Positions 1 to 64,000 of a DNA stretch of 64,000 nucleotides are shown piece by piece; positions within the stretch are counted from its first letter, which is position 1, and every line of letters starts with the position of its first letter. The position numbers and the translations under genes are program-made. The notes beneath the pieces were generated by a model. That model worked only from the letters and a program-made list of their open reading frames with translations, did not search any database and was not told the DNA's origin. Where the stretch lies: positions 13,806,387-13,870,386 of the forward strand of contig CP154954.1 of NCBI GenBank assembly GCA_039621445.1. Reading direction: 5' to 3'. Origin of the DNA: Euglena gracilis (lineage: Eukaryota).

Positions 1-2
1 TT

Positions 3-482
3 TTCCTCCAAACACCTCCCAACAGACCCTTTTCCCGAAAACAAATACAATGCCTTGGGAACTTTCCAACTTCCCACACCTTTGATGGATGCTCTTTCGC
101 TCAAACAACCATAATAATTGTTGAGCCTGGGCCGTTTACTCTCCTGGCTTGCACACGTGGTCCACGGTTTGCCCTTCCTCGACACGGGCTGCCATTGGCA
201 ACTCAAAGCCTCAAGGCTCAAGGCCACTTGTCTTCTCGAGTTGGCTGTCGAGGATGACCTCGTTGAAATCATTGAATTGACACCGTTGCTCGTCTTCGAT
301 ATTGCACTCTTCATTGCCTGATTTCGAACCTGAGGTGAAGGGACTGGAAGACAAAGACACACATTCTCCACCACGGTAATACCATGCCCCCTCCCGATAG
401 TGTCCCCTCCCCGATAGTGTCCCATACCCCTTGCTTTTTGCCTTGCCCATGCCCACCTTGTGGTGGAGCCGGATATGGGACA
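3..482 (-). CDS. Open frame running off the left window edge, ending in a SAM-binding motif-I-like peptide (possible start of a cytosine-C5 methyltransferase in a retroelement)
   Basis: Manual translation: the minus frame is open from 482 to 3 and ends ...WKVPKALYLFSGKGSVGRCLEE (56->3), resembling the xLDLFSGxGG/S motif. It is absent from the ORF track because it has no stop in the window. It lies downstream of the gag-like region. Confidence 0.35.
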
Positions 483-599
483 CTATCAGGAGGTGGGAAT
501 GGTATTCTCCATGTGAAGATGTGGTTGGGTTATGCAAAATACTTTGGGTGTTTTCGATGCCCGAGGATGTAAACCCCTCAAAAACATGACCCCGGCGTC

Positions 600-917
600 C
601 CTAATGACTAATAGGGTGAGCCACCGCTGGCGTTGGGTTATTGTTATCGCCCTTCCCCCCTTTGGCACCGAAATTCTGGTCAAATCCTTTGCCCCTCCCC
701 CTTCCCTTACCACCGTTACCCTTGTACCCCTGTTGACCACCCCCAGGGGGTGTTCCCCCCGCGTCCCCCCCCCGCGTCCCCCCCCCGCGTCCCCTCCCGC
801 GTCCCGGATTTTGGCCAGGCAAGTTTTTTGGTCGACCAAAGGAAAATTACACACAAATTTGGGTGACGCCGAAGAAAACGTGTGGGGGCAGTTGGGCCAC
901 GGATCCCCCCCGCGACC

Positions 918-954
<37 letters not shown>

Positions 955-3900
955 TCCCCCCCCCCCGCGTCCCGAACCACCCCACCCCATACCATTGGGA
1001 GTTGTTTGCCCCATATCCCTGGGAATTATTCCCCCCTTTCCATTGGCTGCCATTGACATACGGCTGAAAATTGTTTCTGTTCCACGGGGCTTGTCTAGCA
1101 ACATACGGTTGTGAGGGGGGTGGGATCCAATTGTGTCCCCCCCACCACCGATCTTTGCACATTGGGTGGGTTCGTTGTAAGTCCTGAAGAATTGTTTGAT
1201 GGTTGCACATTTGAAGATGAAAGCACAACACATTGATCAGGTTTTGCTGTTTCATTGGTTTGTGATTTGCTTCTGGTTGGTGTTGTTGCCGGGAGGTGTT
1301 GTTGCCCTACCAGGGGTTGACCCTGGTGAACTCTTCCGACTCCCTGATTGCCTCCCCCCTCGATTTCCAGCACCCACCGATCTTGGACGCCTGAACCCTT
1401 GACAGCCTGGGGCACAACTTTGCAAGGCATCTTGTTTGTTTCTGAGTGCCAATTTTGTTTTCACGAGGTTGAAAATGTCCTCGGTGGTCAAAACCAGTTC
1501 AATTTACTGAACCTGAAACAAAACGTTGGAATCGTCAAACTCTTTGCCATTAAAACTTTTGACTTTTTCATAGGCAGAAATGTCAGGGAAAATGACTTCA
1601 AATTCCCCCTCGTGAATTTCCGACACTTTTGTGGGTCTTTTCCTAAGTATTCTGCCCAAGCTTTCCGAAACCATTTCTGAATTCCTATTCCCTGGCACCT
1701 TCAGGCGTAAAGTTGGGTGATTATTCAGCCTCCTTTCCTCCTCATCTGAAACCCATTTTAGGATGAATGAGGGAAATTTCTGCAACAAGAGCCGTTTTGC
1801 TTCCCCCTCCCCGGCATCCTTAACCCTGCACTTGGCCATCTTGAAATCTGCCTGAAATTCCAGCCAGTGCTCAAGGGTAACTTTGCCTTGATTAAAAAGA
1901 TTCACCTGCTGCAAATTTTGTCTTGCCCCAGATTCCTGATTCTGCGAAAATGTCATTTTCAGGTGACCCCACCCGGCATTAAAATTGATCCCCCCTTCCT
2001 TGAGATGGAGCCCCAGATTTTCTTTGCTCGTTTCGTCAAGACAATCCTCCAACAGAGAAACCTTCAAATCTTCACTCACTTCCCCCCCTACAGAATTCAG
2101 TTTCCGTGAAAATGCTTGCCAATCCTCAGGAAATTGCTGCCAATCTTGAGATTTCCCTGAAAATTTTGGTGCAGTCAAATTTCTCAACACATGCTGCACC
2201 GCTGGGTTACCAACACTTATGACTGGTGGTCGCTGGGGTGCCCCCCAAATGGCACAAATGCCACTGACCTGATTTATTGCAAATGCACCCCCCTGTGAAA
2301 TACTTGATGGTCCGCACCCGCCCAGATCAACATCCCAGATTTCACACGGCATCATTGGGGTTACTCCATTAATCCCGAAAATCCCAGATGATTGAGCCGG
2401 TGACACCCCCTCAATGCCAAAAATCCCAGAATTCGGCTGATTTACTGTCTTGGGCTGGGCCACTTCAGGTGCCTTGGGGTCAATTTGCTGTGTCTTTTCG
2501 GCTGAAATTTCCTGAACCCTCCCCTCCATGAAATCTAAACGAGTCTGCAAAGTTTGACACAGTTTTTGCAAACCCTCCCGTTGACTCTTTTCACGCTGAA
2601 AATCTGTCTGCATGTTCATCAAAAATGTGAAAAGTTGCTGTTTCACTCCATTTTCAATGTCAGTTTGCAATGTTTCAAAATCCTTTTGGGTTTGCCTCAG
2701 CTTTTCATCCATCATTTGCACCATCATAATTTCCATCATTTTTCTGACCTGGGCTGCCATTTCCCTACGAACTGCCAGTTGAATTGTTGCTTCTGATTTT
2801 CCCAGCATTTAAACCACCTTATCCCAAGGCACCTCGTGGCTGCCCAGAAATTTCTCAATTGCTGTGATCCTGCCCCCCAGAGCTTTGCTCTCGTTTTTAA
2901 TTTGCTTCAAATCGCTGCTGAATTTCCTGGGTTAAGGTTCCAAAACTTGGTTTTGATTCCTCCCCCACCATTTTCTGCCCAGCAGCGATTTCAGCAAATT
3001 TTCTGTCCACCCCAGAGCATAGCTCACGATTTGCTTGTCGAATTGCCAAAATTTCTTTCTGAAAATCTGACTTTATTCCATCGACAGAATGTAAACAAAT
3101 GCCAACTTGTTCGACCAACCCACCTGGTGCAAACAATTTGTTCTGGACATCTTTTCCATGGCTCTCAAGTTGTGCCAGCTCACCAACCAGAAAATCTCGT
3201 AACTTTTTCTCAAAGTCATGAAATTTTCCTTCGATCTGCCTTTAAACTTCAATCCCCAAAAGTTGTTTGTGGCAGTTTGCAATGCTTTACACAGCACTCC
3301 CCCCCTCGTGGCATCGTAAAATAAATTGGCTGACTGTGCTGAATTTGTTCCTGACTTTTTTTATTTTCGTGCTCAAATTGGCTGCACATTTCAGCAGTTT
3401 GTTTCTCCAAATTTTTATGGACGAAATGCAAAAGTTCTGTCTGTGCTCGAGCATTTTTTTCAGCCAATTTCTTCTCAAAACTTTCCAGCCGCTTTTCAAC
3501 TACGACCTGGGGGGGAATTATGCTTTCCCAATTTGTTATACTTCGGCTCAATTCCTGCAAATAACAGTCCACCCCATATGCCCATTGGTCCCATGAGTCA
3601 AAATACCCACCCCCCATCATTTGGCATTCAGAATCGGGGGGCTGTGGTCCAAAAACAGGGGGCTGAAAAGCAGGCAATTCTGGTTCCATTCCCCCCCCTG
3701 ATTTCCATGTTTGACCCTGCTTGATTTAACAGCCGGGCTGGCTCCCCTATGGCCAGATTGGAAGATTCGGCCAGTGAAACTGCTGCCGTTAAATGTTCAG
3801 GGGCTGGCTGTGTAGAAATTAATACCCCCTCGCTGGCTGTTAATCCACGGTTAACTGAAAATCTGTCCTCCAACAAAAGTACAGGTTCATCCCCTTCAAT

Positions 3901-4300
3901 TTGTGGGAGATGTGTCCCAAATTCTGGGCACTTATTTCCAAACTGGCTGTCCAGCTGGGGGGTTTGCATCAGAAAACTGAAATTCGCAGAAAAATCTGGC
4001 AGATTTTGCTCCAAACCCTGACTTCTGGGTGGTACCCAACCTGCAGCAATCAAAAAATCCTCCATTTCTCTCAACCGATCTGGGTTTTGCGCACCCTCCG
4101 TTTCACAGTCACTTTGATACAACGGAGGGGATTCTACCCACTGAACTAGCTGATTTTCCCCTTCTGGCTGTGAATTTTCCCCCTGTGCAGTTATCATCCT
4201 TACGTGGAAACAGTTTACAGGGCTATCCCCTGATTTTTCAGACGAAAACTCTGAAATATCACCTGAGGCAACCTGTGATTGTGTAAAACATGTGATTGCA
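600..4300 (-). pseudogene. gag: Decayed gag-like gene of a second LTR retrotransposon family (coiled coil + capsid-like domain + Gly/Gln/Pro-rich tail)
   Basis: Successive minus ORF pieces 3628-4197, 3249-3689, 2897-3136, 1504-2808 and 1252-1491. ORF 1504-2808 has heptad coiled coil, then LTAPKFSGKSQDWQQFPEDWQAF...LLEDCLDE, which parallels VKPQWDGDPTTWRQFFRDWEYY...FIDCLPR in the Gag of the complete element. Many stops and frameshifts. Confidence 0.65.
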
Positions 4301-5549
4301 AATGGCAGGGAGCTGGGAATTGATTGATTTGAGATTCAAGATTGATTGGCAGACCCTGCAGAAAAACCCGAATGATTCTTTTCGCCCAGCTGACTTCGAC
4401 CAACTGATTGAAACAACCCCTCAGATTCCACAGATTCTGCAGTTCTGACATTTTGATTTCGGGGGCTGCTCTCTGAAAAATCTGGTGGCTGACCTGAAAA
4501 ATTCTGTGATTCCACATTCACAGACTCAGCAAACATTTTGGGCTTTGAAAAATCTGTGACCATGTCAAACCTTTCAGCAAGATTTCTGCTGGCTGTGCCA
4601 GCAAAGTCGTCCGTATTTTCTGGGCTGAAAATTCTTTTGTCGACAGGGCTTGCGACAAATTCTCTGCTTTTCATGTTCAGGGATTTTGAAAACTTTTCAC
4701 TGACGAAGTCAGTGAATCCTCCTCTACTAACCATGATTAGGGGTTCTGGTTTGTCATCAACCGATTCCAAAAATTCTTTACTGACAGAGTCAGTGAAGCA
4801 ACCTCTGCGTACCATGTTCACACCCGGCGCCCCCCCTGCGAGTGTCGGACCCGAGACCCCAGCCCCCCGGCCGGCTGCCTCGTCCCCGACACCCACCCTT
4901 GGGGCTGCCGTTCCCTGGCCCGGGGCCAGTGTTTTTCCGGGTGTTGGAGGGCTCAGGCCACCCCCCGTTTCGCCCACTGGTGTACCCCCGAAAAGAGGGG
5001 TGTGCGTAGTTTCCCTGAAAACTTGCACAAAGTCAAACTTCCGTTTAAGTGAAAATGTTGTCCCAAATGTCTTTCTACATGAGGCCATTTCACCCACCCT
5101 TTCTTCAGGTATTCAAAACACTGGAAAGGGTCAGGGTGGGTGTTTTGGTGCAGTGGATGGTGGTAAAAGGCAACAAAAACACGCGCACACCGTGAAAGTG
5201 GGAAGAGGGACCTGAAATTGACAATTCTTCCAAACAATGCACCTTGGCTTGAATTCAACTCTCCAATTCAATCTTTGATTGTAAGCCAGACGGAAAAAAA
5301 AACCCACAAAGGTCTGCGGAAGCAAATTGTGTTAAATTAGATCCTCAAATTAGGCTTTTCCTATTGAATGCGTGTCCTTGTGCGGAATGAAAATTCCGTG
5401 TTTTCAAAAGCTTCCGCCTTACCACTTTTGACTGTCGGACGCCCCCGACAGTCGACACCCCCTCCCTTGCGACATTAGTCGGACCCTCAAAAAAAAATAT
5501 GGCTCGAGCAAAAAAGTTGTCCACCGTTTTTTCCCAAAGAAATATTGTT

Positions 5550-5868
5550 GGACTGGCAAAAGGGGTCATTTTTAGGGTCAAAAAATCAAAAAAAATTCAA
5601 AATATCTCGAAAACGCTGGGGAGTTGAGAAAAAGTAAAGAGTACCTCATTCCAGAACTTTGGGACGCCCTATCCACCAGTATACACGGTTTGGGCCAACT
5701 CCTTGCCTGGGCCGAGATATGGCCGTTTTGTGGTTTCGCCAGGGGGGGGACTGCCAAAAATGGGTCATTTTGGGGGTCAAAAAATCGAAAAATTCGAAAT
5801 ATCTCGAAAACGTTGCGGTGTTGAGAAAAAGTAAAGAGGACCTCATTCCACAACTTTGGGACGCCCGA
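5550..5868. repeat. Local direct duplication of ~120 bp (5550-5670 vs 5748-5868)
   Basis: Both copies contain gggtcaaaaaatc...atatctcgaaaacg...ttgagaaaaagtaaagag..cctcattcca.aactttgggacgccc. Confidence 0.8.
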
Positions 5869-6190
5869 TCGATCGGTATGCGCGGTTTTGGTTAACTCCT
5901 CGCCTAGCACTAGGTACGGCCGTTTTGGGGTTTTGGGCCAGTTTTGCAAGTTTTGGCCATTTCGGGCACGTTCGTGGCCCGAAACCGCAAATTGGCCGTT
6001 TCTCGGGCTAGACGGGGAGTTGGGACCCAAACCAGGGGGTCAATCATAAGGTTTAGGGGGGGTTTTGACCGTTTTTTTTTGGGGTTCCTCGGGTCGGATT
6101 GTGCGATTTTTTTGGGCCAGTTTTGGGTATTCGGGATCCCCTTTGGGGGTTTGAGGGCGGCTGGGCGAGGGAGGGGGGGTCGGCGCATGG

Positions 6191-8979
6191 CGGTAGATTG
6201 GGGGGGGGTAGTGGGTAGTCGGCCGACTAGTCGGCCGACTACCCAATTGGTCCGCCGACTAGGCCTAGTCGGTAGCTAGTCGGCGAGACAGAAGGGGGGG
6301 GGGGGGGGGAATGGGTTGTCGGCCAACTAGTCGGCCGACTACCAACTCTAATGTACTAACGGGTCAAAACCGCCGACTTTTAAGCCCCCCCCCCATGAAC
6401 AAAATCCAATGCAAACCAGTTGGTGGCTAGTCGGCGGTCATAAAAATGGTCTGTGGCGGGCCCAATTCACCCGGAAATGGTCCGGATGGGTCCAAATAAG
6501 TGTCTTACGTCTAAATAAACACCCCCAGAGGGAAATTGTTGGTCAGTGGGGGGCATAGGTGTAGGAACAATTTTTTCCCGGGGGGGGCGAGCCAAAAAAA
6601 AATTTCTTGGCACAACCAAAATGTATTTTTTTCTGTCCTCCTGGCCCTGAACGTCTCTTTGAAGTCCAAGGAGCCCAGGTACAGGGGTCCCGGACCCCCC
6701 CTGTTCACAACCGAACTGAACTGGACATGTTGACTTCCCGGAGGGGGGGAGGAGGGGTCCGGCGCCGAAGGCGCCGAAAATTTTTGAAAATGCCCTTTTC
6801 GGTGTTCGCACGTCGTTCCGTTTTTCTTTTTTTTTCCGATGTGAACAAGTACATCCAGGTACACGGGGGGGGGGTCTCGGGACCCCCTGTGCACTTCTGA
6901 AGTGAACTGAACAGGGGGGAGGGGGGGAGGGGGGGAGAGGGAGTCTGGGGTCCCGAAATGGACTACCTAGCCTCCAATGCCCCCCAAAAATAAACTACAA
7001 AGCGAAATCATGGGTAGAACCCTTTGGAAACTTCCCAACTCAACCCAACTGTCAACTTTGCAACCTGGGGTGGGGGGTTACGAAGAAACGATTTTTTCAC
7101 TTTGCGCCATAGCTGGCGTTTTTTTGTTTTTTTTTTGAATAAAAAAAATGTTTTTTTGTTTTTTATTAAAAAAAACAAGCAAAAAAAACGGCAAAAAAAA
7201 CAAAGGGGAAAATGATGGTCCAAATTTTGCCTTTGATCGCAAGGGTGAACCAATCTTAGCTCAAATGACATGAAAACCAATACTTTTGGTTGTCTTCAAC
7301 AAGAATGGTCAAAATAGGGCATTTTTCTGCCATTTTGGCCTGAAACCATTCCAAACTAGGTCCTTTTTTGACAGAGCGCGGGAACCATCCGAGTTTGGGG
7401 AAACTCTGCGGGTCAATTTCAATGAAAAAAACAATTTGTGCAAAGCATAGCTGGCACTTCGTTTTAAACGAAGTAAAAAATAACACGTTTTTTTAAAAAA
7501 AATGTTTTTTTTAAAAAAAACAAAAAAAACGCCATTGAGGGTCCAGGGCAAAAAACATGCCTTTAATTTTACCTTTTTTTGGCCATCCTCTGTCAGAGAA
7601 AGACACCAAAAAGCATAGTTAAATTTTGCCTTTTGTTTTTTAGTGGGGGGACTCATGGCGAATCGGGTTGTATTCAAACAGCCAAGGTGAAAGTGGTTTG
7701 TGGGGTCCCCCCCAAAAAATTAGTATCAAAGTAGGGGAAAAAAGTCGGTTTGTGGCCAAAATCAAACATCAAGAAGTGCCATGGGTTTCAGGGAGGTGAA
7801 ATGAGCATTTCCTCAAAGGCAATTATTTTGGCCGCCAAAGGCGGCCGAGACGGTAATGTATTTTGCAATTTCATTTTCTAGAAATGTGATTTTAACTGGT
7901 AAGGTGGCTGCCGAAGGCAGCCGAGATGGTAACGCCCTTTGAACCATTGATCATGTCATTGCAAAGAAAAATATCATACTCATGCCAAAAAATTTTCTTT
8001 CCAAAATCCCGGGGGGGGGGCGGCCGCCCCCCCCGACCCCCACTTTCTACACCCCTGGTGGGGGGTCGGTGGGCCCTTGATGGGGGTCCGGAGGGGTAAA
8101 AAACCAATGATGAAACAGGGATTACATGAAAATCCTTTAGAAATGCAATCTGCAATCTGCATTCTGCATCACGAGAGGCAGAAAACTCCCCCGTCCACCC
8201 CAATCCGAGCCTCAAATAACAAAATCCCTTCTGTGATGACAACATACTCGGGGGCTAAGTCGTTTTTGTGGCTCACTTTGGCATAGGCGGGGGGGGGGCT
8301 CCGCTCCCCCCGCACCCCCCCTCAAATAACAAAATCTCTTCTGTGTTGGCAACATACTCGGGGCTAAGTCGTTTTTGTGGCTCACTTTGGCATAGGCGGG
8401 GGGGGGGGGCTCCGCTCCCCCCGCACCCCCCCTCAAATAACAAAATCCCTTCAGTGTTGGCAACATACTCGGGGGCTAAGTCGTTTTTGGGGCTCACTTT
8501 GGCATAGGCGGGGAGGGCTCCGCCCCCCCGCACCCCCCCCACTCTAATAACAAAATCCCTTGTATGCTGGCAATAGACTTGGAGGGATAATACCTTTTTT
8601 TTGTGCAAATTTTGACTTATATTGAAAAATCAATTGGGAGAGGTGTTCTTTTGTCAAAAGTGGCCCAAAATGGACATTTTCCCCCAATTTTTTTGCATAT
8701 TCACCCGTGATTGGGGGGTTCTGGAGCCATTTGGGTGGGTTTTGACTGGTGTTGAGGTGATTTAGACAAAAAAATTCCCAGGGGGGGGGGCTTAAAAGTC
8801 GGCGGTTTTGACCCGTTAGTACATTAGAGTGGGTAGTCGGCCGACTAGTCGGCCGACTACCCAATTGGTCCGCCGACTAGTCGGCCCACCAATTAGTCGG
8901 CCGACTACCCAATTGGTCAGCCGACTAGTCGGCCGACTAGTCGGCCGACTACCCACTACCCCCCCCCCCCAGTCTACCG
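6191..8979. mobile_element. Pair of ~200-bp imperfect inverted repeats (6191-6394 / 8780-8979) built on TAGTCGGCCGAC units; foldback-like element or two inverted MITE copies
   Basis: cggtagattgggg..tagtgggtagtcggccgacta at left vs tagtcggccgactacccactacccc..agtctaccg at right. ctctaatgtactaacgggtcaaaaccgccgacttttaag is the reverse complement of the block at ~8791-8829. No clear TSD. Confidence 0.65.
8211..8575. repeat. Tandem repeat, ~3 copies of a ~110-bp unit
   Basis: ctcaaataacaaaatcccttc.gtg.tg.caacatactcggggctaagtcgtttttg.ggctcactttggcataggcgggg recurs at ~8211, 8321 and 8432, with a partial copy at ~8542. Confidence 0.9.
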
Positions 8980-9978
8980 TTTGGCACTGGGGGGGGTTGG
9001 GTCGGGAGGCAGGTCGGGACCAAAAATTTTGAAAAAAATTTTTTTTCGCTCAAAAACACTTTTTTTTCACTTAGGAAATCAAAAAAAGTGTTTTTGAGCG
9101 AGAAAAATTTTCCGACCCAGACCCCCCCATGCCCCCCTGGGTGGGCCTACCCCCCCCCGGCCGGTGGACTTAGCCATTTTTGGGTCAAAAAGTCGAAAAA
9201 CTTCGAAAAAAATCTTTTTGCCCAAAACCACGTTTTTTGACCTCCCGGACCATAAAAATTCATTTTTTGGCCGAAAATGACTGTTTTTTGATCCCGGACC
9301 CTTGTTTTTGGCCCGAAACCAATGTATTTTGGGTCATTTTCGGGTAAAAAAAGGTCGAAAAAAATTCAAAATTTTTTTTTGCCCAAAACGATGTTTTTGG
9401 ACCTCCCGGACCTGGAAAAAGTGTTTTTGAACCGAAAATGAGCGCCGGCCTGGCCGACGGCCGGGCCGGGCCGCCGGGCCGCCGGCCGCCGGGCCTGGCT
9501 GGGCCGGGCCGCACCACTGGGCCGCTGGCAGGCCGGGCCGGGCCGGGGTGGTCGATCAAAGAGCACAGCTCTACGTCACACCCTGGTACCAGGGTACCCA
9601 TCTTATGGACATGTAGGGTAATTTGAGTAACCCCCCCTAACGGAGCCCAGTCACCGGAGGGGGGTCCCGCGGGACCCCCCTGTCAGGTTGCGAGCCAACC
9701 GGACCGGTCAAGTTCGAGGTGGGGAGGGGGGTCCGGGGTCTGGACTAACAAAATTTTGTTGGAGAGCCAAAGCACCGGGGGGGGGGGGGGTCCCGCGGGA
9801 ACCCCCCTGTCGGGGTGCGAACTTTAACCATACAAGGGGGGGATTAGGATTAGGATTAGATGCGCCCCACTTCACTGCAATGCCCAAGGTCGACAGGGCC
9901 TCTATGGCCCTCCCTCCAAGGGGCCTACCCGGGGCCCGGATGCCGCTCTGTGACGAACGTGGTGTCGTAGGTTGATCC

Positions 9979-11454
9979 GGGGGCGTTTGGCCGGACCAAC
10001 CTAGCCGGCTGGCCGGACCAACCTAGCCGGCTGGCAGACCAACCTAGCCAGCCAACATGCCTGCCCCCTAGCTGTTCGTCCAGATGAAAGCCACTTTCGC
10101 TAGCCGCCCGGCTATCCAGACCAAAAAATACGTCCGCCGCACGCAGTCCTGGCAGCAGCAGGGAAAAAAATGTGTGTGTTCTGGATGGGAATAAGTTCGC
10201 CGTGCCAAAGTTTGCTCGCACAAGGTCACCGTGCTGAATGTTCGGACCGAAATGCGGCCCGCCTGTTGGCTTTATCCCGTGGGTGCTCCGGACAACAAAG
10301 AAACCTGCCCGAGGCCTCCCCAAAAAACTGGTCCCCACGTGTGGCACCAAAACTGGTTCCCACATGTGGCACTGAAAGTGCTTCCCAAACTGGGGCAGTC
10401 TCAAATAATTCTTTAAGAACTATAACCAAGACGTGGGTCCCAAAATGCCCCAAGGTCTGGCCCAAGATGGCACCAAACTGGGGGGGGGGGGCTCAACATA
10501 ATGTTTTCAGAACAAGAACGCTACAACAAAGCCTTTTTCAAATGCCCTTGGCAAAAAAACAATCAAACAACCTTGTTGAACTGCAAAGGCAGAAAGCAAA
10601 GGTGAACATTGCAGCAAAGAAGAGAGCACAGTTTGAAGCAACAGGGTCCTGTTTTTTTATGTAAAATACCAAAAAGACCCTGACAAAAACACTTTAAAAT
10701 CCTTCACTTCATTACTCTTCGTCTCCGCTTTGTTCATCTTCTGCTTCTTCACACTTCAACCTGTGAGTCAAGGATGACAGACGAAAGACCAAAAAAGAAT
10801 TACAGTTTGAAGGCGAAGGAAAGTAAATTGGAAAGCAAGAAAACACAGAACGCAAGGCCAAAATGTCCCCAAGTCACCAGGCCCAAGACACAGAGCTGCA
10901 GCTGGAGCTCTGTGAAATGGCAGCAAAAGTTCCAAAACTGTAAAATGCGACCAGAAAACCATGAGAAAGCTCAGAAAATGATATAAAAACAGAACGCCCA
11001 ACAGAAGACATGCCATACAAGAGGGTGGGACTCAAAATTGTCACCCAGCGGACCAAATTTTGGAGAAAATGCCACATTTTTTAAAGTGGTCCAGATGCAC
11101 TAGAAAAGACCAATAGAATCATTCTTCAAAATACACTTTAAGATGGGCGTACCTGCTTCAACGTTCAAAAAATCTTTGCATGACTGCATTCCTTATCCTT
11201 CAAATAGCTTGTACCTGAAGTCAGAATAAAGATAAATAAATAATTCCAAGAGGGAATAATACTTTTCTGACACACAATTAGGAAATACCGGGCGTGGTCG
11301 CCTGCGCTAGCCCTTTCGTGATTTTGAGACCAACCTAGCCCTCCGTCCGTCCAGCCAAAATGCACCCTGTCCAGCCGTCCGTCCAGGTGAAAGGAATTTT
11401 CTCTAGCCGTCCGTCCGTCCGTCCGTCCGTCCGTCGGTCCGTCCGCACGCCTCC
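9979..11454. mobile_element. Non-autonomous TIR DNA transposon, copy 1 (~1.5 kb; PIF/Harbinger-like termini)
   Basis: Colinear with 49537-51065. Termini GGGGGCGTTTGG...CCGCACGCCTCC form an imperfect TIR. Subterminal accaacctagcc and (ccgt)n repeats. Flanks tcc/tct. No coding capacity seen. Confidence 0.75.
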
Positions 11455-14400
11455 TCTGCGGGCGGGGTGGCGGTAGTTGTCTGGCACTGGATGCCAGGCA
11501 GCGTCATGGGGGATGGCACCTGTCAAAAAGAAGGAGATGAGACGGAGCTATCTGGGCGAGGAACAATAGGGGTGCGGTCTATTAAGGAATCACGGACGAT
11601 GGGGCAGACAAGGGGGTCCTTGGGACCCGAACTTGACTGCCTAGCCCCCAATTGTCACCCCCCCCCCAATTATTGCCGGGGGAGATTAGGCATGGCGGGG
11701 GGGGGCTGAGTGGGGGGGCATGCAATGCATCAACCTTCATCACTTCAGCCTTCCTTTTCATCCATCATTTCAGCCTGCTTTTTTATGTAGGTGGCGTTTT
11801 CGGTCGCTATTCATCAATTACTGGTTCAAACTCGAAAATTTGACTTGACATGGTCTGAAAATGGAAAGAAATGCCAAGATTTGCGGCGAAAAATTTTTTC
11901 GACCCAAACAATGGCGCTTCTTTGCCATATGAATTTGAGCCAAAACATTGGTAAAAGGGGTTATTGCGCAAGTACAGGGGGTTTGAATAAGAAGTCGGTG
12001 AAAAGTTCGCGCCATGTTATCCCGACTGGGTTTATTTCCGCAAAGGGCATAGCAAGTGGCCAAGAAAAAACCCGCCTAGTAATCCGCCGGCATAAGCTCC
12101 GCTAATTGAGCCAGGCATCAGCAACAAACCCTTTGAAGTCAAGAATGAAAAGGCGAATAATTTCTTGTCCAGAACAAGGGGTCCCCTCCAACAATGTGTC
12201 TTCTGTACGGGAAAAAAATTTTCACCGGGTTTAACCCAGTGGAACTGTTGTGGGGGGCATGGTAATGCCCAGGATGATGAAGGTGGGACATGTTCAAGTA
12301 CAGATTGCCAACCCTCAAAAAGACTTTCAAGCCCTTCCCGTGACTTCATTTCACCTCAAGCATACACTCCAACAACTGATTGCCAGTGAGAAGTGATATA
12401 TGTAGGAGAGAAAAGTGCCTTCACTGACAGAGGTGTTTTGGAAAACCTCTGTCATCTCATCAGCGGGAGCTTCACAGTACAGATAAGATAACCGACATAA
12501 CCAAGTATGGCAGTGGCACGGTCATGTGAAGAGGGAATTAGAAAGTTTGATAAGCATGAACCGCGACACCTAGGAATTGTAGCAAACAGATATTGATAAA
12601 GACCAAACTTCAAGTATTGATAAAGTAAGATTACCAACGTCTTCACCAAGATAACCAGGCCGGATATCCACCTGTTGAGAGAAAAGGAGACAAGGGAAAA
12701 TTTGTTAAGTTAAAACTCGCCACCATGCTCGCGACCTGTCAAAAATAAGCCGTCAATTTTTTCTGTCGCCTTTTTCAGAAAACAGTTTTTTTTTGAATTA
12801 TTATTCCCCAGTAGGAAAGAATTTCATGGCAAAAAGGGGGGAGGGGAAACATGATTTTTTTGTGGAAGTAACCCCCCCAAAAAAACAGAAAATAATTGTC
12901 CTCACCCCACCATTTGGACAACCAAACCCCTTTTTGGCACCCAACGTCTAACGCACCTCCACACCCAAAAACGGCCAAAAATCTTGTCCTAAAAAAAGTG
13001 CCAAAATTGGTGCATTTCTGCAACCAAAACAGAATTTTTTGGCTACTTTTTTCCCCTTCAAAAATACCCCCGCCACCCCCTGGGGGGAGGTACACAACGG
13101 GGGGGGGGGGGCAGTCCCAAGAGGAATGCACCAAGCCCGGCAATCCGCAGGCTTGTCCGCCCCATTGTGGACCCCCCATTGTGTACCTCCCCCCCATAAT
13201 GTACCCCCCCGTTTTGGCCTCCCGGGGGGAGGTCCACAATGGGAGGGGATGGTGGCCATTTTGGGCCATTTTTTCAAAAATGGGCCAAAATGCATCCCAA
13301 AAAATGTAACGGTCAAGAAAATCCTAAACAAATTTGTTCGCCAGCCCCACCCCCTGTCCGCCGCCGGTCGCCCCCGCGACCGGTGAGTCCCGGTGGGCCG
13401 AGGGCCCCGGGGGGGTCCTCGCCGTCGTGGATAACCACCGACAGCAGGGGGGGTGGGTGTTTCCGGGGCGGGGCCTGCACATTTTGTGGGGGTTGGTGGG
13501 CTCAGGCCAACTCCCATTTTTTCACCGAGGTGTTTTCCCCTACCCCAGCCGGCGCGTAGGATCGTTTTTTTTAATGTTTTCCGAGAATTTGGTGAAAATC
13601 AAAAGATCTGCCATTTGCTTTGAAATTTCACTTTTCTCCTCTCTCTTTCTCTCTCACTCTCACACTCTCTCTTGCACACCTTGCAGGGAAAAACAACCCA
13701 CAACCCAACCCACAGAATTCTGAAACTCTGAAAGTCAGAAACTGAAAGTAGCTGAGTGTGAAGAATTGAAAACGAACTGTGAAATGTGAATGTGTGAAAA
13801 TGTGCAAACCTGGGGCAAGGAGGTGAGGCGGTATAGGGTACAGGGGCGGCGGTGAAGATGGCGTTGTTGTAGGCTCCTTCACTTGTCTCTTTCAATCATC
13901 CAACAATCTAATTGTCCACTTCAAAACCACCAACAGTGTAATCCACACTTCAGCTTCCCACCAAGAATGTCAAGGCCAAGTTCAATACAATACTATCCCT
14001 TCTTTGCCAAATAAAGGGGAAAACCCCTCAAGTTCTGTGAAAAAAGACAAATTTGAAGTTGCTTAGAAATTTGACCCGCTTCCAATTTAAGTCGCGGGTT
14101 TCTCTAACTGATTGGCTGTTACCCGCGACTTTGTAATTTGCGCTTTCTGGCAATTTTTGGCTGCCGTCGAAAGCCGGTGGCCAACAAATTCCTTTTGAAA
14201 AAAAAATGAAAAAAATGACCAATTGTGGACATAAAAATCACCCAAAAATGACCACTTTCAAACCAAAAGGCATTTTTTTGTTCAAAAATGGCCCAAAAAT
14301 GGGCAAAAATGATTACTTTTTGGACCCAAAAAACACCGATTTTAGGATGCGTGCCTCCTTTCTCGTGATGGGATGCAACAACATGGTTGCCGCCTCCCGA

Positions 14401-17322
14401 CCACCTCCAAAGTGGCATACTCCCCCCGTGACCCCCCTCGTGACCCCCCCGTGACCCGCACCGGGCTTTGTGGTTCCTTGAGGGTCTCAGGCGGCCAAAC
14501 TCGCACTTAAGGTTTTTTAGCTTGCATTTGAGCGCAAATTTCCAATTTTTTGAAACCTGGCGGTGAAACCACCCTTTTAACCCTCTGGTTCCGCGGAGAC
14601 CCTAAACGGTGGCGTAGGCATTATTTGCCGACGTTGGGACACGGGGAACAGGCCCAATTTTGGTGTTTTTCAGCCTGTGCACCATTTTGAAGAAGCTTCA
14701 TAACCCTGGGTCTGAACTCCGGGACACGTGAATTTTCCCCAAAGCCGCCTTGACTGTGCTCCCTGATGGTGCTACACAGGCTGGGTGTAATTTGACACTT
14801 TTTGTTGCTTTTTGGGGGCTCTGCGAAGTATCCGCGAAGGGTGGCCTGCTGAGCTGTCCAGAGGGTGGACTCTACACACACGTTGTGAAAAGTTGGAAAA
14901 AAAACGTTATGCAATAGAGTTTTGATCCCTGGGTGCTTGAAGTGCGAGGAGCGGCACAGCAGGAACCACCCAGGTGGGAGGGGTTGGCGGGGGGGTTGAG
15001 GGCAAGCCCAGGGTCGTGTCCCAACGTCTGGTGAGCAAATCCAGGCCCCACACTGCCGGGCATAGAAGGATATAGTCAATGGCATTGCGCTCAAGCAGGG
15101 TTGGAAAGAAGTTAGAAGAAGAAGTTAAACTTCAACCTCACTTCAACTTCAACATCTGTTCAACATCTGTTCAACTTCAACCTTTTCCTCTCTATGGAAG
15201 CAAACACAAACAAAAAGGCTACATCCGAAGGGGCACCGAGGACTGGTTTTTGGGAAGAGAAGGTCGTATTTGCCAAAAAGACAGTCCAATTCAGATGTGA
15301 TTTCAGGCGGATCATCCGCCTCCAAAATTAAAGAAAATGGGAGATTTGGCACAAAATTGAACCGTCGCGGGGGGGGTCGCGGGAGGAGGGTCGCGCAGGG
15401 AACGTGGCAGTTTTGACGAGTCACATGTGACCAGTGTCACCTCACATACAACGTCACATGTAACTATTTTTAGAACTTTTGGGTCCAAAAATGGGGGGCC
15501 AGCAGACCTACCCACCCTCCCATCCCTTACCCCCACGAGGTCCAAAACTTTTCAGAAAAACCCTGCACACACAACATACATAACACGTCATTACGTTACC
15601 TGTCATTCCATGGAGCTGCTGATTGGGTTTTGCAGGTTGTACCTGTGACACCCATTTGGTTGTTCAAAGGGCCATCCAAGTTGTCACCAAGCATCCGAAG
15701 TTGCCACTCGTAGGCCGTCACTGGACAAAATCTGGGGTTGTCTTTCGTTTCGAGACCGTAATGTTTCAGCAGTGCTGCATTGAGATGGTCATTCCTTGCC
15801 TGGTGTTTTTTTCATGGTCTTACCAACCCCTGGGGGGAGGGGGGTCACTCCATTATTCAAAAAACCATCCAGACACTTTTTTTCGGGAAGCCAGTCAGTC
15901 ACTGCCCTCCCGGGAGGGGGGTCGGCCACCCAAGAAAACCGGCCAGGCCACTTTCCAGTCACTTTAGGCCATTTTGGCCCCCCAAAAAAATCCCGGCGGC
16001 TTTGGCGCCCGCCACTTTTGCCCACACCTGGCCAACCCCAGGGGGGTGGGGGGGGCTTTCAGTGAAATTTGAAATTGTAATTTCAGAAAAGCCATGTGTG
16101 GAAATGATTTCTTCCACCGTCTGTGGCCCTGGCATGGCAGCCTCCAACGTATTGGAATCTCGTTTGTTCATTTTGTTTGCTGGATGAAATTATACATACG
16201 TGCAAAACTTGCTTGCCAACGGTTGCATCCCGCACCCTTTCGCTCTAAGCTGAAGATCGCTTGAAGCCCAAGCATTGGGGGGCCTTTGGGGGGGACCGGG
16301 CGCCAAAGGCGCCTGGTCCCCCCACCAAGTGCCCCCAAACTTGGCCTTCACCTTCCAGATCATGCGTGACGATGTACTCCTGTCCAAAAAAAGTCATACA
16401 TACAACACACATCATTTGGCCTGTCATTTCTAAAACGCAGTTTTTTTGCGGTTTAACCTGTGACTCTAAAAGGGGGTTTAAATAAACTGCCCTCAATAAG
16501 TAGTTACAGCTAACACGCGAAAACGATGGCCACGTAGCCAAGAATGATGGCCACCTTACCAAAAAGTGTTTGCCTCGTTGCCCAGAATGGTGGCCACCAA
16601 GCCCAAAACTCTTGCCACCAAACGTGCCACTGGACCTGTAAATGTTGGCCACTTTTTCTGGAACTTGAAAAAGTTGGCCATTTTTTGGTTGTGTCGTATG
16701 TTGAATGATCCTGTGTCGCATGTCAAAATTTCACATAGAGGGCCATAGTGTGCAAATGTGTGTGCACATTGCAGTGGAACGGACCATCCTAACCCCCCCC
16801 CGGGCTATTAGGGTGCTCCAGGGGGAAGGAGGGCGTCTGGGCCGCCTGGTTTTTTCTTTTCGGCCGCCCATCTTTTCCGAATTTTCAGTCCAGCGGCACC
16901 AGGGAAACACGCCGAAATCGGGCCGTCGGGGCCGGATTCGGGGAGGGCGTGCTTATTTTTCAGGAATAAGGTGAGTGAGGACTGGCACACTGCTGCCCGG
17001 CTTCTTTTCTTCTCTCTTCCCTCAGTTTTTTTTTCTCAATGCCTGTTTGAAGGCATTTTGGTTTGCGTCGTGGGCGCCTCAATGAAGACATTTGTTTTCA
17101 ATGAGGCGGGCACTGTCCATTTGTTGAACCCAGTTGTCTCGGGACCTGTGCATGGGTGCAAGATGAAAGTTGCAGAGAAAGCAGATATTTATTTTTGACG
17201 ACAAGCAAGTTTTAAAAAATCTGGTACAACACGTCACTACAAACAGTTTTCTTAGAAAAATAATGTTTTATGAATGGAGGACTCTTTCAGTAGGTCCGAC
17301 AAGGTTTCTTTGTATTAATTAA

Positions 17323-17446
17323 CATTCAAAAATGTCATATGTCATATCGTCACCAGGATGATAAAAAGAAGATTTTCAATTATTTTTTTTAAAAATCTTC
17401 TTTTTTATCATCCTGGTGACGATATGACATATGACATATTTGAATG
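17323..17446. repeat. Near-perfect hairpin, ~55-bp arms
   Basis: cattcaaaaatgtcatatgtcatatcgtcaccaggatgataaaaagaagatttt ... aaaatcttcttttttatcatcctggtgacgatatgacatatgacatatttgaatg. Confidence 0.9.
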
Positions 17447-17715
17447 GTGTTGCTATTTTCACAACATTACAACCATGTGCTTTGCACTTTTTGTTAACTG
17501 TGTGTCAGGGAAAGATTTCACACCCATGATTGCAAGGTTGCTGTTTGTCGGACCCCCTCATATGCCTCTGACCACTTCAACTGGGCACCGTAGTCATGCA
17601 CCAGCTTTGGAATGTTTGTTGCATTTGTGTTCCCTGACCCATGGCACTGCATAAAGGTCAATTTCTCCGGACGACTGTTGGAAGTTTTTTCAATTCTAGT
17701 GAATGACGCGCATTC

Positions 17716-17860
17716 AGGTCCCAGTGGCCGTGGTTTTTAGGTCCAGGGGCCCCTATTATTAGGTCACGTGGGCACTATTTTTAGGTTCCGTGGCCGCAGT
17801 TTTCGGTCCAGTGGCCATCGTTCTAGGGCCAGTGGCCCTGGTTCTCAGGTCGGGAGGCCA
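17716..17860. repeat. Degenerate ~21-22-bp minisatellite (ggtcc.agtggcc...tttta)
   Basis: About 6 diverged tandem units visible. Confidence 0.6.
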
Positions 17861-20800
17861 ACATTTATCCCGTTAGCTGCAACTCGGTGTAACCTGTGCT
17901 CAATACATATTGTAACAAGTTAACTGCTTATTGAGGGCAGATTATGAGCAAAAACACCTTGAAACACCTTAAAAAGTCATAAATTAAAGCATCGCTGGAA
18001 AATTGTCCATCGGGAAAAAAATGGATGTTTGGGTCACGTTTGATGCCAGGATGGCCCTTGGACTTGCCTTGGAAAATGGATACCTTAAAAAATAGAAATG
18101 CCTGAAAAAACCTTAAAATGCCTGGAAAAAAATCCTTAAAAACTTAAAACTTGAAGCCTGAAAAAGCACCCATGATGCTGGCAAAACAAAAGGGGGGGTT
18201 TGGGTGTAAAATAAATGAACATTGGGCAGTGCTATTTTGAACAGATGGCAAAAAAATTTAACTCCACTAATCAACTTTTAAAACAGCTAAATCTGGAAAT
18301 ATTGCATCTTTCAAAACAAACAAAATACAAATGGTAAAAATCCGCAATGAGAAGCTCAGCCCCAAATCCACTCATCAGCGAAGCAATCAACTCGGTGGGT
18401 GGGTGGCAGAACATAATGAGGAGAAACCAAAATTTGCCTTGGCTCACATTTGACCAGACTGACAAACAAAGCCAACTGGCAGATGATGACAAGAGAGAAA
18501 CATGGCATTCACGCTGAGGATGAGTCATCAAAAATCATGATGCAAAATGAATGTGAGATTGCATGTTGACTTTTTGAAAAAAACATTTTGACAAATCGGT
18601 GTTTAGAAAAAACACCGATTGTTGTTTCTCGAACACTGTGTTCAAGAGGTATAGGCTACGGCACACAAGTCACAGTCACTCTGGGGGGGTTTGGCAGAAC
18701 GGACGAGGACCATCCAGGGGAGGGGGTGTCTGCGCCGTGCCGAGGGGGTCCATCTAGTGGTCGGGGTCCGTGCAGGTCCAGGTCCCGAAAAGGCCAAAAA
18801 TATCCCAGTACTTCCCGTTGAAATGAAGAATTTTCTATCCAATATGCCCCCAAAAAACTGATGGATACTTAAAAAAATTCGAAGAAATTTGGGTGGCCAC
18901 CCAGGTCCAGCCTGCTTTTGGTGAGGGGATATCCCACCACCTGCGAAGAGAAAAATGAAACATTGCTGTTGTTTGCAGCCATGAATTGTGCCATGAACCC
19001 ATGGGGGCGCGTTTTGGCCAGGTCCGAGACCCCCCCCCCCTTATTGACGTCATTGGAGGGCATGGGGGGTCCGGGGGGGGCAGCCCCTGGGAGGAGGCTG
19101 AAGGCTGACTAAGGAGGCTAGGCGCGCCGCTCGGGGGGGGGGGGTCCGGGCCCCCCCCCCCCCCCCCCCCGCGCTGCCCCTGCGCGGCCGTCCGTGCGGC
19201 CTCTCGCCCCCCCCCTCGACCCCCCCCACTGTGCCTAGCCTTTGCACACACAAGGGGGGTGTATGAGTCCCTGGTCGGAACCCCCACCTACGGGGGTCCT
19301 GAAAATCATAGTCGCCCCTGGTCGGCCCTGGTCAGCCCTGGTCGGCCCTGGTCGGCCGTAGGTGCCTGTCTAGAAGGAAAAAAAAAAACCCTAGGGGTTG
19401 GATCATCTCCAGCTTCAAAAAAAAAACCCGATAGCGTGTTTGTGTGTTGGTGTATCTAAGTTTTTGGTGAACCACTGAACAAATTGAATGAATCGACCAA
19501 TAAAATGTTGAAAAAATATCTTTGGACCATCGTACGCCATTTTTCGACCTATTAGCTGATGCAGGAGAACGGGGCCACAAACTGAGGTAGGTACACGGCA
19601 CAAAAGTGCGAGCATGCGTGGGCAGCAGTGCCGTAGTTTGTGTACACGGAAACGGCTAGTGAAAAAGACATCAAATACAAAAACAGAAGGCAACGCAACT
19701 CCCGGAAACAACACACAAAAAAGGACACTCATAAATTCAATTGCAATCAATTTTCGCAAATATTCAGAAATTTGTCCCTATCTGAAAATTGTTGCTTGAT
19801 TGAGGACAAAATTTGGAGAGAGGGTCAAGATGGGATGGGGGAAAACAGTTTTTAATCCCAAACGACACAAGAATGTTTCCGTAACTTGGACAGTCACAAT
19901 GGATCTCTTTTCATTTCATTTCTTATTTCATTTCCGGTGGTCATCTGTGGGTTGCTTGGATTAGAGAAACTACAACTGAAATTACAAAAAGGCGTCTCAC
20001 TTGGGTTGGAGCTCGATATTGGCAGGTCCCACATGGAAAAAATTGACTTTTTGCAGGCTTTTAAGCCTCTTTGCACTGACAAAAAAACTTTCAGGGCCAA
20101 ATCACATGAATGTCACTATGACGTCTGTTCGATGTACCCGCGAACAAAACACATAACATATCTTTGTAATAATGCTTTTGTTTAAGTTTTATGTTTGAAA
20201 CAGAAGTTTTATGCATCTGGAAGTTGGGGAGCACAAAGACCACCAGCCTGAAGGAGAACACCAGGAATTTCTCAAGTGATCACACAAGCACGGGAACATT
20301 TGCCTTGTGTTTGGAAAGTCCAACTCAGAGGGGCGGAGGGGCTTGTCTATGCTGGCGAGTCATTGGCTTTGTCCCGTTTGCGGGACAATGACAAGGACAA
20401 GAGACGCGGACGGCAGCGCTGACGACGCTGCACCTCTGAATGGCTCTCGGACCCTCCCCGAGTCGCTTCATTTCGCACCTTCCCATGCCATATATACATA
20501 TATACACATGTGAATATGAAAAAAAAATTACATATATAATGTGACATAAATTAATCCTTTTTCAAATATTATATATAAATGAAATAGCAATCGTGCACTG
20601 TACATCAAATAAAAATTTTATAATAACTTCCAAAAATATGAGTGTGTGTGTTAATTAAAAATTACTTAAAACAAAAAATAGAATAAAATAAAAACAAGTG
20701 TATTCTTTGTACGCACATTTACGCAGTGAGACAACAAAACAAATGCCATTTGCAGAACATCTTCCAGGTGGAGAAAAGCCACAGGGAAAGTTTGGGGGGA

Positions 20801-21323
20801 GGAGTAACATTCACCAGCAAAACCGCAGCAAGTTGCGCCTGGCGAACGGTCACGTGTGGCGGGGAGAGAACAAAAAGACAGGAGCAGCCTGCTTCAGTCC
20901 ATTTGTTTCTGTTTGGGGTGGAGGAAAAATGCAAAACAGAGGTAACCCAAATGAGCAAGCACATCCGCATTGGTGTTCCTTTCTGGCGCTTCAAATGTGA
21001 AACTTATGCCAAAATTCGACATTTCACCGCAAACATTGGTTGGTATTGGCTTTTGGTAAAACAGCGAAAAAGAAAGTCGAGCGAAGAGGACTGTGCAGTG
21101 AGGAGGAAAGAAGTCGGAGTTTGGGAGGACATGCACAGACCTCCAAGGAAGGGACGTGGCAGAACAGGACCAGTCATTGCAAAGAGGGGCCGCACATGGT
21201 TTGCAATGTGACATCACTGATCATACACTTATGAACCATAAATCCAGCAAAAGACAAATCAGAACACCAGCATTCCCAGCACGTATTTATATATGCATGT
21301 GTGACTGCATGCATGTATGCATG

Positions 21324-22948
21324 TACCATGCCCCCCCCCCCATATAAGACCCCCCTCTGGCCGGCCGAAGGCCGGCCCTTTGGCCGGGACCGACCCCCCC
21401 ATAAAAGCCCCCCCCCCCATATAAGGGGGAGCACGCCGTCGGCCAGCCGTCGACCAGCCGTCGGCCAGCCGTGTGACTCACAGGAAAATGACCCGAGCCA
21501 CAGCCTTGCAATGCAGAAACATTTTCGCCGCCAATCTCCCTTCAAGGTCGTTTTCATCGTTGGTAGAGGCTGCATTTGTGCCCATTTGAAGTCATTTTTC
21601 GTCAAGTTTTGTCAATTTTGCCAATTTTGGACTTTTTTGACCAATTTTGACCATTCCACACCAAATTTAGGCATTAGGTGCTGAAATTTACTACAAAAAA
21701 GAGGTGTCCGAAGGTCCGAAGGACGGAACCGGCGTTTGGAACGCCGGGCTTTGGACAGAACCGGCGTCCGACACCTCTTGTTTAAGCCGGCGTTTTAGAG
21801 ACGCCGGGATGAGGACAGAACCGGCGTCCCTAACCTTCGGCCAAAGGACACTCCCAGGACCAATCTCCGACCACTGATCTGCAATGTCACACCACTTTGC
21901 ACCAAATTCCGGCGATCGCGAGGGTATTTCTGGCTGTGTCAATCGTCTAGGTATAAAAACACCCCTCGATCGAAAGCTCTTTTCATCAGACGACTGGCGA
22001 TCACCACCAAATTCAGCCACGTCGCCTGGAGCCCTTATTTTCCGTCAGTGGGGAATCCTAATTTCACAACTCTGATGCCCCAAGGCCCTTAGGTCGTTGA
22101 TTCGAAGGGGAAAAACGTTTCTGTAGTGTTTATTAAGCATCTTAAACCAAAAATCACTGAAAATTGCGACAAATTTCGACTCATATTTTGGCCGATCCGA
22201 CGATCGCGAGCGTATCTCGGGCTGCATGCAACGTTAGGGTACCAAGTTACCCCTCGATCGAAAGCTCTTTTCAACTGACGACCAGCGGTGCTCATCAGAT
22301 CTTTCCACGCTGCACGGTACTCTATTTCCAAATTTTGGCCAATTTTCACCAAATTTGGATATCCACCCTAGTGGTCCCCAGATGGCAAAATTCATTGTCC
22401 TTGGTGGTTGAAACACTCATACCAGCACCTCAGGGCCACTTTTGGGCACTTTTGGTGACATTTTTAGGAATGAAAATCTGACGCCGGGCTTTGGACAAAG
22501 CCGGCGTTCCTAACGCCGGGCTTTAGGACAGAACCGGCGTCCGGAAAGCCCGTGGGGGGGGGACGCCGGTTCTGTCCTGAGCCGGGCGTCTCAAACGCCG
22601 GCTTAAGCAATTTTCACCCCGAAATATACATTTGCCACTCATGCCAGCCAAAATTGTGCAATTTTCCACATGAAAATGGGATTTTACACCCAAAATTAGG
22701 CATTTGCCACTCAAAATTATGAATTTACACATGAAACTAGGAATTTCCTCCTCAAAATTAGGAATTTGCACTTCTAATTTCGGATCTGGCACGCCAAGTT
22801 AGGCATTTGTTACCCAAATGAGATAGGGAACCTGACCCGGCTTCCGTCACGCCGTCGGCCAGCCGTCGGCCAGCTGTGTGCTCCCCCTAAGACCCCCCCT
22901 GGTATTTTGGCTGCCGAGGGGGGGTCTTATATGGGGGGGGGCATGGTA
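21324..22948. mobile_element. TA-flanked MITE-like element (CCATG-C-run TIRs) with nested insertion(s)
   Basis: TA-ccatgccccccccccc-atataagacccccc at left; ggggggtcttatat-ggggggggg-catgg-TA at right. Confidence 0.7.
21786..22602. mobile_element. Nested TIR element flanked by TTAA
   Basis: ttaa-gccggcgttttagagacgccggg ... gccgggcgtctcaaacgccggc-ttaa, with repeated ggacagaaccggcgtcc motifs. The same motifs also occur just upstream, so the left boundary is uncertain. Confidence 0.5.
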
Positions 22949-23716
22949 TGTATGCATGTATGTAAATCTATACATTTGTTTTATGTCCGAATGAAGCATC
23001 CCTGCAACAGTGTGGGTACATACACGGATACATGGATGGGGCGTTGGGTAGGTGTCACATTCAATTGGATTACATGCTGCAGAAACTCAGGTGCTGGGAA
23101 ACACGGTGCCTTGCAATCCAATGTCCCCGAGTGACGGCAGTCAACCGAGGACAAAACAAGACCGACGTTCGTGTCTGGGTGTTGGTGCGTCTGTGTGTGT
23201 TTGTGTGCGTGAGCATGGATGCATATGTTGGTGCACCTCGTAATCAAATGATGCAGTGCAGCCAGTGAAAGATGTAATCTTAGCAGGCAAACCAGTGCTA
23301 CAGATGTGAAGGAGCCAATGCAAGTGCAGTTGAAAGCTGGATTCTGCTTGTGCGCACCGCCCATCCGCTCTGTGTGTGGCTTGTTTTTCCTCTCCTCTAC
23401 TGGTGACACTGCGGGACTTGTAGTTAGTGCGCTACGCTGCTCACGCCGCGGGGCCGAAATTTCCTTTCTGCAAAACTCTTTGCCGCAGCGTTTATGGCAT
23501 TTTCATGGCATTTTTGGCATTTTTTTTTGCCACGGTGGATGTGACAAGGAAACTTTCTGCAACACCGCAACAGTTAACGTGTTTTCCGGTGGTGCCGCCG
23601 AGGGCATAATTTCTGCGTTGTCACGGGCAAGCGTGACATACAGGAGTGCGCCAAACATCGCGTGCAACTAACATCGCGGGGACTTAAACCGAGGTGTCTA
23701 ACTCCGAGGGTACGTC

Positions 23717-24024
23717 TGTGTACCAGGCGTATGCTTCTGTCCCCTTCCGTTGAGGAAGTTAGGATGGAAGCAGATCCTATTAGGATTTCCTAATGGGTGC
23801 CCCTTCTCTCTCCACAGGTGGTATTCTGTTTGTCTTTCCTTTTCTCCGGACCGGACTTGGTTATCCAGTCCGTCCTCCCTGCATTGCTCTGTGCTTTGCT
23901 TCTTGGGAAGTGGGAAAAGGGATTTTACTGTTACTCTGATTTTCAGTTCCCAAGTAGGTGCGCCAAGGCGAAAGCGAAGGCTTTTGGGAATTGGGAATTG
24001 GGAATTGGGAATCAGACGTACACT
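23717..24024 (+). repeat. 5' LTR
   Basis: tgtgtaccaggcgtatg...atcagacgtacact. Matches 39867-40174 except for 2 substitutions (tgGga/tgTga; actCtg/actAtg). Confidence 0.97.
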
Positions 24025-24046
24025 TGGTAGCAGATTTGTTCGATCC
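24025..24046 (+). promoter_or_regulatory. Primer-binding site complementary to initiator tRNA-Met
   Basis: TGGTAGCAGA directly after the LTR is the complement of the ...UCUGCUACCA 3' end of eukaryotic tRNA-iMet. It is followed by TTCGATCC, complementary to the iMet T-arm GGAUCGAA. Confidence 0.9.
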
Positions 24047-24238
24047 TACGCTGACTGGCAGCGGAGGGCCCCTGCACCGTTATTACACGGTCGCAGCGTC
24101 AGCTCCCGGCTTCTAGTCAACGTCTAAGCAGACGAGCAGGCTCCGGAAGGTGCTGTACGGTATTACCCGTTACAGCCCCTCTGGTGCCAGCACAACTGCT
24201 TAGTTTTATGGGTTTTTGCTGTTTTTGTCATCAGAAAG

Positions 24239-26818
24239 ATGCAAAGCACAGGCCCCAACCATCAATTCAACTATGCCTTATTCCAGGCATCATTGCAAGA
24301 CATTGACCAAGAAAATGGGGATTGGAAGCTTTTATGTGAAAGTGCTTCCAGTTCCCACGCCGATGAGGCACAGTTGGTTCAATTGTCACAATTGCAACAT
24401 TTGTCATCATTGACAGTGGTCGGCGATGAGCCTTCCACTTCATTGGCTTCAGAGGCTAATGCGGCCTCTTCCGCACTCACCTTGCCACAACGGGGGTATT
24501 CGCCTCTGTCTGCGGCAATGGTGCAGCTGCGCACACCGGAGAAACCCGTGGTGATTCCGCCACCGGGCTTCTCTGGTGATGGTGGGCTAGAATCCTCGTG
24601 TTTCTTTCAACCACCACCCGCTCTTCCACCGGCAAGCCCTTATAGAGCTTTGCCACCACCACCCGATCTTGGGTGCTATCCCGCACTACCTTGGCAACCG
24701 GAGACTCGCCTAGTGGTACCGGAATTCTCCGGTATGTCCCAACCCATGGATGGCTATGGGAAGGGCACTGGTGAGCTCCTTACCGCTGGGGATGTGGAGG
24801 ATATCGTTGCTCGGCTTCCAGGGGATCACCCCCTTGTGAGGCAGTTCAACCATGTGCAACAATGCGTTGCAGACTGTGCAACCGCACTCAACAAAGTGCT
24901 CCAGTTTGATGAGGACAACCAAAAACATATCTTCACCAAGCTGGAATACTGCTGGAATTACTTGCAGGAAGTTGGCAAATATTGCCAGAGGAATTTCGAA
25001 AGTGCGGGTATTGACCTTGCAAACTTTCGGGAAACCTTTGACAAAATGTGCCAACAACTCCCGCAAAACTTCCGGCAAATTAGTGAATGCATGCATGAAG
25101 CGGAAACGCGGAATGACTCCAAGTTTCTGCACTTGCATGACTCACTACAACAGTTATCGGGACAAATGGAGTCCTGTTCATCCGCGTTGTTGCATTTGCA
25201 ACAACAGTTGCATGCACGAGATTCCTCGTCTGCAACAACACACAGTGGTGGATTTGTGTCTATGGACCATTTCACCACATTGTCCGCAACTTTCCATGAA
25301 TCGCAACACCGCATTATGCAGTTGTGCGATGAAACGGAAAAGTTTCGGCAATTCCAGTCACAAGCAAACGGGAATTTTGCTCCCCACACGTATGTGCGGC
25401 AGTTAGAGGAGCGACTTTCCCGTTTGGAGCAGAAAACCTGCTATTGTGACGCGAATCAGGTTGGATTATCCAATCTGAGCGCGAAAGTAGCGGAAGTAGC
25501 ACAACGGCAGGATTCCCTGCAGTTGCAGTTGCAATCCGACATTGGCGGGGTTAACTCGGCCATTGCGGGTTTGCAACAAAGCTATTCCGCACTTTCCCAC
25601 CGAGTTCCGGACATTAGCGGTATTCAGACTGCTATTGGGGAACTCCAGACCCCGTATGCATCGGTGTCTACCAAAGTAACGGAAATGCAGTATCTACCTG
25701 CAGGTTCCAGTTCTCGGATTACCGAGAACCCTGATTTCAGGGCATTTTATGACAAAATGCTCACTAACAATCAGGAAACCTTGCAAGATTTTTGCAACAG
25801 CCTATTACGGGTTGAGGAATCGGTGAATCGGAATGCCCGATCCACGCAAAGTGAGATTACCAGGTTGGATGAGCGAATTTCCGCGTTTTTGGATAAGCCA
25901 CAACCCGGAAATTTGCCCATGGGTACCACAACCGTGTTGTCGGATAACCCTGCACCGGTTGCACCCACCACCACACCAACCAAGGTGACATCACCTTTGC
26001 AGATTCTCTCAAATGCTGTAAAAGCATTAATGGGACAACTCCAATTATTGGATAAGTCTCACGGGAAACTTGTCCAAGATGTTACCGGAATTTCCGAAAG
26101 GATTCCGCACTTGGATGACTTTTCCCGTTACCGCAAGCGTATTCGCGCTTTGGAGGATGAAGTTGACCGTATTTGCGGCCAACTCCAACTCGTTGAGCAT
26201 TTGGAGCAAAGTGTGCATGACTTGTCTGTGGGTTTGGATAATGTGTCCAACCAACAGCAGGTTTCACACCGCAATTCGGCAGTATGCATTGCCGAAGATG
26301 CGCCAAATGTTCCAGAGTCGCGTTCCCATAACCCGGCTCTGGGTGCACATGCACCACCACCACCCGTGTCCCGAGTGTCACAATCCGCGATTCCGCGAAT
26401 TGTGCCACCATTGGCCTTGTCCACAACCCAAACCCAGTTTTCGGACGAATTTCCCATTACGGGAACCGAATTTGCGGAAAACACGGCGATTCCGCCAAGT
26501 CTCCACCAAGAAATTCGTCATTCCATGCTTGTGCGTGGAATGAGCCAAACCCGACACCGGGAGTGGGTCACATGTTGCATGCGCGACATACCCCCACACC
26601 GGAGAGTCTCCCTATTACGGGTGACCAACAGGGTTTGCGACCGGATTTCCGGTACCAGGATTCACCTTCACCAGAAATTTCGCGATTCGGACAAGAATCC
26701 GGAAAGGATACGCTTGGTGCTCGAGCGTACCCAGGCCCAAAACCGCGGAATACCACCGAGGGTCAACGGGTTTTTCAGAAAGACTTCAAGGGCACCATCG
26801 CAATCGCGAATAAGGTGA
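24239..26818 (+). CDS. gag: Gag N-terminal part: Pro-rich segment and long coiled-coil region
   Basis: 859-codon ORF starting ~200 nt after the PBS, rich in Q/L/E heptads. It overlaps the next ORF (-1 frame). The last ~100 aa are probably out-of-frame run-on. Confidence 0.75.
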   Translation: MQSTGPNHQFNYALFQASLQDIDQENGDWKLLCESASSSHADEAQLVQLSQLQHLSSLTVVGDEPSTSLASEANAASSALTLPQRGYSPLSAAMVQLRTPEKPVVIPPPGFSGDGGLESSCFFQPPPALPPASPYRALPPPPDLGCYPALPWQPETRLVVPEFSGMSQPMDGYGKGTGELLTAGDVEDIVARLPGDHPLVRQFNHVQQCVADCATALNKVLQFDEDNQKHIFTKLEYCWNYLQEVGKYCQRNFESAGIDLANFRETFDKMCQQLPQNFRQISECMHEAETRNDSKFLHLHDSLQQLSGQMESCSSALLHLQQQLHARDSSSATTHSGGFVSMDHFTTLSATFHESQHRIMQLCDETEKFRQFQSQANGNFAPHTYVRQLEERLSRLEQKTCYCDANQVGLSNLSAKVAEVAQRQDSLQLQLQSDIGGVNSAIAGLQQSYSALSHRVPDISGIQTAIGELQTPYASVSTKVTEMQYLPAGSSSRITENPDFRAFYDKMLTNNQETLQDFCNSLLRVEESVNRNARSTQSEITRLDERISAFLDKPQPGNLPMGTTTVLSDNPAPVAPTTTPTKVTSPLQILSNAVKALMGQLQLLDKSHGKLVQDVTGISERIPHLDDFSRYRKRIRALEDEVDRICGQLQLVEHLEQSVHDLSVGLDNVSNQQQVSHRNSAVCIAEDAPNVPESRSHNPALGAHAPPPPVSRVSQSAIPRIVPPLALSTTQTQFSDEFPITGTEFAENTAIPPSLHQEIRHSMLVRGMSQTRHREWVTCCMRDIPPHRRVSLLRVTNRVCDRISGTRIHLHQKFRDSDKNPERIRLVLERTQAQNRGIPPRVNGFFRKTSRAPSQSRIR

Positions 26819-28215
26819 AACCCCAGTGGGACGGTGATCCAACCACATGGAGACAGTTTTTCCGGGACTGGGAGTACTACTGGGCATTGAAAGGGCCAAC
26901 CCACGACACAAACCCGGAGGTGATCAAGATGGAATTCATCGATTGCCTCCCTAGGGATGAGAAGGAGCGCGCGCGACAACTTGTCATTCGCTACCGCGTT
27001 TCCTTTCATGACCTGGTGGAGCAATACGCTTCCACCAGTTCAAGTTTGGTCGCTAGGATTACCCTAGAGACCAAGTGGCGGCAATGCGCCCCACCGGACC
27101 GCAAGTGGAAGTCCATTGACCTTTGGTACGCCAAATGGTTAGGACTTGCCGCTGAAGTGGATGAACTCAGTGGAAAGCAAATGCGCGAACAGTTTGACGC
27201 TGTTCTCATGCATTTCACGCCTAGCCTCATCAAGGATATCCACCGTGAGGAGTTGGCGAGTCATCCAATGACTCTTGACCAACGCTGGAACTACGTTTCC
27301 AAGCAATTGAAGCTATCACAGCTTCTTGGTCAGATTCAATCCGCGTATAACGCACACCCAACCGCTGGATTACCGGCTGGTTCAGTGAACGCGTTGCAAA
27401 AATCACTGGTTTCACCCACTTCACCAACCACGGGATCGAAAACGCGATACCCGCGTTCTTCGGACCAAGCCACGGATAAAGTGTGCTTTTTGTGCAACAA
27501 ATCGGGACATATGTCTCGGGAATGTCCTAATCCTGAAGCGCGTAAGCGTATTCAGAGTCCGCGAGGCTCCACCTCATCACGAGGTTCGGGTTCCTCCGCG
27601 TTTTCACGCCAATCGGGCAATTCACGGTCATCGGGTCCCCGTTCCGGTGGTATTAGCCCCCGGATCCCGTTCCGCGATGAGCGGAAACACGGTACCCCTC
27701 GGGGTAGGTCACCCGGTGCCCCGGCCAAGAAGCGTGATTCTCATCGCGAGACATCGCGATCGCGTTCGCGAAGCGGATCATCTTCTTCGCGATCCTCATC
27801 GGGAAAACCCCGATACACCGGTCATGGTCGACGGGATACCCGGTCACCACGACGGTTTGACGGGAAATCGGGAAACCGATCCCCCCGTTACCCAGAATCG
27901 CGACACAAATCGCGGTGTTCGCTTTGTGGATCGAGTGATCACCACTCATCCAAATGTCCGCGTTCTCGTTCTCCCCGCCCTGGCCAACGTCATCGCGGTA
28001 TGAATCGCGGTGACAAGGGTCACTCCTCCAACCGCCATAAAGTCGGTTTCAAGATATCTTGTTTGGAGGATGACACCCCGGCTTCGGGCAGGGAGGGGGA
28101 TGAGACCACGGATACCGATTTCGACGAGGCCCGCATGGCGGTGCGCACGTTGAAATCCGTTTATACCTCTAAAAGGCCCATAGCCGGCTATTCGGCCGGT
28201 TCGGACCTGGAGTAG
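26563..28215 (+). CDS. gag: Gag C-terminal part: capsid-like domain, two CCHC zinc knuckles, RS-rich nucleocapsid region
   Basis: KPQWDGDPTTWRQFFRDW capsid-like start; CFLCNKSGHMSREC (27484-27525); CSLCGSSDHHSSKC (27916-27957); R/S-rich basic tract. Confidence 0.9.
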   Translation: MGHMLHARHTPTPESLPITGDQQGLRPDFRYQDSPSPEISRFGQESGKDTLGARAYPGPKPRNTTEGQRVFQKDFKGTIAIANKVKPQWDGDPTTWRQFFRDWEYYWALKGPTHDTNPEVIKMEFIDCLPRDEKERARQLVIRYRVSFHDLVEQYASTSSSLVARITLETKWRQCAPPDRKWKSIDLWYAKWLGLAAEVDELSGKQMREQFDAVLMHFTPSLIKDIHREELASHPMTLDQRWNYVSKQLKLSQLLGQIQSAYNAHPTAGLPAGSVNALQKSLVSPTSPTTGSKTRYPRSSDQATDKVCFLCNKSGHMSRECPNPEARKRIQSPRGSTSSRGSGSSAFSRQSGNSRSSGPRSGGISPRIPFRDERKHGTPRGRSPGAPAKKRDSHRETSRSRSRSGSSSSRSSSGKPRYTGHGRRDTRSPRRFDGKSGNRSPRYPESRHKSRCSLCGSSDHHSSKCPRSRSPRPGQRHRGMNRGDKGHSSNRHKVGFKISCLEDDTPASGREGDETTDTDFDEARMAVRTLKSVYTSKRPIAGYSAGSDLE

Positions 28216-28251
28216 GGAAGCCCGAGGTCCGAGGGCACGGACCTCTGGGCT
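28213..28251 (+). promoter_or_regulatory. Candidate gag-pol stop-codon readthrough signal (UAG-G + hairpin)
   Basis: TAG GGA AGCCC-GAGGTCCG-agggca-CGGACCTC-t-GGGCT: a 13-bp GC-rich stem 3 nt after the gag stop. Protease continues in the same frame. Confidence 0.65.
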
Positions 28252-28830
28252 GATGAACAGATGGAGGTAGGACCTGATCAACCCTGCCCCCCCTGCCCAT
28301 CTGCCTTTCTGGTCGGTACCCGGAAAATTTTCGTGTCCACCACCCCCCACTCGAACTTTCCGCTCGGAATGTTGTGCAAAGTAGGAAAGGGTTCATGGGA
28401 AAGCTGGCAAGAAAACGTATTTTCGCCAGACCCTTCACTTTGCTTACCCCCCATGGAACTTTTGGTCCAAGCGGAAATCAAAATCCAAAATTTTTGTGCA
28501 AAAGTCAAAATTCTCATTGACACTGGTTGTCGCATTGCACTACTTTTTCGGTTCGGGTTGATACCAACCCCCCTCTTGGTGAAAGCTAAGAAGCCGATCA
28601 AAATTACGACGGCTGATAACACCCCCATGTGCGGTGGTGACTTGGGATGATTTTTGGACATTGTCCTACCCCTCATCCCCAAGCACCACTCACACCCCCC
28701 CCAACCGCAAAATTTTCCGGATACCTGAGGATATGAATCCGGAATCCATGGTTCTGACGTAATTCTGGGACACACCTTTTTACGTCAGCACCGGCTGGTA
28801 GTGGATTGCCACTCCCACGGTTTGTGCACA
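28216..28830 (+). pseudogene. Retropepsin-type aspartic protease with two in-frame TGA stops
   Basis: KILIDTGC (D at 28519), IKITTADN flap, and DVILGHTFLRQHRLVVDC in the same frame after TGA at 28648 and 28726. Confidence 0.9.
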
Positions 28831-29661
28831 TCACCATTCTCTTCATTGCCCCCCAAACCCTCATCACCTGTGGCGTCAACCGCGATAGCCACCAATTTTT
28901 CCACACTGTTTTCGAAAACTTTTACCCCGTTACCAACCACACCAACCAACGTTTTCTACACCGGGTGTACCGAGAAAGTTCACCCCCTGCCCGTAGACAC
29001 ACCAACTTCCGTTCCCCATGAGGCAGGGCAAGCGAGTAGCGGTACCCCCCTCGTTTCACTGGGTTACAAGACGAAAGCCCAAAGGCCTGAAGTGATCACG
29101 ATGTCGAGTAGTCGCCCAGCTGCATCAATACCCCGTTTTCCACCAGATGTATCGCTTTCAGATACATCTGTACACCCCCCAGCAGCTTCAAAAGCGCATC
29201 CGAACTTTTACACACACCCTCACCAGACCAACATGCGCGACCAGGACCACTACTCCGAAACTTCCTTCCAATGTGTGCACTGTAGGAGAATTTCTGCCCA
29301 GCCAGATTTCGATTGTGGATGTCTAGTCCAAACACCAACACTATTCCCGATTTCGTGTAACCATACACTTGGTTGCGGTTCGCAATGCGCGACCGTACAT
29401 CAAGTGCTCCAACAACGAGGTATTGCCTTGTTGTTTGGGACCGCGAAATCCGTGTCACACACCTCCCCCAATTCCATCTGGCATGATATGGACTGGGTAT
29501 ACACCCATCCAACCCATCAACCCTCGGGAATGCCCCTAGGGAGTGTGGATGACACACCCTTGACCTATGTTTACGGATCCCTGAATTGCGTTACCGCTCT
29601 TCAGCCCGCGAACCAGGTCGACACCTACGCGATGCGCGTATGGAACGCATTCAATTTTGGT

Positions 29662-30066
29662 CAATACCGTATTTTGGAGGAATGGTTCTCCAAAATCGCG
29701 GGTTTGGCTGATACCTTCGATTTGTCGTTGGAAATTGATGCGTTTTCATCAAAAGCGCATGCGCGCTTGTCGCAATATTGGTCGCGACATACCAACGCAT
29801 TTCTGAAATTTTGGGGTGATACCGTGCTATGGATGCACCCTCCCCCAAAACGTGTCCCGGATGTGGTGGATAAAATCCTCCGCGATGAAGCGCGAGGAGC
29901 TCTCCTCATACCCGTCAATCCGAACGCGGATTGGTTTCACCAACTATCCTATGTGTGTTTCCATTGGTGGGATTTCCCCGCTGATGTACCACTATTTGAG
30001 GATTTTTGTGGTATATTATTACCACCGGTTAAAGAAATCATTTTTCGCGTTTGTTTCTTTGACGCA
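29662..30066 (+). CDS. Dam/DIRS-type DNA N6-adenine methyltransferase-like domain within Pol
   Basis: LEIDAFSSKAHARLSQYWS-(3)-NAFLKFWGDTVLWMHPPPKRVPDVVDKILRDEARGALLIPVNPNADWF follows the motif order of DIRS MT domains as I know them: xDxFAS, DAF..W, xPP, V.KI, P.WP...WF. Confidence 0.8.
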
Positions 30067-30249
30067 TTCGGAATATCCGATGTGCGTGTGCCAAGATACC
30101 TTGGTACGGATGGGGATGCCACACCCTCAACTCAGATTTCTGCGGTCATTGAGAGTGCGGACCAACACCCCAAGTCTGCTGACTATTGTTCGCGAATTAC
30201 TCGTGAATTCCATGGTGTACTGGATAATCCAGTTTACGCCTGCGACATC

Positions 30250-31210
30250 GACCCCGCGATTCGCCGTCCGTTCGGTGTTTGCAAAATCGAGCTCAAGGAT
30301 GGCGCTAAACCCATGCACTGGAAAATTTTCCGTTGTTCGGGTGAACACGAACAAGCTCTCAACGAGATGATTGAGAAGCTCATCCAGCGGAAGTGGATTA
30401 TCCCTTCCAAGAGCGAGTGGACATCACAAGCTTTTGTGGTGCCCAAACCCGCTGACCAGTCTGGTCAGAAAAAGTGGAGACTAGTGCTGGATTACCGGTA
30501 TCTGAACTCCCAAACCAAGGATGACCCCTTCCCGTTACCGCTGATCGAGGATTTGATCACCAAACAATCGGATAACCGGTTGTGGTCAATCTTTGATCTG
30601 GAAGACGGCTTCCATCAGATGCATTTGCATCCTGATTCGCAACCGTACACGGCATTCGTGACATCCAAGGGTGTGTACCAATGGATGGTACTCCCCATGG
30701 GTGTTAAGAATGGCCCAGCCATGTTTCAACGCATGATCCAGTGGGTTTTGCGCGATTTACCGTTTGCTCTGGTGTACATCGATGATGTAATGGTGGGAAC
30801 CCAACCGCCATCCGCGAAATCGGGCGAGGATATCCTCGAACCGCATTATCGCGATGTGCGGGCGGTATTATCCGCGTTCAAAAAGCATTTGCTTTTTGTG
30901 AAGGGTTCCAAAATGCACCTGTTTCGCAAAATTATTAAGTTTAGCGGGCATATCCTGAGCAACGGGCAGCGTAAAGCCGCACCCAGTAAGATGGAGGCCA
31001 TTAAGAAATGGACTCCTGAGGTCATTAAGATCTTAACGCATTTAAAGGGATTTTTGGGATTAGCCCAATATTACGCGATTTACATGAAAGATTTCGCGAA
31101 AATCGCGGTACCCCTAACCCGACAACTCAAAAATCGGACACCCGATAACGCAAAAGTCATTTGGGATGTCCAAATGCGCGAGGCCTTGAATAAACTCAAG
31201 AAACTTACTC
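30250..31210 (+). CDS. pol: Reverse transcriptase (3' part of ORF 28801-31302)
   Basis: WRLVLDYRYLNSQT, PFPLPLIEDL, FDLEDGFHQM, TAFVT, LPMGVKNGPAMFQR, YIDD (30775-30786), LKGFLGLAQYY. Ty3/Gypsy-type. Confidence 0.97.
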
Positions 31211-31219
31211 CTCGAGAAC

Positions 31220-32317
31220 GTGGTTCTCGATATCGCGGATCCATACAAACCGTACGTCCTGGAAGTCGACAGCAGCGATTACGCTGTTGGCGGGGTTCTT
31301 AGCCAGCATAATGCGGCGAATGAACTCCGACCTGTGGCTTTCTTCAGCAGGAAGCTACAGGGCGACAACAGGAAAGGACAGGTTAAATGGAGCATTCGCG
31401 AAAAGGAGACATATGCCATTGTGCTTATTCTCCAGAAATTCCGCAGCTGGATAGCCAGCAGCTTGGTCCACATACTCGTGTTGACGGATCATGAGAGCCT
31501 TCAGCACTGGTATACCGAGGACCTAAACAAGGCCATGTCATCAGTGGGCAGAAGATGCCGATGGCATGAGTTCTTGAGCCAGTTTAACCTGGTGGTTATC
31601 TATACCCCAGGTCACACGCAAAAAGTTGCGGATCCTCTCAGCCGAGCCCCCTGGTATTATCCTGGGAACCCGGATGAGGGTGATGCGACTTTTCATGGCA
31701 GCCATGAGGCTGACCAGTTCGCACGTCGATCCGACGCTGCGGACAACATTCTCGATTCATCACCCGTTTCCCGGGTATATCGCAGCATCGCCATTTCACC
31801 ATTGCGTGGAAGGCGCCGGCGTGGACGCACTGCCGGACCCCGTCGCATTACGCGTACGGAAACTCCTACCCCCCTATTTTTCCGCGAATGGGATTATTCG
31901 CGTGACCCTATATATAGTATCATTGTGAATAGACTTCGTAATGGTGAATCCATAGAGAATTACTCTCTATCACCATTGCGGCTTATTTTCCGGAATGATT
32001 CTGGTTATAAATATTGTATACCCCAAGACCTGGTTGATGATGTGATTTTGAGCTATCACAACCATGGTCACCCTGGGGCCCCCAAACTTCTTTCACTAGT
32101 GGGTCGCAGATATTGCACAACCCTGAGTGAAAAATATTTATATTCGCGCTGTTTGCGAATTTTGCAACGGTGCCAGATTTGTCAGGCTGTGAAACCGCGC
32201 AGCGGTACCCCCCCTGGTACGATGGACTTTTTCCCCGTACCACCGGACATTTTTACGTCCCTCTGCATGGATTTTCTCGAACTTGAACCTTGCAAAGGAT
32301 CAGATGACCAAATTTAG
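31220..32317 (+). CDS. pol: RNase H and integrase HHCC zinc-binding domain (after a 1-nt frameshift at ~31205)
   Basis: YVLEVDSSDYAVGGVLSQ, PVAFFSRKL, REKETYAIV, LTDHESL, VADPLSR; then HNHGHPG...CQICQAVK and SLCMDF. A TAG at 32315 interrupts the integrase core. Confidence 0.95.
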   Translation: MVLDIADPYKPYVLEVDSSDYAVGGVLSQHNAANELRPVAFFSRKLQGDNRKGQVKWSIREKETYAIVLILQKFRSWIASSLVHILVLTDHESLQHWYTEDLNKAMSSVGRRCRWHEFLSQFNLVVIYTPGHTQKVADPLSRAPWYYPGNPDEGDATFHGSHEADQFARRSDAADNILDSSPVSRVYRSIAISPLRGRRRRGRTAGPRRITRTETPTPLFFREWDYSRDPIYSIIVNRLRNGESIENYSLSPLRLIFRNDSGYKYCIPQDLVDDVILSYHNHGHPGAPKLLSLVGRRYCTTLSEKYLYSRCLRILQRCQICQAVKPRSGTPPGTMDFFPVPPDIFTSLCMDFLELEPCKGSDDQI

Positions 32318-33324
32318 GATTACGTTTTTGTTGTCGTCTGTCGGCTGAGTGGGTACATAGTAGCCATTTCATGCCGGAAAGCAGGGTTGACAGCCCAAAT
32401 TTTGGCATCCATATTCCTGGAGAAATGTATCTGCTTAATGGGTTTACCGAACGAAATCGTGACTGATCAAGATCACTTGATCTCTTCGCGGTTTTTCACA
32501 ACTTTGTGCGGTTTACTCGGCATTGAGCAGCATTTTTCCATTATATACCGCCCGAAAGGCAATGGTAGAGCCGAGGCAGCCGTGAAATCCGTTGTCAATA
32601 TGCTTCGCCTTTCACTGGCTGACTCGGGTAAGAATTGGTTATCCGTTCTTCATTGGTGTTTATTTTACATCAATACCTTGCCAGGGTTGGTATTACCACG
32701 CTCACCGTACAAAATTGTTTTCGGACGAGACCCTCCGGCCATAGGGGATATCCCCTCGGAGAGACCCGCCCGAAGTAGCGTCAGCTGTGAAACGTGGTTT
32801 GCAGAAGTGGAATTACTCCGCTCTGCAGTCCAATCACGTATCACAGAAATTCATTTCAACAAACGGAAATCGTTTTTACAGAACTTCAACACACCTGTGT
32901 ATAGTCCAGGTGACCGCGTGTGGGTACGGAATAACCGCACCCGCATGCAATCTTCCAAGCTAGATCCTCTTTGGCTCGGCCATGCAAAATTTTGGAGAGG
33001 TTAGGTAGTAGCGGGCGATATAAAGTTGCCTTGCCCAACGGGATTGACGACGTCCATATGGACGACTTCAAACCGTACCTAAGCCCCCCAGACGGAAAAG
33101 CTATCCCCTGCCTATATTTCAAGCCCCGTTCCAGATTACCTGAAACGGACGACTTTGTGGTCGATAAGATAATAGACCACAAGGTCGACAGGGGTGTGCA
33201 CTACTGGAAAGTTCGCTGGAAAGGGTATGGGCCAGAGGAGGACACTTGGGAGCCAGCATCCAGTTTTGTTGGATATTACCAGCAGGATTGGAAGCTGTGG
33301 AACAGGCGCAATAACATAACATAA
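32318..33324 (+). pseudogene. pol: Integrase DDE core, GPY/F-like region and C-terminal chromodomain (frameshift at ~32980)
   Basis: IVTDQD and GNGRAEAAVK catalytic motifs; PGDRVWV...[13 protein letters not shown]; chromodomain [34 protein letters not shown] from 33154. Confidence 0.95.
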
Positions 33325-33537
33325 ACATAAACACTTTCTGAAACGATTTCGTTTTGGAGAATGTGTGTGTTTTATGTGAATGTTTCGCGTTTATACCCCC
33401 CCCTGCACTTCTTTATTTCTCTACCTTTCTCGCAGAGTTTTTGATTAAGATAGAAGCCTACCTTTTTCAGTGCACCAGCACTCAAAGCGACAGACAACAA
33501 GGTTACCCTTCGTTGTCGTCGTCGTTCGGGTAGCATC

Positions 33538-36500
33538 ATGCTGCCTGGGCGCGGACCTGGACCAGGTCCACCATGGCCGCAGCCTTCTGGCGCGCCATAC
33601 CCCCAGTACCCTCAGTATGCTGAGGCCCCGATTCCGGGTGCCCCACATGCTGAGAGGGTTTCAGCCCCGGTATTCGCCGCGGCTACCAGCAGCCGGTCCG
33701 CATATGCGGTACCAGATCCATCTGCCGTCCAGCAGCCGGCACCTCAGCCACCAGCGCAGCGCAGATCGCGCCTGCCCCCATATGCGGGAGAGATGATCTT
33801 CCGCACTACGGAGACGTTGGAGCGGGCGATGCGTATGTGCGCACACCCCCCAACGGAGCCCTTTATGCAAGCCCTTTGGGATGCATACTGTGCTCAGTTG
33901 TTGGTGGTAGCCAACACCCCTGTGGCTCAGTGGTGTCCCTGTGGTCAACCCCTGATGACGGGGAGACGGTATTTCTCGTCGGCATCCGATTCCGGATTCG
34001 AGCCTGGCGAGACCATGGACCTGGGCGTGTATGTGCCGCCCATGCTGCAAACGCAGACGCCGGTGGGATCCCACACCGTGCATATGCGTGAGCACACGCC
34101 CCCACCGGTAGGTGAGGCTGTGCATGTCCTACCTGGGATGACGAGAATTATTGCTCGCCCGCCCTCGCCGCAGCGCATGCCGCCGCGCGAGCCGCCAGCG
34201 GAGCACTTTGTCTCGCGGTACGCGACGCACGCGGATTACCCGCGCGGCGCACGCGTGCTCCCAGCCGGACAGTCGGACGTGCCCCCTGAGGCATACGTCC
34301 AACACATATTCATGCACTGGATGCCACAAGCATCATCGGTCGCCCCTGTCCCTGGCGTTGAGCCACGGCGGCAGGCGGAGCCCATAATGGTGGAGGATGA
34401 ACCTCCCCACAGTGAGGCAGCTCGACCGCCCAGTGCAGCTCCTGTCCAGACTGGGGATATCCCCCGTCGGCAGGAGACTCCCTACTATCACATGGCACCT
34501 CCGGGAACCGAGCAGGATGAGCTTGCTCGGCACTTCCTGCAGGAGCCAGTATTCGCGTCTGAAGAGCACCGGACGAGGTATTACTCCTCTCTGGCTGCCC
34601 TTCAGGGCCGTGGATACACCCCATACCATCCGTACCAGCCGCAGCTGCGGGTGGCAACCCCGGTATTACCCGGTGAGCCCCCGGCAGGTGTGGCAGTATT
34701 ACCTGCCACCCTGAAGCGCGACCGGACTACGGAGAACCTTACCCCACAGCCCAGGCGACCCAGCCCACGGGACGCGGAAGGCGGTGTGGCGATGCAGGTG
34801 GAAGCCAGCCAGGATACCCCGGCTGGACGACCACCGGCAGAGGCACAGGTGGCGATGAGCCGTCCTGTTGCCGCAATGCCACCGCCGATCCCTCCGGTAT
34901 GGAAGGAGCCACGACCCCCCGCGTCGAAGCCAAGCCCACGCCAGACTCCTCATCATCGCCCAGCCACGCCATCACCGCGACGTGCAGCGGAGCGGCTAGA
35001 TCCCTCCCCAGAGATGGAATGGGAAGGAACCGAACCGACTCCTGCGGCACCGAGCGCCCGACCTTCTGGTATTCGCCATACGGGAAAGGATGCCGGCAAG
35101 GCCGAAGGCAAAGGCAAGGGAGAAGGCAAAGGCGTGGCCGGCAAAGGGAAGGGTGAGGGTAAAGGTAAGGGAACAGCACGTGAGGAAGAAGAAGAACCAG
35201 CAGAAGTCCTCTCGGACTTTGAGCATATGCTCAGGTTCAAGGAGGAGCTGGAGGATGAAGGCTGGCGAATGCAGCATGATTACCATGTTGCAGGAAACCG
35301 CCCCGTCACCCCTCCACAAGCAGTCATCGATGTGGTATTACGCCACACCGAGAACCGAGTCAGACTATTCCATTACGGAATAGATCTGTACGCCTTCGAA
35401 GGTGAAGGTGACAGACCCTTGCTGGATGCACAGCCAGGTTTCTGGGAGCTCTGGTTTTGGCTGGGATACCCCTGCCAGAATTGGGGTCTCTTCAGCGATT
35501 CCACTGGTCGCAGTTACCTGCACCAGTTGGGTTTTCGGGACCAGCGTGTGTTGGCCCGAAGGCTGAAGGCAGTCTTCGACTGTATTCATACAGTCGGACC
35601 CCTCGGCGTGCAGTGGAAATTCTACCCACTACACCCCGACATCGAACACCTGATCGAGGTGTTGTGGTGCAACAACCTCCAGGTGTGGCTGGTGAGCCAT
35701 TACGGCTCCACCTTCCGCGTTAAGCGTGTTTCCCTGGCTTACCCGCAGAGGTATGACCTCTGCTGTAAGTACTGCCGGCAGGAATTTCCTGTCGACTTCT
35801 GGGGATTCGGCGTGCGCGGAAGTCCTCCACCGCCTCGGGATAACCCGGGACTGGAGATGGGACGCCGCATGCTTATGCATGTGTGCCGCGACGCCCCGGA
35901 TGTCCAGGGCAAAAGTCGCCGCGTCCACAAGCAGCGTATTTTTATGCTGCAGCAGTTCTGGTGGCGAGCCTGGACTACCTATGTCATGGAGGTGTATATA
36001 CATCTCCGTGACCCCCAGGACGATAGGCCTGGAATGGAAAGCCTGCCACCGGATTACGGTGACGCCATCGAGGGTCCTCGTCGTCGGATTCTCGGCCACC
36101 TGCGCCCCAACTGGCACCTGGCTGATATCAGCCTGGAGGAACATTTGCGGCGGCAGTTTGGCGGTACCCTCGACCGGGAGGTATTCCTTCCGCTGATGTG
36201 TCACCGGAAGGCCATCCTCGAACAGCGTATGCTGATTCTGGCATGCGTTCAGGAGTTCGAGAAGGGCTTTTTCGAGGTCTGGGAAGACACGCGTTACCGC
36301 GACTTCCTGGGCCCGAACAGGCCTGCCAACGCCTGGGTGCAGCCATCATGGCCGCCACCCTGGCCCAACAGCGCCAGCAGCAGTACGCTGGCCTTTTACA
36401 GGCTGGCGGACGCTCAGGGATGCCGATGGCACCCGACGATCCTCGTTCGCCCGAGGATCTGCGGGCCTTCATCGCCCCGGAGGATGAACCTCTGGCGCGA

Positions 36501-36702
36501 AGGAGACGTGAGGCGTCAGTCGCTTCCACCACCGCGATTCCGCGGCGGGAGGAACGCGACCGCAGCCCATCCGTCACCATCCTGGAGGCAGCGCCGCCGT
36601 CTCCGACAGGAACGGCTGTATCATTTGTCTCTGCCCCGCGAGCGGCAGGGGAACGATCGGTTTCCCCGGCCCCCGCGGTGGCTCCCGTCTGTCCACCCGT
36701 AG
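33538..36702 (+). CDS. Extra sense ORF, part A (unknown function; Pro-rich, GKG repeats, Cys/His-containing globular region)
   Basis: 1054-codon ATG-initiated ORF between pol and the 3' LTR. It probably joins part B through a 1-nt indel near 36360. Confidence 0.8.
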   Translation: MLPGRGPGPGPPWPQPSGAPYPQYPQYAEAPIPGAPHAERVSAPVFAAATSSRSAYAVPDPSAVQQPAPQPPAQRRSRLPPYAGEMIFRTTETLERAMRMCAHPPTEPFMQALWDAYCAQLLVVANTPVAQWCPCGQPLMTGRRYFSSASDSGFEPGETMDLGVYVPPMLQTQTPVGSHTVHMREHTPPPVGEAVHVLPGMTRIIARPPSPQRMPPREPPAEHFVSRYATHADYPRGARVLPAGQSDVPPEAYVQHIFMHWMPQASSVAPVPGVEPRRQAEPIMVEDEPPHSEAARPPSAAPVQTGDIPRRQETPYYHMAPPGTEQDELARHFLQEPVFASEEHRTRYYSSLAALQGRGYTPYHPYQPQLRVATPVLPGEPPAGVAVLPATLKRDRTTENLTPQPRRPSPRDAEGGVAMQVEASQDTPAGRPPAEAQVAMSRPVAAMPPPIPPVWKEPRPPASKPSPRQTPHHRPATPSPRRAAERLDPSPEMEWEGTEPTPAAPSARPSGIRHTGKDAGKAEGKGKGEGKGVAGKGKGEGKGKGTAREEEEEPAEVLSDFEHMLRFKEELEDEGWRMQHDYHVAGNRPVTPPQAVIDVVLRHTENRVRLFHYGIDLYAFEGEGDRPLLDAQPGFWELWFWLGYPCQNWGLFSDSTGRSYLHQLGFRDQRVLARRLKAVFDCIHTVGPLGVQWKFYPLHPDIEHLIEVLWCNNLQVWLVSHYGSTFRVKRVSLAYPQRYDLCCKYCRQEFPVDFWGFGVRGSPPPPRDNPGLEMGRRMLMHVCRDAPDVQGKSRRVHKQRIFMLQQFWWRAWTTYVMEVYIHLRDPQDDRPGMESLPPDYGDAIEGPRRRILGHLRPNWHLADISLEEHLRRQFGGTLDREVFLPLMCHRKAILEQRMLILACVQEFEKGFFEVWEDTRYRDFLGPNRPANAWVQPSWPPPWPNSASSSTLAFYRLADAQGCRWHPTILVRPRICGPSSPRRMNLWREGDVRRQSLPPPRFRGGRNATAAHPSPSWRQRRRLRQERLYHLSLPRERQGNDRFPRPPRWLPSVHP

Positions 36703-39050
36703 GTGGAGACCAGGAACTTCCTGAGGAGGAAGGTGAGAACGTGGAGGATATCCTCTACGCTGCTCTGCATGCTCCGGCACAGCCTAGGCCAGACGGAGCA
36801 CCCGCAGGGGATATACCTGTGGCTGCTACGCCTGCTCCAATGGCTGGGCCTCTAGCCGAGGTGACTGGTATGGTCGTCGAGGATATCCTCGAAGAACCTA
36901 CCAGCCCCGCAGTATGCACCTCATTAGGAGGCCGTGTGCTCGGCGCCGTAGTCACCGGCATTACTGCCGTGGCTGCTGCACTAGCGCCACGAGGTGGAGG
37001 CGTAGCATCAAGCTCCGCCGCTGAGGTCGTGGAGACGCCGGATGTCGGTGTCCCCGCACCCCCATCTCCGGCAGCAGTGCAACCACCTTCAGGGGATGAA
37101 CCCCAGCCGACAGAGCCATCTGTCGCACCAGCTACAGCGGAGGATCAACCTCCCTTCGCACCTGCGCCAGCGGTTGTGGAACATCAACCTCCTAGACCGG
37201 ATGTCGAAATGGAAGTGGAGGAGATACCCCCACGACCACCGACACCGCGCAGGGTCCCTGCCGTCCCGAGGACAATGGCAGAGTTTCTGGGAGCGCCAGC
37301 GCCTGTGGAAGCACCGATTCCGATGACGACCACAGTGCCACGCCTCGTCGGACAGGATGAACCTGCTCGGCGACGGCCGGCTGAACAACCCCAGGAACGT
37401 GTGCCGACCCCTCGGAGCGTCATGCGCGACCCAGCGGTCAGGATGCCCGCTTCGCCCAGACGGCAAACGTCTACTCCGGCACCATCGGCTCCTGATACCA
37501 GGAGTAAGCCGCAGGCGTCGCCTCCTGATTCCGGGAGTGCGAAGCCGAAAGGAGGCAAACCGGGTGCTGCACCCTGTAAGCCCCCTGCCAAAGGCAGTGA
37601 TGGAAAACCACCACCGAAAGGTGGCGCTGGATGTCAGACTGGCGGACAGCCAAAAGGCCCTACGACAATGCACGACTATTCGGCCGTTGCATCGTCCGGG
37701 TACGGCCAGAGCAAACCGAAAGGTAAGGCTCGTGGTCGACAGGCCCAATCTTCCACCGGATCGACGGATGAGGAGCAGGATGAACCTGCTTCTCCTCCCG
37801 TGTCTGCGGATGCCCAGCTCTGGACTCAGGATATCCTGACCAGACTAGGCACCGTGGAAGAGAGGACGAAGAAACTGGCTGCTATTAGGCACCAGAAAGG
37901 GTCACTGAATCAATGGATTCAGCCCCTCTTCGTCCGAGGAGAACCTTTCCATTATGTCCCGGAACATACCTGGACATTCTGGAATAGGCGCTCACCAAGA
38001 GTACTGGCACAGTACTTTGGTGAGGACTGCGTGTTGGATTTCCAGCACGGCACGTCCTTTGCCTGGACGTGCACCGTGTGCCACCATGTGCGGCACAACC
38101 AACCGCTTGTGCATGTGTGCAAGCGGCAGGTGCAATCCTCGTGGTTCCATCACAGGGCATATGTGCCGAACTGTGTGGCGCTCGTATGTGGCGAGTGCCT
38201 GAACGCGTGGAAGCACAGCTTGAACTACTCCTACAGTGAGAATGCTCACGACAGGGATATCCATGCCTTGTGCATCAACTGTATAGGAGCCAAGTTCGTG
38301 CAGACTGCTGATGGAGCAGTCACCACCATTGTCCCACAGCACTGGGAGACACTGGAGAAGTGGAAGAAGGAGTACAAGCAGGTGGAAGGCCGCCTGAAGC
38401 ACTCCGACTTCCGAAAGGTAGAAAGCTACCGCCACACGGGAATGGCCCGTGAGTTCCAGATCGACGCTGGGGCAATGCGCCTCGCCGTCGAGGAACACGC
38501 CAAGGTAATAATGCCTTACCTCTGGTCTGATGGCGACTGGGAGACACAGGTTTACCCCCTGTTCTCCAAGCGTCAGCATGGCGGATACGCCTTGCCACTG
38601 TGGCCTCCTGAAGAACACGATTTGGTGGACTTCAGAGGTTGGTTGGCGGCTGTATTACGGCCCCATACCGCAAGAGCTCGGACAGCGAGGTGGATGTATG
38701 ACATCAACTTCAAGCAGACCCCGGGGATGCCCCCGCAGGTGCCTGCGAATCATCCCCGGATGAATTACATCATCTGGCCGGTGATGCTGCCTAGAATTTT
38801 CTGGGAGCAGCTCCAACGGTATCTTCAGCATCATGCTGAACGTACCAGGGAGAAGCTACCGGATAATTGGATCAAGGACTGGGAGACCCCTTCCTTTGAT
38901 GTCAACGATCCGGAGCTCAACACCATTCGGAGTGAATCAGCTCCGCCGCGTTCTCCACGCCAACTGGAGTTGGTTGAGGACCCATTAGGGGACCCCCAAC
39001 ACGACTACTGGCGTGAGGTGCGCGAACGCCCAGCCGATAAAGGCAGGTGA
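36198..39050 (+). CDS. Extra sense ORF, part B (Pro/Ala-rich linker + Cys/His/Trp-rich C-terminal domain)
   Basis: 950-codon ORF in the -1 frame relative to part A, with CTVC, HVC, CGEC and CINC motifs. Confidence 0.8.
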   Translation: MSPEGHPRTAYADSGMRSGVREGLFRGLGRHALPRLPGPEQACQRLGAAIMAATLAQQRQQQYAGLLQAGGRSGMPMAPDDPRSPEDLRAFIAPEDEPLARRRREASVASTTAIPRREERDRSPSVTILEAAPPSPTGTAVSFVSAPRAAGERSVSPAPAVAPVCPPVGGDQELPEEEGENVEDILYAALHAPAQPRPDGAPAGDIPVAATPAPMAGPLAEVTGMVVEDILEEPTSPAVCTSLGGRVLGAVVTGITAVAAALAPRGGGVASSSAAEVVETPDVGVPAPPSPAAVQPPSGDEPQPTEPSVAPATAEDQPPFAPAPAVVEHQPPRPDVEMEVEEIPPRPPTPRRVPAVPRTMAEFLGAPAPVEAPIPMTTTVPRLVGQDEPARRRPAEQPQERVPTPRSVMRDPAVRMPASPRRQTSTPAPSAPDTRSKPQASPPDSGSAKPKGGKPGAAPCKPPAKGSDGKPPPKGGAGCQTGGQPKGPTTMHDYSAVASSGYGQSKPKGKARGRQAQSSTGSTDEEQDEPASPPVSADAQLWTQDILTRLGTVEERTKKLAAIRHQKGSLNQWIQPLFVRGEPFHYVPEHTWTFWNRRSPRVLAQYFGEDCVLDFQHGTSFAWTCTVCHHVRHNQPLVHVCKRQVQSSWFHHRAYVPNCVALVCGECLNAWKHSLNYSYSENAHDRDIHALCINCIGAKFVQTADGAVTTIVPQHWETLEKWKKEYKQVEGRLKHSDFRKVESYRHTGMAREFQIDAGAMRLAVEEHAKVIMPYLWSDGDWETQVYPLFSKRQHGGYALPLWPPEEHDLVDFRGWLAAVLRPHTARARTARWMYDINFKQTPGMPPQVPANHPRMNYIIWPVMLPRIFWEQLQRYLQHHAERTREKLPDNWIKDWETPSFDVNDPELNTIRSESAPPRSPRQLELVEDPLGDPQHDYWREVRERPADKGR

Positions 39051-39858
39051 GGTGTCTGTGAGCGCCAATGCGGCGTTCAGCACCCTCGTCAGGTATTCGC
39101 CTGACACCCTGTTTGGGTATTCGCCCGAACAACCCCTTCGAAGACCCTTTGCGGTATTCGCCGCTAGTAAGTTCCCACCGGGATGCTGCCATGTGCAGGA
39201 TTCCGTGTGCATGCATGCACACCCCTCTCCCCTCTCCCCTCTCGCGGGCGTGCGACACGCAGCGCACAGGGCCGACGGCCTCTTTTCATTTCCCTTTCTT
39301 TTCTTTTCGGCCGTTTGAGGCCTTAAGGCTGCCAGACAGCACAACTTTTTGGCCTAAGCCAACCCCCCACTCCTCTCTACTTTCCCCCCGGGGCAAATGC
39401 TGTCGCCGGCAGTTGGTTTTGTAGAGTAGGATTTCCTTTTGCGTAGTCAGGTTTGACTGGCCATGCGCCCTGCCCAGGTTTGACTGGTCAGCCCCCTCCT
39501 TCCACACCCTCCCCATGGGTTTTCCTGGAATGCCCATGGACCCAACCCCAAGTGCCTTGGGCACACCCAAACTGGGTGGATGGGTTTGCTTGGCAAGGAA
39601 ACCTGCCAGCCCCATTTTCCCAAGTGGGCTATAATATACTATATACCCATAAGCCACCGCCGAATATGTGAAACCATTTTGCGCGTTTTGGGCTTTTTGG
39701 GTCCCCTCCTTTCCGCCCCCCCCCTTTGAGTGGACCCCTGTGCGACGGAAAGGGCCCCTGTGGATGCGCCAGGGTGCACCTCCCTCAGACCAGGTCTGTG
39801 TCCGAAATCCCTGTGGCCAGAATGCCTGGTCCAAAGGGGAAATCAGGCATAGCCCTGT

Positions 39859-39866
39859 GAGGGGGA
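39859..39866 (+). promoter_or_regulatory. Polypurine tract
   Basis: GAGGGGGA immediately 5' of the 3' LTR. Confidence 0.75.
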
Positions 39867-40174
39867 TGTGTACCAGGCGTATGCTTCTGTCCCCTTCCGT
39901 TGAGGAAGTTAGGATGGAAGCAGATCCTATTAGGATTTCCTAATGGGTGCCCCTTCTCTCTCCACAGGTGGTATTCTGTTTGTCTTTCCTTTTCTCCGGA
40001 CCGGACTTGGTTATCCAGTCCGTCCTCCCTGCATTGCTCTGTGCTTTGCTTCTTGGGAAGTGTGAAAAGGGATTTTACTGTTACTATGATTTTCAGTTCC
40101 CAAGTAGGTGCGCCAAGGCGAAAGCGAAGGCTTTTGGGAATTGGGAATTGGGAATTGGGAATCAGACGTACACT
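39867..40174 (+). repeat. 3' LTR
   Basis: 308-bp direct repeat of 23717-24024, followed by ACGTC, which also precedes the 5' LTR. Confidence 0.97.
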
Positions 40175-43100
40175 ACGTCCCGTCCGAGGGATTTTCCGCG
40201 CCGCAACTTTGCGCAGAAAAATTTTAATGTCAGCACGGCATCATCTCAAATGACACTAACGGTTTTTTTCCCCCTCTCTTTGCAGGACTCCGCCGGAAAA
40301 AAAAGTTTAGTCACAGACAAAACTGAACGTTGTCCCCCAAAACTTTTTACCAAAGCTAACTACAAAACCTCGCCCCCAGGTTTTTTTTGCCACAGACAAG
40401 TCAAAAACCGAAAAAAAAATTGCCACAACCGTCAACGAAAACTGGCCCCCAAAAGTTTTTACCATTCCTTGTTGGGATTTCTGCTCCCAACGGGTTAGCA
40501 TGGTAATTCGAAACTGGCCGTCAAAACTTTTACAACACCTAACTGCAAAAACTGGACTTCAAAAAGATTTTTGCCACAGACAGGGTCCGCTGCTGTGAGT
40601 TTCAAACAAAGCAACACCAAATGCACAGAAATGGAATGCAAATAAGTACCAGGTGACAAACGGGGACAGAAAACAGATGTTGGTGCAGCCAGTGGCCCAA
40701 AGTTTGGCTGAAAAAGGCAGAACTGGGAAGTGATGTCTGACAGCTGATGTGAGACAACAGGGGTAAAGATGGAGGTTACCCTTTGAGAGCAAACTGGTGG
40801 GTTGGTGGAGGAAGATGTCATCACCAAATGGTCTCAATGCGTGCAAATGGAAAGACTGGGAAATGAGGGTGGGTATGAGAAGAATTGAGGAGTCTTGACA
40901 GAGAATGGTTGTATGCATGGTGGGTTTGCAGTGGTTGGAAATGGTAGAAGGGGTGGGTATGCAGTTACCGGGGGGCTGACCATTGGAGGGGGCCTTTTCA
41001 GGCCCAGAGACTTTTCTTGCCACTGGCTGGTTTGAAGGGGCCTTTTCAGGCTGGGAGGGCCTTTTCAGGCCCAGTGGCTGGGTGGGCCTTTTCAGGCCCA
41101 CAGAAGCCAAATAAACCAGATAAGCTGTAAAGGCCTCAGCAGGCCACAAGGGCTGAGAAGCCCTGGACACCATGATGGGCTTCTGCAGCGTCTCTCCACC
41201 ACTGGGCTTGACTTGTACTTGACTTGTAAAACTTGAAACCCCAGTGGTAACTTGTACTTCTGTTGACCTCCTCCAGGGGTCTTCTGGTCTGTTCTTCGAT
41301 GTCGCTCTCCACGTCCTTGTACTTGTCACTTGACTTGTACTTGAACTGCACCAGGGACTTCAACTAGACCAGTACTTGTAACTTGAACCCCTCCAGGGGC
41401 TTTCACTTCTCGGCCATGTGATATGTCGAAAAAAAAATCAGAGAGAAAAAATAGCATTAGGAATCACCAAAGGTACAAACTTTGCGGGGGATTATTACGC
41501 GGGGTTTTATTGCGCGGCTCTGCCGTGTCCGAGGGGTTTAATTAATTTAATAAAACCCCTCGGAAAAAGGGAGCACGAGTATTAGTGTTCCACGGAATTT
41601 GGCGCATGTCTGTAACAAGAAAAACCAAAATGCAAAAAACAAACTGGTCGCGGGCAAGGAAAACTTTGACGTTTAATGTGCGTCGCACCAGAGTGAAAAA
41701 AAAAGTTTTGGAAAGAGACCAGAGACAAAACAGCGACGATGGCTTTCTGATTTCCTGCCGCAGTGCCAGAAAGCAACTGTTCGGGTAGCATTTGGCCCCG
41801 TTCTCAGTCAGTGGGTATTGAATATGGGAGGGAGGGGGAGGAAGAGAGAGCGGAGGAGAGGGTGCGTCCAAAGCCTGACAAAGGCAGTGGAACCCAAATC
41901 CTTATCCCCCTGCCACCAGACAACCTGCCGTTTCGGACCCTGGCTGGCTCCTCCCAGTCAACAAGGTACTGGGGGGGCATATCTTGACCTGAAGGTTGTC
42001 TGCGGAGAGAATCAGTAGAAGCTAAACAATTCATGAATCACACCATCTCAGGGCAGGAGTTGCCGGGACGGAAAAAAAGATGGTCCACCGTGTAGACCTG
42101 TTGCAGACTTCGGTGGGTGGGCACCATACAGTTTTTTACCGACCCCCCCCCCCGGGGGGGTTAACTTCCACTCTTCCAGAAAACAGTCGCTCATTTTTTT
42201 TCCCGAAAACCGGTCAGTCACTACCCCCCCCCCCCTTGGGGGAGGGGGATCGGCCACTCTGAAATCCAAAGGAAATTTGACCAAAAACGTGAAAAAAGGC
42301 CAAAAAAAATTCGGCGCCCCTCCCGAGAGGCCCCCTGAAACAAAGTTGCAAAGTTGGGGCCAGCCTAGCGAAGCCGGGCTGGACCGAGAAGAATACATTC
42401 AAAAAAAATAGGGGGCTTCAAAAAATGCGTCAAAAAAGGTATTTTGAAAATGGTCAAAGAGGCTCCAAATGGCACTTTTGTGTGGTTTTGGGGGTTTCAC
42501 CTCCAAATTTTGGGCTTTTTGCCTGTTTTCAGGTTCAGCTGCCAGCCACTGGAGGTTAAGGGAAACATGCATTTCACCACAGGGCTGAAAAGGGATCCGA
42601 AAATCCCCATCTTTGCACGTTTTTCAAGCTTCAGATGCAGAAGGGAAAAAGTAATGGAGTGCGATCATTTTTTCGCATGCAATTTGGGTTTAACACAACC
42701 AAGAAGTTGATTCTATTGGCCGAAGCCCATGCGGAGATTTTTTTGTGTGGCAAAACAGTCAGCCAAGTGAAAGCTGATGATACATTGGCAAGATGGTGCG
42801 GAGAAAAAGTGCTCTTCAAGGCCTGGAAGGTTTGGTTTCCCGAGAAGATGTAAAAGTGGAGGTTTTTCAAAATGTTTTAAAGATTTGTTCCCAGAACAGG
42901 GCCTTTAAATTGTGATGAATGGGCAATATTCTGTCCCACCCGTGAGCGGTGCGTTGGTCTAGCATTTGAAACAGCAGATCCGTGAAAGCCCTGAGACGTG
43001 GTAAGGCAGGGAGGAAACTTCTGCCTTGCCAGCAGTTGCCTCAAAAATTGTCCTAGTTCTTTCTGCACCGTCTTCGATTTTGCAGTGGGCACCTGCAAAA

Positions 43101-43337
43101 GACCCCTTTCCTGGTTTAAAAGCCCAGATGATGCACCAACTGGCTTGGGTGGTGTTTGACTTTTGAAGCTTATGGTGATGCTACTGTCCTCCAAATCATT
43201 GCATTGCATTGCATTTGTGCCAAACTTTTGCATTTGCACCTGCACTTGCAAAATATCGTCGAGATAAATGAAAACAGGGTGTTTAGCCCAAAACAAGCCC
43301 CTTCCATCTGGAAATCTCTGTCCCCCAATTTCCACAT

Positions 43338-44047
43338 ATGGCACAAAGTGGGGCCCCTATACCTAGGGTATGGGGGGGTATGGGGTGGTATGGGGGGTAT
43401 GGGGGGGGTATGGGGGGGTATGGGGGGTATGGGGGGGGTATGGGGGGGGGTATGGGGGGTACGGGGGTATGGGGGGGTATGGGGGAAGGGTTTGGAGATG
43501 TTGTTGATGAGGTTTATGGCCCCTGGAATAGTTGTACAAGTCGCGCGATTTGACCACAAAGCGCGATTTGGCCACAAAAAATGATCCGTAGATGAGGATG
43601 AGGTTATTTTTTTGCCGGGGGGGGGGTCCGGGGGGGGCGGGAGCCCCTCCCCCGGGCACTCGAACAGTTGCATACATCGCGCGATTTGACCACAAAGCGC
43701 GATTTGGCCACAAAAACAGATTGGTAGACGAGGATGAGGTTATTTTTTTTGCCGGCGGGGGGTCCGGGGGGGGGGGGGGGGGGGCCGCCTGCGCGGGCAC
43801 TCGAACAGTTGCATACGTCGCCCGATTTAACCACAAAAGGGTCCATGAGGCCAAAAAAAAACGCTTCCGGGCAAAAAAATTTTGGGGTATGGGGGGTATG
43901 GGGGGGTATGGGGGCGGTATGGGGTGTGGGGTATGGGGACGGTATGGGGTGTGGGGTATGGGGGGGGTATGGGGGGTATGGGGGGTATGGGGGGGGTATG
44001 GGGGGTATGGGGTTTGGGGGGGGTATGGGGGCCCCACTTTGTCCCAT
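43338..44047. mobile_element. TIR element with (GGGGGGTAT)n subterminal arrays, present only in duplication unit 1
   Basis: atggcacaaagtggggcccc ... ggggccccactttgtcccat TIRs; internal tandem units of ~140 bp. Confidence 0.75.
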
Positions 44048-44745
44048 CTGAGACCTGATTTGGTGAGATATTGTAGATTTCTGCATCCAAATGTGTGTGA
44101 GTTCAACAGTGGACCTCCAAAATAAGGGGAATTTTTCTTTTTCGGTGCGAAGCGCCGAATTCTTTATTGGCAGTCAAAAATTTCACCCTTATCTAAGCAC
44201 CACCCCCTGGTTTTTACCCATATTTTGGCAATATAAGCACCCCCCCCCCGGTTCCCACCCATCTTTTCTGGTGCTTAGACAAGGGGGGGGGAGGTATGAA
44301 TGGTTTTCGGACTGGAGACAACTGCAAGTGAAAATAAGTGTTTGAGGTCTATCTTGGTGGCCCCCCTGACACATTCCCCGACACTCGTAAATTAGTCTGA
44401 GTTCCCCTCCTCCTCGGGCTCTCATTTCCTTAGAGCAAACCGTAGAACTACATATTTTGTGCCCCAGAATGGAACCTCCAGGCTGCTTTGGCTTCCACAT
44501 ACTCTGCCATCACTGGTAAGGCCAGCTCTATCTCCTCGTGAGATTTTTTGCTGTTCCCTGACATGCAGATGCTCTCCTTGAAAATGGGGTTCTACCGCTT
44601 TCCTGATCAGCAACTGAATTCTGTGGGGGCATTTTTCTCCCACCATGGAAAACAATGCCAGAGTCTTTGAAAGGGGCAAGTGTGAACCAGGCAGCCGTAA
44701 GGCTATGATGATGTGTGTGTAGGTATCAGCCTACGGCCAGATATA

Positions 44746-45066
44746 TACCGTGCCCCCCCCCCAGTTAGTCACCCCCTTGGAGGGGAATTTGGCCAAGGGT
44801 GACTAATATGGGGGGGGGTGACTAACTCGGGGGGGGGGGTCATTTTAGGCCCAAATTTTGCCCCCTGCCCCAATTCTTGGGGGTTTCAAGGTTGTTTTGG
44901 GCATTCTAGGGCACATTTAATGGATGGCAACCATCAAGAAAATTCTGATGGCCAAATTCAGTGTTTTTTTAAGAAAAATATTTCCCTTCAAAAAAAATTT
45001 TGGGCCTAGGGCCCAAGGGTGACTAATAGGGGGGGGGGGGGTGACTAACTGGGGGGGGGCATGGTA
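44746..45066. mobile_element. TA-flanked MITE (second copy 46863-47181)
   Basis: TA-ccgtgccccccccc-agttagtcacccc ... ggggtgactaact-ggggggggg-catgg-TA. Confidence 0.75.
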
Positions 45067-45239
45067 GTTCTGAGCCATACACAGTACTATGCTGGGTGGT
45101 GATCCTAAAAGGGCCAACGGCCTGAATTAGGATTCCCACGCTCTACTGAGCAAAGCCTTATTCTGCTTCTCCTCTCCACAGGCGGTGCGCTTTGATATTC
45201 GCTTTTAAATATAAGTGTAGTATAGGAGAGTATATTCTA

Positions 45240-45465
45240 GTATATAGTATAGTTAATAGTATAGTATAGTATAGTATAGTATAGTATAGTATAGTATAGT
45301 ATAGTATAGTATAGTATAGTATAGTGTAGTATAGTATAGTATAGTATAGTATAGTATAGTATAGTATAGTATAGTATAGTATTAGTATAGTATTAGTATA
45401 GTATAGTATAGTTATAGTATAGTATAGTATCGTATAGTATTAGTATGGTATGGTATGGTATGGTA
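45240..45465. repeat. (TAGTA)n microsatellite grading into (TGGTA)n
   Basis: Direct reading. Confidence 0.95.
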
Positions 45466-47344
45466 TGGCAAAACAGTCAGCCAAGTGAAAGCTGATGATA
45501 CATTGGCAAGATGGTGCGGAGAAAAAGTGCTCTTCAAGGCCTGGAAGGTTTGGTTTCCCGAGAAGATGTAAAAGTGGAGGTTTTTTCAAAATGTTTTAAA
45601 GATTTGTTCCCAGAACAGGGCCTTTAAATGGTGATGAATGGGCAATTTTCTGTCCCACCCGTGAGCGGTGCGTTGGTCTAGCATTTGAACCAGCAGATCC
45701 GTGAAAGCCCTGAGACGTGGTAAGGCAGGGAGGAAACTTCTGCCTTGCCAGCAGTTGCCTCAAAAATTGTCCTAGTTCTTTCTGCACCGTCTTCGATTTT
45801 GCAGTGGGCACCTGCAAAAGACCCCTTTCCTGGTTTAAAAGCCCAGATGATGCACCAACTGGCTTGGGTGGTGTTTGACTTTTGAAGCTTATGGTGATGC
45901 TACTGTCCTCCAAATCATTGCATTGCATTGCATTTCTGCCAAACTTTTGCATTTGCACCTGCACTTGCAAAATATCGTCGAGATAAATGAAAACAGGGTA
46001 TTTTGCCCAAAACAAGCCCCTTCCATCTGAAAATCTCTGTCCCCCAATTTCATCTTTACCTCCTGGTCTAAGCACCATCCCCCCGGTTCTTACCCATGTC
46101 TTTAAAGGTTATCATCACAGGGAGGTTTCTTTTGTGTGCATCTTTAAGGAAAATTTCTCAAAAATTTCGAAATTTCTGCAACTTCTGAGACCTGATTTGG
46201 TGTGATATTGTAGATTTCTGCATCCAAATGTGTGTGAGTTCAACAGTGGACCTCCAAAATAAGGGGAATTTTTCTTTTTCGGTGCGAAGCGCCGAATTTT
46301 TTATTGGCAGTCAAAAATTTCACCCTTATCTAAGCACCACCCCCTGGTTTTTACCCATACTTTGGCAATATAAGCAGCCCCCCCCGGTTCCCACCCATCT
46401 TTTCTGGTGCTTAGACAAAGGGGGGGGGAGGTATGAATGGTTTTCGGACTGGAGACAACTGCAAGTGAAAATAAGTGTTTGAGGTCTATCTTGGTGGCCC
46501 CCCTGACACATTCCCCGACACTCGGAAATTAGTCTGAGTTCCCCCTCTCCTCGGGCTCTCATTTCCTTAGAGCAAACCGTAGAACTACATATTTTGTGCC
46601 CCAGAATGGAACCGCCCACTCTGCCATCACTGGTAAGGCCAGCTCTATCTCCTCGTGAGATTTTTTGCTGTTCCCTGACATGCAGATGCTCTCCTTGAAA
46701 ATGGGGTTCTACCGCTTTCCTGATCAGCAACTGAATTTTGTGGGGGCATTTTTCTCCCACCATGGAAAACAATGCCTCAGTCTTTGAAAGGGGCAAGTGT
46801 GAACCAGGCAGCCGTAAGGCTATGGTGATGTGTGTGTAGGTATCAGCCTACGCCCAGATATATACCGTGCCCCCCCCCCCCAGTTAGTCACCGCCTTGGA
46901 GGGGAATTTGGCCAAGGGTGACTAATATGGGGGGGGGGTGACTAACTCGGGGGGGGGGGGTCATTTTAGGCCCAAATTTTGCCCCCTGCCCCAATTCTTG
47001 GGGGTTCCAAGGTTGTTTTTGGGCTAGGGCACGTTTCATGGATGGCAACCATCAAGAAAATTCCGATGGCCAAATTCAGTGTTTTTTTAAGAAAAATATT
47101 TCCCTTCAAAAAAAATTTTGGGCCTAGGGCCCAAGGGTGACTAATAGGGGGGGGGGTGACTAACTGGGGGGGGGCATGGTAGTTCTGAGCCATACACAGT
47201 ACTATGCTAGGTGGCGATCCTAAAAGGGCCAACGGCCTGAATTAGGATTCCCACGCTCTACTCAGCAAAGCCTTATTCTGCTTCTCCTCTCCACATGCGG
47301 TGCGCTTTGATATTCGCTTTTAAATATAAGTGTAGTATAGGAGA

Positions 47345-47582
47345 GTATAGTATATTATATAGTATAGTTATTAGTATAGTATAGTATAGTATAGTATAGT
47401 ATAGTATAGTATAGTATAGTATAGTATAGTATAGTATAGTGTAGTATAGTATAGTATAGTATAGTATAGTATAGTATAGTATAGTATAGTATAGTATAGT
47501 ATAGTATAGTATAGTATAGTATAGTATAGTATAGTATAGTATAGTATAGTATAGTATAGTATAGTATAGTATAGTATAGTAG
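47345..47582. repeat. (TAGTA)n microsatellite
   Basis: Direct reading. Confidence 0.95.
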
Positions 47583-47704
47583 CCTTGGCCCCCCCCATAT
47601 TGTAACACCCCCATAATGTACCTCCCCCCCCCAGAAAATGGCTCCCATGGGGGTACAATATGGGCGGGGGCATGGTAGTATAGTTTAGTATAGTAGCAAG
47701 AGTT

Positions 47705-47940
47705 GTTGTTGATGGTCAAACACCTGCGCAGAACGAGGGGGGGCTGGGGGGGGGTGAGGGGGCTGAACGGTAGACAAGAATGACCCCGTTTTGGACATTG
47801 TTGATGGTCAAACACCTCGACACGAGGAAAAATCCATGCAGGGGGGGGGTGAGGGGGCTGAACGGCAGACAAGAATGATCCCTTTTTGGACATTGTTGAT
47901 GGTCAAACACCTTGACACGAGGAAAAATCCATGCATGGGG
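47705..47940. repeat. Tandem repeat, ~3 copies of a ~94-bp unit
   Basis: tgttgatggtcaaacacc recurs at ~47707, 47799 and 47894. Confidence 0.85.
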
Positions 47941-49034
47941 GGAGGGCACCTGCTCACAGCTGATGCTTAGTCAAACTCCTTGCAAACTTCTGCTGCTCCT
48001 GGGGACACCTCCTCTGGAAATTGAAGGTGAAAATTGGAGGGGACGAATATCATCTGCAGCCAATTGCTCCTCTCTGATGCGGGGGGGGGGGGTTGGGGGG
48101 AAGACATTTTGGGAAAACACCTGGAAGGCTGTTCCTCCCTGGTCTCTTGCTCTCCTTCCCCTTCTTCGTCTTCTTCAACAATCCCTTCTTCTTGATCTTC
48201 TTCTTCTTGTACAATCTGTTCTTCTTGTTGAACGATTGCATTGGAACTGAGGAAGTAAGCAAGGAGAAAGAGGGCTGTGAATTGTTGCACACCTGGAGGC
48301 TTCATCTGCGGGATCTGCAACTTCTTCATCCACCTGCACAACTTCTTCATCCACACACATGGGCAGGTCTTCGTCCCCAATGTCATTGTCCGTCACCAAT
48401 GTATCCGCAGCAGCCTGTGATGGGATGCAAGAAAAATGAGGATGGGAGTAAGAAAAAAAAGAACACCTTGCCTAAGACAATCTCAAAGCTTGAATTGACC
48501 CAAGTTGATCCTTTCCTGGACAATCATTGCCTTGTGATCACTGGAATACTTCAACCAGGGGCGGTCAATTGGTTTCACACTGACACTTTGCTTTGTTTCG
48601 ATGAAATTCTCCCTCAGTATTCTTTGCAGGTGGTGCGTTCCATGGGGTTGCTTCACGACAAACCGGTCCGTCCTGAATATTAGGGATCACCAACGGTACG
48701 TTATACATTTCACGTTTTTTCGCGAATATTTGTGAACACCAAAATGCGCAGGTCACCCTCCTGCGCATTAAAGTGATTGCAATTAAAGTCATCGCGCATT
48801 AATTGGCAGACCGGTAGTATAGTATAGTATAGTTTTGTATAGTATAGTATAGTATAGTATAGTATAGTATAGTATAGTATAGTATAGTATAGTATAGTAT
48901 AGTATAGTATAGTATAGTATAGTATAGTATAGTATAGTATAGTATAGTATAGTATAGTATAGTATAGTATAGTATAGTATAGTATAGTATAGTATAGTAT
49001 AGTATAGAATAGTATAGTATAGTATAGTATAGTA

Positions 49035-49256
49035 TACCATGCCCCCCCCATATTGTACCCCCCCTGGGAGCCATTTTCTGGGGGGGAGGTACATTATGGG
49101 GGGGTACAATATGAGGGGGGCCAAGGTCATGGTCATGGTCCTTTAATTTTCTTCATAAGGAAATTGGGGGGGGGGGGGGGGGGGGGTTGGGGGGTTTTAT
49201 GGGGGGGGGGGGGGGGTGGGGGGGGGGGGGTACATTATGGGGGGGGGGGCATGGTA
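49035..49256. mobile_element. TA-flanked MITE inserted in (TAGTA)n
   Basis: TA-ccatgcccccccc-atattgtacccccc ... ggggggtacattat-ggggggg-catgg-TA. Confidence 0.75.
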
Positions 49257-49536
49257 GTATAGTATAGTATAGTATAGTATAGTATAGTATAGTATAGTAT
49301 AGTATAGTATAGTATAGTATAGTATAGTATAGTATAGTATAGTATAGTATAGTATAGTATAGTATAGTATAGTATAGTATAGTATAGTATAGTATAGTAT
49401 AGTATAGTATAGTATAGTATAGTTTAGTATAGTATAGTATAGTATAGTATAGTATAGTATAGTATAGTATAGTATAGTATAGTATAGTATAGTAGAGTAT
49501 AGTATAGTATAGTACAGTATAGTATAGTATAGTACA

Positions 49537-51065
49537 GGGGGCGTTTGGCCGGACCAACTTAGCCGGCTGGCCAGACCAACCTAGCCGGCTGGCAGACCAA
49601 CCTAGCCAGCCAACATGCCTGCCCCCAGCTGTCCGTCCAGATGAAAGCCACTTTCACTAGCCGCCCGGCTATCCAGACCAAACAATACGCACGCCACACG
49701 CAGTCATGGCTGGAGCAGGAAAAAGTGTGTGTGTTCTGGACGGGACTAAGTTCGCCCGTGCCAAAACTTGCTCGCACAAGGTCACCGGGCTGAATGTTTA
49801 GACCGAACTGCGGCCCGCCTGTTGGCTTTATCCCACGGGTGCTCCGGACAAAAAAATAAACCTGACGGAGGGAGGCCCCCCCCCAAAAAAACTGGTCCCC
49901 ACGTGTGGCACCAAAACTGGTTCCCACCTGTGGCATAAAAAGTGCTTCCCAAACTGGGGCAGTCTCAAAGAATTCTTTTAGAACAAAAACCAACACGTGG
50001 GCCCACGGTCTGGCCCAAGATGGCACCAAACTAGGGGGGGGGGGGGGCTCAACAGAATGTTTTCAGAACAAGAACGCTACAACAAAGCCTTTTTCTTGGC
50101 AAAAAAACAATCAAACAACCTTGTTGAACTGCAAAGGCAAAAAGCAAAGGTGAACATTGCAACAAAGAAGAGAGCACATTTTACAGCAACAGGGTCCTGT
50201 GTTTTTCTGTAAAATGCCAAAGGACCCTGACAAAGACAAAAACAGTTTAAAATCCTTCACTTCATTACTCTTCGTCTCGTCTTGGTTCATCTTCTGCTTC
50301 TTCAAACTTCAACCTGTGAGGCAAGGATGACAGACGAAAGAAAAAAAAAAGATGACAGGCAATGTAATACAAAAAAACATGACGCAATGGCAGTTCGGCG
50401 GTTCAATTTACAGATTTGCAGTTTGAAGGCGAGGAAAGTAAATTGGAAAGCAAGAAAACACAGAGTGCAAGGTCAAAATGTCCCCAAATCAGCAGGCCCA
50501 AGACACAGAACTGCAGCTGGAGCTCTGTGAAATGGCAGCAAAAGTTCCAAAACTGTAAAACACGACCAGAAAACCACGAGGACGCTGAGAAAATGATATA
50601 AAAAACAGACAACAGAAGACATGCCACACAAGAGGGTGGGACTCAAAATTGTCACCCAGCGGACCAAATTTTGGAGAAAATGCCAAATTTTTGAAAGTGG
50701 TCCAGATGCACTAGAAAAGACCAATAGAATCATTCTTTAAAAGACACTTTTAGATGGGCGTACCTGCTTCACTGTTCAAAAACTCTTGCATAACTGCATT
50801 CCTTGTCCTTCAAATAGTTTGTACCTGAAGTCAGAATAAAGATAAACAAGGAATTCCAAGAGGGAGAAACACCTTTCTGACTTACAATTAGGAAATACCA
50901 GGCGTGGTCGCCTGCGCTGGACCTTTCGCGATTTTTGAGACCAACCTAGCAGTCCGTCCGTCCAGCCAAAATGCACCCTGTCCAGCCGTCCGTCCAGGTG
51001 AAAGGAATTTTCTCTAGCCGTCCGTCCGTCCGTCCGTCCGTCCGTCCGTCCGTCCGCACGCCTCC
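49537..51065. mobile_element. Non-autonomous TIR DNA transposon, copy 2, with 3-bp TSD ACA
   Basis: Homologous to 9979-11454 end to end; aca|gggggcgtttgg ... ccgcacgcctcc|aca. Confidence 0.8.
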
Positions 51066-52630
51066 ACAGTATAGTATAGTATAGTATAGTATAGTATAGT
51101 ATAGTATAGTATAGTATAGTATAGTATAGTATAGTATTGTATAGTATAGTATAGTATAGTGTAGTGTAGTATAGTGTAGTGTAGTGTAGTGTAGTGTAGT
51201 GTAGTGTAGTGTAGTGTAGTGTAGTGTAGTGTAGTGTAGTGTAGTGTAGTGTAGTGTAGTGTAGTAGAGTATAGTATACATATAAGTTACAGTGTAGTCT
51301 AATTCGTGGGGCACCTAGGTCCCACCTCGAGCTGTCCCCCCCCCTCCCCCCGCACTGTTCCCATTGAGACGTAAAGGTTCTTGGGACGGGAATAGCTCAG
51401 GGCTCGGGGGGGGGGGGGCATGGTATGTTTGTATATACAATGCACACATGCATAATATTTCAGAGAGATATATCTTCCTCTTTTATGTGGGCAAACACAC
51501 AAATGCATTTGAGGAATGCCGAGGGCGGATGGGGTTTGCTGGTATTCAGACCATACTTTCAGCTATTATACAGCAAAACACATGTTTCTTTTAACCTTGA
51601 TATGTGCGGTTCAGGGAGCCTAAAGCTGGTGAGGACCCTGACCCTATCGGGGATCCAATCAGCCAACAATAACTACCAGCCGGGGGGGGGGGGTCCGGCA
51701 AAGCTATGTCGGGTTGGACCGATGTTTATTTTAAAAGGGGACTGAAAGGGCCAAAATTATCGTTCTGAGTATTGTTTGGGGTGATTTCAGCTCAAAGTAT
51801 TTTTTTGGGGGCGAGAATTTTTCAACCCAGCTGGGTTTGGGCTTTAGTCTGTCAGGGTTGACATTTTTTTGCACCTGTTGAGTCGGATCATATGGCACCT
51901 CGACAAATGTTTGCGGCGGGTGTTCTCAATTGGAGCACTGTTTGGCGCGAGATTCAAGGGGGGTGACATCCAAACGAAATGGAGAATTTCTTGAGGAACC
52001 CAGTGGGGAGATGGGTCCAGCAAGCCAGCTGGAAACAGGACCAGGGGGCTTATTTTTTTAGTCTTGGACCCCCTCCCCCCCGGGGGGGAAGGGGGTAGGG
52101 TGGGTGGGTCTCTTGGACCCCCTGGTAGGTATAACCTTTTCGGTGCCGAAGGTGCCAAAATTTTGAAAAGGGTGCTATTTTTAGCATTTTGGCCATTTTC
52201 GGGCAAAAGTGGTTGGGTCCCCTGGGACCCCCCCCCCGGGGGGCCCACCCCAGGGGAGGGGGTGGGTGGGTGCCGACCCCCTGCCCCCCTCCCCCCCCCG
52301 TCTTAAAAAAACCCCTGAACAGGTCCTGGCTGAAAAAAGGGTGTTGCCGTGGAGCCTCCTCCACGTCATCAATTTTGTTGAACTCGACCACGTGGACACC
52401 TTTGAACTCCAACCAAATCTTTTTTTTGATGATGATCAGAATGTGAAAACAATTTGTGATCATTTGAAGGAATTGGGGGTTAAGACTTCAAGCCCACAGT
52501 TGAATTTTTTCCGAAGAGCGTTGTTATATTTGCCTTGACAGGGTTAGCAACATGGGGTGACCCGAGTGGGGCGGTTTTGGTGGTCGACCCGATGGCCACC
52601 CACTTTCTCTGCAGGGAGGTTCTCTGCTGC

Positions 52631-55600
52631 ATGGAGATCCGCATCCCGTTCACCTTTGTACTGACCCTTGTGCCCTGGCAGGGTCTCCAATTCCCCAGCC
52701 CATGAACTGGATTTTTCTGTTGATTCGCAGCAGGTTTTCTCCGCCTCCGCTTCAGTCTCTCTTGTACCCCCCCCCCACCCCTTTGCCCACCGACACCCCA
52801 TGGTCATGAGTTGTAGGTAAGGAGGAGCGTACGATTACCCTCCTGGTCAGGGGTTGTAGATTGGGGGGTGTACGACCCCCCCCCCCGCCCCGCCCCTGGT
52901 CAGTAGGAACCCCCGACCATAACCCGCCCGGTCAGTGGGGGGGGGGGGGGGCCGTAAGCCCACCTCCCCCGGAATATGCGACCCTGGGAGCACCTGTTGG
53001 AGGCAGTCAACAGTGGGGCCTCCATCTCTCCATTTGGGGGCGTCCTTTGTATTGTCTGTTGTGCCATACTTGCACCTATTATTTCTAATGCAAATGCGCC
53101 CAGGAACAGCACAGTGTCTTTGTCATCCACAGCGTTCCCCTTGGGTCTTATCCTGAGCTCGAATGGACCCTTTGGCCCGAGTAATTTTTTTGGAATTCGG
53201 ACAGTTTGCGGACAGCTGCTTCCCATGCAGACAGGCAACGCTGCCAGGTGTCAACCCTCGCCCTGTCGCTGGTGCCGGCCATCGTTATCTGGGTGGTATT
53301 TATGGACCTCATGACGTCCTCTGTGGACCTGCTGCGAGGCACCACGCAGGACTCCATGGACTCAATGGTCCAGAACATCGTGGGTGTGTTGATGTCCAGG
53401 TTGAGGTGGATCCCCCCAGACATTCAACAGAGGGCAGGAGGGAAAATTATGTTGTTTCATAAATTGGTTTATTTTTTGAACAATTCAAGAAAATATGTAT
53501 CTGGGAGAATTTTCTTTTTTTTGCATAATCTCTTTTCGACCTCACAATTTTTGAAAAGAATATGAATCTCCAACAGAAATCTGCTCCTTAGGAATTCCGT
53601 TCCCTTAGTTTTTTGTTCTTTATTTTAGTATTGTGCAGCATAGCATTATTGCAATTTTGCTGCTTTGAAAAGCATGTCACAATTTGTTGTAAATTATGCA
53701 AGTTAAAAGTTGTATCATGAAATGCAGGGTATCGAAATGACATGCATTGCAACCATTTTTTTGGTATTCCATCCCATTCTTTTTTCTATGCATTCTTGCA
53801 TTTATTTTGATTTTTTATGGGATGTAAGTATGCATGCTTTTTTTCCCAAAAGAGATTGAGATTTTTTTTGTTGAAGAATTCTGCGAATTAATCACGTGGC
53901 ATAATTTAAAAAAAACCGGAAGGTTTCTCCAGAATTTCACACAGAATTTGCATTTCTGGCTTTGCATGATTTTTTGCATGTTTTTGCATAACAACCTGCT
54001 TTGCCTTTTTGCCCCTCCGCTGCCTCCCCTGCTCACAAACTGGCCTCCCCAATGCCCTACCCCCACCCTGGAATCGAACCAATCGATTGACCGGTTCGAT
54101 GCATTACTGGCGGAGGGCGAGAGTGAGAACACGGAGCTATCGTTGATGGTGCAGGGCAGTGGGGTGCTAGCCTACGGCCAGGCGCCTGCTGGCGTCCTTG
54201 GTTACACATGTGTTTTTTTGGAAGATGTGGTCCATGCGGGCAATGACCCTGAACATGTTCCTGATCCCTCTGCTTTGCGTCTTTGACAAAGAAAAGGTGT
54301 TTTTGCAGGATGGTGGGATTGGGCACAGGCTTCTTTTTAAGTCAGAAGACCCCCCTGGGGGGGGGATGGGTCCGGGGCTGGACCCCGCGGGGGGGGGGGT
54401 CCTGGGCCAGATGCCTGGTTATGGGTTTCAGCACGAAGTGCCAGAAATTCTTTGGGAAATGGCCTCAGACGGCGCGGTTTTTGGGAGCCCCCCCCCCTGG
54501 GTCCTGCGCCGGGCTAGGTGGGTGGGGGGCTAAAAACAAGCCTGGATTTGTATCGACCATGCGGCAACGTTTGGGTAGCCACTGGCTCGTGGTTCTTGCG
54601 TGGACCCCTTTTCCAGGACGGAATTTTGGTTGATTTTGGGGTTGCGAAGAAAGAACTCATTGGCCCTGACCACCAGCCCGGGGCAAATGCAAACAAAATC
54701 GCATTGAGAGCGCAGGGCCCTGGCAACGACCTTCGCCCGCCGCGATTCGATATCCCACGGCTGGGTCTGCCCACTTCTGCCGCTGGTGGCAATGGGATTG
54801 GAAAGTCCCTGTGTCCTGGACTCAGACTGGTCAGCCGCATGGCCCAGCAATGTTCTTACTGTGTTATTATTTTTCAATCTTTTATTATGTTAGTTCATAA
54901 TTATTATATTTTACATCATTATTGTATCATAGCATTATATTATTAATTATTATCCTAATATAATTTCAGATTTTTTATTTTATTTTTGTATCATATTCTT
55001 TATTCCCAACCCTGAACCGAAATCCCTGTGCCTGTTTTTTTGTGACAAATTTGTGACAAAAGTCTCTTCAAACTTCCTGGTAAAGTTGTGATTCCATTTG
55101 GTTTCGCCTGAAATACTTTTCCAGACCAACAGCATTGCATGCTTTCTTGCAAATTTCCGTTTACACCATTCGAAGCCGAAGGGAGTTATATGACTTGCAC
55201 CGTGGAATAACCCCCCCCCCCCCCACCAGTCATAAACCCTCTCCGCTCCCTTTTTGTTCAAACCCAATCGAGGAAGATTACTTGGCAGGCTACTTGTCCA
55301 GTCAGAAGACCCCCAGGGTGGGGGGGATGGGGGCAGGCATCTGCTTAAGGGATTGCAGTACCCCCCCCCGGGGGGGGCTGGACTGCAGCTAGTCCAAATT
55401 TGGCTAGTGGGTTTTCTAGCAAACCCCCCCCCCCCCACGGGGGTCTGCTAGCAGGGCTAGCTAGTGGAAATTTTTTTTCCAATGACCGGCGCGAAGCGCC
55501 GAAAAATTTTTTGGGACCCCCAAAAATGGCCAAAAATGCCCGTTTTTGGCCATTTTTGGGAATTTTTGGAACAAAATCAGCCAAAAACCTGTTAAAAACC

Positions 55601-58600
55601 TCATTTTTCCAGTCCGGGGGACCCCGGACCCCCCCCCCCCCGGGGGGGGGGGGAGGGGGGGTTTAGCTATGCCACTTTTTCCGGGTTCTAGGCGATTGGC
55701 TAGCCCGTACCCCCCCCCCCCCCCGGGGTCCTTAAGCAAATGCCTGGATGGGGGGGGTCCAGGGCCGGACCCCCCCCCCCCCCGCCTGGCGGGGTCCTGC
55801 ACCGGGCTGAGTGGGTGGGGTGTGGACCCCCCCTCCCCAGGGGTATTAAAAAGATGTCTGGTATTTGGCCCGTCTCTGATGTGGGCGGAGACATGGTTGT
55901 TTTTTTTGTTCTCTTCTCCAACATGAGTTGTATTGGGACTTGCTGCCATTTCAGGTGGCCATGTCCTGATGGTTCGGGAGTGGATACCATGTTTGTGTGT
56001 GCCAGTGCTGTCTTTGCCTGTGTCTGGAAGAGGGCAGGGGTGCCAGGCAGCCGCTTTCACTGGCCAGACTTTCACCTTAATGCAAGGCCACCCGGTGTTC
56101 TCCCAGGTGTCGGTGATCGGCAGTTTCCAGGACCCCACGGATGACCAGGCGCGACTTCCTCTTTTGATGAACGTCTCCGCAACCTTTCACATCTTCTTCT
56201 TTGAGGTGTGGAATTCGCCCTTTAACTGGTGATTTTTCGAATGGTGTTTGCAAATGCGTGTGTACCTGTCCCATCTTGAGGTTGCCATTATCCTGCTGGG
56301 GAGGTGTCACATGGTCCCTCTGACGTGCAAGGTGAGGTGGGTATAGTTGCATTCAGGTGTCAAAGTCAAGTTGACCACCTGGAGAATAAAAGCTGGGTCT
56401 CATTGGCGGGTCATATTGCGAGGGTGGGATGCAAACTCTTTTTTTTTTTTGTGTTTTTGATGTTGCCAAAATTTGTGGATTTTTTGTATTCTTTCCCCGC
56501 TGGTTTATTGATTTTGAGAAATTCTGCATTTTGGCCCCGATTTTCCCCCTAGACCATTTTTTTTGTTAAAGTTTTGTCATTTGTGGCTTTTGCCCTCAAA
56601 TTGCACATCTTTCGATCCAGGATGCTCCCAAAATCTACATAAAAAATGCATAATGAAAAATTTTTCCTGGAGAAGGTGGAAACTTTTCGAAGTCTTCTCC
56701 TGCAGAAAAGAGCACATCCCCAGGCATTTTTGAAGGAATTTTCTGCATACTGTGTATGACCAGGTTATTCAATGGGGGCGGGTTTATGTATGGTGTCGAA
56801 GGACTTTGTATCAGGGGTTTATGCCAAAGGGGTTGGCAAGAACCTCCCCCAGATTCCTCCAAAGGCCCAATGGTGTGATCTGAGGGGGCTGAGTAAGGGG
56901 AATATGGGGACGATTGGATGGGGTTTGAGGCAAAATTACGAGTCTTGTTCCCCATCGACCCAATACTCTCTACAAAAAGTCCCAAATACACATCCGTTGA
57001 GCTTTTCTGACCTCAATGATACCTCAATGTCACTATTTGGTCAAAATTCAAAGGAGAAAGAGTCAATAACAAAAACTTTGCAACAAAGACAGGCAAGTTA
57101 CCTGGTTTTTTTCAAAAAAATCGAGCCAAGTTTTAAAATCGCGAACAAACACATTTATTCTTGTTTCCAAACCGCATACGTTGTGCATTGACACAAACTT
57201 GCCAAATTTGTCTTTGAGGAAGGGTTTTCAAGAAGAGCTTGTCCAGTTGATGCTTTTTGTGATTTCAATTTTCTCATTTTTTTTTTTGGATATTGAGGCG
57301 ACATTCAGGTTGAGGTTGAGGTTGAGGTTGTCGACATTGAGGTTGTCGACATTGAGGTTGAGGTTTTTTTTTTGCAAACCTCAATCCAGCCCTGTGTTCA
57401 ATACTATATTCATATTTTATTAGAAATAATAATTTGATTGGTTGCATCCATGATGACAGGAGCAGAGAAACATTCAAGAAAGTTTCCGACAGTGCACACT
57501 GTCCCAGTTGCATATACATGTGCGCAAACACATATGCAAATACAGTGACTGCTTGCAGTTGCCACCAGGGCGTTTTTTTTTTTTAAACAACCCTCAGGGG
57601 GTCCAGCTCAGAGGCTGAAAAATTTGGGCTGGCTGGAATAAGGTTGCTGGCTGACCCTCCCGCGCCGCTAGAGGTCCCAGGCTGGAGCTGGGGCCGGCCC
57701 AAGGTCGAACTAGGTACCAAAAAATTGAAAGCGCAAAAAAAATGTCCAAAAAAACTGCCAATTATGCAAAAAAAAATATTTTTTTGGCCCCTATTTTTTC
57801 CAATCTCAATCTGACCCATTTTCGCGCATTTTTGACCTATTTTTTGGCCCATTTTTTTTTGGTTTCCTTGCCCCCAGGGCAAGAAAACTTGACCCCACCC
57901 CCTGGGGGGGTCAGCCAGCAGCCTTTTTCCAGCCAGTTGCCTTCTTCCGGCCCTGATATTTTTACTTCTTTATTTATTTATTTATTTAGGTTTTTTTTAT
58001 TTCCAGCCACTCTTCGGGTGGCTGCATGGTAATGGCTTTTTCACTTTCCGGGCATAAAAAATCATTCTTTTTGAAAAGTCGCAACATCCGCCCCAAAAAT
58101 TCATCGCCTGGCCCTTAATTGCACCGGGGGGGGGGGCTTTGTGTTTTTCTGGTTGGTGTTAGATTAGTAACGTGGCAAAACGTTGCCAAATTTTTCACCT
58201 GTGGTCATATAAATCAGATTGTTGGTGGATTTTGAGGATTGTCTTCCGTCGCGCTGCATTTCTTTCAACACAAAGCAATGTGTCTGGTTACCCGTCCAAG
58301 GTTTCGCGTTGCCCCTGCCCCTGGTTCCTACATCCCCACTTTCTTTGTGACGTTCGTGGCGTTCTACAACAATTTCCTCAACAGCACCTTCGGGAACCGC
58401 ACAGTGTACAGCACCCCAATGGCGATGGCCGCCAACGAAAAGGTGTCAGTTCTGGGCTGGGGCCGCCCTGAAATGTTCCGTTCTCTGTTTTTTTTTATTG
58501 CAACAAATGAAAGAAGAAAGAAGCAAAAGAGAAGTTTTGTTTCCTGAAAGAAAAATATTATTTTCTTTTGGAGGAAACACCTGTTCGTTGTATTACTTTT

Positions 58601-61600
58601 CATCTCTGTTTCCATCCCTTCCTCCAAATCCATCCTTGTTTTTTTATTTAAGAAAATTGAAGCCGCACTTTTTGACAGATGCATTTTTTTTAGGGTTGCG
58701 GACAAAGTGTGGACCCACAAATCAACGTGACGCAGGTGGACCAGATCACAGGAAAGCCAACGCGCTTGATTGCGTCTCAACCCGCTCCCTCTGCCTACTA
58801 CGACAGGCCCCACCCTCAAAGCCCATTTTTTTGGCCATGTTCATGCTTAAGATGGGGTGTGGGTACCCGGAGACCCTGGGATTTGTGTGTGATTTGAAGA
58901 ATCTTAAACAGAGGACCAAACCATCAGAAAATGTATTTTTTATGCTCAAAATATTCAAGATGCCCAGCATATTCCACAGCTCAGGAATCGTGGCGGGTGG
59001 GGAAGTTGCATTGTCGGAGTTGATGGCAAGAGAGCCCCCACAGAAGTGGCGAATCCATTTTTTACACCTCCAGGCCATGGATCCAGCCAGCCTCAAACCT
59101 CATCCGTACCCGCACATTGTTGTTCGTTAAATTGGAGAAAATTCACGACAAACATCAGAGTTTTTTTTTTGGTCACACCTTCACACATTTACACATTTAC
59201 ACATATTTTCACACATTTATTGGGTTGCACATTTGCTCGTCCTCGTCTTCGATTTCTCAACTCCCTGCCCACGCCCCCCCCCCCCCCCCGGGGCTCAGTC
59301 GTTGTCAGTGTGGCAACCCACCCTTCCCCCTCCCCCCCCAAGAGTGGCACCGGGCCCCAAGCTGCCACAATGGGAGAACGGCTGGCTGCCGACGATGGCG
59401 TTCAACAAGTGGACGGGCCAAGTGGCACTGGTCCGCCGGCAGAGCACAGGGGCCGGCCCGTGGCATCCGTTACCCCGGGGCTTGTGGCCCCTCATGGAAC
59501 CAGGATGCAAGGTGCTTAAAAGTGATGTAAAAGGGCATTTTTTTTTGCTCTTTTACAATTTTGAGCCCTCTTTGGGGCCAGCCCCCCCGGGTTGGCCCCT
59601 GCTGGGGGCGGGGATTCCTCTATTTTCGGAGCAAAGCGGCGAAAAAAAATTTTGGCACCCAAAATCGACCCCCCAGAACGGGTCCTCGACCCCCCCCCCC
59701 GGCAGGGCAGAACGGGAAACGTCCAAACAGCCAGGGTGGTGGGTGGGGGGGTCGACCAGGCTTTTGCTTAGTCGGGCGCCTACCCCACGGGGGGGGGGGG
59801 TGCTAGGGGAAGGCACCCCATAGTACCCCATCCGACCCCCCCTTCGGGGGGGTTGGGTTTTGGGGGGTGCCTGCCCATAGCAGGCACCCCCCAAAACCCA
59901 AGCCGGGGTCGGAGGGGGTGACTGCCCATAGCAGGCACCCCCTCCGACCCCGGCGCCAAAGGCGCCGGGGACACAGAAAAGGCCATTTTCAATAAAAATT
60001 TTCTGGGTCCCCACCGGAACCCCCGGAACCCCCCGGAACCGGGGGGGGGGTGTGGGACAGGGCTGCCCCGGGAGGTGCCTCCGGGCCTGGAACAGACCTA
60101 CCCATGAGTTTGTTCCCAATTGAGTGGACCTGTCCACTGAGTTGGGAACCACACCTGCTGGGGTCGTGGACTGGAGTAACCGGTGCGTCGTCACGGTGAA
60201 GGAGACCCCCCCTAACCAAAGTGGAGTATGTGCCTGGCGGGCGCTTGGTGGCCGGCGTCGTAAACAAGGTAAGTCCCGCCAGGCTCCGGCCACCTCCACA
60301 TACACAGACAAAATGAGCCAGAGGCGAACAACAGCGCCAGGCCAGAAGAAGGGATAAAAGGCACCAAAAAAAACAGCCACAGTGCACACAGGGGGGACCA
60401 CCCACGCCGGCCGTGGGGCCACGCACTCGCGTGGCATCCTGGGACCCAGGTTGCTGCAGGCATGAGTCGGCCATAAAAATGTAGCAACTGGGCTCAGAGG
60501 GGTGTGTCCGACAGCAAAAGAGGGGCTCTCGCGTCCCCTGCCTCCCCATTGCCTGAAGAGTCGACCCAGGTTGGGAGGTGCTGGAAACCGATGACCACCC
60601 TTGGGGTCTTGGAGCAGAAGACCCCCACAATAACCAGACAGACAAGAGAGGAAAGAGAAGATACCTGGGCTGTCGACTAGAGTAGCTGCAGGCACAAGCA
60701 GGCTAGAAAACTGCAATGAAGGAGGCTCAGAGGGGTGTGCCCGCCAGCAAAAGAGGGGCTCTCGCGTCCCCCAAATCTCCATAGACTGAAGAGTCGAAAC
60801 AGGTTGGCAGGGCCTGGAAACTGTTGTCGTGGACTAGAGTAGCTGGTTGGGACCGTGGAGGAGACCCAGGGGGTGGACCCGGCAGCTGAAATTAGGTTCG
60901 CCTTTGCCCCCAGGAGGGGGGGTGCCTGACCGGGTTCCAAGTGGGTGTGCTTGTGGGACAGGGCTGCCCCGGGAGGTGCCTCCGGGCCTGGAACAGACCT
61001 ACCCATGAGTTTGTTCCCAATTGAGTGGACCTGTCCACTGAGTTGGGAACCACACCTGCTGGGGTCGTGGACTGGAGTAACCGGTGCGTCGTCACGGTGA
61101 AGGAGACCCCCCCTAACCAAAGTGGAGTATGTGCCTGGCGGGCGCTTGGTGGCCGGCGTCGTAAACAAGGTAAGTCCCGCCAGGCTCCGGCCACCTCCAC
61201 ATACACAGACAAAATGAGCCAGAGGCGAACAACAGCGCCAGGCCAGAAGAAGGGATAAAAGGCACCAAAAAAAACAGCCACAGTGCACACAGGGGGGGGT
61301 GTGCCTGCCAGGGGCAGGCACCCTATACCACCCCCCCCGGTCGGTAAGCACAAGCCTGGGGTCAACCACCCCCCCACCACCGCTTCCCATTTTTCTGGTG
61401 GCACCATTTTTTGGACCCAAAAATTTTTTCCCCGCCGCCTTTGGCGCCGGGTGTACTTTGGACCCATTTTGGGACCCATGTAGGACGCCTCAAAAAACCC
61501 CCAAAACCCCATTTTTTTTCACACCTTCCAAAATTTCAACATTTTCTCAAGATTTTGATTTTGAGAGTATTTTTTGCAGCAAAAAAATGCCATTGAAAAT

Positions 61601-62279
61601 CCAAAATTCAGTAAAATTTGATTGTGCCAAAATTTGGTTGTGAAAAAATGTGGTTTTCCATCAAAAAACCATGTGTTTGGGGTTCAATTTTCAGAAAAAA
61701 ATTCAAAAAGTTTCCCTGGCTTAAACCCCCGTTTCCCCAAAATTGGTGAAAATGCTGTAGTGGGTGGTCGACCCCCCACCCCGGCTGGGATGTCACGGGA
61801 GGAAACTTCGTGGGAGGTTGGTTGGGTCGCGACCGGCTGCCGCCCAACCAAATTGTCATTTTGGTTGGGCCGCGGCCGGCCGCGGCCCAACAAATCACTT
61901 TTTTGGGTTGGTCTGCGGCCGGCCGTGGCTGGCTGCGGCCGGCCGTGACCCAACCAAATCACCGTTGTTGGTTGGGCCGTGGCGACCCAACCTCCCACGA
62001 ACCCACCTCCCGTGACCTGCCCCCCCCCCCCCACCTCCCGGGTGGGCGGGTCGACCCCTCCCCCCACCAGGCCTTCCCGTTCTGCCCTGCCCCCCCGGGG
62101 TGGGTGGGTGGGTGGGTCCGGACCCCCTTCCCCCGCCTTGGGTCCTAAAAATACCCCTGAGGGTCGGCCCCTAAGCCCAGTTCGCAGCCCAGAACGGGAC
62201 GTGGATGCTGCTGACGATCAACATCGCGGCGGCGACCCTCAGCGACCAGCTGCAGAGCGAGCTGGCCGGGTTCCCGGAT
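52631..62279 (+). CDS. Host multi-exon gene (partial): N-terminal transmembrane helix + glycosylated extracellular domain, receptor-like (possibly a receptor-type nucleotide cyclase; no catalytic domain seen in the window)
   Basis: Inferred exons 52631-52671, 53253-53393, 54076-54175, 54728-~54764, ~56042-56142, 58323-~58458, ~58707-~58804, ~59359-59443 and 62179-62279 join to MEIRIPFTFVLTLVTLALSLVPAIVIWVVFMDLMTSSVDLLRGTTQDSMDSMVQNIVGVLMNQSIDRFDALLAEGESENTELSLMVQGSGVLAYDLRPPRFDIPRL..FTLMQGHPVFSQV..DPTDGSYIPTFFVTF..WENGWLPTMAFNKWTGQVAL..NGTWMLLTINIAAATLSDQLQSEL. Five N-x-S/T sequons. The start codon and the ~ junctions are uncertain. Confidence 0.7.
60051..61291. mobile_element. Two apparently identical 340-bp TG...CA direct repeats (60051-60390, 60952-61291) around a 561-bp non-coding core; TRIM-like candidate
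   Basis: tgtgggacagggctg...cagtgcacaca occurs twice, flanked by G runs. No clear PBS or PPT. Confidence 0.55.
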
Positions 62280-62885
62280 GGCCAAGTGCCCCCTTCTTTG
62301 GAGGAGTGCGAGGAGAGGAGATACCCGCCCCCAGGGCAGAACGGGAATCGGGCAAACAGCCAGGGTGGTGGGTGGGGGGTTCGACCACCCCTCCCCACCA
62401 CCTCTTCCCGTATTTCCGGGAGGACCAATTTTCTTTTTTTTTCTTTTTTCGACCGAAATTTTTTTTCCCAAAATGTTTTTTTTTGACCCATTTTGGGACC
62501 TTTCAAAAACCCCCCAAAACCCCATTTTTTCACACCTTCCAAAAATTCAACGTTTTCTCAAAATTTTGATTTTGAGAGGTTTTTGAAGCAAAAAAATGCC
62601 ATTGAAAATCCAAAAAAATCGAAGAGAAAAAATGTCAGTAATGTCAGTTTTGACTGTGCCAAAATTTGGTGCACTTTTTTTTTGACCTTCATTTTTTTTT
62701 TCACCCCCCTCCTAAAAACTACGAATTTTTAACCCTGAAATTGTTGAGATTTTTTTGTGAAAAATGTGGTTTTCCATCAAAAAACCATGTACAGTATGTA
62801 GTCATTTTTCAAAAAAAATTAAAAATTTTCCCCAGCCAAAATCCCCGTTAACCCGAAATTTGCGAAAATGCTGTGGTGGGGGGGT
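61490..62885. repeat. Diverged direct duplication (61490-61765 vs 62503-62885)
   Basis: caaaaaccccccaaaaccccatttttttcacaccttccaaaa.ttcaac...gaaaatgctgt.gtggg is shared. Confidence 0.75.
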
Positions 62886-62886
62886 T

Positions 62887-63771
62887 GTATGCATGCATGC
62901 ATGTACGTACGTACGTACGTACGTACGTACGTACGTACGTACGTACATACGTATGTATGTATGTATGTATGTACGTATGTATGTATGTATGTATGTATGT
63001 ATGTATGTATGTATGTATGTATGTATGTATGTATGTATGTATGTATGTATGTATGTATGTATGTATGTGTGTGTGTGTATGTATGTATGTATGTATGTAT
63101 GTACGTATGTATGTATGTATGTATGTATGTATGTATGTATGTATGTATGTATGCATGCATGCATGTACGTACGTACGTACGTACGTACGTACGTACGTAC
63201 GTACATACGTATGTATGTATGTATGTATGTACGTATGTATGTATGTATGTATGTATGTATGTATGTATGTATGTATGTATGTATGTATGTGTGTATGTAT
63301 GTATGTATGTATGTATGTATGTATGTGTGTGTGTGTATGTATGTATGTATGTATGTATGTACGTATGTATGTATGTATGTATGTATGTATGTATGTATGT
63401 ATGTATGTATGTATGTATGTATGTATGTATGTATGTATGTACGTATGTATGTATGCATGTGTGTGTGTGCGTATGTATGTATGTATGTATGTATGTATGT
63501 ATGTATGTATGTATGTATGTATGTATGTATGTATGTATGTATGTATGTATGTATGTATGTATGTATGTATGTATGTATGTATGTATGTATGTATGTATGT
63601 ATGTATGTATGTATGTATGTATGTATGTATGTATGTATGTATGTATGTATGTATGTATGTATGTATGTATGTATGTATCCATGTGTGTGTGTGTATGTAT
63701 GTATGTATGTATGTATGTATGTATGTATGTATGTATGTATGTATGTATGTATGTATGTATGTATGTATCCA

Positions 63772-63802
<31 letters not shown>

Positions 63803-64000
63803 TTGTATGTATGTATGCATGCATGCATGTATGTATGTATGTATGTATGTATGTGTATGTAATGTATGTATGTATGTATGTATGTATGTATGTATGTATG
63901 TATGTATGTATGTATGTATGTATGTATGTATGTATGTATGTATGTATGTATGTATGTATGTATGTATGTATGTATGTATGTATGTATGTATGTATGTATG
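62887..64000. repeat. (TATG)n microsatellite with (TACG)n and (TG)n interruptions, >1.1 kb, running off the window
   Basis: Direct reading. It produces the spurious HTYI/MYVC ORFs. Confidence 0.98.

Follow-up and report, generated by a model that had tools for sequence, protein, structure and literature searches.

A Euglena gracilis Ty3/gypsy retrotransposon with a chromodomain, a Dam-like domain and a long third gene

Introduction

Chromoviruses are Ty3/gypsy elements that carry a chromodomain at the C-terminus of integrase. DIRS1-type retrotransposons, which use a tyrosine recombinase, have a phage-Dam-like domain of unproven activity in pol. Two systems outside these groups are also relevant here: METTL14-type pseudo-methyltransferases, in which EPPL replaces the motif DPPW, and gammaretrovirus-type gag-pol read-through, in which a stable RNA structure lies within a few bases of an in-frame UAG.

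The methyltransferase domain of DIRS1-type elements is described in PMC3266345 and PMC2685390. A preprint of May 2026 (bioRxiv 10.64898/2026.05.21.726589) reports Ty3/gypsy elements with both Dam and chromodomains, including elements from E. gracilis. These ‘DAM-LTRs’ were defined by a Dam domain in a non-DIRS LTR element at hmmsearch E≤1e-5, and almost all of the Dam domains carry Asn-Pro-Pro followed by an aromatic residue. Long extra ORFs are described in LTR retrotransposons such as the plant Retand and Ogre and the elements of bdelloid rotifers (PMC11963269, PMC5408684, PMC6431247).

Here we analyze one element in a window of 64,000 nucleotides, that is, the whole stretch of DNA under study. 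The element is probably a full-length, recent and defective copy of a very abundant E. gracilis family of chromodomain-bearing, Ty3/gypsy ‘DAM-LTR’ retrotransposons, with a gag of 1,325 codons, a pol that contains a Dam-like domain and is likely to be expressed by read-through, and a third gene (ORF3) of about 1,837 codons. The original prediction, made from the letters of the window, had called this architecture unusual and had supposed that typical Ty3 chromoviruses lack a methyltransferase. The supposition is outdated, as Ty3/gypsy elements with Dam and chromodomains are already described in the preprint; the new features here are a third gene, a degenerate motif in the Dam-like domain and a gag of unusual size. 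The main text of the preprint describes neither such an ORF, nor the gag size, nor the order PR-Dam-RT.

Results and Discussion

Structure of the element

The features of the element are collected in Table 1. An LTR pair in direct orientation, together with a short target-site duplication, is the structure expected of a Ty3/gypsy LTR element. Contigs of one form in the DNA run X1 pass straight from 23710 to 40176 and omit the whole element, apparently representing an empty site in a copy of the repeated flank. The window gave no match in Rfam and tRNA scans, and none of the eight flanking ORFs matches a Pfam family at E≤0.01.

Table 1. Coordinates of the features of the element within the 64,000-nucleotide window
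Feature	Positions	Strand	Description
Whole element	23717-40174	+	LTR retrotransposon, 16,458 bp
Left target-site duplication ACGTC	23712-23716	+	5 bases identical to 40175-40179
5' LTR	23717-24024	+	308 nt, TGTGTAC...GTACACT; 2 mismatches against 3' LTR
PBS-like TGGTAGCAGATT	24025-24036	+	abuts 5' LTR; called by sequence only
gag part A	24239-26553	+	N-terminal extension of ~770 aa; coiled-coil-type Pfam matches, all sub-threshold
gag part B	26554-28212	+	capsid-like region (PF00098, 24.0 bits, cutoff 20.8) and two CCHC zinc knuckles
CCHC zinc knuckles of gag	27484-27525 and 27916-27957	+	within part B
gag-pol junction	28213-28251	+	UAG 28213-28215, in frame with PR; 13-bp hairpin 28219-28251
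Protease (PR)	28216-28800	+	D-T-G at 28519; in-frame TGA at 28648 and 28726
CxxC-x10-CxC motif	29272-29322	+	between PR and Dam-like domain; conserved in window, P0001 and P0002
Dam-like domain	29578-30078	+	Pfam match 29701-29940; HPPP at 29836-29847 (VLWMHPPP)
Reverse transcriptase (RT)	30442-30954	+	PF00078, E 1.6e-26; YIDD at 30775
RT-RNase H frameshift	31186-31210	+	variant segment one base longer than most copies; contig loose ends at 31185 and 31203
RNase H (RH)	31238-31585	+	PF17917, E 1.9e-24
Integrase (IN)	32018-32979	+	H2C2 zinc domain 32018-32200 (PF17921), core 32321-32554 (PF00665), C-terminal part
Chromodomain	33148-33267	+	PF00385, E 3e-10, 40.3 bits, cutoff 25.1; match 33154-33264
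ORF3, whole	33538-39050	+	5.5 kb, one protein of ~1,837 aa; split here by frameshift at 36431
ORF3, first part	33538-36431	+	Pro-rich N-terminus, then folded domain 1 (~35356-35890)
ORF3, second part	36432-39050	+	Pro/Ala-rich linker, then Cys/His-rich domain 2 (~38007-38800)
Polypurine-tract-like GAGGGGGA	39859-39866	+	abuts 3' LTR; called as for the PBS
3' LTR	39867-40174	+	308 nt; mate of 5' LTR
Right target-site duplication ACGTC	40175-40179	+	repeats left 5 bases

The insertion is recent, and the copy is full-length but defective. Most of what the original prediction said of its layout is borne out: a young 16.46-kb element whose LTRs differ at 2 of 308 positions, an in-frame UAG between gag and pol, a chromodomain scoring above its cutoff, the order PR-MTase-RT-RH-IN-chromodomain (the MTase being a Dam-like domain below cutoffs) and some 5.5 kb of extra ORF, albeit split by a frameshift. 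The predicted Gag of about 1300 aa stands, at 1,325 codons, only when reading continues across the 1-nt frameshift at 26553; in the window copy gag is divided between ORFs of 896 and 627 aa that overlap, and an extra T after 26553 in other copies fuses parts A and B.

Past the UAG of gag, the hairpin has a minimum free energy of -42 kcal/mol over 88 nt (z = -3.2), and 1 of 200 shuffled sequences folds equally well. Position 28213 is absent among the 40 differences listed, of 1,098, between the copies and the window. We consider that pol is probably made by read-through of the UAG, with the hairpin following the stop. The arrangement resembles the gammaretrovirus type in its in-frame UAG and in the stable RNA structure a few bases downstream, but the structure here is a simple predicted hairpin.

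The domains of pol follow the order PR, CxxC..CxC motif, Dam-like domain, RT, RNase H, integrase and chromodomain. The integrase core scores 29.6 bits against PF00665, under the cutoff of 32.6; the chromodomain lies directly after a GP-type integrase C-terminal module, and the pol stop codon is at 33322-33324. The 18 matches to the RT-containing ORF from outside the family all have Ty3/gypsy-type domain sets: RT, RNase H and integrase-zinc families are present in every one, and a chromodomain in 5. We assign the element to the chromoviruses by its domain order and its chromodomain. Compared in this way, by domain order, it shares with them the succession PR-RT-RH-IN-chromodomain and the position of the chromodomain right after the GP-type integrase C-terminus, whereas it is about twice the usual length and has in addition the Dam-like insert, the 1,325-codon gag and the third gene. 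With DIRS1-type elements it shares a phage-Dam-like domain in pol whose activity is unproven, but it has LTRs, a target-site duplication and a DDE integrase where those elements have a tyrosine recombinase; its seven ORFs match no recombinase family at E≤0.1.

Lesions of the window copy

The window copy contains four frameshifts (at 26553 in gag, at 31186-31210 and 32979 in pol, and at 36431 in ORF3) and three premature in-frame stops in pol (TGA 28648, TGA 28726 and TAG 32315-32317). Given these stops and frameshifts, it is unable to make pol. P0001 is continuous across the RT-RNase H frameshift region and has Y at the integrase TAG, the protease TGA positions are C and W in P0002, and in other copies a further C follows 32979.

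Three of the frameshifts (26553, 32979 and 36431) are common to most genomic copies. At these sites the intact state accounts for 15-42% of the DNA depth and the shorter states for 58-85%, in two independent DNA runs, from which we conclude that the shorter states are real and common. In the RNA contigs of X15 and X17, by comparison, the intact state holds all of the depth at the three sites, although X15 is taken to be RNA by guess, and RNA libraries can contain DNA, so that such contigs do not prove transcription.

The depth of the shorter states also speaks against a reading in which assembly errors or recoding signals account for the stops and frameshifts and the window copy is intact and autonomous; we consider this most improbable. 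It is true that two of the three 1-nt deficits sit in runs of C, that TGA read as W would connect PR into the next ORF, and that P0002 has W at one of the TGA positions; but it has C at the other, and this, like the Y of P0001 at TAG 32315, fits point mutations. Reading TGA as W was tried and rejected, since PR alone is opened and no other ORF gains sensibly. We prefer to regard the window copy as defective and, because its lesions are shared by many copies, as probably copied in trans by the proteins of intact relatives.

The Dam-like domain

The Dam-like domain of the window is 65% identical to that of P0001 and 40% identical to that of P0002, and the same Dam family is the top match for both of these proteins. 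All three match PF05869, with E-values of 2.4e-4 (window), 7.8e-4 and 4.1e-5 that are all below cutoff (21.2 bits against 28.1 for the window). All three also match PHROG 111 (window E 5.1e-6), and two of the three match TIGR01712 weakly (window E 0.032). As judged from these profiles, the homology to phage Dam methylases is real: three libraries agree on it, though below their curated cutoffs. A PDB profile search returned nothing meaningful, and the AF2 model, at pLDDT 34.8, does not confirm the fold.

Activity is a separate question. The motif is HPPP in the window, HPPL in P0001 and NPPL in P0002, in place of the NPP plus aromatic residue of the preprint's DAM-LTRs, and this substitution renders methylase activity doubtful. 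Neither an intact motif nor an above-cutoff score, as expected of an active N6-adenine methyltransferase, is found in the domain. The suggestion in the original prediction that the element could mark its DNA is thereby weakened.

Nevertheless, one may suppose that the domain is an active N6-adenine methyltransferase, and that 6mA on the element's own DNA or cDNA keeps chromatin permissive. This is the general hypothesis of bioRxiv 10.64898/2026.05.21.726589, whose authors find 6mA methylation in a raised proportion of the DAM-LTR insertions of E. gracilis, and it would accord with the agreement of three libraries on phage Dam homology and with the conservation of the domain among relatives. 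Set against it are the motifs just described and the preprint's own observation that eukaryotic Dam domains do not raise 6mA in dam-deficient E. coli. In addition, the Pfam E-value of 2.4e-4 lies short of the preprint's screen at E≤1e-5, so this lineage may be missing from its set of E. gracilis DAM-LTRs. We consider an active enzyme unlikely; a non-catalytic binding or scaffold module is the likelier role, to judge by the motif. A parallel, offered as an analogy only and from a different family, would be the METTL14 type, in which selection has likewise maintained a methyltransferase fold whose xPPx motif is degenerate. That a domain should be conserved while its canonical catalytic motif is lost bears on whether retrotransposon Dam domains methylate DNA at all.

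Abundance of the family

Contigs at ≥90% identity placed on a 20-kb stretch around the element number 131,870 in X1 and 117,106 in X2. Their summed depth, which is not a copy number, is 0.79-1.49 million in the gag and pol bins (24001-33338) and 0.60-0.81 million in ORF3, as against 52-73 for perfectly matching flank contigs; the flanks are themselves repeated. The family is very abundant in E. gracilis. That this species is the host follows from a named transcript, P0021 (EukProt EP00667_Euglena_gracilis EG_transcript_25142), a 230-aa fragment 98% identical to ORF3, which agrees with the prediction of a euglenid element. LTR elements constitute between a fifth and a third of the 2.37-Gb E. 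gracilis genome (PMC11252322), and the family may form a major part of this LTR content.

One contig of X15 departs from the element sequence after 33380.

The third gene

The depth of ORF3 is about 60-70% of that of pol, and so some family members may be without ORF3 or may diverge faster there. This shortfall, the GC content of ORF3 (0.60-0.62, compared with about 0.50 for gag and pol) and the preprint's caution that nesting of insertions and errors of assembly affect elements of E. gracilis could together suggest that the 3' region of 5.5 kb is foreign, having come from a nested element, from a host gene captured once or from chimeric assembly. The remaining evidence makes this very unlikely. 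There is no second repeat pair of ≥60 nt within 22000-42000 and no inverted repeat of ≥80 nt inside the element; gag, pol and ORF3 all lie on one strand; and in both DNA runs, which come from different studies, the depth of ORF3 is less than 2-fold off that of pol. An RNA contig of X17 (2,402 nt, from 32869 to 35278) links the integrase and chromodomain with ORF3 at about 96% identity, another covers 37522-39697, and a deletion form with its joint from 31059 to 33466 retains ORF3. ORF3 is thus an integral gene of the family rather than a one-off capture, in support of the original prediction, which had inferred a retrotransposon lineage.

A single conserved gene, ORF3 encodes two folded domains that are themselves conserved, with disordered linkers between them; its halves are joined in other copies by one more C after 36431. 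Domain 1 aligns with residues 675-842 of P0037, a protein of 2,294 aa, at 28% identity (pairwise E 4e-12), and P0032, the cluster representative of P0037, matches domain 2. The second part has 16 relatives at E≤0.001. Environmental relatives of ORF3 are 27-39% identical to it, and one is collinear across both folded domains. Domain 1 has no relatives among the proteins of 595-1,894 aa or of 238-758 aa, its best E in a PDB sequence search is 0.11, and the Atlas offers no usable match.

The second part matches no Pfam or PHROG family. Domain 2, modelled at pLDDT 62.3, reaches a best Atlas score of 0.82 (lead level 0.9), toward RING/PHD-like clusters; Foldseek finds no match at E≤0.001 in PDB (best 1.1) or BFVD (best 0.41), and a PDB profile search is empty. 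The two domains are unrelated to one another (best E 1.3), and two metagenome scans and one viral scan yielded no loci of ORF3 relatives. By its Cys/His pattern, the C-terminal domain probably binds zinc. The product would be an accessory protein, and besides P0021 it matches only unnamed environmental proteins.

A broader reading, which we hold tentatively and as somewhat short of probable, is that ORF3 founds a conserved and so far undescribed family of accessory genes in protist retroelements, with two folded domains of which the second is a Cys/His zinc-binding one (motifs AQYFG..CTxCH..HxC..NCxAxxCxxC..CxNC and PGMPPQ..ANHP..IWP), kept through a massive expansion that maybe amounts to several percent of the E. 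gracilis genome, while the Dam-like domain is now a pseudo-enzyme. If so, the element would engage host chromatin by readers and scaffolds, and not by writing 6mA.

Proposed replication and relation to other elements

The element would replicate by the ordinary LTR-retrotransposon cycle and integrate with a 5-bp duplication. By analogy with other chromoviruses, its chromodomain probably serves to tether integrase to methylated histone H3; the Dam-like domain, without the catalytic Asn and the aromatic residue, may act as a binding or scaffold module; the third gene would supply its accessory protein; and the window copy would be mobilized by intact relatives. The element extends the Dam-carrying retrotransposons in three respects, namely by a Dam-like domain that stays conserved after losing the canonical catalytic motif, by a 1,837-codon third gene without known family or fold and by the wide amplification of defective copies. 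The third gene is a target for the study of accessory functions that help a retroelement thrive amid heavy 5mC and promoter 6mA.

The DAM-LTRs of bioRxiv 10.64898/2026.05.21.726589 are the closest described elements, being likewise of Ty3/gypsy type in E. gracilis, with a Dam-like domain within pol and a chromodomain. The EpiLTRs that the same preprint describes from E. gracilis and Cymbomonas also combine a chromodomain, a Dam-like domain and extra coding capacity. Unlike them, the present element has no cytosine methyltransferase: its seven ORFs yield no DNMT match at E≤0.1, no cytosine DNA methyltransferase family occurs among the relatives of ORF3, and the extra gene is of an unnamed family. 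Likened by layout and not by sequence, the element also resembles Retand, Ogre and the bdelloid rotifer elements in its large size and in having a long stretch of coding sequence downstream of pol, before the 3' LTR.

The element and its coding content

The copy in the window is real, well bounded, young and dead, and it represents a very abundant E. gracilis family of Dam-like, chromovirus-type elements, the class being read from the domain order and the chromodomain. Between 22000 and 42000 there is only one pair of long direct repeats. ACGTC flanks both LTRs on their outer side, and the total size is 16,458 bp; alignment thus upholds the LTR pair (2 differences in 308 nt) and the 16.46-kb size of the original prediction. 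In X1, one of two DNA runs from two studies (X1 and X2), a contig form runs straight from 23710 to 40176 with the entire element absent, which fits an unoccupied copy of a repeated flank. The left flank (22000-22666) is itself a very abundant repeat, with a summed contig depth of 1.18-1.31 million in X1 and X2, level with the element, so that the insertion sits within other repeats.

Features of the element in window coordinates
Feature	Position	Strand	Length	Basis
5' LTR	23717-24024		308 nt	pairwise alignment, 2 mismatches vs 3' LTR
Primer-binding-site-like sequence, TGGTAGCAGATT	directly 3' of 5' LTR			sequence only
gag, two frames in present copy	24128-26818 and 26332-28215	+		ORF call
Protease	D-T-G at 28519; TGA interruptions at 28648 and 28726	+		motif, frame reading
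ORF3, two overlapping frames in present copy	33454-36702 and 36126-39050	+		ORF call
Polypurine-tract-like run, GAGGGGGA	directly 5' of 3' LTR			sequence only
3' LTR	39867-40174		308 nt	pairwise alignment, 2 mismatches vs 5' LTR

Read in the standard code, the element has seven long frames on its plus strand. The second gag frame has two CCHC knuckles (PF00098). The next frame, downstream of the protease, encodes reverse transcriptase (RT; PF00078, E = 1.6e-26), preceded by a CxxC-x10-CxC motif and a weak match to PF05869 (Dam). A frameshift near 31200 then leads to RNase H, the integrase zinc domain, a TAG at 32315 and the integrase core; 3' of the core lies a second pol frameshift, near 32980, and next the chromodomain (PF00385, E = 3e-10, above cutoff). 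The order of Pfam and motif matches is the one predicted (protease, methyltransferase, RT, RNase H, integrase, chromodomain), the methyltransferase-like match being weak, and the predicted in-frame UAG between gag and pol is found as a TAG at 28213, in frame with the protease.

A hairpin of 13 bp at 28219-28251 starts three bases past this UAG. The 88-nt stretch at the UAG has a minimum free energy of -42 kcal/mol (z = -3.2); of 200 shuffles, 1 was equally stable. The called ORF of P0002, which like P0001 is a relative carrying the Dam-like domain, starts at the equivalent point, and this weakly suggests a conserved gag-pol boundary. Programmed read-through of the UAG would be the likeliest mode of gag-pol expression.

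Lesions and defective copies

At the two protease TGA sites P0002 reads C and W, and at the integrase TAG site P0001 reads Y; P0001 is continuous at the RT/RNase H junction, unlike the present copy. Translation of TGA as Trp was also tried, and is rejected.

Other copies in X1 and X2 have one additional base after each of positions 26553, 32979 and 36431. The first makes gag one frame of 1,325 codons, the second joins integrase to chromodomain in one frame, and the third makes ORF3 one frame of 1,837 codons. The Gag region of ~1300 aa and the extra ORF of ~5.5 kb that had been predicted do exist in copies with restored frames; both are split in the present copy. The intact state accounts for 42% (X1) and 29% (X2) of depth at 26553, for 15% and 19% at 32979, and for 28% and 42% at 36431. 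Since the shorter states dominate in two DNA runs, the deficits are real and common to many copies; they are neither assembly errors nor private to the present copy. The nearly identical LTRs of so heavily broken a copy are explained by the copying of a large defective subfamily, presumably by proteins acting in trans.

Derivatives of the family with internal deletions are also present: both DNA runs contain contigs joined across 25984-29229 (3,244 nt skipped) and from 31059 to 33466 (2,406 nt skipped). The derivative with the 31059/33466 joint is without RNase H, integrase and chromodomain, and it keeps ORF3.

A third gene

Several results indicate that ORF3, the extra frame 3' of pol, belongs to the element. 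In X1 and X2 its depth differs from that of pol less than twofold. Contigs treated as RNA come from X17, a leaf-litter metatranscriptome, and X15, a run that is only guessed to be RNA and comes from a differently coded organism. These contigs (500-2,400 nt) match gag, pol and ORF3 at ~95-99% identity and are all in intact frame states, which hold 100% of depth at the three sites. One X17 contig (2,402 nt, ~96% identity) spans 32869-35278 and bridges integrase/chromodomain and ORF3, and an X15 contig spans 37522-39697. Internal repeats marking a nested element were looked for within the element, and none were found. Against membership, ORF3 depth is below pol depth, and one X15 contig departs from the element sequence past 33380. 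A one-off capture of the extra ORF would, by the original prediction, have refuted it; the depth, the bridging X17 contig and the deletion form that keeps ORF3 speak against such a capture. The GC content of ORF3 is 0.60-0.62 vs ~0.50 in gag and pol.

Domain 2 (the C-terminal 396 aa of ORF3) served as query for a library-wide HMMER search, which gave 16 proteins with E <= 0.001; for 11 of these, E was <= 1e-10. One relative, P0021, is 98% identical to the query and bears the source name EP00667_Euglena_gracilis, EG_transcript_25142; part of ORF3 is therefore present in a transcriptome. The other 15 are environmental, encoded on ENA or JGI contigs, with 27-39% identity over fragments. Motifs common to the relatives are AQYFG..F..D, CTxCH, HxC, NCxAxxCxxC, CxNC and PGMPPQ..ANHP..IWP.

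P0037 (2,294 aa), encoded on a 9,271-nt contig, is a member of the cluster represented by P0032, a domain 2 match, and it aligns with domain 1, the upstream domain of ORF3, at 28% identity (pairwise E = 4e-12). Its layout is that of ORF3: a Pro-rich N-terminus, domain 1, a Pro/Ala/Lys-rich linker and domain 2. Because P0037 matches domain 1 and the P0032 cluster matches domain 2, in the same order, we take ORF3 to be one conserved gene.

Neither ORF3 frame matched Pfam or PHROG, and in a scan of eight relatives no Pfam match passed its cutoff. For domain 2, AlphaFold gave a model of moderate confidence (pLDDT 62.3, pTM 0.62; 74-89 in the Cys-rich part), with which Foldseek found nothing in PDB or BFVD at E <= 0.001. 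Atlas leads for domain 2 are weak and RING/PHD-like (0.82). Searches with domain 1 among proteins of 595-1,894 aa and of 238-758 aa, in PDB sequences (best E = 0.11) and in Atlas gave no usable match beyond P0037. We infer that the product of ORF3 is a zinc-binding accessory protein.

A Dam-like domain with a degenerate motif

PF05869 is the sole non-RT family matched in the Dam-like stretch. It matches the window, P0001 and P0002 (E = 2.4e-4, 7.8e-4 and 4.1e-5, all under the 28.1-bit cutoff), as does PHROG 111, DNA methyltransferase (E = 5.1e-6, 3.9e-5 and 9.5e-8); TIGR01712 weakly matches two of the three. The domain is 65% identical to that of P0001 and 40% to that of P0002, and the adjacent linkers scarcely align. 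Since the library matches recur in relatives, and since the domain aligns where the linkers scarcely do, sequence comparison indicates that the Dam-like homology is real and the domain under constraint.

Nearly all Dam domains are reported to have Asn-Pro-Pro in the pocket, usually followed by an aromatic residue (bioRxiv 10.64898/2026.05.21.726589). The pocket motif is HPPP in the element, HPPL in P0001 and NPPL in P0002. Because both key positions are lost, and the loss is kept across divergent relatives, the motif in our reading points to a domain that is non-catalytic or altered in role. The structure model of the domain (pLDDT 34.8) was unusable.

Past the protease and ahead of the Dam-like domain lies the CxxC-x10-CxC motif (29272-29322), which the window, P0001 and P0002 all keep and which no Pfam family spans. 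It may form a small zinc-binding module working with the Dam-like domain.

Comparison with described elements

The central novelty of the original prediction, a Ty3-type element combining a chromodomain with a methyltransferase, is no longer new, since Ty3/gypsy elements with Dam domains, many of them also with chromodomains, are reported in a preprint of May 2026 (bioRxiv 10.64898/2026.05.21.726589). The same preprint describes a Euglena group of Dam-carrying elements and a subset that also has a cytosine methyltransferase; in contrast to that subset, the present element has no DNMT in a Pfam scan of its seven ORFs. The preprint screened for Dam by hmmsearch at E <= 1e-5, a threshold of which this divergent Dam-like domain might fall short. 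The words 'accessory', 'additional ORF' and 'protease' are absent from its main text. Literature searches gave no other account of E. gracilis Ty3/gypsy elements, and those on extra ORFs in LTR elements gave general papers only. New relative to the described kind are a third gene that is conserved and 1,837 codons long, a Dam motif that has degenerated, a gag of 1,325 codons and defective copies that have spread.

Abundance

Part of the stretch occurs in 20 of 24 listed runs, and at least half of its words in 14. On 22000-41999, X1 has 131,870 contigs at >=90% identity and X2 has 117,106. In these runs, contig depths sum to 0.79-1.49 million in the gag/pol bins (24001-33338) and to 0.60-0.81 million for ORF3, as against 52-73 for perfectly matching flank contigs; such sums do not give a copy number, and the flanks too are repetitive. 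Were these flank contigs single-copy, the ratio of element to flank depth would have an order of magnitude of 10^4. A very large family is plausible, because the published E. gracilis assembly has a reported size of 2.37 Gb, of which LTR elements make up 22-33% (PMC11252322).

Other features of the window

The flank ORFs at 1504-2808, 4336-5112, 40559-41359, 58351-59130, 59553-60833 and 60677-61489 matched no Pfam family at E <= 0.01. Blocks of 130-300 nt (families D6, D8, D10-D12, D17 and D19) recur in 42745-47446 at offsets of ~2.1 and ~2.7 kb with 95-99% identity, which points to tandem duplication of segments in this region. G-rich arrays of ~10-nt period, with GGTATGGGGG-like units, lie at 43347-44031, 45172-45496, 47297-47686 and 48735-49034, and a tandem array of 8-nt period (62761-64000; ~100 or more units) reaches the window end. 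A dispersed repeat of ~900 nt occurs at 10547-11454 and 50095-51065, in direct orientation, 88-98% identical and ~39.6 kb apart. Finally, an 83-nt inverted repeat (6312-6394 and 8781-8863), 96% complementary and with 2,386 nt between its arms, may mark the two ends of a DNA transposon as its terminal inverted repeats.

What the first reader, a model, noticed from the sequence alone, without database searches (positions are those of the whole stretch)
33538..39050. ~1800-aa accessory ORF in the env position that is not env-like
Seen: two overlapping ORFs (1054 and 950 codons) join into one of ~1837 codons if one C is added in the run near 36358-36360 (WPPP|LAQQRQQQ). I see no signal peptide or transmembrane anchor. 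Disordered Pro-rich blocks alternate with two globular regions. Inference: a retained intracellular accessory protein (anti-silencing or regulatory) of unknown family.
Basis: partly seen in the sequence, partly recalled or inferred. Interest (0 to 1): 0.72.

Follow-up and report, generated by a model that had tools for sequence, protein, structure and literature searches.

The report
Orphan third gene in a giant retrotransposon
A 16.5-kb chromodomain LTR retrotransposon carries, where retroviruses keep env, a real ~1,840-codon gene for a non-secreted protein of no known family; its function is unknown and this copy of it is broken.

Summary
The two long overlapping frames are real: 1082 and 974 codons stop to stop, against at most 387 in 300 shuffles. 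They lie between pol and the 3' LTR of a 16,457-bp Ty3/gypsy chromovirus at 23717-40173, whose LTRs are 99.35% identical.

The frame break is a one-base length difference at 36431, not at 36358-60. Contigs from three other sequencing runs are continuous in frame there.

The protein has no signal peptide and no convincing membrane anchor. It has three Cys/His-bearing globular modules, not two, separated by Pro-rich disordered blocks. Each block ends in a Lys/Gly-rich stretch followed by an acidic one.

No piece matches Pfam, NCBIfam or PDB sequences, and the predicted folds are too poor to compare. A full HMMER scan of 1.84 billion proteins found 13 fragments at 96% to 26% identity. These share a conserved YPQxY-CxxC-DFWGF motif, so at least two modules have been kept for a long time.

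Pol also carries a Dam-like domain, which places the element among the recently described DAM-LTR retrotransposons; that preprint does not mention such a gene.

Verdict: a genuine, family-wide accessory gene that is not env. Its function (probably nuclear, nucleic-acid or chromatin binding) is inferred only. Selection and expression were not measured.

The parts
23711..23716 (+). target-site duplication, left copy (TACGTC; 5 or 6 bp, because the T is ambiguous)
   Evidence: The same hexamer lies at 40174-40179.
23717..24023 (+). 5' LTR
   Evidence: blastn 23717-24024 against 39867-40174: 308 bp, 99.35% identical, 2 mismatches.
24025..24035 (+). primer-binding-site-like TGGTAGCAGA just inside the 5' LTR
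   Evidence: Read from the sequence. The resemblance to an initiator tRNA 3' end is recalled, not tested.
24239..28215 (+). oversized gag (~1,330 codons), with two CCHC knuckles at 27484 and 27916. This copy changes frame at 26553. TAG at 28213.
   Evidence: ORFs; zf-CCHC E 3.7e-5; one-base length difference at 26553 against other runs; coordinates.
28216..33330 (+). pol. It holds a protease DTG (28519), a Dam-like domain (29701-29940; motif at 29824-29847), RT (30442-30954), RNase H (31238-31585), an integrase zinc finger (32018-32200), the integrase core (32321-32554) and a chromodomain (33154-33264). In this copy it is broken by stops at 28648, 28726 and 32315 and by frame changes at 31201/2 and 32979.
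   Evidence: Pfam: RVT_1 1.6e-26, RT_RNaseH 1.9e-24, Integrase_H2C2 1.3e-7, rve 8.6e-7 (below the cutoff), Dam 2.4e-4 (below the cutoff); Chromo 3.4e-11. Frames; length differences.
33416..33435 (+). splice-acceptor-like site (pyrimidine tract followed by CAG) 103 nt upstream of the ORF3 ATG; a second, weaker one ends at 33471
   Evidence: One of only 4 such sites on the + strand of the 16.4-kb element, two of which are the LTR copies. The first ATG after it is 33538. Its use as an acceptor is inferred, not observed.
33538..36431 (+). ORF3, part upstream of the break. It comprises a Pro/Gln/Tyr-rich N-terminus, N module ~33790-34017, disordered block 1 (34018-35199) ending in a Lys/Gly-rich then an acidic stretch, and globular module 1 (~35200-36400) with CxxC at 35764.
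   Evidence: Translation; composition; homologues P0003-P0014. P0003 starts at the same Met.
36431..36432 (+). frame break of ORF3 in this copy (one-base length difference against other copies)
   Evidence: table 4: X15, X16 and X17 each 1 of 1 contig; X1 21 contigs, depth 91,594 of 330,367. Context.
36432..39050 (+). ORF3, part downstream of the break. It comprises disordered block 2 (36432-37799), with a borderline hydrophobic stretch at 36930-36986 and ending in a Lys/Gly/Pro-rich then an acidic stretch, and globular module 2 (~37800-39047) with CxxC at 38070, 38187 and 38271. Stop at 39048-39050.
   Evidence: Translation; composition, hydropathy and motifs.
39051..39866 (+). 3' untranslated region, ending in the polypurine tract GAGGGGGA (39859-39866)
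   Evidence: Sequence.
39867..40173 (+). 3' LTR

Best explanation
ORF3 is a genuine third gene of a high-copy, 16.5-kb Ty3/gypsy chromovirus family whose pol also carries a Dam-like domain. It encodes a protein of about 1,840 residues that is neither secreted nor an envelope protein. The protein has three Cys/His-bearing globular modules joined by long Pro-rich disordered linkers, and each linker ends in a Lys/Gly-rich basic patch followed by an acidic patch. In the window copy the gene is dead: one base of length difference at 36431 splits it. That copy's gag and pol are broken too.

Three further steps are inferred, not shown. First, the gene is translated from a subgenomic RNA that is cis- or trans-spliced at the acceptor-like site at 33435, as env mRNAs are. 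Second, the protein works inside the cell, most likely in the nucleus, as a zinc-dependent nucleic-acid- or chromatin-binding scaffold. Third, it serves the element's own cycle, for example in handling its RNA/DNA, in choosing targets or in escaping silencing. This would add to the chromodomain and Dam-like domain already present in pol.
For: The coding is real:
- 1082 and 974 open codons, against a mean of 222 and a maximum of 387 in 300 shuffles.
- GC3 of 0.67-0.68 and GC2 of 0.42 in the globular modules, a coding-type periodicity.

It is part of the family rather than a private insertion:
- All 30 bins of 24030-39860 are covered in all four runs laid.
- X17 record 30 bridges 32869-35278 (integrase/chromodomain into ORF3).
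- X15 record 16 bridges 37522-39697 (ORF3 into the 3' UTR).
- X17 record 31 bridges the break (35851-37153). All.
- 14 DNA runs of one organism label hold 0.61-0.72 of the sampled words of ORF3.

Other copies are in frame at the break: X15, X16 and X17, 1 of 1 contig each.

Long retention:
- A scan of 1.84 billion representatives gave 13 hits, at 96% (P0003, same start Met), 61-62%, 48%, 38% (N module) and 29%/26% (P0011, E 5.3e-8; P0013, E 1e-4).
- Y124, P125, Q126, C132, C135, D142, F143, W144, G145 and R149 are invariant across four sequences that are 25-46% identical.

It is not env:
- The N-terminus is not hydrophobic.
- The best hydropathy in the last 400 residues is 1.07.
- No Pfam hit.

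Subgenomic RNA: the acceptor-like site at 33435 is one of only 4 in the element, and 33538 is the first ATG after it.

Zinc or nucleic-acid binding:
- CxxC...HxC in module 1, with weak zinc-ribbon hits for the homologue P0011 (Lar, E 0.19 and 0.037).
- Three CxxC motifs plus many His in module 2.
- An RRRR run and Lys/Gly-rich patches.

Context: a chromodomain and a Dam-like domain in pol. PF05869 is recorded for 13 of the 120 listed pol relatives.
Against: - No function was tested, and there is no known domain to anchor the mechanism.
- No dN/dS could be computed, so selection is argued only from diverged protein fragments.
- All 13 homologues are fragments without genomic context, so it is not shown that they are transposon-borne.
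- Module 2 has no homologue at all in the one search that covered it (which considered only proteins of 535-1705 aa).
- In X1, the organism that holds the family at very high depth, only 28% of the counted depth at 36431 shows the in-frame length (91,594 of 330,367). The tool warns that not all differences were counted. Many copies may therefore share the break.
- Expression is not shown. The only certain RNA library (X17) is a metatranscriptome that may hold DNA, and no RNA joint at 33435 was listed.
- AlphaFold models are poor (pLDDT 49 and 34).
- GC3 differs from gag-pol (0.67 against 0.51-0.55), which fits a foreign or captured origin.
- The hydrophobic stretch at 36930-36986 (1.72) could be a membrane helix.
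Confidence: 0.55

Rival explanations
1. ORF3 is a captured host gene, or two fused host gene pieces, carried as a passenger by this family without any role in transposition.
For: GC3 of the globular modules (0.67-0.68) is clearly above that of gag-pol (0.51-0.55). The two halves repeat one plan (disordered block, Lys/Gly patch, acidic patch, globular module) but are not similar to each other (best E 0.89). Distant homologues P0011 and P0013 are stand-alone predicted proteins of 332 and 470 aa.
Against: No full-length cellular homologue turned up among 1.84 billion representatives, only 13 fragments. Several of these look like decayed multi-copy relics that diverge abruptly after the homologous part: P0004, P0009, P0012. 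A 5.5-kb passenger that stays open in a family with members from under 90% to over 99% alike is costly to carry unless it is used.
Confidence: 0.2
2. ORF3 is a degenerate or unconventional envelope or membrane protein, anchored by the hydrophobic stretch at 36930-36986.
For: It sits in the env position. It has one 19-residue stretch with Kyte-Doolittle mean 1.72 and an acceptor-like site upstream, as env genes have.
Against: There is no signal peptide. The stretch is Ala/Gly/Thr-rich and lies in the middle of a disordered block, not near the C-terminus. No env, fusion or glycoprotein family is matched.
Confidence: 0.05
3. The region holds two separate genes (ORF3 and ORF4), and the frame change at 36431 is natural or programmed.
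For: The break falls just after module 1, at the boundary of the two repeated plans. In X1, 72% of the counted depth at that place has the window's length.
Against: The contigs of three other runs are one base longer there, which gives a single frame. The downstream frame has no ATG near the break, and the upstream frame would end in 90 codons of Arg/Pro-rich out-of-frame text. Five similar one-base differences also break gag-pol in this copy.
Confidence: 0.07
4. The open frames are a chance product of GC-rich, non-coding sequence.
For: The region is 61% G+C, and the minus strand also shows ORFs of 208-251 codons.
Against: Shuffles never exceed 387 codons, against 1082 and 974 observed. Homologous proteins exist down to 26% identity.
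Confidence: 0.01

Closest known systems
env (ORF3) of errantiviruses such as Drosophila gypsy, and retroviral env
   Same: A third gene between pol and the 3' LTR, preceded by a splice-acceptor-like site (position and site seen here).
   Different: No signal peptide, no C-terminal anchor, no env family hit, and three to four times longer. The properties of env genes are recalled from general knowledge.
DAM-LTR retrotransposons and 'EpiLTRs' (bioRxiv 10.64898/2026.05.21.726589; Results read in full, the rest by term search)
   Same: A Ty3/gypsy-type element with a Dam-like domain and a chromodomain in pol. The preprint reports such chromovirus-like DAM-LTRs in green algae and Euglena gracilis.
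   Different: The preprint describes extra domains inside pol (Dam, in some cases a DNMT). It does not mention a separate large gene after pol: the word 'accessory' occurs 0 times and 'ORF' 4 times, none about such a gene. Here the catalytic triplet reads HPP, not the conserved NPP.
Extra ORFs between pol and the 3' LTR in plant Tat/Retand/Ogre elements (PMC11963269, abstract only, in the listing)
   Same: Very long elements with a long stretch 'from pol to 3' LTR' that holds additional ORFs of unknown function.
   Different: Those are non-chromovirus lineages of seed plants. No sequence comparison with them was made here.
Accessory genes of complex retroviruses (tat, rev, bel and the like)
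   Same: Intracellular, non-structural proteins encoded downstream of pol and expressed from spliced RNAs. This is an analogy in how it may work only.
   Different: Those are small proteins, with no homology. Recalled, not tested.

Membership tests
Retroviral / errantiviral Env | N-terminal signal peptide | tested here: not met
   The N-terminus MLPGRGPGPGPP... is Pro/Gly-rich. The highest hydropathy stretch in the first part of ORF3 lies at residue 112 (1.08). This was a simple hydropathy scan, not a dedicated predictor.
Retroviral / errantiviral Env | Membrane anchor near the C-terminus | tested here: not met
   The best 19-residue hydropathy in module 2 is 1.07. The only stretch above 1.6 (1.72) lies mid-protein at 36930-36986.
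Retroviral / errantiviral Env | Match to an env or fusion glycoprotein family | tested here: not met
   No Pfam family at E up to 5 for any of the four ORF3 pieces.
Ty3/gypsy chromovirus (the element as a whole) | LTRs with a target-site duplication, a primer-binding site and a polypurine tract | tested here: met
   308-bp LTR match, 99.35%. TACGTC on both sides, TGG... just after the 5' LTR, GAGGGGGA before the 3' LTR.
Ty3/gypsy chromovirus (the element as a whole) | Pol order RT - RNase H - integrase, with a C-terminal chromodomain | tested here: met
   RVT_1, RT_RNaseH, Integrase_H2C2 and rve, in this order. Chromo E 3.4e-11, 43.3 bits against a cutoff of 25.1.
DAM-LTR retrotransposons | Dam (PF05869) domain in pol | tested here: inconclusive
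   PF05869 E 2.4e-4, 21.2 bits, below the cutoff of 28.1. PF05869 is precomputed for 13 of the 120 listed pol relatives.
DAM-LTR retrotransposons | Conserved Asn-Pro-Pro catalytic triplet (as stated in the preprint) | tested here: not met
   The window copy reads VLWMHPPP at 29824-29847. Whether this is private to this dead copy is unknown.
ORF3 family (unnamed; defined here by P0001 and its 13 hits) | Module 1 motif YPQxY-x4-5-CxxC-x6-DFWGF-x2-R | tested here: met
   Invariant in the window, P0011, P0013 and P0007; also visible in P0014.
ORF3 family (unnamed) | Location downstream of a chromo-integrase in relatives | not testable with these tools
The locus scans found nothing.

The most novel reading that the evidence does not exclude
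ORF3 is a third, separately expressed part of an 'epigenetic toolkit' of DAM-chromoviruses. On this reading it is a large zinc-binding, disordered nuclear scaffold that works with the chromodomain and the Dam-like domain to place or protect new copies in a host that methylates nearly all CpGs. That would make it a new protein family that transposons use against silencing.
Probability: 0.15. Interest if true: 0.75.

Novelty: new variant of a known kind. Interest (0 to 1): 0.45.

Why it matters
Extra genes in LTR retrotransposons are rare, and they show how these elements deal with their hosts. This one is exceptionally large, about a third of a 16.5-kb element. It belongs to a family present at very high depth in its host. 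It sits in an element that already carries two chromatin-related domains and belongs to a class described only in 2026, and it has no recognisable relative. If it is under selection, it is a new transposon-borne protein family whose function can be tested directly in a unicellular host. If it is not, it is a large captured passenger, and an example of how far such elements can swell.

Tried and rejected
**Searches that found nothing**
- Word-indexed homologue searches, restricted to proteins of similar length: P0001 residues 580-960 (3545 candidates, none) and P0002 residues 600-974 (2806 candidates, none).
- Locus scans: viral contigs with P0002 (8 pattern matches, none confirmed); metagenome contigs with alignment A2 (229, none) and with P0001 (25, none).
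- No other DNA copies could be fetched, so no dN/dS and no check of ORF integrity copy by copy.
- No other copy or fragment of the element lies in the window (blastn and tblastn).

**Structure**
- Module 1 with an 8-row alignment gave pLDDT 49.1.
- Module 2 alone gave pLDDT 33.8.
- VIA-align against 48,161 chains gave a best Z of 3.7, all on single helices.
- Foldseek against PDB found nothing at E <= 0.001.
- With models this poor, these blanks say nothing about the fold.

**Host identity**
- 121 flanking ORFs gave no Pfam hit.
- No tRNA gene and no Rfam family were found in the window.
- An early guess of an oomycete 'Albatross' element (paper search, listing only) was dropped. The flanks are CpG-depleted and pol has a Dam-like domain plus a chromodomain.
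- A euglenid or green-algal host fits the preprint and a passage of PMC11252322 (passages only; 2.37 Gb genome, about 10% tandem repeats, abundant LTR elements). This is not shown.

**Other**
- The 8-base periodicity at the window's end is not a telomere. It is a (TGTA)n microsatellite.
- Short motifs in ORF3 (PPDY at 36046, PSAP at 37482) are expected by chance in Pro-rich sequence and were given no weight.
- Earlier findings of this scan: five look-ups, nothing.
- Depth along the element was not used to rank genes or to estimate copy number, as the tool advises.
Full report
**1. What is in the sequence**

The finding lies inside a complete LTR retrotransposon.
- **LTRs.** Two direct repeats, 23717-24023 and 39867-40173, match over 308 bp at 99.35% with 2 mismatches.
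- **Ends.** They are flanked by the same hexamer TACGTC. TGGTAGCAGA follows the 5' LTR, and GAGGGGGA precedes the 3' LTR.
- **gag.** Between the LTRs, on the + strand, lies a very long gag from 24239 to 28215, with two CCHC knuckles.
- **pol.** It holds a DTG protease motif, a Dam-like stretch, RT, RNase H, an integrase zinc finger, the integrase core and a chromodomain.
- **Class.** The element is therefore a 16,457-bp Ty3/gypsy chromovirus.
- **pol end.** Pol ends at stops at 33322/33328.
- **ORF3.** The reported ORF starts at the ATG at 33538 and ends at 39050. An 816-bp untranslated stretch lies before the 3' LTR. This is the env position.

**2. The observation**

The two frames exist: 33454-36702 (1082 codons stop to stop, 1054 from the ATG) and 36126-39050 (974 codons). 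They are not a by-product of the 61% G+C. In 300 dinucleotide-preserving shuffles the longest ORF on either strand averaged 222 codons and never exceeded 387. That range also covers the 208-251-codon minus-strand ORFs in the region.

**3. Where the frame really breaks**

I laid contigs of four public runs on 24030-39860. At 36431 the window differs by one base in length from the following:
- the only contig laid there in each of X15, X16 and X17;
- 21 contigs of X1.

This restores a single frame.

The same table shows one-base length differences in gag-pol at 26553, 31201/2, 32979, 33318 and 33438. This copy also has in-frame stops at 28648, 28726 and 32315. The window copy is therefore dead throughout, despite its young LTRs.

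Some of these places lie in short homopolymer runs and others do not. I cannot exclude assembly errors for some of them.

A point against a simple 'private mutation' reading: in X1 only 91,594 of 330,367 counted depth units at 36431 show the in-frame length. Contigs with loose ends pile up at some of the other length differences (31203, 33319, 34017 and 39076), and the tool says not all differences were counted, so this share is a lower bound. Even so, a large subfamily may share the break.

**4. Is ORF3 part of the family?**

Yes.
- All 30 bins are covered in all four runs.
- Single contigs bridge integrase/chromodomain into ORF3 (X17 record 30, 32869-35278), the break itself (X17 record 31, 35851-37153), and ORF3 into the 3' UTR (X15 record 16, 37522-39697).
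- 120,303 contigs of X1 were laid, from under 90% to over 99% alike, so the family is very abundant and of mixed age.
- 14 DNA runs under one organism label hold 0.61-0.72 of the sampled words of ORF3.
- No other copy lies in the window.

**5. Anatomy of the protein**

I read the protein as two unchanged pieces on either side of the break.

| Order | Region | Window coordinates | Features |
|---|---|---|---|
| 1 | N-terminus | from 33538 | Pro/Gln/Tyr-rich |
| 2 | N module | ~33790-34017 | small, Cys-bearing |
| 3 | Disordered block 1 | 34018-35199 | about 390 Pro-rich residues, ending in a Lys/Gly-rich run then a Glu run |
| 4 | Module 1 | ~35200-36400 | CxxC at 35764, with HxC 35 residues on |
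| 5 | Disordered block 2 | 36432-37799 | about 450 Pro/Ala-rich residues, ending in a Lys/Gly/Pro-rich run then an acidic run |
| 6 | Module 2 | ~37800-39047 | three CxxC, many His and Trp |

- The two halves follow the same plan but are not similar in sequence (best E 0.89).
- Neither is similar to gag or pol.
- There is no hydrophobic N-terminus.
- The only stretch above the usual hydropathy threshold (1.72) is an Ala/Gly/Thr-rich 19-mer in the middle of block 2, at 36930-36986.

**6. Relatives**

Nothing is matched in Pfam, even at E up to 5, in NCBIfam, or among PDB sequences.

A full HMMER scan of 1.84 billion representative proteins with the upstream piece gave 13 hits.

| Hit | Identity | Part matched | Note |
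|---|---|---|---|
| P0003 | 96% | residues 29-394 | begins at the same Met |
| P0004, P0005 | 61-62% | module 1 | |
| P0007, P0010 | 48% | module 1 | |
| P0006 | 38% | N module | |
| P0011 | 29% | module 1 | E 5.3e-8 |
| P0013 | 26% | module 1 | E 1e-4 |

- Several hits break off into unrelated text after the homologous part (P0004, P0009, P0012), as decayed repeat copies do.
- Across the window, P0011, P0013 and P0007 the motif YPQxY...CxxC...DFWGF..R is invariant.
- P0011 gives faint zinc-ribbon (Lar) hits over this motif.
- This graded series argues that the N module and module 1 have been kept over a long time.
- Module 2 was searched only among proteins of 535-1705 residues, without result.
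- Structure predictions were too poor to use (pLDDT 49 and 34), and fold searches returned nothing above noise.

**7. The element's lineage**

- The pol piece finds 157 relatives. The best are 78-86% identical and come from metagenome assemblies.
- 13 of the 120 listed relatives carry PF05869 (Dam) and some carry a chromodomain. Named hits (insects) are only 30-38% identical.
- In the window the Dam match is below Pfam's cutoff (21.2 against 28.1 bits).
- A 2026 preprint (10.64898/2026.05.21.726589; I read the Results in full and searched the rest by terms) describes such 'DAM-LTR' elements. They include chromovirus-like ones in green algae and Euglena gracilis.
- The preprint reports them absent from animals and land plants. 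It does not mention a large gene after pol.
- In the window copy the catalytic triplet that the preprint calls conserved (Asn-Pro-Pro) reads His-Pro-Pro.
- The host was not identified. The flanks have no recognisable genes or RNAs.
- The flanks are CpG-depleted (observed/expected 0.50-0.64, against 0.96 in gag-pol) and rich in microsatellites.
- This fits a host with heavy CpG methylation, as the preprint reports for E. gracilis, and a repeat-rich genome (PMC11252322, passages). It is a compatibility, not a demonstration.

**8. How it most likely works**

Shown:
- It is a real, family-wide gene.
- It is not env-like.
- It is of unknown family.
- It is broken in this copy.

Inferred from sequence:
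- Expression is from a subgenomic RNA. A pyrimidine tract plus CAG ends at 33435, one of only four such sites in the element (two of them in the LTRs), and 33538 is the first ATG after it.
- No RNA joint there was listed, which used contigs only.

Inferred from composition:
- It is an intracellular, probably nuclear, zinc-dependent protein that binds nucleic acid or chromatin. The long disordered linkers would act as a scaffold.
- In an element that already carries a chromodomain and a Dam-like domain, a role in targeting or in escaping silencing is the most attractive reading. Nothing here tests it.
- GC3 is higher in the ORF3 modules (0.67-0.68) than in gag-pol (0.51-0.55). This suggests the gene came from elsewhere, possibly the host, and keeps the 'captured passenger' rival alive.

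**9. Expression**

X17 is a true RNA library (a leaf-litter metatranscriptome) and holds contigs over the whole element, ORF3 included. It may contain DNA, and X15 and X16 are only guessed to be RNA. Expression is therefore not shown.

**10. Verdict**

The interpretation 'non-env accessory protein of unknown family' stands. 'Retained' is supported indirectly. The proposed function remains open. It is a new variant of a known kind, namely LTR retrotransposons with an extra gene, sitting in a newly described class of elements.

Noticed in passing
window 29701-29940 (motif at 29824-29847): Pol carries a Dam-like (PF05869) stretch upstream of RT. The match is below Pfam's cutoff in this copy, but PF05869 is recorded for 13 of the 120 listed relatives. 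The catalytic triplet reads HPP where the 2026 preprint reports a conserved NPP.
   Followed up: partly
window 24239-28215: Gag is about 1,330 codons, three to four times the usual size. The first ~800 codons give only weak coiled-coil-type hits (NPV_P10, Sec10_N). This may be a further unexplained gene part, comparable in size to ORF3.
   Followed up: no
window 26553, 28648, 28726, 31201-31202, 32315, 32979, 33318, 33438: This copy has at least five frame changes and three in-frame stops in gag-pol, although its LTRs differ at only 2 of 308 bases. Either a broken subfamily is being copied in trans, or some of these are assembly errors.
   Followed up: partly
window 1-23716 and 40174-62700: The flanks are CpG-depleted (observed/expected 0.64 and 0.50) while gag-pol is not (0.96). 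This points to a young element in a host that methylates CpG. No recognisable gene was found in 121 flanking ORFs.
   Followed up: partly
window 10817-11325 and 50432-50935: Direct repeats of about 510 bp, 88-95% alike and 39.6 kb apart, bracket the whole region. They could be the LTRs of an older element into which this one and other sequence inserted, or two solo copies.
   Followed up: no
window 62886-64000; 45214-45466, 47329-47581, 48815-49036, 49255-49534, 51068-51278: A (TGTA)n microsatellite of 1.1 kb runs to the window's end, and there are five (AGTAT)n arrays of about 45-55 units. There are also long G runs, and repeats 2.1-2.7 kb apart across 42863-47446.
   Followed up: no
window 39075, 39490, 34014: Three-base length differences against other copies lie in the 3' UTR and, in frame, in ORF3 (at 34014 the homologue P0003 has one extra Met).
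   Followed up: no
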